Shown here: one piece after another, positions 1 through 64,000 of the stretch
Numbering within the stretch: the stretch's first letter is position 1
How the letters are laid out: every line of letters begins with the position of its first letter
Assembly (NCBI GenBank): GCA_030141605.1
Contig: JAQGDQ010000967.1
Coordinates: 1 to 64,000, forward strand
DNA length: 64,000 nt
Reading direction: 5' to 3'
Source of the DNA: Tubiluchus corallicola
Lineage: Eukaryota > Animalia > Priapulida
Made by a program: the position numbers and the translations under genes
Notes under the pieces: generated by a model
Told to the model about the DNA's origin: nothing
The model's database searches: none
The model's input: the letters and a program-made list of their open reading frames with translations, nothing else

Positions 1-515
1 AGTGATTCTTAGTGGTGCTTAGTGGTGCTGAGTGATTCTTAGTGGTGCTGAGTGATTCCTAGTGGTGCTTAGTGATTCTTAGTGGTGCTGAGTGATTCTT
101 AGTGGTGCTTAGTGATTCCTTAGTGGTGCTGAGTGATTCTTAGTGGTGCTTAGTGATTCTTAGTGGTGCTGAGTGATTCCTAGTGGTGCTGAGTGATTCT
201 TAGTGGTGCTGAGTGATTCTTAGTGGTGCTTAGTGATTCTTAGTGGTGCTTAGTGATTCTTAGTGGTGCTTAGTGATTCTTAGTGGTGCTGAGTGATTCT
301 TAGTGGTGCTTAGTGATTCTTAGAGGTGCTTAGTGATTCCTAGTGGTGCTGAGTGATTCTTAGTGGTGCTTAGTGATTCCTAACGGTGCTGAGTGATTCT
401 TAGTGGTGCTTAGTGATTCTTAGTGGTGCTTAGTGATTCCTAGTGGTGCTGAGTGATTCTTAGTGGTGCTTAGTGGTCGTGGGTGATGCTTAGTGATGTT
501 TAGTGGTGCTGAGTG
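1..515. repeat. Minisatellite, 20-21 bp unit AGTGATTCTTAGTGGTGCT(T/G), truncated by the window start
   Basis: ~25 near-identical copies visible. Confidence 0.95.
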
Positions 516-1044
516 AGTGTGGCATTAATACACACGTCTTCACAAATATAGACACTTTGTTTTGCTAAAAATTAAGCGAGGTTGACATTATAAACGGGTT
601 TGATTTTACTTTACAAAACACACACAAGGAAATGTATTCCAGTTTTTCAACACACAGTACTTCGTTTTCGTTGAAAGTTACTTTTTGTACTTCTGCCACT
701 GTACTAAATTTACCAAAATGCAAAAAATCTATTTTTGTAGACTTTTATTATTGCTATTGAATTAGAAATGCACAGCTATGCGTTTAAACACAAAAGTGTA
801 TAAAAAGTCAATAAATATTGCAATAAATAAACTAAAAATGAATTTAAGCACATGTGCAATCACACACGATAGTAAATGTCATAAATAACCAATTATAATA
901 AAGCACATTAAATAAATAAATAAAATGTATGAACTACCAAATCTCACACCATTACCGTTGCCGTGGTAACAAGTATTAGGCCAGAGTTGTCACTGAGGCT
1001 AAACATAAAATAAATAAAGCTTCGTTTACACGGTTAATTACTAG

Positions 1045-1480
1045 GTGCAGTTACTCACTGCGTGTGTACAGACATAGTACACAGTTACTCAGTGCATGTG
1101 TACAGGCAAAGTACATAGTTACTCAGTGCATGTATACAGGCAAAGTACACAGTTACTCAGTGCATGTATACAGACAAAGTACACAGTTACTCAGTGCATG
1201 TATACAGACAAAGTACACAGTTACTCACTGCATGTATTCAGACAAAGTACACAATTACTCAATGCACATATACAGGCAAAGTACACAGTTGCACACTGCA
1301 TGTATACAGACAAAGTACACAGTTACTCACTGCATGTATTCAGACAAAGTACACAGTTACTCAATGCACATATACAGGCAAAGTACACAGTTACTCACTG
1401 CATGTATACAAACAAAGTACACAGTTACTCACTGCATGTATACAAACAAAGTACACAGTTACTCACTGCATGTATACAGA
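1045..1480. repeat. Minisatellite, 34-bp unit GTACACAGTTACTCACTGCATGTATACAGACAAA, ~13 copies (probably in the CLIP4 3' UTR)
   Basis: Period 34 (1082, 1116, 1150...). Confidence 0.95.
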
Positions 1481-2202
1481 ATACATTCAAATAAATAGAA
1501 CCAGCCAACAATTACTCATTTTTCAGCAAACTAAGTAACATTTGGGATGAAGTAGGCTCTCGTCTCAATAAACACCTACACTGAATTACACAATGTGACC
1601 GCCGAAACATGAACACAAGAAAAACTGTCTTCGCAGAACTCGGTTTGTCACACAGTTAGGACAGTTTCTTTCGTCCCTAACCGTCCAAAAGTAGTGTAAA
1701 AATGTTGCGCCCTTTTAACTAATAATTGTAGTTTCTGGCAAAGATATCGCTGTGCGCAATTATATGCTATACTAGTATATTGGTGTGTAATTAAGAGTCA
1801 GAAGTTTGAGATGACATAATGAGTTTTAAACTATTGAATTTGCTTAAGGAAATAGCAGGAGAAATGCATTCGACTTTGCTGGGAGAGCTTACATCACTCC
1901 GCAAACCGTAACACATAATCGTAAAAAAGTACCTCAAATAATAAACAGTCATATTTCAAATTTGTCTTAAATGTAATTCTTAACACAATGACTAGAAATC
2001 GCGTCAGAGCGTTTACGGCATAGAAAATCACCACAGCACTTGATGTGAGATACTTTTTACACACTAAAAACCTTAGACAAAGTTTTACAAAAACTTTTTG
2101 AAGCAAATCAACTCTAAGACGCAACAATTTATGGTACAATAAGAGCTCCCTGCTTCACAAAGATGTGAGAGTGATTCCCATGCTTGGTCTCTGCTTCCAT
2201 CG

Positions 2203-2399
2203 CTATGGCAACAGTTTCGCTCCGCTGATACCTCGGACCGTGACCCTGTTCGGTCGGACCAATATGCCGTGATCCGGAGGGCAGGCGAAGTAGCGCACCC
2301 CCTGAACCGAGCCGTCATTCTTCCCTTTCGGAGACTTCAGCTCGATGCCGAGCCAAATTCCATCCGCGAATTCCACGTCTCCGATAAACCTTACCAAAC
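2203..2399 (-). CDS. CLIP4: CLIP4-like last coding exon, CAP-Gly 3 and stop
   Basis: GLVRFIGDVEFADGIWLGIELKSPKGKNDGSVQGVRYFACPPDHGILVRPNRVTVRGISGAKLLP*. Confidence 0.93.
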
Positions 2400-5300
2400 C
2401 TACAATATGCATAACTGAATAAGTCATTGCCACTGTGTTCATCAATGTTCATTGGTGTGTTCATCAGTGTTCATTGCCACTGTGTTTATCAGTGTTCATT
2501 GGTGTGTTCATCAGTGTTCATTGCCACTGTGTTTATCAGTGTTCATTGGTGTGTTCATCAGTGTTCATTGCCACTGTGTTTATCAGTGTTCATTGGTGTG
2601 TTCATCAGTGTTCATTGCCACTGTGTTTATCAGTGTTCATTGGTGTGTTTAACAGCGTCCAATGTCACTGTGTTCATCAGTGTTCATTGGTGTGTTCATT
2701 GCCATTGTGTTCATCAGTGTTCATAATAACAACAAATGAACGCCTTGAACACTGTTCAATAACAACAATGAACACATTGGACACTGTTCAAATAACAACG
2801 GTAAACGCTGTGGACACTATTCAAGAACAACATTGAACACCACGCACACTGTTAAATTACAACGATGAACACTTTCTCGAATATTCATTGCAACAATGTC
2901 AAATCAAGTAGAAAAAAACGTGAAAAATACCAAATTCTCCGTTGATGAAAACTTGCATCCCCTCTGCCAAATTGAAGCCATACTTGTTGGTCGGTTCACT
3001 CTTGTTTCTTGGACTAGAAGGAGCTCTGCTGCTGCTGGTGAGTAATGTTGATCTATTCCTGTAATTAAGTGTTCATTTAATCTAGTAAATGAAACTAGCA
3101 TTATTTTTCATACGTTACCCAATGATAAAGAGCATATTTTAATACTCATAATAATGTCAAAGTTTTTCTGATAATTAAATAAAATATGTAGAAGTTGGAA
3201 TTGTAAATTTTAGTTAGGTGCTGCCATCTATGAGCTAATCCTGTTACATTCTACCAGCTAACTTAAACCCAGTATAATTGTATGGTCCAGTGAATGCATA
3301 TTCACTGGTTCTCTCCCTATTTTAAAGTAATGGTTGTTGTGAAGCCTGTACAAGTCTGCATAGGTCACCTATACCTATATATACTGACTGGTTTTGCTTT
3401 CTAGTCACTCTCAGTGTTCAGTGCAGGACACTCTCACTCTCAGTGTTCAGTGCAGGACACTCTCACTCTCAGTGTTCAGTGCAGGATTCTCTCACTCTCA
3501 GTGTTCAGTGCAGGACACTCTCACTCTCAGTGTTCAGTGCAGGACACTCTCACTCTCAGTGTTCAGTGCAGGACACTCTCACTCTCAGTGTTCAGTGCAG
3601 GATTCTCTCACTCTCAGTGTTCAGTGCAGGACACTCTCACTCTCAGTGTTCAGTGCAGGACACTCTAACTCTCAGTGTTCAGTGCAGCAGTCTCTCACTC
3701 TCAGTGTTCAGTGCAGGACACTCTCACTCTCAGTGTTCAGTGCAGGACACTCTCATTCTCAGTGTTCAGTGCAGGACACTCTAACTCTCAGTGTTCAGTG
3801 CAGGACACTCTAACTCTCAGTGTTCAGTGCAGGACACTCTAACTCTCAGTGTTCAGTGCAGGACACTCTCATTCTCAGTGTTCAGTGCAGGACACTCTCA
3901 TTCTCAGTGTTCAGTGCAGGACACTCTAACTCTCAGTGTTCAGTGCAGGACACTCTCATTCTCAGTGTTCAGTGCAGGACACTCTCACTCTCAGTGTTCA
4001 GTGCAGGACACTCTCACTCTCAGTGTTCAGTGCAGGACACTCTCACTCTCAGTGTTCAGTGCAGGACACTCTCATTCTCAGTGTTCAGTGCAGGACACTC
4101 TCACTCTCAGTGTTCAGTGCAGGACACTCTCATTCTCAGTGTTCAGTGCAGGACACTCTCATTCTCAGTGTTCAGTGCAGGACACTCTCATTCTCAGTGT
4201 TCAGTGCAGGACACTCTCATTCTCAGTGTTCAGTGCAGGACACTCTAACTCTCAGTGTTCAGTGCAGCAGTCTCTCACTCTCAGTGTTCAGTGCAGGACA
4301 CTCTCACTCTCAGTGTTCAGTGCAGGACACTCTCACTCTCAGTGTTCAGTGCAGGACACTCTCACTCTCAGTGTTCAGTGCAGGACACTCTCACTCTCAG
4401 TGTTCAGTGCAGGACACTCTCACTCTCAGTGTTCAGTGCAGGACACTCTCATTCTCAGTGTTCAGTGCAGGACTCTCTCATTCTCAGTGTTCAGTGCAGG
4501 ACACTCTCACTCTCAGTGTTCAGTGCAGGACACTCTCACTCTCAGTGTTCAGTGCAGGACTCTCTCATTCTCAGTGTTCAGTGCAGGACACTCTCACTCT
4601 CAGTGTTCATTGCAGGACACTCTCATTCTCAGTGTTCAGTGCAGGACTCTCTCATTCTCAGTGTTCAGTGCAGGACACTCTCACTCTCAGTGTTCAGTGA
4701 CTCACACTCTCAGTGTTCAGTGCAGGACACTCTCACTCTCAGTGTTCAGTGCAGGACACTCTCACTCTCAGTGTTCATTGCAGGACACTCTCATTCTCAG
4801 TGTTCATTGCAGGACTCTCTCATTCTCATTGTTCATTGCAGGACACTCTCACTCTCAGTGTTCAGTGCAGGACACTCTCACTCTCAGTGTTCATTGCAGG
4901 ACTCTCTCATTCTCAGTGTTCAGTGCAGGACTCTCTCATTCTCAGTGTTCATTGCAGGACACTCTTATTCTCAGTGTTCAGTGCAGGACTCTCTCATTCT
5001 CAGTGTTCAGTGCAGGACACTCTCACTCTCAGTGTTCATTGCAGGACTCTCTCATTCTCAGTGTTCAGTGCAGGACTCTCTCACTCTTAGTGTTCAGTGC
5101 AGGACACTCTCACTCTCAGTGTTCAGTGCAGGACACTCTCACTCTCAGTGTTCAGTGCAGGACACTCTCACTCTCAGTGTTCAGTGCAGGACACTCTCAC
5201 TCTCAGTGTTCAGTGCAGGACACTCTCACTCTCAGTGTTCAGTGCAGGACTCTCTCACTCTCAGTGTTCAGTGCAGGACACTCTAACTCTCAGTGTTCAG

Positions 5301-5982
5301 TGCAGCAGTCTCTCACTCTCAGTGTTCAGTGCAGGACTCTCTCACTCTCAGTGTTCAGTGCAGGACACTCTCACTCTCAGTGTTCAGTGCAGCAGTTGTG
5401 CTACTCATGTGTCTGTAGTTTAATAAACACTTTTCTGTTGCGTGCAGTGCAAATATGTATTATAGATTTTTTAATCTTGTTCATACTTCTCTGTGCCTAA
5501 ACTCAATCATAACAAAGTGAGTGATCTACAACTTCAAACATGACTTTCACAAAATAGATTAAAAGCTTAATTAACGGCAGACGAGCCCAACTATTCATGA
5601 CATCACAAACTAATATAAGTTTTAACAGCAAAAATATTCCATGAGCGTGTTGCATGTGTTTCCTACTTACTATTGTAAACTCTAATATGTATTTTAAATA
5701 AGATACATTTAAATTGTGGATCAGTGTCAAAACTTCTTGCTGACATTGTAAATGGCATTTACTCAGATTTTGCATACGGTAAATTTTAGTATTTCTAGTT
5801 TTAGTCACTGAATTTTAATTGTATGTTTTTACGGCTTGTATGCTGAAATAAATGGTAATCAATCAATCAATCAATTAATAAATCAATCAGTCAATTAATA
5901 AATCAATCAATCAACTGACAAATCAATGACAAATCAATCAATCAATCAACCGACAAATGAATCAATCAATCAATCAATCTAT

Positions 5983-6018
<36 letters not shown>

Positions 6019-9000
6019 CTAGCAAATCAATCAATCAATCAACCGACAAATCAATCAATCAATAAATCAAACAATCAACCGACAAATCAATCAATTTATC
6101 AATCAATCAACCGACAAATCAATCAATCAAACAATCAACCGACAAATCAATCAATCAATCAATCAATCAATCTTTTCATTAAAACAACAATTCCTATTCT
6201 TTGTTATGAAAATACAACTTTGAACTTCACATTTCTGAAAATTTAAGCAAAAATCAAAGGTGACTGACGACATTTTACCTGGTGTGAATTTTTTGACTCG
6301 GCGCGGACGACGGTCGCGAAGCAGACGTCTGAGGCGACACGAGCGGAGACGGAGTCTTCGGTTGCCATGGAGACTGTCTGGAAGAACTCAGCAGCCTGGG
6401 AGAACCTCGGGGCGACTCGCTCCGTCGGTTTAACGATGGTGAGTTGGGACTAGAGGAGGAATGTTGCTTTATGGGTGACAACGAATGAGACTTGACCAAC
6501 TTCGGAGAAGCGACTTGACCGGACGAAGTGGAAGACACGTTTGCTTTTCCGTCTTTACTAACCCTGCCAGCAGGCGGCGCCGGCTCCGCCGGAATGTCCA
6601 GTTTCAATTTTTCGACTTGTGTGTCCAGTGTAGTGGCCCGTTTGCTAGACAGTCTGTTAAACGGTAAAAAAATCATCAGTCGAAATGACAGTAAAACATT
6701 TTAAACAACAAGAAAAGGGGCACCTGAAGTAGGTTTAAAAAAATTACGCTAAAAAATTATATTACTTTACAGTAATATGTCGTATTCGAGTTGAAAGGGT
6801 GTTTTGTTTATTTTCATTTCAAATCTGCCGCAATACTGTTCCGAAGTCACCACTACGAAAACGTAAAACAGGGGAAGAAAAGGAAATGTTAAACTTTCCA
6901 TGCAAAGTTATATTACTTAGCATTTCATTTAACTGGTTGAAAGACTCGTGCAAATCGAAAAGAAAATTATTAATTATTCAAAATGTTTGTGCCAATTGGA
7001 AAAATTTCGTTGACTCATCCCTGGAGGGTGCGCCACTCACTAACCTTAAAAGGTATTTTTAGTCTTATTGATAACACTCAGTAATTTAAAATATTACTTA
7101 GTTACTACGAGTGCTCTGATTATTTTTTCAAACTTTACGCAATGTTATCTAAACTTGTTTCAAACGACCGTGCATTAAAATGTTTGCGCCTAACGGTCAT
7201 TGCGGAAATTTAAATTTACATGTTTTATACATAGTTACTGCCTATTCAAGTCCTGCATGCATAAAGGCAGTAAGTCGTATAAAATTTCAAGACGAATATT
7301 TTAAGCTTTATGTAAATGGAGGGTTTTGGGTTCTTTAAAACAGTTCCTGCTATGTTTCCACATGGTGCCGTACTTGTATCACCAAAAGACCTACCATTAA
7401 AATGGCTGTCCCTAACGGTCATCGCGGGAGTTTAAATTTACACGTTTCATACAGCGTTACACCTGATGCAAGTCTTGCATATAAAAAGGCTGTATGTAAG
7501 TGGTATAAAATTTTAAGACGAATTTTTAAGCTTTATGTAAGTGGAGGATTGACTTTTCCTTTAAGTGAATTCAGCTTCATTCTGCTGCTTCCCTAACGTC
7601 TTACTGTTCACGACAAATCACCTCTGATAGTCACTGCACCTTTCTCACCCAGAAATGTAAAAAACTTCACCCATAGATGGCAGCACTTACCGTTTTACTC
7701 TGGCAGGAGGAGAAAATATTCCGTGTTTGTCGTCGCAATGAAAGTACTCCACCCCCTTGACGGTGCCATTGTTTTTCCCTATTGGATCATCGAGCTCAAT
7801 GCCGTACCAGAAACCTAACCAACATTTCCAGACATAATAACTAAGTAATTTAGTAATTACTTAATTAGTTAATAAGTTGATTAGTAATTAATATTTAACA
7901 TTCTAAAGGTGAGTAAAAAATGTCATAATTTTTCGGATGGCAAAGTTGTCAAAGCAGTACAACGTAGTTACAGTTTGTATCATTTTTCGGATGGCAAAGC
8001 TGTCAAAGCCTTACAAAGTAGTTACAGTTTGTATCATTTTTCGGATGGCAAAGCTGTTAAAGCAGTACAAAGTAATAACAGTTTGTATCATTTTTCGGAT
8101 GGCAGCGTACCGTCACATTTTGAAACATCACACAGTAAAGTATTAACATCGAAAATTTACAGAAAAAGGCCTGAAATGTTTACTAAACTACCCACGACTG
8201 CTCAATAATGCGAGCACCTTTCACATAGTCTCTATTTCTGTCATTTGCTAAATTGAGTTTTTCTAGTGAAGACTAGCAATTTGTTATTTTTTTCAGGAAA
8301 TGAGATCAGATCCTGTTTCCGTATCAGTTTAGACTTAATTTCAAAACTGAGTGACCGGTTGACCACTCTGTTAAACACTATCCTACCCGGATAGACCTAT
8401 CACTGTTCTTGACCGCACGAGTACACGAACATCAATGACCAATTACCGGAAGCAAATCCTGTATATCCCGTGAATCTCACAGTTCCCTTGCATATCCCAG
8501 CTACGACGACTCTATCTCCCAGGCTGACGTCGTCCGCGTCTTCCACATCCGTGTAGCTCTGCTTCTCCGAAAACGCTCGAGGAGTGGACTCTCTTGACCT
8601 CCAGAATCTCGGCGTCAACTCGCCGTCGCTCATGGCAGCGTTGTCGTAGTCAGAGTAAGCGGTTTTACTAATAGCACTCGCCGCTTCGTAACGATCACCG
8701 GAATCAACGGGAGACGACAACGACGACGGCTTTTCTGAATCTTCCGAGGTTGCCGCTTGATCGGATGCAGCCGACGACGACTCAACCTGTGCGGATGTAA
8801 CCTTGGAGACGGGAGCAAAGATACCTAGGCAAAAACCAACCCGTTATCCTATAGAAAGATCGGATTAATAAAATAATCCAAAATAATCTCAATTAACTAA
8901 CATAAAGTCTGACACTCTCGTTCTTGTTAGTGTGACTGTCAGTTTACTAGATGGCGACACTGGTAGCGGTGTCGTCTTTGCCGACAGAAGTACATTATGT

Positions 9001-12000
9001 TTAACGTTGTCATGTGTTCATAAAATTTGGTAAACATTACACTCATATCTCGGTTTGCCGAACTTCGCTTTTGATATTGGAAAAATCGGACAAAATCTGG
9101 ACCGTTAAAAAGTCCCGCATACTACGCACAGACACAGTCCATTATTTCACGAGCTGACCGCTAGTTGGCGGGCCGTCTCTTTGTTTACATCATTACATCA
9201 GTGCAACCAGCAGCGTGTCACTTGTATGTGTTTAAGATACAAAAGTATCTTATTTAAGCATGTGCAGAAAAAATATAGAATCAATTGTGCAGAGTTATTT
9301 CAGTCAATTGCAGACAGTTTGTATATACTTTTGCATTAGAGCAGCCAGTACTTTGAGACAATTAGGTATCATGTATCCTTGATAGTTGGGTATTTTAAAT
9401 TATGCATGAAACAAGGTAATTGATATTTTAAGTCCACTTAGAGGCTCTCTGTGGTCATAAAATTTCAATTTGTTGCTGTCTCCGAGGGGGCTCCCAACAC
9501 CCCGGCCTGTTTCAGAGTTTTTTGCAATTTGATTGCAACTGTAAAGTGATTTTCTTAATTACACGAGGCGCTTATTGCAATTTTATTACTGAATCTTTCT
9601 AACATTTTTCGCGAACATTGAATTAAGTCTAACTTCGTAAAAGGCTTGATCTTTCCTTTAATACATTCCAAACTTAAACATCATTAATTCTTTTTACCAA
9701 ATATCAGCAAATTTCAGCAAAAATCTTGAACGAAAAACACAAACACGCAAAAACATTCCGTTACGCAAGCGAATCAAAATTACCGTGATTTTGTTTGCAC
9801 GCGAAGTACTCCACGCCGAGTACGGTTCCGTTGTTCTTGCCCGCAGCCTCTTCCAGTTCCACACCGGCCCAAACTCCGGAGGCAAATTTGGTCTCTCCGA
9901 TGAAACGTAGCACTCCCACCTAGAGAAGGCAAAATATCACATTTAAAACATTCATTACGCAGTAAGTCCTCGCTTAACGATGCTAATGCGTTCGAGCAAA
10001 ATGCGACGTTAAGCGAAACGTCGTTAAACGAAGCCAAGACTTCCCTAGGAAGTAATGTAAAAGAATTGAGATACGTTCCAGAGGCAAAAATCAATGCTGC
10101 TTAAATCATATAAATCAAACATTTTATGAGTTTTACTCGTATTTATACCGATTAATTTCTTTATTTTTGTTTGAAATCACCTATATATCTTACTTACCTA
10201 CATAGCAATTGCTCTTTCTTTACAATTTACCATTTAGATGCTTCTTAGGCAACCAAATTTATTGAAACGTTTTAAATAGTACAATTTTATGTAAGCGTAA
10301 CATGGTTAACTGTGTACACCAACTCAGAAAAGATACAAGGTTTCGTTAATACGGAAAGGTAAAAAACTTGGCTAAGTAACGGTTAAACAGTTTGCGATTT
10401 TTTAAATGGTTACACCAGTCAACGGTCGGTTAAATGGTCAAACGGTCAACCATCTCGGCCTTTCTTAATTTGTACAAAAAGTACATTTAGACAACACAAT
10501 ATCACACAGCTGTTCGCATCTTTCTGTCTCGGAAGACAATGGAGTGTGCGTCAAGAGAGTCAGTTATTGATCACATTGATGGAGCTGCAGCGTCGACTGT
10601 GGCTGAGCAGTGCGATCCTTGAACGTCTCCAGGGCGCACGCCTGGGCAAGGTGTATGGAGATCCTGAGTTGCCTAGACAACAGGAACCCCCTCTCTTCCT
10701 CCCTGGTGTAGTCCAAAGGAAAGTGGAGTTATACGTTTGGCACCAGGTTGGCTGCAGGAGCTGCCGGAGTCAGTGAGCATGCTGCACTGGTCTGTCTTTG
10801 GGGCTCCACTCCTGATTTGGAAGGTTTACTCCTCTACACATGGCTGTTGTGTCACTTGACCTCCTCCGACCTCTAGCCGTTGGCTGCTTCTGCAGCTCCT
10901 CCGCCTAGTGTCGAGATACAGTGTGGACATCCCGCAAACCTACAGCACCTGGTATTCCTAGGCAGTCACCCATCCATGTACTAACCAGGCTCTATGTTGC
11001 TTAACTTTGGGGATCAGACGAGAACCGGTGTTTTCAACGTGATATATCACACAGTACATTAGCAATATTTACAAATATAATAATAGTAAGTCTTCACCTA
11101 ATGACATTTGTGCTTTCAAGTTCTTTGTAAAATGAAAAATAGCTTTAAGCAAAATAAAAAAAATCGTCTCGTTAAAGTGAAGAATGTCTCGTTAAGTGGG
11201 AAAAAGGTGTCAAATTTCAACCTCGTTAAAACAAAACGCCGCTAAACGGGGAGTCGTTAAGCAAGGACTTACTGTAGCTACATACATACAATAAACGGTA
11301 CCTAAGATTATACAATGGAAACACTGTTAATAAATGCAATGAATACCTTTAAACCGCTAACCAACACTCTGTCTCCTACACGTAATTCTGCAGCCTGGTT
11401 AGAAGAAATCTCAGTAGAGGGCTGTGCTTTCTCTACGATACTACAGGGCTCTGTTTTCTCTATGGTACTAGAGGGCTCTGTTTCGTCCAGGACGGGAGAA
11501 GACGTCGCCGCAGGCATCACCTCTAACAGCATGGCACGAATGCGCAGGCATTGCTCGTCCATCTTGGAATCGGACGAAAACGTTTGCGGGTCCGGAATGC
11601 ATTCTGAAAGGTAAAACGGGAATCGGTTACTAAAAGTACCGGATGCCAAAAATCTAAAAATAGACCAAGCGAAGTAAATAGTTATCTAAATTAGTTAATT
11701 AATGAAAAGAATTTCTTAACGTCCATGCATTTCTGTGCCAGATGTATGGCATTGTCTAGTGAAACGTTCAGAAGTAGTTTACAAGTGGTCATCTATCCAA
11801 TTACTGGACGATGCCACGGTTAGATAGCTGTTCGCATACTGATAGAAACTCTCATTTCATTTGCCCCAACTGGCTTTTAAATTCTTATTAACATAAAAAC
11901 AAGTTTTCTTTAATTAAAAGAGCCAATTGTAGCTTAAAGAGTGACACTAATTTTAATAAATTTCTTGGCTTCATTTCTAATGAAATCGGGCCTCAAAGTT

Positions 12001-15000
12001 GCATCCCCCCCGCCCCCCCCCCCCGACCCCCGCAACACATTGTTTGTTCTGCTCGTGAAACTTCAGAGCATCTCAGGCTAAACAAATGTACTGGTAATGA
12101 CTTTCTTGGATACTGCGCCGTTTCCATGACGCCGAGTTTGTAAACAATGCTCCAAATATTCCACGATTCACGTTTAAACATTCAAAAAACTTTAAAAAAT
12201 ATTCCCCCCTCCCCTACTGACGTGTTTTGAGCTCGTGAGGTAGGACGGGAACAATTTTTTTCTAACTGGCCTAATCTATTTCTATTTTGTTTCAAGCAAG
12301 CCTGTATACTCAATACTAAGTAATAACATAGTACAGTTAGTAAAATAAATTTAACACATACACGCACACACACACACACACGCACACACACACACACACA
12401 TATATATAATAATCTTTATTTGTCATAAAAAATCGATATTCATAACTATAAAAGCATAAATGGAACATCGCAGCCTGAGAATAAAATTCACACAACTGTT
12501 AAAGGCAAATGCGTCCAGTGCAAACTAAAAACTACTGTGCCAAAAATTTAAAACAAATATACATTATGATGTTACACGCAAATTATAATAGACTATATAC
12601 AATATATGCATACAATTTAAAATGGACGTGCGTAAATAAAATTTGCGGATGAATGTATATTATCGTTTACGCATGTAGGATTTTCAAAACGATTTAATGT
12701 ATGTATTTTTAATTTTGATTTGAATTCGTCAAAAGACTTGATTTGTTTTAAATTTGATGGCAGGGTATTCCAAAGTTGAACTCCTTGTTTAGTGATAGAA
12801 TTGTTGCCGTATTTGTTATTAGCGCGTGTTTGTTTAATATTGTGCGTTCTTGGATTTAATGTTGGCTCCAAGAGGAGTGGAAGCTTATTTTTCATGAAGG
12901 GCGTGTTAATATTGTTGATGTGTTTATATAAAAACAGGATTGTGTAGAAGTCTTTATGTGCTTGTAAAATTGGGATTTTAAACATTGTTCTTAATTCTGT
13001 TGCAGAGGTTTGATTTGTTATGAGGGAAGTTTTATTTGAATAGCCAGAGACTAATCTTAATGCATAATTTTGAAGACTATAACAACGGTCGGTCATCAAT
13101 TGCTCACCTATGGGCAGCCGTCCTAAATGATCCCGCACGGTGGGACATGCACCGTGTTGCAACAGCACCTTGACCGCACCACTACTCAGACTGTTGGCGG
13201 CTATGTGTAATCCCGTGCCGTTGTCAAACTCGCGGCAAACGGAGTCCACATCTGAAAGAAAACAAAGTGGACATCAGTAATGTCATCAGTGGACATCGGA
13301 CAAGCTGCTTCGGCCGAATCTGTAAGCCGTCGGCAAGCATAATAATGACGAACTTTTCACATGTTAAACTAGCATTCTACAACTCGAACACTGATTACAC
13401 CAGGGGTGTGCAAACTACGCGACTAACCGGGCCACATTAAACTTTCTGCGGACCGCTTACAGTTTGATCAAGGAGCCAAGAATAGTGGGACCTCATAACG
13501 ATTTTTTTTTGCATTCGACCTTTGCAGGTTATTACTAGGACACTCAAGAAAACTGTTCTAGAAGTTATTAAAATTTACATTAAAAACCGTAGATTTCAAC
13601 TTCCATAGTCAGATACTGGTGATTTCATTACAATGCATATTAGTACAGTGTATCACACAGTCTGTGTAGTACGGTGAGTTTAACCTGTCTTGAAATACTT
13701 CTTCAATCTTCCTCTTATAGTTTGATTATTAATTTTCTTACAGAATTGAAGAAGAAACAAAAACGCTTCTTAATGAGAGTTTCAATCAAGGATCAAATGA
13801 TTAGTTACATAATTAGCTACACGTTGTGATTGAATGAATGAATGCTGTAAATCAAGTTAATTGTTCGGTTCAGTTTCAAATTTCCTCGAAAGTCATTAAG
13901 CCTCGTAGCCGAACTTTCGGACAATGTTCCTGATTTCAGAATGTAGATATTTTTAAGTTTTAATAGTAGAACCTGACTAAAAATTCCTCATCTTTGCACT
14001 TTAACCTCACCAAAAGTTTCTCATCTTTGTACTTTGACCTCACAAAAAGTCTCACCTTTGCACTGTGACCTCACCAAAAGTTTCTCACCTTTGCACTTTG
14101 ACCTCATCAAAAGTCTCACCTTTACATTGCAATTTGACCTCAACATATATTTTTCATGTTCACATTGTGACCTCACAAAAGACTTTCAACTTTGCACTTT
14201 GCACTTTGACCTCACCAAAAGTTTCTCACCTTTGCACTTTGACCTCACCTAAAGTTTCTCACCTTTGCACTTTGATCTCACCAAAAGGTTCTCACATTTT
14301 CACTTTGACCTCGCCAAAAGTTTCTCACCTTTGCACTTTGACCTCACCTAAAGTTTCTCACCTTTGCACTTTGATCTCACCAAAAGGTTCTCACATTTTC
14401 ACTTTGACCTCGCCAAAAGTTTCTCACACCTTTGCACTTTGACCTCACCAAAAGTTTCTCACCCTTGCACTGTGACATCACCATAAGTCTCACCTTTACA
14501 TTGCAATTTGACCTCAACATATATTTTTCATGTTCACATTGTGACCTCACAAAAGACTTTCAACTTTGCACTTTGACCTCACCAAAAGTTTCTCACCTTT
14601 GCACTTTGACCTCACCAAAAGTTTCGCACCTTTTCACTGTGACCTCACCAAACGTTTTTGACCTTTGCACTTTGACCTCACCAAAAGTTTCGCACCTTTT
14701 CACTGTGACCTCAGCAAAAGTTTCTCACCTTTGCACTTTGACCTCACCAAACGTTTCTCACACTTGCAATTTGACCTCAACATATATTTTTCTTTGCACT
14801 TTGACCTTGCTTACTGTTTGAACACGACTCACTTACCTCTGAACTCTGACCTCTCTTAATTCTGCACTCTGACTTCTCTTACCTTTGCACTTTGACCTCG
14901 CTAGAAGTTTTTCAATCACAGGAGAGACATCAAAGAAGGCAGCATAGTGCAGTGCGGACATGTTTGTCCATCGAGAGCGCAAGCTTGTATCCGCTCTCTT

Positions 15001-17090
15001 GTTGAGTAAATCGGACACAACCGAGACCGCATTTTCACCATCACCTACAAATTATAACAGAAGATAAGTGACTCGTGTCAATTTGAACAAATGAATGTGA
15101 TAACGATAAAAATAAAATCATTGCACTAACACAAAGAGAAGATAATCACTCTAGCCTGTCATTTTTTATGAAGACGTATCAGTAGCCCTACAGCAGACAG
15201 CTTAACGAAATTTGAGTTAAATTCTTTTTAACTAAATTTAATTTTTAACTAAACTTACCCACACTGGTACATCCAAGTTCATACACTATTCTACTTACCA
15301 ACACTGGCTCATCCAAGTTCATACACTATTCTACTTACCAACACTGGCTCATCCAAGTTCATACACTATTCTACTTACCAACACTGGCTCATCCAAGTTC
15401 ATACACTATTCTACTTACCAACACTGGCTCATCCAAGTTCATACACTATTCTACTTACCAACACTGGTACATCCAAGTTCATACACTATTCTACTTACCA
15501 ACACCAGAACATCCAAGTTCATACACTATTCTACTTACCAACACCGGAACATCCAAGTTCATACAGTATTCTACTTACCAACACCGGAACATCCAAGTTC
15601 ATACACTATTCTACTTACCAACACCGGAATATCCAAGTTCATACAGTATTCTACTTACCAACACTGGCACATCCAAGTTCATAACCTATTCTACTTACCA
15701 ACACCGGAATATCCAAGTTCATACACTATTCTACTTACCAACACTGGCACATCCAAGTTCATACACTATTCTACTTACCAACACTGGTGCATCCACTTTC
15801 ATACACTATTCTACTTACCAACAATGGAACATCCAAGTTCATAGTACATACACTATTCTACTTACCAACACTGGAACATCCAAGTTCATAACCTATTCTA
15901 CTTACCAACACCGGTGCATCCACATTCATACACTATTCTACTTACCAACACCGGAACATCCAAGTTCATAGTTCATACACTATTCTACTTACCAACACTG
16001 GAACATCCACATTCATACACTATTCTACTTACCAACACCGGTGCATCCAGCTCTCACAGCATAATGGAGAAGCGTCATGTCGGTTTGCCCGTCTCGATCA
16101 TCTACATGTGCACCTCTTTTCATGATCTAAAATAAAAAATAGTCGACCCTCTTTTATTAACCTGCACCCACCTGCAAGCAAAAGACTCCGGTTCAAATCC
16201 ACTCTTAACATTTTTTCACTTATTTGTTTTTCAACTTAAAGCTTTTGCAAAAACTTCAATAACTGTGTGTTTAATCCATCATTAAAATACACATGTGTCA
16301 ATGTCAGCACCACTACCATAGTACTTTAGTAAAAAAACATTGGTTGGAAAAAAATTTAGCAATCAATTTTGATTTTAGCATGGATTTAACAAGCGTGAGC
16401 ATCGAGCGTTCAAACTCGATTCAAACATGTTTTTTTACTACAAGTTAGATGCGAACCTAAAACTATTAATTCGAATAATTCAGCACTTCAACTACATGCA
16501 TTCTTTATCTATAAAATGTTTGAAACATCAGAAAATCGTCGCAGTTCAGCTGAGATTTATGCACAGAATTTTTAAACAAATTATTGGTGTTTTTGCAGTG
16601 GAATAAAATCGAGCAATATGCACGATCTTCGTGAGACCGCTTTATAATAGTGATTCAAAAATATATCCAAAAATCATTAAACTGAAATGATGAAAATCGG
16701 TTTGGCTAGAGTTCGAAATTGACAAAATCAATTTGATTCGAATTCGCTTTCTGGTAGATAATGTTCACACGTAGTATTTAACACATAATGAACAATATCA
16801 AAATGAACATGCAAACGAATAATTACCTCGTCGATTAACACATGGATGTTCTCTTGAATATCCGGTACCCATTGCCGCATCACTGCGAACAACTGAGGAA
16901 CGGAAGTCTTTGGATTGCGTAGCATCTCCATACAACTGTTACAGGTCGCGGAGAAAGTGGGTGCGTCGCTCTTTCGACACGCTTCGCACACCGGCGGGTC
17001 AGCCGCTGGGTGCACCATGGCATGGTCCCGCTGTGGTACCTGGAAATCCACGAGGGTGAATGCCCCGCCGCTTTCTTCGCTTAACGTCAT
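2203..17090 (-). CDS. CLIP4: CAP-Gly domain-containing linker protein, CLIP3/CLIP4 family (CLIP4-like); whole spliced CDS, 11 exons, ~752 aa
   Basis: Exons 17090-16827, 16126-16033, 15044-14883, 13251-13108, 11603-11347, 9919-9784, 8824-8447, 7814-7691, 6653-6279, 3058-2931 and 2399-2203 all have GT/AG ends and compatible phases, and sum to 2259 nt (753 codons incl. stop). The N-terminal LFAVMRQWVP motif, ankyrin repeats (DRDGQTDMTLLHYA; SLRSRWTNMSALHYAAFFD; GTGLHIAA) and three CAP-Gly domains (GKNNG, GKNNG, GKNDG) match the family. Three CAP-Gly domains and the C-terminus VRPNRVTVRGISGAKLL favour CLIP4 over CLIP3. Confidence 0.92.
2425..2725. repeat. Minisatellite, 47-bp unit (two related subunits), in the last CLIP4 intron
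   Basis: CATTGCCAC recurs at 2425, 2472 and onward. Confidence 0.9.
2931..3058 (-). CDS. CLIP4: CLIP4-like exon, start of CAP-Gly 3
   Basis: RNRSTLL...KYGFNLAEGMQVFINGEF-G; 128 nt, phase 2-1. Confidence 0.85.
3405..5397. repeat. Minisatellite, 29-bp unit CTCACTCTCAGTGTTCAGTGCAGGACACT, ~68 copies
   Basis: Highly homogeneous 2-kb array; it generates the long repetitive ORFs. Confidence 0.97.
5858..6172. repeat. Degenerate (TCAA)n microsatellite
   Basis: Direct inspection. Confidence 0.9.
6279..6653 (-). CDS. CLIP4: CLIP4-like exon, Ser/Pro-rich linker
   Basis: RLSSKRATT...SRPSSAPSQKIHT; ttaacag| ... AG|GTAAAA; 375 nt, phase 2-2. Confidence 0.85.
7691..7814 (-). CDS. CLIP4: CLIP4-like exon, CAP-Gly 2 core
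   Basis: GFWYGIELDDPIGKNNGTVKGVEYFHCDDKHGIFSPPARVK; 124 nt; donor GTAAGT. Confidence 0.92.
7923..8105. repeat. 54-bp tandem repeat, ~3.3 copies
   Basis: CATTTTTCGGATGGCA at 7981, 8035 and 8089. Confidence 0.9.
8447..8824 (-). CDS. CLIP4: CLIP4-like exon, end of CAP-Gly 1, Ser-rich linker, start of CAP-Gly 2
   Basis: GIFAPVSKV...DVSLGDRVVVAGICKGTVRFTGYTGFAS; 378 nt, phase 1-1. Confidence 0.9.
9100..9480 (+). repeat. Dispersed repeat; second copy at ~41110-41410
   Basis: Shared CATTATTTCAC...CGCTAGTTGGC...GTCCACTTAGAGGCTCTCT in both places. Confidence 0.8.
9784..9919 (-). CDS. CLIP4: CLIP4-like exon, CAP-Gly 1 core
   Basis: VGVLRFIGETKFASGVWAGVELEEAAGKNNGTVLGVEYFACKQNH-G; 136 nt. Confidence 0.93.
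10510..11043 (-). mobile_element. 5S rRNA-headed retroposon-like insertion (SINE3-like), flanked by an 11-bp TSD
   Basis: Direct repeat ATATCACACAG at 10499-10509 and 11044-11054; 5S head followed by a ~430-bp GC-rich body. Confidence 0.75.
10936..11045 (-). pseudogene. 5S rRNA-derived sequence lacking the first ~10 nt
   Basis: The - strand reads ATATCACGTTGAAAACACCGGTTCTCGTCTGATC...AGTTAAGCAAC...GGTTAGTACATGGATGGGTGACTGCCTAGGAATACCAGGTGCTGTAGGTTT, which is metazoan 5S with CpG-type substitutions. Confidence 0.9.
11347..11603 (-). CDS. CLIP4: CLIP4-like exon, linker and start of CAP-Gly 1
   Basis: ECIPDPQ...RAMLLEVMP...ELRVGDRVLVSGLK; 257 nt, phase 1-0. Confidence 0.9.
12408..13075 (-). mobile_element. 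3' remnant of an L2/CR1-group LINE (end of ORF2 plus tail)
   Basis: LQNYALRLV...NKYGNNSITKQGVQLWNTLPSNLKQIKSFDEFKSKLK is a typical C-terminus of the L2/Crack/CR1 group; 3' end ...ATGACAAATAAAGATTATT. Confidence 0.75.
13108..13251 (-). CDS. CLIP4: CLIP4-like exon, ankyrin repeat 3
   Basis: DVDSVCREFDNGTGLHIAANSLSSGAVKVLLQHGACPTVRDHLGRLPI; ttctttcag| ... |GTGAG; 144 nt. Confidence 0.92.
13401..13590 (-). mobile_element. Partial hAT-like MITE (reverse complement of the 3' part of 48570-48947)
   Basis: CAGGGGTGTGCAAA terminus; internal match to ~48750-48947. Confidence 0.7.
13985..14860. repeat. Tandem array, ~33-bp unit derived from the CLIP4 exon end plus donor at 14883
   Basis: - strand unit GAGAAACTTTTGGTGAGGTCAAAGTGCAAAG-GT versus exon end GAAAAACTTCTAGCGAGGTCAAAGTGCAAAG|GT. 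Confidence 0.9.
14883..15044 (-). CDS. CLIP4: CLIP4-like exon, ankyrin repeat 2
   Basis: DGENAVSVVSDLLNKRADTSLRSRWTNMSALHYAAFFDVSPVIEKLLARSKCK; 162 nt, phase 1-1. Confidence 0.92.
15254..16050. repeat. Tandem array, 40-bp unit spanning the CLIP4 donor at 16033, ~20 copies
   Basis: - strand unit GGATGTACCAGTGTTG|GTAAGTAGAATAGTGTATGAACTT; the first unit is the real exon end GGATGCACCGGTGTTG|GTAAG. Confidence 0.95.
16033..16126 (-). CDS. CLIP4: CLIP4-like exon, ankyrin repeat 1
   Basis: IMKRGAHVDDRDGQTDMTLLHYAVRAGCTGV-G; ttttag| ... |GTAAG; 94 nt, not in the ORF track. Confidence 0.92.
16827..17090 (-). CDS. CLIP4: CLIP4-like first coding exon (ATG at 17090; exon begins at 17120 after an acceptor)
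   Basis: MTLSEE...PKTSVPQLFAVMRQWVPDIQENIHVLIDE; upstream acceptor tgaattgcag; donor GAG|GTAATT. Confidence 0.9.
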
Positions 17091-17182
17091 GATTCGGTCA
17101 TTGTACAGTGTTTACGAAATCTGCAATTCATAGGAAATCTAACATGTAACTCATCATCTTATCATTGAGGATCATCTCTGTG

Positions 17183-17787
17183 TTAAAGCAAAACTGGAAC
17201 CAATCTTTAACTGTAGGTCAAAACAATCTACCCTTTAAAATATTGAAAGGAAACATACTATTTTTTAAAGAATGCCTTATATAAAACAATTAATACAACA
17301 CAAACACAATTTCGTATTCGCGCCAGTAGTTCTTTGCTGTTACATGCATTTCGCCACTTACTAGTTACACAGGCACTAGCGCCTGCATTTTGGATAGCGT
17401 TGCACGAAAAACAGGTGCAGTACCTCTCAGTTCACATGTGCTAGTTTGTGATGAACTACACACACTCGACAGCTCATGCATGAGCACAGCGGTAAATTAG
17501 AAATTTGAATTTTCATCTTAAAACTTTTCTAGTTTTAGTACGACACACTGAATATCTAACAGTAGCAATGCACTTCAATTTTCGCTTTTGCAAACACATG
17601 CAACACGCTCGTGGAATATTTTTGCTGTTAAAAATTATGTTAGTTTGTGATGTCATCAATAATTGGGCTTGCCCGTTGTTAATTAAGATTTTACTCTATT
17701 ATTCAATTGTCAGAAATTCTGAAACAGTCTTATCGGTGTTAAAATGTATGATTTTTACCGTACTTGAAAATGGTTAGTATATGAAAA
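17183..17787 (+). mobile_element. TTAA-flanked MITE family B (~600 bp); other copies 37043-37683, 42758-43378, ~54621-55455; fragments at 22228-22340 and ~5550-5810 (-)
   Basis: Shared start TTAAAGCAAAAC..CCAATCTTAAACTG, shared body (TTAGTTTGTGATGTCATCA) and end CTTCCT-TTAA. TTAA with AG...CT termini suggests a Kolobok-type element. Confidence 0.8.
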
Positions 17788-18973
17788 GTCAACCTGTCTT
17801 CTTTTAAAGGAAAGGACAAGTCATTCAACATGTTATCTTTATTTTACGGTTGTTACTTAAACTTAGACAAATATAACAAAGTTGCAAAAAATGTCTAATA
17901 ATAATCCACCATGAAACATAAAGTTAACAAATTGATGTGCTATAGCTATATCGACATTTTTAAATGTGTTGGTAGCCGCCATTCACCTGAAAATTATGAC
18001 GTAACTAGTGGACTACTTTTTTACAGCTGTGTACAACTTCTGTGACACCATGAATGTAGAGCAATATATTGAGATCATTTTGAAATTTCGCAGAAAGTTT
18101 CCAAAATGTTGTCCAAACATTGAAACATAGTTCCAAACATGGCTTATTTCAATTTTAATTTATTCTCAATAATGAGCTATTTAGCATATATATATATATA
18201 TATATATAGTTAGTATAATGCATGAAATAAACATTACTGTTGTGTGCTCCATTCCAACTTGAAAAACTCTAAACTGCATAAACAAAACCGAAGAGATTTT
18301 CGTGCAAATTAATTCATCATCCTAGATAGATATTTTACCAGACAGGTGGGTAAAAGTATAAAGCTCTAAAGAACATGATGGGCTTATTTCTAACAAGATC
18401 AATTTAACATTAGTTTTACATAAAAACAATATTAATAAACGCTTACAGAAAATCAGGGGAAAACAAAGAACGAAAACACTGATTAATTGGTTTTCCTATT
18501 TTGAAGATAATGGTTTTTGCGTGACTGTTGATTTAAAGAAGTCAGACAAAACTTTTGTCAAGATGTATTTTACAAAAACAATGTCAGTGGCATCATGGTA
18601 CTCTTAAAAAGTAAGTGAATCACTGGACATTTAGTTAAACGACAAAAAGTTACACCTGAAAAATAGAGGCAAGTAACAAAAAAAATATTACATAAAATTG
18701 ATGAACGTTTAAAATGTAGAAAAAATTACAGAATTACCAAGAAACTTAATTCATGGACAACTAGTGCTGCTCTCTAACGCAGAAAAGCAAAATGTATTAC
18801 TACAATTACTTTTAATTAATAATTAGTATGGACAGCTCTACATACTTTTTTTATAACTAGCTATATACTAATATTTTTTTCTTTTATTTTCATTTAGCGT
18901 CCACTACTTATTTCTTAAAATTTTCATTTTTTCCTCTATGGTTAAGAATATCAATACGCAAAAAAATAGTTAC

Positions 18974-19431
18974 CTCTGTTAAAAATAATTCTTACAAAAT
19001 AATTCTGGACATATTTTCATCATTTGTAGTTAAAGGAACAAGACTGTCTATTGATTATTTATTACTTAAATAACCTTTATTAAATTGTGGTTAAGAATAA
19101 AACTACAAAGTTTGCTTAAAAGCAGATTGATGAATTTTGGCGCGCCGATCACAGCCATGTTGAAGATTGTATATTTTTCATGTTTTAGTCTAAAATTGGT
19201 ATTTTGGCTGTTTTCCAATCAACTTGATAAAGTAAGAGTTTGTTTTCGTTACATTGTGTGAACGAATAACGTGCGAGATACTCAGTGCTGGTTTCAAACC
19301 CATTGTCTTATGCAGTTAAAAGAGAAAATATTAAATTAACTAAGTGGCTAGGCCTGAAATATTTTCTTGTAAAGTCGGCTTTAAGCAAATTGATTAATCT
19401 TTAACGGAAACGGATATTTTCAAGTTTTAAG
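18974..19431. promoter_or_regulatory. Putative bidirectional promoter with divergent non-coding first exons of CLIP4 (-) and NIPBL (+)
   Basis: Outward-facing donors: - strand GAG|GTAACT at 18974/18973 and + strand AAG|GTAAGT at 19431/19432. A small CpG-containing core (ggcgcgccgatcacagccatg, ~19140) lies between them. Both start-codon exons are preceded by acceptors, so upstream UTR exons must exist. Confidence 0.5.
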
Positions 19432-20129
19432 GTAAGTATTGTGTTTTTAGGTATACCGTTTTTACCTTGTAATTATTGCCTATAGTCTAGATAACTGCCA
19501 TATTGATGTTGTCAAGCACTAACTCGCATTAGTCGCGCTGCTGAAGTTAATGTTTGAAATGTGACTTCCTTTATCATCAACAACCATCATCTCTTTAGAG
19601 GTTCTTCATACTTTTCGGATAGTCCTTAAGTGTAAAAGCCCGTTATAAAGGGCTATAGATGTAAATTTTGGTTCTATAAATTATTTTAATTACGTTCTGC
19701 AGTATTACGCATTACTTTGATAATTTTGCTACCAAAGCCATTTAATTGCCATTTTGAAAACATCGTAATAATATAAATTTAAGTTGACAACAGCGCCAAA
19801 ATTAATTTTTTCAATCTTAGTTATACAAGGGTGGCTGAATAGATGCTGAATTGAGGTTGGATGTAAGGCGCTGGTTACCGTTAACTTACATAACAGTGAG
19901 CATTTCCATTCATTTGTCTTTCACATTTATGTTTCTGCCTGGTGGTGAATGTTAATTTTTGCCCATCGAGTTTAGTTCATTGAACTCATTAACCTTTTTC
20001 TCACATTCGCCTTCGTAACTCACCTTCGTGGTGAATGAACCCTGATTTCCGTCTCTTACACCAATCTCTCATGCACCGAGTGGCTAGTCAAAAAACACCC
20101 TTGTCCAGTCATTCGTTGTTGGTTTACTC

Positions 20130-20545
20130 TCCTCCTAATGTACCAAACTGGTATTAAAATAGGATGTTTCTCGTACAGTGTTCTGAATCAAGTTTATGTT
20201 TGAAACTATTTAGATTATTTGCTCTCACTAATGATTCCAGTAAGGAGTTCCACAGTATCTCTTCAGCTTGTGAAAAACTATACCCATACTTTTCAGTATT
20301 ATCCTTATGCTTGTACAATTTAACACTATGCCCACGTGTAATGCTTCTATTGAGTGCAAAAACTGGTTTGCATTGATGTCATTAAATACCTTAAGAATCT
20401 TGAACAATTCAGTAAGTCTCCCCCTATGTCTTCGTGTAGAAAGTCGATGCATGTGTAATTTTTGCACTTTTTGAGAGTATGAGAGTCCTTCAAGACCTAT
20501 GATCATGTCCACAGCTCGTGCTTGTACTTGTTCAAGAGCACGGAT
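20130..20545 (-). mobile_element. 3' remnant of a CR1-clade LINE ORF2 (frameshifted)
   Basis: ALEQVQARAVDMIIGLEGLSYSQKVQKLHM..LSTRRHRG.LTELFKILK followed in another frame by TRGHS and LWNSL motifs. Confidence 0.8.
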
Positions 20546-21049
20546 TTTGAGTTTTTGTAAAAATAAATTCTATTCATTAAAACAGTATAGTAGTAAGTTT
20601 TACAGCAGTAGACTTATCAGCTAAGGCGGTATGTTATGCATTTGAATCCACAGTTCTCTTACACTAGGTTTGCAGAGGTGTTTTGACGACAAAAATTTGA
20701 AAATTACATATTAGACTGCCGAAGGTCTTTCGCTACCCTTTCTCTAGCACTCACGTAATCACTTATTAATACATTTTCTTCCTCTTATTTTCTTGTAAAT
20801 TTTATATGATAATTAGTCGTGTATTTTATGTTGGAACTTGTTTGATCACTGCAAAGTTTCAGTCGTTACATTGCTGCACCTGTGTTGGAATATTGTAGTC
20901 TAGGAAGTAGTCTAGACTTCCTATTTTCCGTTTCCTAATTGATCAAATTCTGTTTCAAAGAACATCGTGTTCGTGTAATTCATCGGAAAATTCCCTGTCA
21001 CACGTATAACATTGTCAGATCATGTTTGTGTGAACAGAGGAAACCAAAT

Positions 21050-21490
21050 TATGTGCATTTTCTTGCCTATAAAAGTTACCAGTTGTTTCTTATATTTGAA
21101 TAACTAGCTTAGAAAGTTAATTAATGCCAACCGAGCACAGCTATTGTTTACGTCTGAAACTAACCACAGTTTGTGCAATGACGGGCATCTTTCCTTACGT
21201 GTCAAGTGTGTTAGCGTAAGTGTTACTGCTTAAACGCGTGCTGTCGCTAAAATGGGCTCTATGCCATATGTCGTCAGATAATAACACTGCAGTTATCACG
21301 GTACCACCTTCTGTTGATCAGCCACACGAATGTGACAAAAAGGCACCATTGCCAATCTTAGTAGATTAACTGAGCCGCGCGTAGCTTTGAAAGTTTAACG
21401 AAATTTGAGTATCCATGATAATTATTATTTTATCTAAGCTTTGATTTAAAAAAAAGCTATTGTAGTTTTCATTATTTTAGAGCATTCTTT
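21050..21490 (-). mobile_element. Inverted partial copy of MITE family A (40400-40914)
   Basis: Reverse complement of the internal part of 40400-40914 (TTCTTGCCTATAAAAGTTA...AATCTTAGTAGATT). Confidence 0.8.
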
Positions 21491-24400
21491 ATTCTGAACT
21501 CGTGTTTACACAATCGTCCGCTTTTCCTTTAACTGTTCATCTTGAAGGAGTATCGTCAATTGTACACTCCTGTCTGTGACTTTGTGTCGTTTAAATTTTA
21601 AAGCTAGTGTAGGCCTCTTACTTAGTCTATATTCTAACCCTATTATGCTTTATGTATTATTTTATTACATCACATTCATATATATATATTTATTACATTA
21701 TATACATATGCATATATATGTTCATTCATTCATATATTTTATATATATTATTACATTCATATAATATAGTAAAGCGTACACTACCTAAATTTAGTAATGT
21801 CACCTGAAGCCTCTTTACACTCATCAGTTTTTTACAGTACTTGGCTTCGTTAGATGCTGCTCTCATTCTGAAACAATAGTAAAAATGCACCGCTTGTTTT
21901 AACGAAACCAATTTCTTGGCCGAAAATATTATTGCTATTCTGAAATTGAAATGTGGAATGACAACAAATCTTTGCGTCTTTGCAGTCGCTGAAACATTCT
22001 AAATAAAGGTTTCCTTTTACTGACGAGTGGTACTACGAAAATGGCTGACAGTGAAAAAAAATGCTGCCTTCTGCGCAATTTTTTGTTGTTGTTGTTTTTG
22101 CATATAAAATTAGTTTTGTTGCAAAGTAGCTTATATTTGCACTAGGCCTCAAAAACTGTAGAAACATGTAAAGAGCAACAAGAATAGAGTGCATCTATTT
22201 TATTTGTTTATTTATTGCTAAAAAGGGTTAAAGCAAAACCTGACCCAATCTTAAACTGTAGGACAAAACGATTCACTCTTTAAAATATTGAAAGGAAACG
22301 TACTATTTTTTCAAAAGTTTCATGCTATTTTAAAATTTTAAAAGACGCAATGAACACAGTGACATACCCTGAAATAGTCCTCTTCTTTAGAATTTGTTAA
22401 TCTATGTAATCGAGGGCAGTCACAAAAAGAAATTTGTTTCTGTCTTACCTCATAGATGTCAGTAGTGAGGGAGCGAAAAAATTCTTCAAGCTTTGTGAAT
22501 GTTTAAAGCTGAATCTTGGAATATTTAGAATCAGTTGAAATCAAGTTGTTTATTTCCTACTGGTTAGCAGTAATGATTTAAATTTTTTTCAGTGCACATT
22601 TTTTCACGCTTTGTTTTTCAGTTTCGCATTACTAAATTATCATATAATTATCAATTATTGCATAGTCTCTCTTTTGTATCTTGAACGTTTTATGCTCTGA
22701 TAATTATGGTGTAAGTGGCAACACAACTCGGAAAATTCGATACTTTTTAGCCTCCAATACAACAAGCGTCATACAAAACGGCAACCCTGGTCGAGAGTTG
22801 GCCATAGAAAAACACGGCCTCTTCCTGCATTCGCCAAAAGAACTATTTTATAATGATTATTGCGTTTTACATTTTAAATTTAAAAAATACGCTTTTATAT
22901 GACTGTGAGTAGCAAATAAGTGTATGAATAAATTATAAAATTCCCGGCAGAATGTGCGATAAAAAAATATTGGACGGAAACAGAAGTATTTTTATTGCCC
23001 GATTAAAGAATCCACCATTCTGTTAGTCATATTCGCCAATGTCTATCTGACCAGTTTCTTCTGCAAATAGATTTTTTTAACTTGCTGAGATTTTGTCTTT
23101 TCTAAACACTTAATGTGAAAAAGAAAGGAGAAAATTTCTATTTACGTTGTTGTGGTGCGCATGCGCACAACGAAACTGTGAAAAGTCTTATTGTTTTGTT
23201 ACTACGAAATATGCTAGTTTAAACCTGCTACATATTTTTTTGTCTATAGTCAGTAGCAAATGCAGTTTGTAGAAAAGCTTTAACGAATGTCGCAGATGCG
23301 ACCATTTAATTTACAATTTATTATTTTTGTTTTGTAGTTTTAAACTTCAGTTTTTCATTACCACTAAGTCAGTGCTGCCATCTGTTTGTACACTTGGAAG
23401 TTTCCAATATATGTATGTACTTGCTACTGCTATATGTTTGTATGTAACTGGGTCACTTGGCTTCTCTGTGAATGTAGTAGTTTTTCACACTTGGTAGCAA
23501 GATTAGAGGACAAGCAATAGGCTTAAACAGTTGTGAGGTTATAATAACGTTTTGACTCAGGTGCCATGATATATTGGCTGATGGATTTACATTAACTTTT
23601 GTTTACTACTGTTGATTATGTTTACCATTTTCGTGTATATGTGGATTGACTATGAGACTGATTTTGAGTAAAATACAGATTGCAAAGTTAAACCATGTTT
23701 TCATCCATTGATTTCATCTGTTTAACACGAACATCGCAACTTCAAAAACAGTTTGATAAAACATCCGACATTTAAACCTACCAATGTCGGTTGTTGGCTC
23801 TCCCCAAAACACCATAACGACAGCTTTCGTGTCACGACAACGAAACTATGTATAGAACCTAAAATCTCGAAACCCAGTTGAAAAGTAAAGACTGGTGCTA
23901 CAATGTCGCCAATGTGATGTTTGTGAAAGGCAAACTTTGAAGAACTTTGATAAACTTTATTTTTCTGCTTTTTCCTTGAATATATTTAATTCTTTTTTTA
24001 ATAATATTTTTATATGGAAAATCTGTTTATTCTTTTTTCTGGTGATTGTGGGAAATTTTTTATTTTTTATGTAAAATTTTGTGGAAGTGGGGAGGATTGT
24101 TTAGAGTAATATATAATTACATATTATGTTTTCCTTTCTCAACTTTCAGGTTTATTGCTCTTATACCATTGCTATTATTACGTCATTTACTTCATGCTTA
24201 TTTACGTTAAGTTATCTACAGAAGCATGCATAACTATAATCATTTTTCCATTTAAGTAAGCTGAGTGTGTTAATGACCGTATGGTCGTACACTCACCTCG
24301 CACTACTCAAATTATTTTATTTAAAGTTTATTAATGTGTTTGATATTGTATTTTTTGACGTGAAATAAAATTCATAGTTCAGAGAGATGTTTTTTCATCA

Positions 24401-24923
24401 TTTCTTTGTCAAGTTAGAGAGTGAGAGTTTTGTAGTGGTTAGAACCGCCGATCTTTAGATTTAGCTGTACAATACGTACAAACTATTGCATGAGTTTAAT
24501 TTTGACTTTATCTAGGTAAAATACAAGATAATAATACGTACTGTGATTCATTTGCCCCTGTTAACTGACTTGTACGTTTTTACAACATCGCTTGTTCATA
24601 ATAGTTATTAATTATTTAACAATTACTTGCTAAATATAAGATGGGGTCTTTTTTCCTGTTTTTTTCTGATGCGCGCAAATGCTACGCTGTGGCAGAAATT
24701 TCGGAATAATCGTATTGTTTGACGGTCGTTGAACTAGCAGAATAATGTAGTGTTTTATTCCTCCCACAGGTGGCGGCACTTGTTGCGTGAAAGAGCACAA
24801 AATGGCACCATGATAGTTTCTCGGATTTGTGGAGAATGTAGAATATTGTTCCTGGATTTGTGTTCGTTTATCAGTGATTGATTATCGATTGTGTCACAGT
24901 GAAACGCAAAGCTGGAGAGCAAA

Positions 24924-24987
24924 ATGAATGGAGAGATTCCCAACGTGCCGATCATGACGTTGGCGGGAATCGTCAGCTTGTCTGACT
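24924..24987 (+). CDS. NIPBL: NIPBL first coding segment (exon 24770-24987 includes 5' UTR)
   Basis: ATG at 24924; MNGEIPNVPIMTLAGIVSLSD; acceptor ctcccacag| before 24770; donor T|GTAAGT. Confidence 0.93.
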
Positions 24988-27960
24988 GTAAGTAAAATTC
25001 ATTTTTCAATGTTCATTCTTCCGTTTTTCTTTTGTTTTAAATGCGCTTTCTATCAAAACCACAATGTATTGTTACACCGGTTTCTACGCAGCCTAGTAAT
25101 GATAATAAACTAGTGTTAATCGCTGTACGGCTTGCTCAATTTTGAATTTTGTGGTCGTTTTGTTCTTGGAGGTACTGTACCTAAAATTTGTTGACATGGG
25201 CTGCCATCTATAATGTCTGCTTCGCTTGATGTACAGTAGTTTCGCAGCTCTGCTTGTGTGGCAAGGGATGTTGTTATAGGGATGTAAGCTGCCTAGTTTA
25301 CCAAACTGAAATTAATATTTCTTTGTAATTTGAATTTCTTGATGTCGGCATCATCAATAACTAGTGTTTTAATGTAATTGCTTTTTTAATTTCTGTACGT
25401 TTTTAATTTGCTTGTTTGTATTTAAAAAGTGGAAAAGTGTTCAGCTATATTGAAATTGGAATTCATTTTATCATCTGTCTGTTACACATTTCCTAACATT
25501 TTTCTTTTTTTTTCATTTCCATGTTTCACAAATGGACACAATATACAATACATTTATGTTATATTAGAAATTATAAAAAACTGTCAAGCGAAGTAAGAAC
25601 TTTGAAGTCAATAGAGACTTGTTTGTCCAATATTTTAATGATCTGTTAGTTTTCATAATTTATAAGCATAAAAGCCAGTAAAAGTTGACATTGTGATTAA
25701 AAGAGTAGAGCGTACAAAATATAACTAGTAATTTTAAAATTCTTTACATCATAAAAAATTTATAATTGTACTATAAAAATACATCTACACATGCTTGGGT
25801 AAAAACAGGAACATTGCCTTGAAGGTAAATGAAGCCACATTCATTTTTTAAAAACGCCTAGAGAATTTGCTTTTGTTACTACATTGAAAAGACTATTGCA
25901 AAGTGTATTTAATGATGTTAATTTTGAATTTATGGCAGTGAAAGTTGCTATGTTGTTTGCCCATTTTGTTTTTCACATAATTTTGTGCTTTGAAATATTT
26001 TAAAAGGCAACTTTTATATCAATTTTCCCATTATTCTGCAATTTTTTTTAATTTGTTTGTAGTGAATTGGTGATTATTCTTCATTCCTGTATTTTTCCAT
26101 GTTGTTTTGTTTTATTTTGTCATTTTTTATTATGGTTTTATTGACAAGAATTTGTGGCTACCAACTGCTTTGTCCTTGTCACTTAGTACTTTGTACAATG
26201 ATCAGTATCAGATGATTGAAAATTTGGAATAGTTCCAAAAAAGGTTTTTGACATATTTCCAGCTCTTGTCATTCAACTTTGGTGTCTTACAGAAATTGTG
26301 TGTCGTAATAATTTCGCTATTGTTGGCAGACTTCCGTTATTTCGTTGTACCATTATTACAGCAAGATGTTTTTCAACAAAATGGGCTTTTCCAGTTCTTG
26401 TTAAGTATACATGTAATGTGGTATTAGTACGACACGTAAGTTACACTTTAGGTCGAAATTTTGCAAGCAGTTTTTGTACGTAAGTTACACTTTAGGTCGA
26501 AATTTTGCGAGCAGTTTTCATTGGCAATGATTTCCGTCACACGTGTTTGTCAATGGCTAAAGCAGCCTTTGGTGATAATCGGGCAATTTCTTTTCATTCA
26601 GATTTACTATAAAATCTTGGCACTGATCACTCTTGGTTTACTAATCCGTCCGAGTGTGTTTTTGCGTCACAAAAAAATTGTTGTGTAACAGATTGTAGTA
26701 ACTGCAGTAACAGGTGAACATTGCGCGAGATATTTATTGTGTAATCATCAGCGCGAATAGAGATGCACATGCGATTTTACCACAAATATGTGATACGTCG
26801 GAACTGAAATGAGAGGTATAAAGCCTGTCTTTTGTGCAACGGTGAAAAACTAACTGCACAAATGTGAAATTGTACTTGTGTGAAAATGATTCTTTCATGT
26901 AAATCATTCTTGAAAAAAATGTTGATTATTTTTAATAATTTGTACATTCAGTCTTTTTGAGCTATGACTTAACGTTGGTGCAATTGTGCTTTAATATTGC
27001 GTGGCAGCTATCCAGGGAAATTACTTCTCTAAAATTGGTTGTAGTTACTTCTAAAACATCTGAAAGTCGAGTTCATTATGTTGTCAAAAATTACACGTCT
27101 ATTTTCAATCGGAAAATTAGTGACAGTGTTTCAGTATAACAGTATTCAGTAAACAGAGTTACAAGATTGAAAAACGGCTACCGAAATACACTTTAGTTGA
27201 ACACTTAATTTTTTTAGATTTACCTGAATCTTGTTTAAAGTATTTTTCGCGTTCTGTTGATTTTTTTCTAATTTAATTTCGGCACCATTTGCGTGGTGAT
27301 GCTTTTCTGTACAAGCCTGTACAACTAAATACATTAAATTATTTTACACTTCTTGACATATGATTGTTTCTCTCAATTGCATTGCTCTAGTAAGAATTGT
27401 TTGTGCATTGTTTAACGGACAGATTGTAATTTAGTGTGTTGCATTACACTGTAGGTCACTTCCATTTGAAAAATACAGCTGTTCTAGAGTTGTGTGTTTT
27501 TAATGAAAAAAATTTTCTTGTACAAAATAATTCTGTCATCCTTGAAATGTCCGGGATTTGTGTTTTTTTTATTTTAAAGACAATTTCAACAGGTTACGAA
27601 GTTGTGATTAGCGATCCCTTTCTTTTGTGTGATTTTTCGGCTGTAATTTTTGCACTAAAGCCACCATTTCAGCTACTAAACCCGTGTTACTGATGTTCCC
27701 AAACCCCTAGAATTAAAATTAGCTGCGCCTGTACCAACCAAGAATGTTTATTTGGATCAAAAAGCAAATTTGAAATTTCCAGATGTTTCAAAATGATACT
27801 GTGTGATGGAAGAAAAAATTTTCTCCACAAATAATGATTAGCGGTCATTGCTAATCAATCTTTATAGGTTTTTTGTGTAGCATTTTGTTAAAAATAATTT
27901 ATTTGCACTTCTGCTTATAATTTGCGCGTATTATAGGGTTCACTAATTTTTAATGATTGA

Positions 27961-28008
<48 letters not shown>

Positions 28009-31000
28009 CCAATCATTAAAAATATGTATATATACATTTCAATATACATCAATGCAGTAAAAATGCAAAAAACCAGTACTGCGTCTGAAAGATATTATCT
28101 ACTTATCAATAATGTTGACAGCCACCTTAAACTGATTTTAAAAATTACAACATGCAAAATGTTGCATTTCAGTGTGAAGCATTTTCAAGCGTTATACATA
28201 GCAATAAATTCAATTCAAATTTGAAATTGTGTAGTAGTCGGTCGAATTTACGTAAATGCTACACATCGCCAGATGAAATTTTCACTGCAGTGGGCCTATA
28301 TAGTTGGCTTACTACAGTTCTGCAGTATTTTCCCCTGATGTATATTTTTGGTTTCAGTTTTGCTCTTCCTCTGGCATGTTAACTTAGGAAAGTTCATATC
28401 ATTCTAAGTTCTTGATTTTATTATTCATAAATATATAATGCGTGACAATTCAATTCAATTTATTTGAATTCTGTTGACACTGTACGTAAAACTGTTTGTT
28501 TGTATATTAGTATTATTTCTGTATATTATATTAATTACAGAATTATGTCATTGTATCAAGTTTGTATATCAGATCTGCAGCTGAGAATCTATTATTTTTG
28601 AGATTATTAGTTGCAATAATTACTCAGCAGAGCATACCTGCCAATCACTGCCGTGGTGTATGGGTTAAAACGTTGCGTTCTGTGCTGACGTGTGAAATGA
28701 CCTTGAGTAACTTTCACCTGGTTAAGCCTTTAGTTTCCTAACATCACCCACAGTCCGCCCATATTACGACAACGATTTTGACTTCAGGTGATCTGTGACA
28801 TTAATTATTGTGCAATTCGATTTTTGTGAACGCAGTGAACGTTAGAAATGCTTCAAATGTACGCGACGAAGTGTGTGAGTGTTTATAGTCCTGCTGGTGT
28901 TGTTGTTGTTTACTGTGAAATTACATTTTACAAACAACGAAATTCCCTCCGTGATTTGTTCGACGTGCGTATTCTTTCTTTGGATCGTTATTTAGTCAGC
29001 CTAATATTACCAACTAGCAAATACATTCTGCTGTTCGAATTCTTTCTTCCTATATGTTCATTGATGATGACCGTATGTTGTATATGACCTATGCTGTATA
29101 TACGTATTTTGTATGTGACGTATGCTGTACATGACGTATTCTGTGTATGACGTATGCTGTACATGACGTATCTGTGTATAACGTATGCTGTATATGACGT
29201 ATGTTGAATGTATGTGACATATGCTGTATAAGACGTATGTTGTACATGACGTATGCTGTACATGACGTATGTTGTATATGACGTATGCTGTATAAGACTA
29301 TGTTGTACATGACGTATGCTGTACATGACGTATGCTGTATATGACCTGTCCTGTATATGACGTATGTTGTATAAGAGGTATGCTGTACATGACGTATGTT
29401 GTATATGACGTATGCTGTACATGACGTATGTTGTATAAGACGTATGATAAGCCGCTTTGTCGTGTTTCAAGGTCATAAATTTTTCATCGAATCAGGGTAA
29501 AGAAGCTGTCTAATTCACCTAATCTGAATAATTAAATTTTTTGCACTATCTTCACTAACTTCTTGTAAATATTTTTCAAAAAATCGTGACTAATAACCGG
29601 TTTTTTTAATGTTTAATGCAGATGCCACTGGACAAGCATCTATATTTTTTTAGATTTTTTTATATATGATCACTAAGCGTTGCAGACTGTTGCACATAAT
29701 TAATGCATCTGCTTTGAGCTCAGGATACTTGCAGCTGACAGAGAAAGAGTGAATGAATAGAATGAACGAAGGTTGCTAATCCGGAAAAGAAAGAATGGGA
29801 ATAAATGAATGAAATGCAGCAGAAATAAATCACGATCCAGTGAAAACAGTTGCAAACTGAGTATCATATAGTGCTAGCACTACACTAAATCACGAGCCTT
29901 GCTTTTTTTAAGAATAGTAGAAATGCTTGATATATTTTTTTTATTTTACATTTATTTTAGTGCAAGGAAAGTACCTTAGACCAGTGAGCAAAACTTAATT
30001 AAAAATCTCTCTTTAAAATAACTGGAAGATGTATAAAAAACATATTTATATGAAGAGCAGAGGATTAGTAGGAGTAAGCTAAATATTTAAGAAAGTTTAA
30101 TAAGTTTACTGTATAATTTCATTACTTGAATTTAAAACTCCCTGATGAAGGCTAAAAGTACTTTTACAATCTCTTTAAAAGATTGCAACCATTCTTTGCA
30201 CATATTCTAGCAGTTCTGGTGACTTATACTAGGCAAAAACATCGTTAATGTAAAATAGCATGTCGCTTTTAGTTTTCTAACAGTACCAAGATTAAAACTG
30301 ATACAGAGATTAGAACAGTAGAAACGTGAACAATAAACTTTAAACAGAATGCGTATGTCATCAACAATGCAAAAACTAAAATTTCTGTAAAAATATCGAA
30401 CATATTTCTTACTAATATTTGCATTTCAGTACGCCTTTGATTGAGTTCAATATAAAATATTGATGTGACTAGTAGAGACTGTTAGTTGGTGTTGTTACTG
30501 TATATTGTATATGATCTCTGTCATTTACTTAGTAGCCTAGCAATTGTAAAAATGTACTGTGTAGTGTACATAAAATAACTGGACGAAACAGATGAGCTAC
30601 GGTCAAATGTTATCTGAATCTAGCTACTTAATTCTAGTGCAGAATTCATTTTGTGCATTAAAATTTCACTTCAGTTTTGTCATGTTGTCGTTGTGAACGA
30701 CCGAAAATCATAAAAAAATACATTTAATTTGCAATCAGATTAATAACCTGTAAAACCGCTATTACTGTAGTACATATGGCTTCTATCTATCTGTTACCTA
30801 TTCTAGAAAATGGGTCTAACCTAATAGTGAACGGTTTGCTCTAGTTTTGCTATATTCTGTACTACCTGTTGGCTTTTACAAGACATTATATGCAGACATC
30901 ATTTTACCTAGATTTCTGTGGAAACTTCTGTATCAATAAACGTTTAAAGTTTATTCTACTGTTATACCTTTTGTCAACACGACACATGTTTATCTGAATC

Positions 31001-34000
31001 CAAAAAATGTTAACAGCAACGTTGATTTAAATGCGCTGTTGTCGTAATTTTTGTGCCAAAATTTGCTTTCTTACCATCATGTCAAATTTATTTAAAATTG
31101 AATGCTAATCAATGATACTTGCTATTCTTTCGCTATTTCTTGATTTATGTTGTTGGATTATATGCGAATGGCTATTAATTTACAAATTTATATCTGAGAA
31201 GTTTAAGTTTTAATACAAAAACTTGCAGAACTCGATTATTATATTCTTGTTGGTGTAACCTTCTGTTTAGTGGGCTTCAGTCACAGTAAGGGCTGCGTTT
31301 GTGAGTTGCAGTGCGCATGCGTCACTTTGTTTGCTTAGTGAGAGCTCGCTTGAACTGTTGTAGGATTTAGTCATGCTCACAGTATGCTCTTGGATGGCGA
31401 CTCCTATTCAATAGAGAGGGAGAGAGCGAGTGGGGAGCTAGCAGGAGGTTGTGCAGAAGTTTTAAAATGCATTGTATGGTGTGCGGAATACTTACTATAA
31501 AATATTTCTGTGCCTTAAGAACTTAGAGGGTTGCCCTTGATAGTGATATGAGTGCCGGTCGTGCCTCGATCTTTCATAGTCATCTGAAATAGGATGTGTT
31601 CTGGATGCAGTCAAAATTACAAAATATATGTTAATGAAATTGTTTTGAAAATTCAGTATTTTTTAATTTGGTTTATTCAAGTGTTTCATGCGAACTTGTA
31701 GCGAAATTATAATTAGAATGGAAGTTTTAATTTTCCTCGTGTAGAGTTTAAATTCTCAATTCGGTGTGAATCTTATCACGTGAACGTATTTTTTCTGTGT
31801 ACTGAGGACTTTTGTTGGTTTCAGCGGAATGTGCTAATTTGTGTACCTGCCATTTCACGTTGTCAGTTGAAAGCTTTTTGCAAAACTTCGTATTGTCGTG
31901 CTCGTAGTCAAATAAACTTTTTTGACTGGAATTACTGCTTGGCAGTAACGCGCACATTCTTTTTTATTATTTCAAATCGCACCGTAGTTGATACACTTCT
32001 GGCTAGCGCTGTGGGCAAACTACAACGTTCTAATTTGTAAAATGTTGCTAATTTCTTTTAGAAATTGATCCAGTGTCAACCACTGTATTACCATATCGAC
32101 TGTTTGACATTTGAAGACACGCATTTAGCTTTTTCGTTCCTTTCCGTTCCATATTTTACAAATTCAAATTGCTGTGTAGAATGACGTCTGTCAAAAATAC
32201 TAGCTTTGTTGTACGACAACAATTCAACTAATGCAAGGTATGTCCTTGGCACATTAACTTTCACAACATGGGCCTTATTTAAATAGTGTCAGTCGTAAGG
32301 TGGAAATGATACGTCCTCAGTAACAATTATAATTAGCGGGCGTCGTTAGCAACGGTGCTGACAGTGGAAACAGTGGGTGACAGGGGAAAATTACGCCTTC
32401 TAGTGGCATGTAAGGAAAGGGGAGAAATATTTCCAGAAAAAAATCTATCCTGTTTAAATTTAAGTTAGTATTAGTAATAATAGTTAATAGCATAGCTGTC
32501 TAGACATTGTGAACGTTTACAGGCCTTGGCAAAATGAAACCCACTAGCTGTCTAGACATCGTGAACATTTACAGCCCTTGATCAAAATGAAACCATCGGG
32601 CTGCGAAGGAAAGACGGACACACATATTCACATAGCCTAGAAGCAGGGTTGAAGTATAGGCTTCAGTCTAGTGTCACTCAAGCTTGGGGGGGGGCATATT
32701 TTGTATTGATGAATAATTCATATAAGTTAAAATAAAATTTCAACTTTAAAAAGGGATGCCTGGAAGTCTGAAAATCGCCTGTTCAATTGAGATAAAGGAT
32801 CCGTGTTTGTGGCCCTTTATTTGAGACAAGGGGCTCCTGCTTGAGGCTTTTTAGTTGAGACAAGGGGCCCTTGTTTGTGGCCCTTTATTTGAGACAAGGG
32901 GCGCTTGTTTGAGGCCTTTTATTTGAGACAAGGGGCTCCTGTTTGAGTCCCTTTAATTGAGACATTGGGCCCCAGTTATGCAGATGTTGCTAAAATATAT
33001 CAAAGTAAAAACTATTCAAAGAGTGAATGGCGAATTAGAAGATGGCTTCGCCTGAGGGGGGCCCATAATTTCATTAGCCCAGGTGCCCCAAAAGATCATA
33101 ATCCGCCCCTGCTTAGAAAGCTCGTGTTACTATTACCTTAATGGATTTTTGTAGAATGAATAAATTAAATTTCGTTATGTTATGCACTGTCTTGGGTATT
33201 TTTGGCTCGACCACTGCGTGCCACCCCCGCAGCGTCGTGAATGGACTCGACCACTGTGCGCCACCCCCGCAGCGTCGTGAATGGGCTCGACCATTGTTTC
33301 ACCCCCGCAACGTCGTGAATGGACTCGACCGCTTGTCTGTCTGCTGGATCTTGCTGCGCCGCTGTTCAGTAAACAGACTGTACAAGGGACGCCTACACTC
33401 ACGTTTGCGAGGGGTGAGTAGTCTTTCCGGGCCTCATCTTTTCTTACTTTGCGTGGCTAGCTGCTGGACAGGTTCGATTTGTGCATTTTTTATTATTTTT
33501 TTTAAAAAACTAACGTTCTTCGACGCATGTTTTTTTGATTGGATACGTGCCAAGCTGCAATGACGTCACAGATGAGAGAGAGGCTGAACAAATGCTGTAC
33601 CTGCGTTCTCTGTACATTGCTGGTTTGTCGACATGACGTGTGTACAGACAGACTGTACGTAAGCAGCAGTTCGTCTAACTATGTGTGACGAGATTTTGGC
33701 TCTAGTTTGCTTGCAGCATATATGGAAATGAATCCAGTAGGTTTTCTATGTTGTACTTTGACTTGTAGTTACTTGGGCATAAGTTACGTGTCTAATTTAG
33801 GCATAGTTCTTGCTGTCTGCTTGGTGCATGTTTAAAGATGTTCATTTGTTTATCTCTGGTATTAAAATTTACTTTAGGAATGACTTTGGGAAATCCAGCG
33901 CAAAATTATGTAGCAAACTCTTTCTTCTGCTTCCATCATCCTCGACACAATTTTCAAAATCCCCATCATCAGCTTCTATATATAAAAAAGTCTTTGCCTT

Positions 34001-36153
34001 TTTGTTGTTTGACTAATTGAGTTTTTGAGGCTCTGATTTTGAAATCGAGGGACAGGGTCTGTTGTACTGTGTAAGTATGATTGATCCAGAGCTTATTCTA
34101 ATTCACTGTGTCTTATTTAAACGCGTGCCGCATGCGTACGTTGTAACTGCAGTACTTGGTGCTGTACGTTGACGCGTGCCGCATGCGTACATTGTAACTG
34201 CACTACTTGGTGCTGTACGTTGACGCGTGCCGCATGCATACATTGTTACTGCAGTACTTGGTGTTGTAATAGTATTGCAAAGATGCATTGTCTGCATTGA
34301 CACGCTTTTTAATTGTTTACTTAAAATTATGTGCCAAATCATATGCAGGTGCACAGAACTGGAAGGCACTGCCGTATGGTGCTGTGAAACACACGCACGC
34401 AGACACAGGCACTTATTATTCGTGTTTTTACTCCCTACCAAATTCTTCACTCTAATGTTTCAAGGTAAGCTAGGAAAACTACTGACCGTCAAATTTCTAC
34501 TGAGACCCTACAGGCTCTCCCGAATTGGGGAAATTAATACAATAAATGTGACATGAAAATATTTATGTGACAGTCAGAAAAATAGCTCAATTTTACTTGG
34601 AATTTTTAGCCTTGAAATTCCCATCACAAACCATTGAAAAATGGTAGAAGTGAAATAAGTGCAAAAGAACAATTCTAACAGTAATCAGTGTTTAGTTAGT
34701 TTAAACATAATTTATTTTAGGATTGGATGAGACAGTTTGAACTACATGATTTAGGATCCTCACCACAACAGACTTTATACACTATTTACAAAAACATTTA
34801 CAGTAAGAATAGACTATAACTACACAAGCTGACAAGTTTTACTACAAGATTACATGAGACATTAGTAGAAAATGACGGTTAGGAAGTATTAATGTACGAA
34901 TATTTAAGTAATCAGTGTCTTGTGCTGTGCATTATATGATTGTATTTGACAAGCGACTGTGTTATTATATAGTTATCGTTTAGAAGCAAAAAAAGTTTTG
35001 ATGAGAGTTTGCACTTCTGTCTGCTCTGTTTCACTGTGAAGATAGTTCGAGAAGGTAGTGTGCTCGCTTCCCACCTGGCAGGTTGCGGGTTCAACTCCCG
35101 GCCGAGAATACCAAAGATTTAAAAAATGGTGCCGCTGGTTCTTCCATCAAGCACGCGTGTTTTTCAAAGTAACGTGTGCGAATAATAATAATCGGGACCA
35201 TTATGGAAAGAAGTATAGAATTACGTAAGATATTCCTGAATGAAGTTACTATTGTTATTGTAGTGCACACCGGGTTTTTAAAACAAATTTCCACTGTAAA
35301 ATTTTGATCGGCTTGTTCAATTTTCTCAGTGTCCATTCCCACAAGAAATTTTGATTCATAAAAATGCTGCAATGGAATTAAAAAGCACGACATTAGAGAT
35401 AAATGTTTGTTCGTGTTGGGCAACAATAAAAATCAGTAAATTATTAAAAATGGTGTCATATTTCGAAACAAAACTTATTTTAGTGCTAAATGTTTCAAAC
35501 GCGAAGGTTCTGATAAAACTCTAGTACTCAGCAGGCTGCGTACTAGCTGTATAAGCCAGCGTTTACGAGGGAATTCTACTGCACATGCGCACTAGCGGCG
35601 TGTAGTATGCGTCTGCTCACTTGGCACTCGAGCGAGCACATCAATGAAATGTCTGCGACATTACTCTGCCTTGTAAGTGCCACTGTAGGCTAAGCAAAAT
35701 GGGGGGCTGTGATTTTCGTCACTTAACTACGGTAATTTGAGGAGTCCTTGTACGAATTCTTGTATTACTGCTACAGTCTCTATTAAACACAGGTAACTTT
35801 TGTTATTTAAATCGCTGTCTTGTTTACGTTAACGTTATTGACCTTTGTTAATAACGCATGCAAATCATAGTTCTTTTTTTTTAAATTAGGTTATGTAAAG
35901 TTTTGGTTTGTAAAATATTGTATGAGCAGCACTATTAGTGATTCGTGAAGAATCCCACGACAGGGCCAAGGAAATAACGTGAGGTTTTAAACTATCGCTG
36001 CACTATATATCTATTTTCGGGGGAGAGAGGTCACATAAACGTATAAATCCAGGTAAAAAGGTCGTGTAAAAAAAGAAATAAACCAACCTTAAGATATTGA
36101 ACAAAACTTGATTTCTTTCACATACATGTAATGCCACCATGGATAGATAGATT

Positions 36154-36224
<71 letters not shown>

Positions 36225-39200
36225 GGATAGATAGATAGATAGATAGATATAATTTTAGTATAGCTACAGTTAATGTATCATGAAAAAATAGTAAGTAATA
36301 TTATTAATATTTACATGTTAGTACTTTTTACTTTTTTAAAAAACACTTAAAATGTGATGGGCTATAAAAATCTTATATGCATTATTATAAACACGCAGAA
36401 ATATCAAAGTTGAAAGAATGAATCACGGAAGCCAGGAAGCAAAAACACATTGCGGCGTGGGAGAGATAAACTATATTCACGGACAAATTTGTTTTGCTGT
36501 TGTACGTAAGCGAACTTGATACAGTTAGTATGACATCAGGTACAGTACACGCTGAGTGATTACTACGCCACAAAGTTCAAGGTCACGCTGGTGACGTCAC
36601 GGGCGCTGCGGCTTGCCGCGTGTTGCTTAATGTGTCAATTGAATTGAATTTGCGTAGGTGTACGTCAAGTTTTCTAGTCTGTCACTACAATAATATTTCT
36701 ACTGACTAGTGTTTTTATCACGTTGCGTAATTATGTCTGCTGTATTTTGTATTTGTTCTTCTATTTTGTTTTTGTATTTTTGTAAATGTATTATTTTGCC
36801 ATGTTACGTGATTGTAATTGTGCTAATAAAGCTGAATTGAATTGAATGATAAATACGATCTGTGTTGATCCTGGCAGCGAAATTGCGACTGAAAGTAGAT
36901 AATGATAGAAAATGAATAAAATAGTTGCTAAATTAGTAAGAAACTTTTCCTGATCGACTGCTTCTGATCTGACAAACATTTGGCTAACTAAAATTTTTCA
37001 AACTTTCGAGAAGTTTCCCATTAATTTACTTTAAATTCATTAACTCTTGATAAAGATATGGTTTAAAGCAAAACCGGATCCAATCTTAAACTGCAGGTCA
37101 AAACAATCTACTTTTTAAAATATTGAAAGTAAACTTGCTCTTCAAAAATGACTTACGGGAAACAATTATTATCACAAAAACACAATTTCACGTTCACGCC
37201 ACTAGTTCTTCGCTGTTACATGCATTTTGTCATTCGCTAGTTATACGGGCACTAGCGCCTGTATTTCTGAAATGCATTGCACTAAAACAGATGCTGTACC
37301 TCTCAGTTCAGATGTGTTAGTTTGTGACGAACTGCACACGTTCCACAGCCCATACGTGAGCACAGCAGTAAATTTGAAATTTGAATTTTTATTTTAAAAC
37401 TCATCTAGTTTTAGTAGAACACACTGAATATCTTACAGTAGCACCGTACTTCAATTTTCGCTTTCACAAACACGTGCAACATACTCGTGGATTATTCTTG
37501 CTGTTGAAAATTATGTTAGTTTGTGATGTCATCAGTAGTTGGGCTCGTCCACCGTTAATTAAGCTTTAATCTATTATATAATTATCAGAAGCGCTTTTGC
37601 AGTATTAATTGTGTTAAAATGTATACTGTTCATCGGATTTGAAAATGAGGTAGTATGTGAAAAATTATCCTGCCTTCCTTTAATCATGTTATCGTCACAG
37701 CTTGTCGCTTTACTCGACTGTGGTAAAAAATCACTGAATCGCTTTTTTATGCGTAAGTGTATTTTGTCTTGATTTTGTTGTTAAAGTCATTTATGAAAAA
37801 TGTTTCTCTGCAATTAACATATTTGGCTGTTTTAAAATGCACAAAATTTAGATCTTGCTACAGTTCGGACGTACCGAGGATGCGCTTTGATCGTTGGTAG
37901 AAAAAGTTTCATGAACAGCACGCGTGTACATGGTTTGTGCTTTTGCTGTGCTGGCACGCCACGGAGTCTGTTGCTACCTTTGAGTGGCACGCTTCAGAGA
38001 AAAAAATGGTGCCTGGGCGGTGTGTGATTGTTGACATTACAATCAAGTCTGGAGTAATATTCGCTTGTATGATAATGTAAACTATGTGTAATGTCACCGT
38101 GATCAAATTAACTGATGATGTTATCTGAATCGTGCTACAATTTGATGTGCAATGTACAATACAAAGAGGCGTCTGCCTTGTTAGCCTTTTCACCTTTCCT
38201 ATCTTTCGACTTGGGTGTTGAGATTTTATTAATTTGGGTTTTTTTTCCATCATTAATGATAATTTTGGTATTAACATTGGGGCTGTGGAGTTGGAGTTGT
38301 TAAAATTTGGGTTTTAGCTGTCTGAGTCGGGACTCGGGAGTACACTTATTGTCGCAGGAATCGTTGTTAGAGTCGGTAATAAATAGACGAACTCAAACTC
38401 CACTTACTTTTAACATTTAACGCATTTATGCTTAACGTTCCATCTTGAGATGCTTTCGTATTTGCGTGTATGCAGCTAGACTGTTTTTCAAGCATAAGAA
38501 GTAATGTTGAAATGCCACTGTAGCTAAATATTGAGAGTACTACAAACTATTATTTAAACGTGCGAGTCGGAATTAGGAGTTGGGGCTCCAAAAAATTTAG
38601 GTGTCGGAATTGGATCTTCTAATATTCTAGGAGTCGGAGACAGAATCAGGAGTTTAATGTACGGACTCCACAGCCCCTAGTTAAGATTATAATTATAAAT
38701 TTCAGCGCAAAAAACTTCGCCCGTTTTGGAATTGAACTTAATCATACATTTGGTATGCTTATTTATTGTGTCTGATTCCCGTATGTTTTTCGTCCCTTGT
38801 AAAATAGTTCAACGAAACGGTTCCATCATAAAACAGCTAGTTAAATACATTCAGGTTTTCCCTGTGGCTTCTTCTCTGTGGAATACCCCATCAAATACTG
38901 TTTCCCGGGAAGTACAAATGTGCTCCGTTCAGTAAGAACAGATCTGTGCTTCTGTTGCTAACATATTAGTGGGAATTTTTCCGGGACAACACGACTCGTG
39001 TTGAATTTTTCCCTTTTGGCTTCTTATCTGTGGAATCCCCGAAGAAATATTGTTTCCCAAAATCAAATATTGATTCCTAGCGCTCACTGCAGTAAGAAAA
39101 TATTATAACTGGTGCTGTATATGAACGAAGCACTTAAAAATCATCAAAGATCCCAGGATCACATGAAAATGAAATCAATAAAAACTACATTTAATCACAG

Positions 39201-39436
39201 TAGTTATAAGAGCTAATTATAAAATCGTACACGTAAATTTTTCCAAGTTAAATGCTATTAAATTCGTCAGTTCATCAAATTTGTCTCTAATCCCTGTTGC
39301 TTTGGCAAGTTTAGGGCAGCAGTGTCAGTTGGTGTGTTGGGTTCTATTGTTGATCAGCAAATTATCATATATTTATTTACTTACTGACTGGCTGACTGAC
39401 TTACTTATTTTCTTACTTACTTATTTATTTATTTAA

Positions 39437-39467
<31 letters not shown>

Positions 39468-42400
39468 TATATTTATTTACTTACTTATTAGCTTGTTTAT
39501 TTATTTACTTATTTATGTATTTGATTTTGTTTATGTATAATTTTTATTTAATGCCATTTCATTTATTTCACAAATGAAATGGTCAAACGAAAAGAGGTCG
39601 TTGTTACATACGCGTAGAAATACAGTAAATTGCAAGTGCAATAAGAATCTAATGCACCCTATTCGTCATCTAAGTTTATTTGAATAGACAGCAAACTAGT
39701 AGTGCAGCAAAAAACTAATGCACATAGTTAAGTGACACTTGATGAATGTACTGTTATATATTTTTGACCCCTACATATATATATATATATTTATATGTGC
39801 ACATGTATTGTGTGTGTGTGTGTGCGCGCGCGCGTGCGTGCGTGAGTGAGTGCATGAGTGAGTGTGTGTGTGTTTGTGTATATGTAAATAATATATTATA
39901 TATAAATATATATATTATTATAATTATAATAATATATTATGTTATTTGACCAACCAGCCAACAGGTCATTCGAAGCCATTGTTACATATTGAAATTGCTG
40001 GGAACTTTTTTCTCTTTATCGCTTGTTGAATAAGTAGAATTGTTTCAATTATGTCTAGTGTATATAGTTTAGGAAACCGGAATAAAACCTTGTGTTACAG
40101 AATCATACCAACATTGTTATTCTATTGTGCATGCATTTCAAGTATGTATGAATTGTATTGTACGCGTTCTAAGTTCGTTCTCTTTTTTGCAGTACTGCCC
40201 GAGCTGCCGTTACCGACTCCGTTGCCGTCAACGATGACCAACAAGTCGTTCTATCATCATCAGCAGGTCATGGATCAGGCACGACGACACGTGGGGTCCC
40301 GGGACGGGAACCTGGTGACTCAGGTCGCTCACGCGCTGGGTAAAACTTCTACGGACGGCATGTAGGTTTTTGCTTAATTCACATAATCTGATTTGTTAAA
40401 GGAAAACCGGATGATTGTGTAAACATGAGTTCAGAGTAAAGAATGTTTTAAAGTATTGAAAACTACAATGGCTTATTTTAAATCAAAGCTTACATTACAC
40501 TTTCAAAGCTACGCGCGGCTCAGTGAATCTACTAAGATTGGTAGTGGCGCCTTTTTGTCACACTCGCGTAGCTGACAAATAGAAGGCGGTACAGTGACAA
40601 CCATGAACATGAACTGCAGTGTTAGTTTCTGACATCACATGATGTAAAGCCCATTTTTCGTGACATCACGCGTTTAAGCAGTACTGTAACACTTACGCAA
40701 ACGTGCTTGACGCTCAAGGGAAGATGCCTGCCATTGCACAAACTGTGGTTAATTTCTGATGTAAGCAATAGCTGTGTTCGGTTGCCGTTAATTAACTATC
40801 TAAGCTAATTATTCAAATATAAGAAACAATGGTTAACTTTTATAGGCAAGAAAATATACATTTTGGACAGTAAATTAAAATGAGATTGAGTCTAAACAAT
40901 CGTCCGGTTTTCCTTTAAAGTCGTTCAATCTACTGTACAGATTATGCACTGCATCGTGTCTACACATTTTCTGATTTATAAAGTGGTTTATAGTGAAACT
41001 GCATTGCGTACATATTTGCAGATCTGGTAACCATTGATTTCGCTTACTGCAGTACACAACGCCATACCTAAGCCTACTTTATTTTGTCATTCAGTGCAAT
41101 AGTACACCAAAATTTTTACGGACCCTGTACATTATTTCACAGACTGGCCGCTAGTTGGCAGGCCATCACTTTGTTTACATCACGTACATCAGTGTATAGA
41201 ATCAATTGTGCGGAGTTATTTGAGTCAATTGCAGACAGTTTTTATATACTTTTGCATAGGAGCGGCTAGTACTTAGGCGTTTTTGACACAATTATGTATC
41301 ATGTATCCTTGATTGTTGTGTACTTTAAATTATGCATGAAACAAGGTAACTGATATTTTAAGTCCACTTAGAGGCTCTCTATGATCACAAAATTGCAATT
41401 TGTTGCTGCCTAGAAGCATTCCACGAGACCGTGATTGTAGCAGAAACTCTGTCTCTTACCTACTTTTACATTGCCCAGTTCTGTCTTACTTGTTTTTACA
41501 TTGCCCAACTCTGTCTCTTACTTGTTTTTACATTGCCCAACTCTGTCTCTTACTTACTTTTACATTGTCCAATTCTGTCTTACTTACTTTTACATTGCCC
41601 AATTCTGTCTTACTTGTTTTTACATTACCCAACTCTGTGTCTCTTACTTTTACATTGCTCAAGAAGCAGTGCATTTTAATCTTAACATCTTCATTGTAAT
41701 TGCAGTGAAATGAAAGACGACTCGGCGATGGATTGTATGGAAGCCGAGATGCCCGAAATCCTGAAAATGGCTTTGCTAAAGAACTCCAATATACTCAAAC
41801 ATCACGGTGAGTCAAATGTTAACAGACTTCTTTATAATACTGGCAACGGTCGACTTACGACTACGATCTGTTCAAGCGGATTGGTCGTGACCCGAATTGG
41901 ACCCGTACGTTAAATTGGTACGCGGAGGAAGTTGTGTGCGTACGCGGACTAACCGTGGCGGCACGTACGATGAATTTATCGAAACAGACAGGAATTTCAA
42001 GTTCATTTGTTTAGAAAAATAGAAAGAAAAATGAGTTATAGGTGGTTTTGTGTAATTAATTACGTTGCGGTCGGATCATAAGGTAGAGCAGTCGTAAATT
42101 GCGTAGATGGTAAGTCGACATACACCTGTAATGATTTCAGGTGTTGCTCATGGTGCTGTAGTTCAAACATTTAACCGAGTAATATGCGTCAGTATTGCAT
42201 GCAAATACAGTGGCCGCCGCTTATTGTGGACACCTCGGGCCAGCAGTGTATGTCCATATTAAGCGGCTGTCCATATTAAGCGAAGTGACCCATGAAGACC
42301 CTTCCCCTTCATTAAAAAAGGCAAAAAACTGTCTGTATCAACTCGTCTCCTGTTTTATTGAAAAAAAGAAGTCAGACGAGTTTGTTTGGCAGGAAACTTT

Positions 42401-45400
42401 TCTCTCAACCTTGAACGGAAGGAAGTTATCACAGTTTCGAAGCTCTCAAGGCCGCGGCAAACGGCGAACTGACTGATGCAATGAATCACTCAGGCAGCAG
42501 AGCGGGAAGCTCTTTTCAATCACGCGCGCAGGCCGTGGTTGGCACGGCTGGTTCACGTTATATGACCTTACGTTATAGGTTCGCTGTCCATATTAAGCGG
42601 CGGTTGTCCATATTAACCGGCGGATTTTATTAGGGGAAAATTCCGTCCCTCGCGAGTTGTCCACAATAACCGGCTGTCCACAATAACCGTGTCCATAATA
42701 AGCGGCGGCCACTGTAGTTTCTTTTAAGAACAATTTGTGATAAATAATTATTAGTATTAAAATAAAACCGGTCTCAATCTTAAACTGCAGATCAAAACAA
42801 TCTACTCTTTAAAATATTGAAAGGAAACATACTATTTCTTCAAAATTGACTAACGTGAAGGAATTATTACCACACAAACACAATTTCGCATTCGCGCCAC
42901 TAGTTCTTCATTGTTACATGCATTTTGCCGTGCGATAGTTAGACGATCACTAACGCCTGTATTTCGAAATTGTTTTGCTCAAAAAACAGGTGCTGTACCT
43001 CGCAGTTCCGAGGTATTTAGTTATGTCATAGTACACAGACGTTCAAGAGCTCCTGCATGAGGACAGCAGTAAACATGAAATTTTAATTTTACACTTTAAA
43101 TTTGTCGAGTTTTTGTATAACGCACTGAATGTTGCACAGCAGAGCTGTACATAAATTTTTGCTTTTGGAAATATCTGTAACACACTTGTGGAATATTTGT
43201 GCTGTTGAAAATTACGTTCATTTGTGATGTCATCAATAGTTGGGCTCGGCCACCGTTAATTAAGTTTTTAATCTATTATTTAATTATCAGAAACAGTTTT
43301 CCAGTTTTGATTGTGTTAAAATGTATATCAGACTTGAAAATGGGATAGAATGTAAAAATCGCCGTGTCTTCCTTTAAAGTATTAGTTCATATTTAAAACA
43401 CAAAAAACCCTATAGTTACACAAAGCTAAAAATTATCTTGAAGTTTTATATCATGGTGTCTTAATGCATGCAGAGCTTGTATTAGCAGTAACGCTGCGTA
43501 AAATTTGTAAATTTAAACTCCCACAGTAACCGTTAGACGCAGCCATTTTAGCGGTAAGTCGTTTAGAACAAGTTTAGATAACATTGCTTAAAGTTTGAAA
43601 AAATAATCAGAGAGTTCGTAGCGCACATGTTGCTAATTAAGCGAAAGTTTTAATTACTTTATACTGTCCACAAGATCAGTATTACGTATTATGATGAATT
43701 GGTGACATTTCGTGCAGCACATTAGGATACATATTCCAAGTGATGCAAATATTTTAAATATTAATAATTTTCTTTTCCCTTTACGTAAGTCTTTCAAACA
43801 AGCGTGCGTAATCCTTAGTAGGGTGAGTATTCATTGTGCACTCTTCCCTAACTAAGCAAAAATTTAAATTACCGTATCTTGTCGGTGAGACTAATAATGT
43901 ATATTTTTTGGTGAATTGTTGGTTTGAACTTTGTTAACATACTCGTGTTTTCATTCTGTCCAGGCCTGAGTAATCGATTTCCGGTGTATCAGCACAACTC
44001 GGCAGACGTAGCTCCCACGTCTTCGATGAGCGATTTTAAGATGCCGACCGACACGCCGTTGCCGGCGGAAACGAAGCCGTTTGTGGGTACCAATCACAGC
44101 GCTGTTTACTCTGAACAGTCATCATCCTCGTCTTCTCATTGTGTAAATCACAACTTCCAGCAAAAGTATCCGAGTTTTCCCGCTCAAGGGCAGGGTGAGT
44201 ATCTTGTGGGAAAAACGTTTTTGGTGATGATCGTGAAAAGGTCAAAGGTTAAGTGAACCAGACAGCGCATTTGTGTACACTTGACAACGCCTCGCAGCCC
44301 AAGCTATTGTAATAGTGACAGTTTTAACAACTAGCTAGAACCTTACCTAGTTCATTTTTTCTTGTTCTCAAGCAACATCCTGCTAGTAAAGCAATCATTC
44401 TACGCACAGGCTAATGCATAATCAAGTAAAGTCTGCACAAAACCAGCAAAGTTACTGAAGTGATGCAGCAGACGGTTTTGCTTTACCAGCACGTCATGAC
44501 ACTGAGCCTTTGACCTACAGCAACTGTGCATGTGCGCAACCAAACTATTGAAGAGGCTTATTGCGTTCTTGTACTATATGTAGCTAAATTTCTACTGTTT
44601 ATTTCATGTAATTTGGTTTCAGTTTGGCCACACTTTTACATATTAGAGTATACGTAATATGGGTTTAAACAGGGCTCTAATTTTAATTGTTAATTTTTGT
44701 TCTGGTAGCCTAGTAAGGTTGGAGTGTCGATCATTTGCTGGTCACTCAAATAGCATTCAGTGGACACTTGCCGTTTTGAGCAAACAATCACCCTTGAAAA
44801 GCTGTGTAAAATGCTGAAAACTGTGTCTTGATGCATTTTATTAGATAATTATGTTTTTAAACATTAGCCAGAATGATGAAAATGCATTGAAGCTTTCGAT
44901 TTTGTTAAATAGTAACACAAGGCTTGTTTGTCTTGTAGTTTTCTCAACTTTTGTTAGAGAATCACATTTGCAAGGCTTAACCAGAATGCTTAGCATGGTA
45001 CCTTGTAGTTTTCAACTTTCGTTAAAAAAGCACACTTGCAAGGCTTGTTAGAATACTCACCATAGTACCTTGTAGTTTTTGTCTTTTGTTAAATAATCAC
45101 ACTTACAGGGCTTTACTGGAATGCTGAAACTTGTGCATTGAAGTTTTTAGTTTTTGCTGTATATTCACACTTACAAGGCTTGGCAAAATGCCGTAAGCTG
45201 TGCCTTGAAGTTAAATAGTCACACTTATAAGGCTTGCCAAAAAAGTGTTGGAAACTGGCTTGAAGTTTTCAGCTTCTGTTAAATAATCACATTTAAAAGG
45301 CTTATCGTTTTTTAACGCCTACACTTGTAAGGTTATTTTTGAAAATTTTCATGATCCTAAATTTGTAGTGTTAATTGCAGGTACGTCATCAGCGACAATT

Positions 45401-45769
45401 AACGGGCAGCTGCCAACTCCTCCTACACCTTTGCAACACCAGTCACCCAAGTGTTCTGTACAAAACTCCACGTTACAGCCGTTCATTAAATCAGGTACAA
45501 CTTTGGATAATTACAGTAAGTCCTCTCTTAACGACGTTCCAGAGAGATGCGACGTTAAGTGAAACGTCGTTAAATGAAACCAAGACTTCCCTAGGAAGTA
45601 ATGTGAAAGAATCGAGATTCGTTCCAGAATCAAAAATGAATGCTGCTTAAATCATATAAATTAAATGTTTTATCTGTTTTACTCGTCTTTCTACTGATTA
45701 ATTTCTTTCTGCTTGCTTGAAGCCATCTATATATGTGTTACTTACCTAGCTAACAGTTTCTTGAATCCA

Positions 45770-45806
<37 letters not shown>

Positions 45807-48800
45807 TACTTACCTAGCTAGCGGTTTCTGTTTAGTTAACATTTAAGTCTAGGCAGAGGTTCAACGGTAAACACTACGGCTGAGTCAAAGTCGGGCCCTG
45901 TTCAACTTAGGGAATTTTATCTAGTCTGGTTACTATGGCAACAGGTTGCAGGCAAAATTCCTTGCTCCAGGCCCCGTTCAACTTTGGGAATTTTATCTAG
46001 TCTGGTTACTATGGCAACAGCTTGCAGGCAAAATTCCTTGCTCCAGGCCCCGTTCAACTTAGGGAATTTTATCTAGTCTGGTTACTATGGCAACAGGTTG
46101 CAGGCAAAATTCCTTGCTCCAGACTCCGTTCAACTTAGGGAATTTCATCTAGTCTGGTTACTATGGCAACAGTTTGCAGGCAAAATTCCTTGCTTCGGGC
46201 CCCGTTCAACTTTGGGAATTTTATCTAGTCTGGTTACTATAGCAACAGGTTGCAGGCAAAATTCCTTGCTTTAGGCCCCGTTTAACTTTGGGAATTTTAT
46301 GCAGTCTGGTTACTATGGCAACAGGTTGCAGGCAAAATTCCTTGCTCCAGGCCCCGTTCAACTTTGGGAATTTCATCTAGTCTGGTTACTATAGCAACAG
46401 GTTGCAGGCAAAATTCCTTGCTCCAGGCCCCGTTCAACTTTGGGAATTTTATCTAGTCTGGTTACTATAGCAACAGGTTGCAGGCAAAATTCCTTGCTTT
46501 AGGCCCCGTTCAACTTTGGGAATTTTATGTAGTCTGGTTACTATAGCAACAGTTTGCAGGCAAAATTCCTTGCTCCAGGCCCCGTTCAACTTTGGGAATT
46601 TCATCTAGTCTGGTTACTATAGCAACAGGTTGCAGGCAAAATTCCTTACTCCAGGCCCGTTCAACTTTGGGAATTTCATCTAGTCTGGTTACTATAGCAA
46701 CAGTTTGCAGGCAAAATTCCTTGCTCCAGGCCCCGTTCAACTTTGGGAATTTCATCTAGTCTGGTTACTATAGCAACAGTTTGCAGGCAAAATTCCTTAC
46801 TCCAGGCCCCGTTCAACTTTGGGAATTTCATCTAGTCTGGTTACTATAGCAACAGTTTGCAGGCAAAATTCCTTACTCCAGGCCCCGTTCAACTTTGGGA
46901 ATTTCATCTAGTCTGGTTACTATAGCAACAGGTTGCAGGCAAAATTCCTTACTCCAGACCCCGTTCAACTTTGGGAATTTCATCTAGTCTGGTTACTATA
47001 GCAACAGGTTGCAGACAAAATTCCTTGCTCCAGGCCCCGTTCAACTTAGGGAATTTTATCTAGTCTGGTTACTATGGCAACAGGTTGCAGGCAAAATTCC
47101 TTGCTCCAGGCCCCGTTCAACTTTGGGAATTTCATCTAGTCTGGTTACTATAGCCACAGTTTGCAGGCAAAATTCCTTGCTTCGGGCCCCGTTCAACTTT
47201 GGGAATTTTATCTAGTCTGGTTACTATAGCAACAGGTCGCAGGCAAAATTCCTTGCTTTAGGCCCCGTTCAACTTTGGGAATTTTATGTAGTCTGGTTAC
47301 TATGGCAACAGGTTGCAGGCAAAATTCCTTGCTCCAGGCCCCGTTCAACTTTGGGAATTTCATCTAGTCTGGTTACTATAGCAACAGTTTGCAGGCAAAA
47401 TTCCTTGCTTCGGGCCCCGTTCAACTTTGGGAATTTTATCTAGTCTGGTTACTATAGCAACAGGTTGCAGGCAAAATTCCTTGCTTTAGGCCCCGTTCAA
47501 CTTTGGGAATTTTATGTAGTCTGGTTACTATAGCAACAGTTTGCAGGCAAAATTCCTTGCTCCAGGCCCCGTTCAACTTTGGGAATTTCATCTAGTCTGG
47601 TTACTATAGCAACAGGTTGCAGGCAAAATTCCTTGCTCCAGGCCCCGTTCAACTTTGGGAATTTCATCTAGTCTGGTTACTATAGCAACAGGTTGCAGGC
47701 AAAATTCCTTGCTCCAGACCCCGTTCAACTTAGGGAATTTCATCTAGTCTGGTTACTATAGCAACAGGTTGCAGGCAAAATTCCTTGCTTCCTGGTCTCT
47801 CTTGATGCAAACTGCTTGCATTTAGTGGTCAGTCGGAAAGCAAAAACATTATAATAATTGCACTGTTTACATTACTGGTGCATTTTTGGACAAATGTATG
47901 TATTAGTGCATTAAATTAGGTAAAAATGTTGTTGACAGAGTTAAAATTGGCTTCGAGCAAAGTGAAAAAATCGCCGTTAAAAGGAAATGTTCGTCGTTAA
48001 GCGAGAAAAGGGTGTTAAATGATCAGCGTCGTTAAATGAAACGTCACTAAATGCGGAGTCATTAAGCGAGGACTTGCTGTACTGGCGTAATGTAATCAAA
48101 CGTGGTCTGTCTGTCTGTCTGTTTCTCACTTTTGCTGATTATCTTGTTTTTGTTTGTTTTGGACTTGATGTTTCACCAAGTTTTGTTTTGTTGTTTTTAG
48201 AAACTCCTCCGGACGCGAGCCAACCCGCCTTGTCAGTACCTCACGCTAATGTTGCCGCTGCCGCCACGGCTGCCACTTCATCGTCGATGCCGAGTGCCGA
48301 TGCCTACCAGCAGCACTGTGCAGGTAAGAAAGTTTTTAAATTGAAATTTATCTCGTGTCGTTCGGGGATTTTATCCTTGAGGTTGAATCAGTCTTTGATT
48401 TGCTAACGACTCCGTTAATTTCGGGAGAGTTTCGTAATCAATTACAGGAAAGAAAATCATAAAGAAAGGGAGAGTTTCGTAATCATCGGACAGAAAAAAT
48501 GAACAATTTTGAAACGAGCATTTGAGCGTAACAAATTGATTATCTTGACCTTAGCTGCTTTAATTACAACGGGTGTGCAAACTGTGGCCCGCCGAGAGAT
48601 CTTGTGCGGCCCGTGCGATCCAGCTGAAGTCTGCGCCAATATCGCAACGATAGTGCGGGTAGTTTTTTCCTCTAGATCGGATGGCATCAACCCTTGCAAG
48701 ACCGTTGTCACTTAATGTCACTGTCGGCCATGACGAAATATATGGTTTTTAATATAAATTTTAATAACTTCTAAAATAGTTTCTTGAGTGTAGTAGTGCA

Positions 48801-51800
48801 GTAGTAATGATGTGCACAAATCGGATGCAAAAAAAATCGTTATCAGGTCCTACTGTACTTGACTCCTTGATCAAACTGCATGTGGCCCACAGGAATTGTG
48901 GGAATGTTTAATGTGGCCCGGCTAGTCAGATAATTTGCACACCCCTGATTTACAATGTAGGTAGAAATTAAAGTAAAACTGAAAGAAAAGTGCTATAGAG
49001 TAAAGAATAAGTTTTAAATGAGTTTATTTTATTAGTATGGAGTTTTCAAAATTATTGTCGTTTGCGTGTTTTTACATACTGGTTCTTGTTTATTACGAAA
49101 ACGAGGTGCTCATGCGTATGAGAAACCTTTGTGTCTAATCAGAGACGTCAGGGCAATAAGTTGCCATGCAAAGGTGTGCCATGTTGCTTGATTTTACCAC
49201 AGTGACTATAAACTTTGACGTTTTTGCAATTTGTCATTCTCATTGCTGTGATTGTAAGCTACTCATATTTCTCCCTCTTTTCACAGGTACGTCAGAAGCT
49301 CAGGCTCCCGTGCCTCCGAGTCCTGCGACGCCGGGACAGAACTTTACTAGTGCACAAAATTGTAACTTCGAGCAAAGCTCTTTGAACAGTGCAAATCTTA
49401 CTCAACAAAACTGTGCTCCTCAGCTACACTTGACTCGTATGCAACACGACGCCGCGCCGTGTGCTGAGAAGGACAAGAAGCAGCGCAAGTCTAAGAAGAA
49501 ATCCGAGTTGGAAGTTTTGGCGGAGTGGTACATAAAAGACACGACGAAATCGCGGCGACGGACCGTGGCCAGTTACGACGAGAACGCAATCGAAGCCGAC
49601 ATGTTGAACAGAAATTACGTAGAGCCGGCTAAGATTTCGTTGAAACGTCAGTCGTCGGGGTCCGAAGCTCGTGTGATGCTGCAACCGCTGAGCGAATCGG
49701 TGAGTTTCTATGTGTGTAATTAAACTTTGCTAAGCTAATTCAAATGCTTGAATGGTAGGAGTACTAGAAAGCGAATTCAAATCGAATTGAATTTATGACT
49801 TTCGAACACAAATCACGCCCAATTTCGAGATTTTGAATCATTAACAAAAAGCTATTTTGCAAAGATACTGCATATTGCTCGACTTTATGACTTTCGAACA
49901 CAAATCACGCCCAATTTCGAGATTTAGAATCATTAATAAAAAGCTATTTTGCAAAGATGCTGCATATTGCTTGATTTTGTTCTGCGGTTGACAATTGTTC
50001 GCAAGAAATGGCAACTAAATTTTGACGATTGTCTGCTTTTTCATGATTAGTGATCAAGAATGTACATAGCTGAAGTGCTGGTTCATTTGAATCCAATAAT
50101 TTCACGTTCGAGTCGAAATCGGGCGTTCGAAATTCATGCTTACCGCTACTTGGAGAAAATAAACTATTGTTTTCAGAAAACCTTTTTTATGCGCGTTGTA
50201 ACGCATCTAGATTTCCGCGAATGTCTGTTAGTTTAATAACATTTCGTTGCAAAGGAAAAAAGTTTATTGCTTTCGTATGAATAAACAATAGCAGCTGTAT
50301 GTTTAGCTAAGAAAAGTTAAGTTTTTTTAATAAAACCTGTATCATTTAAATACAATGCCACAAGAAGACAAAATATTGTACCTGAAATGTAAAAATATCT
50401 AATCTTACTTTATAATCTAAAATACTTTGTGTTCGAAATTACGTAATTCTAGTTTTCTTCGCGTAAAAATGTGTAATGCTTGCTGTTATCTGAAAATTTT
50501 TTAATTTCTACTTATTTATGTGCGAATCTTGATTTATATTGCAAATATAATTTGATATGTGAGTGTACGCTGTACGTGTGTTTTTATAAACGTGGGTATA
50601 ATATGTGGATACGGTACGTATGATTTTTAAATTAATTTATTATAACACTGAAATACATTTTTATGCTTTGGCGTGTAGTAAATGAATCTCAATCTTTTTC
50701 GCTGTCGTGCTAACACACCACAAGCACTTAGTTGCAGATGCGATGTTCTTTATATAGGATCGACTTGTGATTTTTGCGTGAATAATAGCGAGTTGCGTGT
50801 TGCATGGCTTGTGGTGCTGACAAAAGTCATTAGCAACAAGTTCATGTTGCTTTAGTGTTGGATTGCTGTTCTGTTGCACGCTTGATGTTCTGTTTCCGTC
50901 TAACAGCCAAGTTAATACTTTTTTATCGCTCACCCAACCAGGAATTTTATCATTTTTTTGTGCGTTCATATACTTACTTGTCGCTGTCATATAAAAGCGT
51001 TTTTTTTATTTATTTAAAATGTAAAACGCAATGATTATTGTAACGGCGCATCTTTCTGGGAACGCAGGCCGCAGCCTCGTTTTTCCACGGCTAACTCTCG
51101 GCCCGTAGGTGATAACATGATCTATTCTTCTTGTTCATCAGTCACACTTAAGAACAAGAGTTCAGCATCACATCCAGATCACTAGATCCAGTAATTTTTA
51201 ATGGATGCGGATCTGGCAAAAAAGTTTGTGGGATTTTGCGCTGTTTGTATTTCTGTTCTTCCATGCGTAAGACTTCCGATCGTGAAAAAATTTGATGAGA
51301 ATTAATATACATAGCAGTTCAATTACCCAAATGGTCTCATTTTTATTAAAGAATGCGAAGGATTTCTCTTAAAATCTTCAGAAATTTACGAAAGAAGTTT
51401 TTATGCCGCCATGCTTTTAGCACAAACAATACCAGCAACCTTTGCACTGTGGTTGCTATCAACGAGTAGTGCGCAAAGATTGCGCTATTGCCGCAAAAAT
51501 GTCTGCTGAAAGTTTAGAGCCGTCTACATCCAACAAATACAGTTGTTTAAGAGAAAATGTTTTCCTAGCGTGTTTGTGAAGTTCAGATACGAGTGATGTG
51601 GATGTGATACGAGTGATGTGGATGTGATACGAGTGATGTGGATGTGATACGAGTGATGTGGATGTGATACGAGTGATGTGGATGTGATACGAGTGATGTG
51701 GATGTGATACGAGTGATGTGGATGTGATACGAGTGATGTGGATGTGATACGAGTGATGTGGATGTGATACGAGTGATGTGGATGTGATACGAGTGATGTA

Positions 51801-54800
51801 GATGTGATACGAGTGATGTGGATGTGATACGAGTGATGTAGATGTGATACGAGTGATGTAGATGGACAAATAGGCTGTTTAGAAACTGGTTTGTTCTGCA
51901 CTAAAATCTTGTTTCGTTTACTCCAGGATCGGATATTGGCCAAGAGACACGCTTCGCTTTTAGTTGCCAAATCCGGCGGACCGACCAAGCGGCGTGATCT
52001 GTACAGCGTGCAAAAGGAGCATCGATCGCGAATGCGCCTCTCCGCCTTCGACGACGACGATTACGACAACGACTGGAGTCCTACCGGCAAGATTAAAAAG
52101 AAAAGTAAGACTGTACGACAATTCCTGATGGAAAATGTGTCTCATTCGTGTAAATTACTTTGCAGCGTCATTTTTAGACGGCCATTTTTGGACATGTTAA
52201 CGATAACGATAACGATACGGCAATTATCGTATTTAGTTATTTGCATTTATCATTATTGTACATATCGGTGATGTAACGGATACGAGAAAACATCTTAGGT
52301 TGCATAGTTGTTTATTCTAAACAAAGAAAACAAATAAACAAATAATAGAAACAAATTACACAGAAAATTTAAAGCAAACGTGCGATTGTCTGACATACTG
52401 AAACTTACAATATGAAAATAAAGCTGTCGTAATGGAAAATACAATATTAAAAAGTACAGAAAGTAATTTATACTGCAAATGGCTATTGTCTGACATACTG
52501 AAACTTACAATATGAAAATAAAGCTGTCGTAATGGAAAATACAATATTAAAAAGTACAGAAGGTAATTATCTGCAACAATATGAAAATAAAGCTGTCATA
52601 ACGGAAAATATGATATTAAAAAGTACAGAAAGTAATACATGCTGCCAATATTCTGTAGCACTAAATCAACAAAAACCTTTTCTAGACTAATTACATTTCC
52701 TGCCACACTGTCTAATTACGTTTCTAAGTTACTAAACACAATTCAAATTACTTAATTATATATAATTATTGCTTACATCATTGCATCGGTCTTGAGACAA
52801 ACAAGTTAAGGTTCGGGTGCACTAACAGTAGAAAATTAAATAACTAGCAAAAAAATACCAATGTAAATACATCTCACACGCACTACTGACAACCAAAACG
52901 TTCCTGTATATTCAAACCACCAATAATACCTACTGTTTAAAACGCATTGAGCCAGTGAACCAAGACAAAGGGTGCAAAAATCATTGACAAACGATACGCA
53001 ATCTTAAGGCGCGACATTTACTGACGCGTCTGTTACAGATGTTATCTATGAATATCATTATGATGTTATCTATGAATATCATTATGATGTTATCTATGAA
53101 TATCATTATGATGTTATCTATGAATATCATTATCATAGCAAATTCAATGCGTTGTTCTGCTTATCAGTCAATTTTATCAAATCATTTTACTTTCCCTTTT
53201 CATTTATGTGCAGGAGTTGTTCAGAATAAAATAAAAATTAGAGTTATTTTTTGAGTTGTACCTCCAAAGGTTGTTTGAATAATTTGCTTTGCTGCCCTGA
53301 TAGCGACATTCGGATTAATCACACAGGAATGTCAAGTGCGGAATTTTTACAGGTGTTTTCCCCAGTTATGTATAGACAGTACTACTCCCATATATAAGTA
53401 TCAATAATAGATACAATGCATACAAACAATTTCAATTTTGAAATATACAAAAAACAAGACATACAAACAATTTCAATTTTGTAATATGCAAAAAAAAAGC
53501 AAGACACAATTTCAATTTTGAAATATAATGACACTATATACAAACAAAACAATTACTAATAAAACAAATATTATTACATCTTCCTGTTGTATCTTATAAT
53601 CTGAAAAACAGATTATCAATATCGTATCTTGTCGTTGGAAAAAAGTATCGTATCTTATCTCCAAATTTGTATCGTTTAACATCCTTAGATATTTTCCCTT
53701 TTTGTGATGGGTAAACGATTCTCTATTGAGTTGCGATTCGATATTTGTTTTACATTTCTTCCCTAATACAGGGTTCGCACGATCAGGGAAAGTCCTGGAA
53801 AGTCCTTGAAATTAGAGGCAGGCTATCCTGGGAAAGTCAGGAAAAAGATAATTTGATATAAAAGTCGGGGGGGAAAAATGTTGAAAATGGGGCAAAAAGT
53901 CAGAGAAATTGGAAAGGGTTGCAAAAATAATCACCGGGAATTGATATTTTTCCAAACATATTTTTGAGTGATTCGTGTCCAAATAGAATTTTGCTACGGC
54001 AGGTTCCCAGATTCAATTTCTGTTCCAAAAATCACGATTGGCCGACACATTATATATCAGTACACGTATGAATGTCCATACACAAAAATGTTTGAATACG
54101 TATACTGGTAATGAAATTTCTGCTTATCTTGGTCATGGAAAATCAATATTTGGTCAGGGAAAAGTCAGGGAAATTTATTTTAAAATTTTGTGGGAATCCT
54201 TCTAATAACTCATCCAGTAAAGTGTTTTTTGTGCATCCCCGTTTTTCGTACTGGACAGAATAAATTTCGTGTCAGTTTTTTGCATTTACAATATCTGAAA
54301 TTCATTCATTGCCATGGCAGCAACCAGTCAGTAGCCGTGTTCTTTGTTAAATCGTTAATGTAAATAATTTTACAGACAAGAAGCGAAAGTACGAGGACGA
54401 CGATTCGCCGGTAGCTCCGTGGGAACAATCCAACTTTTACACGACGTTGAGCGAAAGGGTTAAACGTAGAAAGCGGGCCGTGGTCGACGAAGAGGGACAC
54501 AGTAGCGGAGGCGAAAGCTTCTGTGCTGCCCCTATTGGCTGTAAGTAACTTTCTGTAACAAAGGGCATGTTTTGAGTTTGCAAAAAGTTTGACGGGGCAA
54601 ATTTTTGCACAAAATACTTGATTAAAGAAAGATTTGACCCAGTCTAAAACTGTTTGCAATATTCAAAATATGGAAACGGAGCATGCTTTTTTTAAAGAAT
54701 GACTTGCCGGAAAGAATTAGACTGGCACTAGCACCTGCATTTTGCCGTTTGCTAGTTAGACGGGCACTAGCGCCTGCATTTCGCCATTCGTTAGTTAGGC

Positions 54801-57800
54801 GGGCACTAGCGCCTGCATTTCGCCGTTCGTTAGTTAGACGGGCACTAGCGCCTGCATTTCGGCGTTCGTTTGTTAGACGGGCACTAGCGCCTACATTTCG
54901 GCGTTCGTTTGTTAGACGGGCACTAGCGCCTACATTTCGCCGTTCGTTAGGTAGACGGGCACTAGCGCCTACATTTCGCTATTCGCTAGGTAGACGGCCA
55001 CTAGCGCCTGCATTTCGCCATTTGCTAGTTAGACGGGCACTAGCGCCTGCATTTCGGAAATGCACTGCACAAAAACAGGTGCTGTACTTTTCAGTTCAGA
55101 TGTGTTATTTGTGACATTGTGCATGCGTTTCACAGCTCATGCTTGAACATCACGGAAAACTTGAAATTTGAATTTTTATTTTAAAACTTGCCTAGTTTTA
55201 GTATAAGACACTGAATTTCTTACAGTAGCACTGTACTTCAATTTTCTCTTTCGCAAACACGTGCAACACGCTCGTGGAATATTTTTGCTGTTGAAAATTA
55301 TGTTAGTTTGTGATGTCGTCAATAGTTGGACTCGCCCGTTGTTAATTAAGTTCTTAATCTATTACTTAATTATCAGAAATGCTTTTGCAGTATTAATTGT
55401 GTTAAAATGTATACTTTTTATCGGACTTGAAAATGGGGTATTATATGAAAAATCAAAGCGTCTGCTGCATCAGTTCACTAACTTCAATTGTTTTATATGG
55501 ACTTTACTTAATTATGCATTAGTCTATGCGTAGAGTGATTTACTAGCAGGATCTTGCTTGATAACAAGAAAAAATGAACTAGGCAAGGTTCTAGCTAGCT
55601 GTTAAAACTGTTACTATTACAGTAGCATGGGCTGTGAGGTGTTGACAAATGCGTTGTCTGGTACACTTAACCTTTGACCTTTTCACGATCATCAATCACT
55701 GGACAAGAACTTTGCCAACGAAAATTTGATTTTTTTTTGGAAACAGTTAATTTACCTGATTAATTGGTTTTTGCAAGACTGAACCTGCAGCTAGCGGCTT
55801 TAACAAAAGAAACCCGATTTTTCATCTTGTTTTTGCACTTTTGCTGTCAGAGGAAATGCGGTTGCTATGGTGATGTTCTTGCACTTGCTAACCATTGTGT
55901 TTCGTAACTTTACAGTGCCGAAGAAGAAGAAGAAGAAAGGGCACAGAGAAAGTGAGAAAGCTCTTACGGCCGAAGGTAAGTAAACAGTGTAGACAGGGAT
56001 GTTACCGAAACTAAAATTACTGTTTATCATTTATTGTTTATTTATTTCACACAAAACAAATACGTAATTAATACATTAAAAGAAACAGAAAATTATCAAT
56101 AATTCAATGCATAACAGTAATAATTGCAGAAAAAAAATTAGTATTTGACCAAATTTTTGATGCGTTGTACTTTGAAGCTTCATAACATAGTTTTAACTCT
56201 GCAGACTTGTTGATGGCTTTAGTTTTCAAGCTCAAAAATTAGACATATGCTGCTTAGCTGCTGTAATATAATGTTTTTGATACTCCATCTAGTGATGGGC
56301 GATTGCGAAATTTTCTAATTCGATTACAATCTTGTTCCTGTAATTCGATATCACGATTTTAATCTTTTGCATTAATTTTTTTTTTGGTTTTTATCCATGT
56401 TCTGCAAACATTGCAGCATTTGCAGCGGTGAAATAGACTTCATGGGTTTCAACACTGTCTGCCATTTTCATACAAACTACATTTATAAACACGTACATTC
56501 AATAACTACTCTATTACTATGTGAATTACACACGTCATGTGAAAGCGAATAAGAAGCCCCGGTTTGCAACACTGTGGTTTGCAATTGTGCGCATTGTGTA
56601 AGGTGAGAAAAACGAAGAAGAAAAAATCCAAGAATTCCGTTTATTTGTGTTAAAATTCTGCCTTTCAGTCGGTGTGTAACGCGTATATTTTGCTCTTGAT
56701 TAACTGAATTACTGTTCAATGGCCGATATATCATTTTATACGTGGCTGTTAATCGCCCGTCACTGTGCCCCCTTGACCACTTGATGAAGCCAACCGCATA
56801 GATGCTTTCTCAGTAGTGAGATGCTATTTACTGTTGCCGGCATTTTCTTTCCGTCCAACACTTTTCACATGTCATTTTCTCGTTTGCCCGCAGAGCTGAT
56901 GGACACGGGAACGTTCCGTAAGTTCAACCATGCAATGGAAGCCGTGTTTGATAGCATAGATGAAGTGGACGTTGCAGTCGATCAGGGTAAGTCCGTGTTT
57001 GATAGCATAGATGAAGTGGACGTTGCAGTCGATCAGGGTAAGTCCGTGTTTGATAGCATAGATGAAGTGGACGTTGCAGTCGATCAGGGTAAGTCCGTGT
57101 TTGATAGCATAGATGAAGTGGACGTTGCAGTCGATCAGGGTAAGTCCGTGTTTGATAGCATAGATGAAGTGGACGTTGCCGTCGATCAGGGTAAGTCCGT
57201 GTTTGATAGCATAGATGAAATGGACGGTGCAGTCGATCAGGGTAAGTCCGTGTTTGATAGCATAGATGAAGTGGACGTTGCAGTCGATCAGGGTAAGTCC
57301 GTGTTTGATAGCATAGATGAAATGGACGGTGCCGTCGATCAGGGTAAGTCCATGTTTGATAGCATAGATGAAGTGGACGTTGCAGTTGATCAGGGTAAGT
57401 CCGTGTTTGATAGCATAGATGAAGTGGACGTTGCAGTTGATCAGGGTAAGTCCGTGTTTGATAGCATAGATGAAGTGGACGTTGCCGTCGATCAGGGTAA
57501 GTCTGTGTTTGATAGCATAGATGAAGTGAACGTTGCCGTCGATCAGGGTAAGTCCGTGTTTGATAGCATAGATGAAGTGAACGTTGCCGTCGATCAGGGT
57601 AAGTCCGTGTTTGATAGCATAGATGAAGTGGACGTTGCAGTCGATCAGGGTAAGTCCGTGTTTGATAGCATAGATGAAGTGGACGGTGCAGTCGATCAGG
57701 GTAAGTCCGTGTTTGATAGCATAGATGTCGTGTTGCGACGATGTAACTAGTACTTGATGTGGTTGTTCAAACTATGCTGAAATTTTACTGCTTGGGTATT

Positions 57801-60800
57801 CAACTGTTTACTGTTTTGTGTTTGTATTATATTATATTATATTATATTATATTATATTATATTATATTATATTATATTATATTATATTATATTATATTAT
57901 ATTATATTATATTATAATATATTATATTATATTATATTATATTATATTATATTATATTATATTATATTATATTATATTATATTATATTATATTATATTAT
58001 ATTATATTATATTATATTATATTATATTATATTATATTATATTATATTATATTATATTATATTATATATTACATTATATTATGTTATATTATATAGCAAT
58101 GTCAGTGAAGTTTGTACTGCTTTTCTAATTTGTGGCATCCTGCTCTGTGTTAAAGAATCTATCACTTGCTGTAATTAACTCAACATGAACTGTGTGTTGC
58201 AGAAGACGATGACGCATGTCCGCCGGAGATTGTGATATCAAGATCCGCGTTACACGATCTGGTACACGAAGCTGCCAAACTAAAAGCCATGGGCGTCATG
58301 GACTCTGTAAGTGGACGTGTTCCGTCTTGCACGCTTATCAGAGTGTTACGGCTTCGTTACCGAGTAACTTGTGTCGTTTGTTAGTTGTACCACCGTATAG
58401 TTGTGACCTTTGACCTTTGCTTACCTTCTAGTGTGCCTTGGGCAACTTCGTTCTTTCCTTTTTTGTTATTGTCACAGGGTTCCCACGGTCAGGGAAAATC
58501 CTTGAAAATACAGGCTATCCTGTTCAAATAAAATTTTGCTATGACAGGCTCCCAGTTTCAATTTTTGTTCCAAAAATAATGATTGGCCGACACATTATAT
58601 ATCAGTACATGTATGGATGTTCATACACAGAAATGTTTGAATATGTATGCTACCATGTTTAGATCTTTCCCTTTAAAGTGTAAACAAGAGTTCAGAAAAA
58701 AGAATGCTCTAAAATATTGAAAACTACAATAGCCTTTTTTAAATCAACGCTTAGTGCTTGACGCACAAGGGAAGATGCCTGTCATTGCACAAACTGTGGT
58801 TAGTTTCTGACATAAGCAATAGCTGTGTTCAGTTGCCATTAATTAACTTTCTAAGCTAATTATTCAAATATAAGGAACAATTGTTAACTTTGATAGGCAA
58901 GAAAATGTATATTTTGGACAGTAAATTAAAATGAGATTGACTCTAAACAATCGTCCGGTTTTCCTTTAAAGAAACTTGAACCGTATTTTCGCCAAAATTA
59001 TAATTTCACATTTGCTAACGTATCCTACTATTCCTGCATTTGAGAATTGCTTATCTGTCGTCGTGGCAACTAGCTTAAGAGTCTCTGTGTGTTACAGATA
59101 AGTACGTCACGCTTAGTGAAGTTATTAGTGATACTAGAACGGAACATTCGTGATGCAGCTCGGCTCTTGCTAAGCCTGGGTGATGTGAGTATGAAGTTCA
59201 AATTGTTCAATTTCAAACTCATTCTTCAAACCTTGTTCAATTTAAATGTTTTTTTACTCTACGTATGTAATGTTTTGAACAGGAATCTTTCAAGCTCATT
59301 GTTCAAACTTCGTTCAATTTAAATGTTTTTTTTACTCTACAGATGTAATGTTTTGAACAGGAATCTTTCAAGCTCATTGTTCAAACGTTGTTCAATTTAA
59401 ATGTTTTTTTTACTCTACGTATATAATGTTTTGAACAGGAATCTTTCAAGCTCATTGTTCAAACGTTGTTCAATTTAAATGTTTTTTTACTCTACGTATG
59501 TAATGTTTTGAACAGGAATCTTTCAAGCTCATTGTTCAAACGTTGTTCAATTTAAATGTTTTTTTTACTCTACGTATATAATGTTTTGAACAGGAATGTT
59601 TCAAGCTCATTGTTCAAACGTTGTTCAATTTAAATGTTTTTTTACTCTACATATGTAATGTTTTGAACAGGAATCTTTCAAGCTCATTGTTCAAACGTTG
59701 TTCAATTTAAATGTTTTTTTACTCTACGTATGTAATGTTTTGAACAGGAATCTTTCAAGCTCATTGTTCAAACGTTGTTCAATTTAAATGTTTTTTTACT
59801 CTACATATGTAATGTTTTGAACAGGAATCTTTCAAGCTCATTGTTCAAACGTTGTTCAATTTAAATGTTTTTTTACTCTACATATGTAATGTTTTGAACA
59901 GGAATCTTTCAAGCTCATTGTTCAAACGTTGTTCAATTTAAATGTTTTTTTACTCTACGTATGTAATGTTTTGAACAGGAATCTTTCAAGCTCATTGTTC
60001 AAACGTTGTTCAATTTAAATGTTTTTTTACTCTACATATGTAATGTTTTGAACAGGAATCTTTCAAGCTCATTGTTCAAATATTGTTCAATTTAAATGTT
60101 TTTTTACTCTACATATGTAATGTTTTGAACAGGAATCTTTCAAGCTCATTGTTCAAACGTTGTTCAATTTAAATGTTTTTTTACTCTATGTATGTAATGT
60201 TTTGAACAGGAATCTTTCAAGCTCATTGTTCAAATATTGTTCAATTTAAATGTTTTTTTTACTCTACGTATGTAATGTTTTGAACAGGAATCTTTCAAGC
60301 TCATTGTTCAAACATTGTTCATTTTAAATGGTTTTTTTACTCTACGTATATAATGCTTTGAACAGAATCTGTAAAGTTTGTTTTCATTTCCTGTTCCGTT
60401 TTCATCTGTTTACCAAAGATAATTACGACTTGGTTAATTACAGAACGACAACGAGGATGAAGAACTCGCTTGGCAAGAGATCATCATCGAGCGCGTGATG
60501 CGGAGTCAAAACGCAGCGCTGACCGCAATGTTCATAATGACGTCTCCCAACATGCCGAAACAGGTGAGCGTTTGTCATCAGTTTACACCTGGAGACATAG
60601 ACATAGAACATTTATTTTCTCTAATTAGTTTAACATCAAAAGTTTGTTAAATATTAAGTAATTATAATCATGGTGCAGGGCAGGGAAGGACCATAGGGTC
60701 ATCTGTTCTCCTGCCCATATTGAGAAGGGCAGCGAAGCACTATAGGGTCATCTAGTCTCCTGCCCACATGGAGAAGGGCAGTGAAGGACCAAAGGGTCAT

Positions 60801-63747
60801 CTAGTCTCCTGCCCACATGGAGAAGGGCAGTGAAGGACCAAAGGGTCATCTAGTCTCTTATATATAGATATAGATATATATATATAGTATATTAAAAATT
60901 AACGGTGATGCTGCGAATAACAAAAACAAAAACAAATAAGAAAAAAATAATAAAAACAGTATAAATGATACAAATTATCCAAAAAGAACTGAAAACAAAA
61001 AATAATAAGGTTAGATACCTAAATCTAAACAAAACAATACAATTATTCAGTAATTATGATTATTATATGTAGTAGTTTCAAATGGGGTCTTATTAACAGG
61101 GGAATTTGACCAAGGTTAGTGAGTAAAGTTAAAAACTGAGAGAAAAAATAAGCATCAAAAAAGTGTAATATAGAAAAATTTATGAGAAAAAGTAAGTATG
61201 AGAAAGAGCAACAATTACTTAGGAGATGAGGAGAAAAAAGAAAAGAAAAAACTTGCTAGCTTGCTTATTAGTCTTACAAGTTATGTACTACAGGTATATC
61301 CATTTAGTAAGATTTTTGGGTATGTTTTGGAAGCAGAAAATAAGCTGAGTGTGGAGAACTGAGTGTGAATGCAAGTAGCAGTTTGAAAGTGGCTTAACTG
61401 GACTTGCCACCTGCTTTGCAGAGCAGTTAGCTAAAGGTTTGCCATATTGCCCACATAGCACTGATGATGAAACCCGCAATGGAAATTTCGATTCTCGAAA
61501 TGTCTGGGGGGTTTTTGTAAGAAAGAATAAAATTTTAGCATTCCACGAATCCCCGGCTACCCACGGTTTTTGTCCCACTTTGGAAAGGTAATCAAACTTG
61601 AACTTGTTCATACCTGTTCGTACTCTAGTAAGCCATGTTTTTCTTTGTCTCTCATTGTTCTTTTTGCCAGGTACACGGCTAGAAAAAACAACAAAACTTC
61701 TCTTATAAGACAATCTATAAACACTACTTACTTCATTATTACACTTATTACTTTATTATTACACTTATTACTTCATTATTACACATTTTACTTCATTATC
61801 ACACTTATTACTTCATTATTACACTATTATTACACTACTTACCTCATTATTACACTACTTACCTCATTATTGCACTACTTACCTCATTCTTACACTAATT
61901 ACTTCATTATTACACTTATTACTTTATTATTACACTACTTACCTCATTACACTACTTACCTCGTTCTTACACTAATTACTTCATCACACTACATTATTAC
62001 GCTACTAACCTCATTACACTACTTACCTCATTATTACACTACTTACCTCGTTATTACACTAGTAATCTCTACACTGCTTACCTCATTATTACACTACGTA
62101 CTTTATTACTTCATTATTGTTTTGTTTAGGTTTATTTGGAAGACGTCATCGAGCGCTCTGTCAGCTTCGCGCAATTTCACCTGCAGAATACCATTTATGG
62201 AGCTTACGATCCGGTCTACAAGGTGGCGCCCAACTCTCGCGGTAAGTTTGTGAGGCGTGAGTCGGAGAAGCGTTATTGTGGTAGATGGTAAATGGTTTTT
62301 GTATCGGGATTCTCGGGTAACACTGAGTACTCTACGTGCAGGGACATGTTAGTGAAATTGAAATTGCAAATTGAAATGGAAATCATAATTTGCGAGGCGT
62401 AGACAACTGATACCAAACGAAACCGAACCGAAATCATTATTGCGAGACTAATTACCGTCAAAACTGAAAAAAACCCGAAATTAATAAAATCCCAGCAAAA
62501 AAGGTAGAACGATGTTTATGGTTAGAAATCATGATGCTTTGAATAAATGAACAAATTTTATTTTCTTAATATTTCGTTGCCTACATTTCATAAATTATCA
62601 AATTATATTCAAATGATGCTTTGATATTTCGGTTGATTGTGCCTGGAGACCTTGACAGTCATCAGCACTGAAGATGTGCCGCGTTGCCGTAAGAAGCATG
62701 CTACAAATGGTACAGAAAGCTATACAAACTATATGTACGCTTTACAAATATATATATATATATATTTGTATATAAATATATATATAAGATTCGAGGCTAC
62801 AGCTCCGACGACGGCACCATTTGCGGTGAGCTATATATCAAATGAAAGGTCTCGATCTAGTGTCGTGCGTGCCATTGGGGGTTTATTTTTGGAATCGGGC
62901 GCACCGGGAGGAACGGGGGGCGAAAAACCTCCAAAAATGGCCATTTTTCGGCAGTTCTTTGCAAAACTTATACCTCTTATTTCTGAAGAACTGGAACGGG
63001 CCGAGGGTGATGCTGGCTATGGGTAGATAGCCTGTTCAGCGGTGGGTGTCATAGGTCTATTTAGAATTTGCGAGAGGGTCACGGCGTCCCGTAACGGGCG
63101 TTTCCTGGACCCAACTCGCGATTTTTTCGAAATTTTGACCAAACAGCATGCGGAAAAAACGTTCTAGTGGCGCCCGGTGGGACTCTTGGAAGGAGATATA
63201 TGGCTCTTTAGAAAGAGGAAGAACGGGGCTGCACGATGATGTGGGCTATATGTTGGGACACGTCCAACAAGAGGAGTACCGACGAGTTAATTAGATGTTC
63301 TATTTTTGGCAATTTTCGCTTAGAAAACTGCTGACGCAAAGCCATTGATCTGACGTCATCCATTATACTCTGTCTATAACCTTATAATGTAAAAGCTGCT
63401 ACAGGCTTTGTGTTATAAATGAGGACTACGTAGGATGTTTGCGTATTATTGATTATAACTATATTTATGCGCAAAATTTTTGCGGGGCCTTTGCTAATAT
63501 ATATATTAATAGCAATATTGTTTAAACACTTATGTTTCTGACTTTAATTTTTTCATCGTGTTTTTTATCTTATTTATATTTCTCTTTTACAGAGGCTTTA
63601 GCAACTAGTAATCGTATGAAGCGGAGTCGGGCGCACGCTGTAACGTCTAGGCCTATTATTTCTCTGTATAATAAACTGGTTGATCTAGTCGGAACTTTTG
63701 CTGATTTAGTGGAGATACAAGCGCTGACGGATACGACTGTGTTACAG
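24924..63747 (+). CDS. NIPBL: Nipped-B-like cohesin loader (NIPBL/Scc2), 5' portion; 16 coding exons, 763 codons, continues past the window
   Basis: The N-terminus MNGEIPNVPIMTLAGIVSLSDLLPELPLPTPLPST matches the conserved NIPBL start. Later exons give LMDTGTFRKF, EAAKLKAMGVMD, LVKLLVILERNIRD, IMTSPNMPKQVYLEDVIER, FHLQNTIYGAYDPVYK and LYNKL...EIQALTDTTVLQ, all characteristic of NIPBL. Exon phases are consistent; total 2289 nt. Confidence 0.95.
29075..29447. repeat. Minisatellite, 16-bp unit ATGACGTATGCTGTAC, ~23 copies
   Basis: Direct inspection. Confidence 0.9.
32644..33111. mobile_element. Degenerate hAT-like MITE with internal tandem GAGACAAGGGGC repeats
   Basis: CAGGG...CCCCTG ends; near-matching 8-bp flanks CCTAGAAG/CTTAGAAA. 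Confidence 0.55.
33205..33330. repeat. GC-rich ~38-bp tandem repeat x3
   Basis: CTCGACCAC...CACCCCCGCAGCGTCGTGAATGG repeated. Confidence 0.85.
34120..34270. repeat. 51-bp tandem repeat x3
   Basis: ACGCGTGCCGCATGC...GCAGTACTTGGTG repeated. Confidence 0.85.
35040..35150 (+). mobile_element. tRNA-derived SINE head fragment
   Basis: A-box-like TAGTTCGAGAAGG and B-box GGTTCAACTCC, followed by a non-tRNA body ATACCAAAGATTTAAAAAATGG; no closable acceptor stem seen. Confidence 0.55.
36141..36249. repeat. (GATA)n microsatellite
   Basis: Direct inspection. Confidence 0.95.
37043..37683 (+). mobile_element. MITE family B copy
   Basis: TTAAAGCAAAACCGGATCCAATC...CTTCCTTTAA. Confidence 0.8.
38278..38679. 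mobile_element. hAT-like MITE with GGAGTC subterminal repeats
   Basis: TIR GGGGCTGTGGAGT/ACTCCACAGCCCC; degenerate 8-bp flanks ATTAACAT/GTTAAGAT. Confidence 0.7.
40193..40361 (+). CDS. NIPBL: NIPBL exon
   Basis: LLPELPLPTPLPSTMTNKSF...RDGNLVTQVAHALGKTSTDG; ttttttgcag|; 169 nt. Confidence 0.92.
40400..40914. mobile_element. MITE family A, TTAA TSD, TIR AGGAAAACCGGA(T/C)GATTGT (Kolobok-like); internally deleted copy at ~58680-58965
   Basis: TTAA at 40396-40399 and 40915-40918; terminal inverted repeats visible. Confidence 0.85.
41445..41660. repeat. ~33-bp pyrimidine-rich tandem repeat just upstream of the NIPBL acceptor at 41706
   Basis: TTTTACATTGCCCAA..CTGTCT recurs ~6 times. Confidence 0.85.
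41706..41806 (+). CDS. NIPBL: NIPBL exon
   Basis: IEMKDDSAM...PEILKMALLKNSNILKHH; 101 nt; donor GTGAGT. Confidence 0.88.
41840..42128. mobile_element. Degenerate Tc1/mariner-like MITE
   Basis: TA-flanked; inverted GTCGACTTAC/GTAAGTCGAC near the ends. Confidence 0.5.
42208..42714. mobile_element. Intact pogo/Tc1-mariner-like MITE, TA TSD
   Basis: TA-CAGTGGCCGCCGCTTATTGTGGACAC ... GTGTCCATAATAAGCGGCGGCCACTG-TA; subterminal TGTCCATATTAA repeats. Confidence 0.9.
42758..43378 (+). mobile_element. MITE family B copy
   Basis: Colinear with the 17183 and 37043 copies; ends GTCTTCCTTTAA. Confidence 0.8.
43964..44194 (+). CDS. NIPBL: NIPBL exon (low-complexity region)
   Basis: GLSNRFPVYQH...FPAQGQ; 231 nt, phase 1-1; strong splice sites. 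Confidence 0.8.
45381..45494 (+). CDS. NIPBL: NIPBL exon (alternative in-frame end at 45515)
   Basis: GTSSATINGQLPTPPTPLQHQSPK...FIKS; 114 nt, phase 1-1. Confidence 0.72.
45514..48079. mobile_element. Tc1/mariner-like element (same family as 9960-11274) containing a 1.9-kb satellite; fills almost the whole intron
   Basis: TA-CAGTAAGTCCTCTCTTAACG ... CATTAAGCGAGGACTTGCTG-TA. Confidence 0.82.
45893..47790. repeat. Minisatellite, 76-bp unit, ~25 copies, each with GTTACTAT(A/G)GCAAC
   Basis: Period 76 (45970, 46046...). Confidence 0.97.
48201..48323 (+). CDS. NIPBL: NIPBL exon
   Basis: ETPPDASQP...YQQHCA; ttttag| ... |GTAAG; 123 nt. Confidence 0.8.
48570..48947. mobile_element. hAT-like MITE
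   Basis: GGGTGTGCAAA...TTTGCACACCCCTG; flanks AATTACAA/ATTTACAA; GGCCCG subterminal repeats. Confidence 0.75.
49287..49699 (+). CDS. NIPBL: NIPBL exon
   Basis: GTSEAQAPVPPSP...KDKKQRKSKKK...ARVMLQPLSES; 413 nt, phase 1-0. Confidence 0.85.
51588..51863. repeat. Minisatellite, 20-bp unit GATACGAGTGATGTGGATGT, ~14 copies
   Basis: Near-perfect array ~60 nt before the acceptor at 51927. Confidence 0.97.
51927..52104 (+). CDS. NIPBL: NIPBL exon
   Basis: DRILAKR...FDDDDYDNDWSPTGKIKKK; 178 nt; donor A|GTAAG. Confidence 0.82.
53038..53132. repeat. 24-bp tandem repeat x4
   Basis: GATGTTATCTATGAATATCATTAT. Confidence 0.9.
53769..54200. mobile_element. Non-autonomous DNA element with CAGGGTTC(G/C)CAC termini; deleted copy at ~58475-58660
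   Basis: CAGGGTTCGCAC...GTGGGAATCCT; GTCAGGGAAA subrepeats; shared interior ATTGGCCGACACATTATATATCAG. Confidence 0.7.
54376..54540 (+). CDS. NIPBL: NIPBL exon
   Basis: NKKRKYEDDDSP...TLSERVKRRKR...APIG; 165 nt; not in the ORF track. Confidence 0.85.
54720..55056. repeat. 39-bp tandem expansion (~9 copies) inside a MITE family B copy
   Basis: GGCACTAGCGCCTGCATTTCG is single-copy in the other family members (~17372, ~37248). Confidence 0.92.
55916..55975 (+). CDS. NIPBL: NIPBL exon (Lys-rich, NLS-like)
   Basis: LPKKKKKKGHRESEKALTAE; 60 nt; donor G|GTAAGT. Confidence 0.88.
56894..56986 (+). CDS. NIPBL: NIPBL exon (first of 15 possible donors)
   Basis: ELMDTGTFRKFNHAMEAVFDSIDEVDVAVDQ; 93 nt. 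Confidence 0.9.
56942..57727 (+). repeat. 51-bp tandem array made of the NIPBL exon end plus donor, 15 full copies, in frame
   Basis: Unit CCGTGTTTGATAGCATAGATGAAGTGGACGTTGCAGTCGATCAGG|GTAAGT encodes VFDSIDEVDVAVDQGKS. Confidence 0.97.
57825..58095. repeat. (ATTAT)n microsatellite
   Basis: Direct inspection. Confidence 0.97.
58203..58306 (+). CDS. NIPBL: NIPBL exon
   Basis: EDDDACPPEIVISRSALHDLVHEAAKLKAMGVMDS; 104 nt. Confidence 0.92.
59098..59184 (+). CDS. NIPBL: NIPBL exon
   Basis: ISTSRLVKLLVILERNIRDAARLLLSLGD; 87 nt. Confidence 0.92.
59230..60368. repeat. ~78-bp tandem array, ~15 copies, filling most of a NIPBL intron
   Basis: TTGTTCAATTTAAATG(T)nACTCTAC...GAACAGGAATCTTTCAAGCTCA repeated; T-run length varies. 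Confidence 0.95.
60444..60563 (+). CDS. NIPBL: NIPBL exon
   Basis: NDNEDEELAWQEIIIERVMRSQNAALTAMFIMTSPNMPKQ; 120 nt. Confidence 0.94.
60597..61680 (-). mobile_element. Possible degraded non-LINE-assigned retrotransposon 3' remnant, including a 50-bp x3 repeat at 60680-60860
   Basis: - strand ends GAAAATAAATGTTCTATGT(CTATGT); an interrupted frame reads ..IISAMWAIWQ.., reminiscent of L1/Tx1 ORF2 C-termini; weak evidence. Confidence 0.3.
61720..62118. repeat. Degenerate ~20-bp array CATTATTACACTACTTACCT abutting the acceptor at 62130
   Basis: Direct inspection. Confidence 0.85.
62130..62241 (+). CDS. NIPBL: NIPBL exon
   Basis: VYLEDVIERSVSFAQFHLQNTIYGAYDPVYKVAPNSR; 112 nt. Confidence 0.94.
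63593..63747 (+). CDS. NIPBL: NIPBL exon
   Basis: EALATSNRMKRSR...LYNKLVDLVGTFADLVEIQALTDTTVLQ; 155 nt. Confidence 0.94.
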
Positions 63748-63759
63748 GTGAGGGGAAAA

Positions 63760-64000
63760 TCAAGTTTGTCTGTTTTGCAGCTGTCAAGTTTGGTAGTCAC
63801 AACTTTTTGTTGAATGTCAATGATGTAGCCTTTGTGATTATCAAGTTTGTCCGTTTTGCAGTTGTCAAGTTTGGGAACCACGACATTTTGTTGAATGTCT
63901 TTTGTAAATGATGTACCTTTGTGATTATCAAGTTTGTCTGTTTTGCAGTTGTCAAGTCTGGTAGTCGCGGCTTTTTGTTGAACGTCTTTTGTAAATGATG
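63760..64000 (+). repeat. 81-87-bp tandem array resembling an acceptor plus the start of the next NIPBL exon (truncated by the window end)
   Basis: TCAAGTTTGTC at 63760, 63841 and 63928; each unit has TTTTGCAG|(C/T)TG TCA AGT (T/C)TG G.. Confidence 0.85.

What the first reader, a model, noticed from the sequence alone, without database searches (positions are those of the whole stretch)
13985..64000. Recurrent 'splice-site echo' tandem arrays: introns built from copies of their own exon junctions
Seen in sequence: at least four unrelated arrays in two genes have units that straddle a real splice junction. These are the CLIP4 donor at 16033 (40 bp x ~20), the CLIP4 donor at 14883 (~33 bp), the NIPBL donor at 56986 (51 bp x 15) and apparently the acceptor of the next NIPBL exon (81-87 bp). 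That is four in about 26 coding introns. Many other arrays (2425, 41445, 51588, 59230, 61720) also start within ~60 nt of a junction. Inference: either a mutational process focused at exon boundaries (e.g. splicing- or R-loop-coupled slippage, or rolling-circle amplification), or neutral survival because extra copies fall inside the intron as long as the outermost site is chosen. Either way the spliceosome must pick one site among 15-20 near-identical ones, which implies a positional 'first donor / last acceptor' rule or tunable isoform output.
Basis: partly seen in the sequence, partly recalled or inferred. Interest (0 to 1): 0.85.

Follow-up and report, generated by a model that had tools for sequence, protein, structure and literature searches.

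The report
Splice-junction "mirage" repeats in two genes
Two neighbouring animal genes (a CLIP3/4-like gene and NIPBL) carry three intronic tandem repeats built from copies of their own splice donors and a fourth likely copied from a splice acceptor, a repeat type already described in lancelets ("mirages") and a few human genes, likely harmless because splicing would use only the copy that adjoins the real exon.

Summary
Both gene models close without a stop (26 coding introns, 51 junctions). Three of 51 junctions are reiterated in the adjacent intron: CLIP exon 2 donor (19 extra copies), CLIP exon 3 donor (24 degenerate copies) and NIPBL exon 11 donor (14 extra). A fourth array at the window end matches the next NIPBL exon by protein homology.

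This is a named class: amphioxus 'mirages' (PMC3087553) and human F7/CBS minisatellites, where the most upstream donor was shown to win (PMC1557585). This scan has noted the same thing in at least 11 other genomes (unchecked notes).

Enrichment at junctions is weak: 4 observed against 1.2-1.5 expected per base (P 0.03-0.06, post hoc), and 3 against 2.6 conditional on the host intron. Arrays do lie close to exons (10 of 29 within 65 nt against 3.9; P 0.003). Repeat-filled intron interiors may explain that.

In three of the four arrays every extra site gives a frameshift or stop; only the NIPBL 51-bp array is in frame. No RNA covered these exons, so site usage is untested. Low interest.

The parts
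2203..17090 (-). CLIP3/4-like gene (ankyrin + CAP-Gly), 11 coding exons, 10 introns, 752 aa
16033..16126 (-). CLIP exon 2; authentic donor after 16033 (phase 1)
15253..16049 (-). 40-bp mirage: about 17 exon bases + 23 intron bases, 20 donors in all; read-through of the first donor meets an in-frame stop at once
14883..15044 (-). CLIP exon 3; authentic donor after 14883 (phase 1)
14828..14899 (-). degenerate 23-bp echo of the exon 3 donor, with a strong out-of-frame donor at +46
13971..14807 (-). 33-bp mirage (28 exon + 5 intron bases), about 25 copies, 77% TRF matches; all lie beyond an in-frame stop
24924..63747 (+). NIPBL (Nipped-B) 5' part, 16 coding exons, 763 aa open frame, continues beyond the window
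56894..56986 (+). NIPBL exon 11; authentic donor after 56986 (phase 1)
56942..57727 (+). 51-bp mirage (45 exon + 6 intron bases), 15 identical donors, all in frame and without stop (17 aa per unit)
63593..63747 (+). NIPBL exon 16 (phase-0 donor)
63759..64000 (+). 81-87-bp acceptor mirage: about 41 intron bases + about 40 bases of the next NIPBL exon; 3 copies in the window, each frameshifted with a stop at codon 11; cut by the window end
2424..2699 (.). 47-bp array ending 24 nt before the CLIP exon 11 acceptor; no junction in the unit
41445..41662 (.). 30-bp array ending 43 nt before the NIPBL exon 3 acceptor; no junction in the unit
51586..51864 (.). 20-bp array ending 62 nt before the NIPBL exon 8 acceptor; no junction in the unit
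59211..60370 (.). 77-bp array starting 26 nt after the NIPBL exon 13 donor; fills an intron that collapses to 176 nt; no junction in the unit
61721..62101 (.). 20-bp array ending 28 nt before the NIPBL exon 15 acceptor; no junction in the unit

Best explanation
Three arrays are tandem copies of a splice donor with its exon end and a fourth is likely a copied acceptor; they are likely tolerated by-products ('mirages') of ordinary local duplication in a minisatellite-rich animal genome, and splicing would use the copy adjoining the real exon. Steps: (1) Shown: units span the junction and the extra copies lie in the intron. (2) Inferred: a seed duplication of 33-87 bp by slippage or unequal exchange (the NIPBL array has short look-alike ends), then expansion and homogenisation, as the blocks of shared variants suggest. 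(3) Inferred from F7 experiments and exon definition: the most upstream donor is chosen, and the last acceptor, which is the only one followed by a whole exon. (4) Shown by frame: leaky use would give a frameshift or stop in three arrays, probably cleared by nonsense-mediated decay (inferred); in the NIPBL exon 11 array it would add 17-residue units in frame. No junction-specific mutation process is needed.
For: Junction echoes at 3 of 51 junctions, plus the homology match of the fourth. Tandem repeats fill 24% of genic DNA; 29 intragenic minisatellites. Conditional on the host intron, 2.6 straddling arrays are expected and 3 seen among 27 arrays (P 0.52); the CLIP E2 and NIPBL E11 introns collapse to 237 and 216 nt. 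Per base, 4 of 29 against 1.2-1.5 (P 0.03-0.06), in a window picked because it looked unusual. Frame analysis. Variant units recur in neighbouring blocks and the edge unit is the most diverged, as in amphioxus BflGb6 (PMC3087553, section 16 read). Most-upstream donor shown by mutagenesis in F7 (PMC1557585, abstract, introduction passages and Discussion read). Both NIPBL arrays appear in DNA contigs of public runs.
Against: Long arrays are junction-rich under the per-base null: 3 of 9 arrays with 10 or more copies against about 0.4 (P 0.003-0.007; conditional on intron 1.4 expected, P 0.12). 10 of 29 arrays lie within 65 nt of a junction or across it, against 3.9 (P 0.003). The conditional test is partly circular, because it accepts that arrays sit in short introns. 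The extra donors are not eroded: none of 13 variable columns of the CLIP E2 unit falls in the donor nonamer (nominal P 0.017; NIPBL P 0.23). In human CBS and 6-16 the next one or two pseudo-donors are used as well (PMC1557585, passage), so the rule can leak.
Confidence: 0.75

Rival explanations
1. Minisatellites are seeded or expanded preferentially at exon edges by a transcription- or splicing-linked process (pausing, R-loops, repair slippage), so mirages are the visible tip of an exon-proximal mutation bias.
For: 10 of 29 arrays within 65 nt of a junction or across it against 3.9 (P 0.003); 3 of 9 long arrays across a donor against about 0.4. The CLIP exon 3 donor was echoed twice, with 23-bp and 33-bp units.
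Against: The signal fades conditional on intron (P 0.52; long arrays P 0.12). Intron interiors are largely dispersed repeats: the 918-nt intron before NIPBL exon 11 scored 0 bases of dispersed repeat by self-comparison, yet most of it draws many multi-copy contigs, so the per-base null likely overstates the old unique sequence. One window, chosen after the fact. No mechanism was tested.
Confidence: 0.15
2. The arrays are functional: copy number tunes splicing efficiency or isoform output. In the NIPBL exon 11 array any of 15 donors gives a full-length protein with 0-14 extra 17-residue units next to an acidic loop.
For: All 15 NIPBL donors are identical, in frame and stop-free, with no indel in 15 units. 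Donor nonamers are intact.
Against: A period divisible by three arises one time in three. The unit is mostly a copy of coding frame, and only 7 columns vary (by my reading, 4 replacement and 3 silent), so an open frame is expected without selection. The other three arrays give stops or frameshifts at every extra site. Published mirages give no aberrant mRNA (PMC3087553, PMC3902484).
Confidence: 0.06
3. The arrays are assembly artefacts.
Against: Units carry patterned variants. Contigs of two studies end at the start of the 51-bp array (56939 in X1, 56942 in X3), and X1 depth there is 1,710-1,777 against 150-187 on single-contig flanks. Unit-sized contigs of the acceptor array occur in X1, X2 and X3. 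Caveats: X1 and X2 are one sample and could be the assembly's source; the tool warns that depth is no copy number; X3 depth is inconsistent (37 against 4 and 39).
Confidence: 0.04

Closest known systems
Amphioxus 'mirage' minisatellites: Adh3, globins BflGb6 and BflGb9, troponin C, PGBD5 (PMC3087553, section 16 and passages read; PMC3902484, one passage read; the naming paper, Canestro et al. 2002, was not held and is known only through these two)
   Same: Tandem units that span an exon-intron boundary, at both 5' and 3' boundaries; units of 10-160 bp; splice signals duplicated; concerted evolution with divergent edge units; several per gene region.
   Different: A different animal (best hits 59-69% identical, Priapulus on top; no Branchiostoma hit listed); 15-25 copies against 3-6 in BflGb6; normal splicing and length instability were shown there and are untested here.
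Human junction-spanning VNTRs: F7 IVS7 (37 bp), CBS IVS13, 6-16 intron 2, lamin B2, PDGF intron 4 (PMC1557585; abstract, introduction passages and Discussion read)
   Same: The first unit spans the exon-intron boundary, so 4-25 identical pseudo-donors follow the real one; the most upstream donor is used.
   Different: Donor side only in those examples, and scattered single loci; here four in 26 introns. Some human cases leak to the second and third donor.
Intron gain by duplication of an exonic AG|GT segment (Rogers model; PMC3265369, abstract and opening text seen)
   Same: A local tandem duplication copies splice signals.
   Different: There the duplicated segment is exonic and creates a new intron; here an existing junction is copied and an existing intron lengthens. 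No new intron is seen.

Membership tests
Mirage minisatellite | Repeat unit spans an exon-intron boundary of the host gene | tested here: met
   Direct for three donors; by protein homology for the acceptor array, whose source exon lies outside the window
Mirage minisatellite | Tandem array that duplicates GT or AG splice signals into the intron | tested here: met
   19 and 14 extra intact donors; 17 of 24 with GT in the older array; 3 AG copies
Mirage minisatellite | Minisatellite-size unit (10-160 bp in the cited cases) | tested here: met
   33, 40, 51 and 81-87 bp
Mirage minisatellite | Normal splicing at the authentic site, no aberrant mRNA | not testable with these tools
   No RNA holder listed; the one RNA-like run did not cover the exons
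Mirage minisatellite | Length instability between alleles or cells | tested here: inconclusive
   Only short contigs; none spans an array
Mirage minisatellite | Concerted evolution, edge units diverged | tested here: met
   By inspection only: blocks of identical neighbours and a divergent last unit in the 40-bp array; recurring variants in the 51-bp array
Intron gain by exonic tandem duplication | Duplicated segment is exonic, holds AG|GT, and yields a new intron | tested here: not met
   Units copy one end of an existing intron and each carries only one kind of site; intron positions in other species were not compared

The most novel reading that the evidence does not exclude
In this lineage minisatellites are born preferentially at exon edges through a transcription- or splicing-coupled process, so introns grow from copies of their own ends; and the in-frame NIPBL array lets the cohesin loader be made with a variable number of 17-residue units. 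Mirages would then be a general, measurable mutational bias across invertebrates, not a lancelet oddity.
Probability: 0.15. Interest if true: 0.6.

Novelty: new member of a known kind. Interest (0 to 1): 0.22.

Why it matters
As it stands, it extends mirage repeats to another animal lineage (likely priapulid-like) and shows that they can be dense: about one intron in seven in this window. Such arrays are natural test beds for splice-site choice among identical competitors outside mammals, and a trap for gene annotation (the 51-bp array reads in frame). It would matter more if a genome-wide test showed that repeats originate preferentially at exon edges. My searches listed no genome-wide survey of this kind, but the library lacks most subscription papers.

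Tried and rejected
No whole genome was held, so no genome-wide enrichment test was possible.

Sequencing runs: no RNA holder listed (no evidence either way on expression). Run X3 had a share (0.18) close to the exon fraction, so I suspected RNA, but it covers introns and behaves as DNA. RNA-like run X6 laid only repeat pieces or nothing. No contig shown carried the intact next NIPBL exon (21 records not shown; a filter drops some records).

A possible echo at the NIPBL exon 8 donor (score 24) was rejected as A-rich chance (null maximum 24). The five 'nearby' arrays were rejected as junction copies. The NIPBL exon search in the word-indexed database found nothing (lengths capped at 2000 aa).

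Paper searches returned 0 papers; 46 added nothing new; one listed one unrelated paper. PMC10078293 (passages seen) treats repeats that affect splicing but showed no junction-spanning class in those passages. Two papers I recalled were not held. No supplements were read; those of PMC3087553 hold the mirage alignments.

Rows dropped before counting: of the TRF output, 11 microsatellite or low-complexity arrays were set aside, overlapping rows were merged by hand, and arrays outside the two coding spans (8-516, 1048-1480, 21683-21739) were left out, leaving 29. The conditional test also left out the exon-internal array and the terminal array (27 left).

Full report
What I checked. The window holds two head-to-head animal genes. 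On the minus strand lies a CLIP3/4-like gene: exon 3 finds 31 homologues, Priapulus CLIP4-like on top at 69%, and tblastn places the exons. Eleven coding exons, all with AG/GT ends, join into 752 residues with no internal stop. On the plus strand lies NIPBL: exon 16 matches human NIPBL in the PDB, and 16 exons join into an open 763-residue frame that aligns with full-length homologues. No whole genome was held. The host has no close annotated relative (59-69% to Priapulus). Unchecked notes on the same genome call it priapulid-like, which my hits fit but do not prove.

The observation. I compared every junction with the window without gaps and with its own intron with gaps, using other introns as the null. 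Three of 51 junctions are echoed. The CLIP exon 2 donor (16033) sits in a 40-bp array with 20 donors, 19 sharing the same nonamer. The CLIP exon 3 donor (14883) has a degenerate 23-bp echo next to it and then an older 33-bp array: 24 extra places match 23-29 of 33 junction bases, and 17 of these keep GT. The NIPBL exon 11 donor (56986) is the first of 15 identical donors 51 bp apart. The array at 63759-64000 has three copies of an acceptor followed by LSSL(G/V)xxxF and, in shifted frames, V-E and N-V; 19 homologue matches give the consensus LSTLGVAPFFVENV for the residues after exon 16. It is therefore very likely a copied acceptor, but its source exon is outside the window. The five other arrays named lie 24-62 nt from a junction and do not contain it.

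Are the arrays real? For the two NIPBL arrays, likely yes. Contigs from two studies end at the start of the 51-bp array, and X1 depth over it is about ten times that of the flanks. Unit-sized contigs of the acceptor array occur in three runs, at depths suggesting more than three copies.

More than chance? Tandem repeats cover 24% of the genic DNA, and I counted 29 intragenic minisatellites after setting aside 11 simple repeats. With each array collapsed to one unit and placed at random per base, 1.2-1.5 should straddle a junction and 4 do (P 0.03-0.06). Among the 9 arrays with 10 or more copies, 3 straddle against about 0.4 (P 0.003-0.007). Ten of 29 lie within 65 nt of a junction or across it, against 3.9 (P 0.003). 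Conditional on the intron that holds each array, the excess goes: 2.6 expected, 3 seen, P 0.52; long arrays P 0.12. Several host introns shrink to 176-237 nt when collapsed. The conditional test is partly circular. The per-base test likely counts too much sequence, because intron interiors are filled with dispersed repeats that self-comparison misses (0 bases found in the intron before exon 11, but multi-copy depth over most of it). The window was also chosen after the fact. An exon-edge bias is therefore hinted at, not shown.

What the extra sites could do. Reading past the CLIP exon 2 donor meets a stop at once, so all 19 later donors are unproductive. At CLIP exon 3 the two candidates before the stop are out of frame and all the rest lie beyond it. 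The three acceptor copies in view have a stop at codon 11, and the first lies only 33 nt from the donor. Only the NIPBL exon 11 array is open and in frame at all 15 donors, 17 residues per unit. A period divisible by three is a one-in-three event, and a recent copy of coding sequence stays open by default. The pseudo-donors show no erosion (nominal P 0.017 for CLIP exon 2, 0.23 for NIPBL), so there is no sign of selection against decoys. No RNA covered these exons, so which site is used was not tested.

Mechanism, marked. Shown: anatomy and frames. Inferred: a short duplication across the junction by slippage or unequal exchange (the NIPBL array's left edge, unit joint and right edge share look-alike bases), then expansion and homogenisation (blocks of shared variants, divergent last unit). 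Inferred from the literature: the most upstream donor wins, and for acceptors only the last copy is followed by a complete exon. Leaks would be cleared by nonsense-mediated decay in three arrays (general knowledge, recalled).

Comparison with what is known. This is a described class. In amphioxus, tandem repeats spanning exon-intron boundaries are called mirages, occur at both 5' and 3' boundaries, vary in copy number and do not disturb splicing (PMC3087553, section 16 and passages read; PMC3902484, one passage). In humans, F7, CBS, 6-16, lamin B2 and PDGF carry junction-spanning minisatellites. Mutagenesis of F7 showed that identical downstream donors are functional but lose to the most upstream one, while CBS and 6-16 also use the next sites (PMC1557585; abstract, passages and Discussion). 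The naming paper was not held. I reached the mirage reading; the scan's own notes then listed 16 similar findings in at least 11 genomes (unchecked, not independent support).

Verdict. A real feature and a new member of a known kind. The structural tests for a mirage are met; the splicing and instability tests could not be run. Interest 0.22. The open point worth a genome-wide test is whether repeats are born near exon edges more often than the sequence available there explains.

Noticed in passing
run contigs laid on window 63651-63789: Runs X1, X2 and X3 each hold a contig with only the last 97 bases of NIPBL exon 16, three substitutions, a GT-to-GC donor and an insertion, preceded by several hundred unrelated bases; in X1 its depth equals that of the true exon. 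It looks like a separate partial exon copy with a weakened donor, perhaps a longer-unit mirage beyond the window end. A flank motif was not found in the window.
   Followed up: partly
window 41445-41662, 61721-62101, 2424-2699: Three arrays end 24-43 nt before an acceptor and carry branch-point-like words (motif recalled), so they may reiterate the branch point rather than the junction.
   Followed up: no
window 33206-33425: A 40-bp three-copy array in NIPBL intron 1, with a pyrimidine run and AG in two copies, runs into GC-richer sequence that ends in a donor-like GTGAGT; possibly an unannotated alternative exon with an acceptor echo.
   Followed up: no
window 11418-11483: A 27-bp in-frame repeat (2.4 copies) inside CLIP exon 5, a region longer than in the Priapulus protein.
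   Followed up: partly
window 17180-17809, 37060-37683, 42754-43380, 55057-55694: Copies of dispersed repeats of about 630 bp found by self-comparison, by eye one MITE-like family; the copy near 55057 has an internal 39-bp array (54717-55056).
   Followed up: partly
window 12617-13000 and 20154-20570: Open frames that by eye resemble decayed non-LTR retrotransposon ends (recalled resemblance, not searched).
   Followed up: no
window 17090-24924: The CLIP3/4-like gene and NIPBL are head to head, with start codons 7.8 kb apart; untranslated first exons were not located.
   Followed up: no
window 24988-40192: NIPBL coding intron 1 is 15.2 kb with no further gene evident from the ORF list.
   Followed up: no
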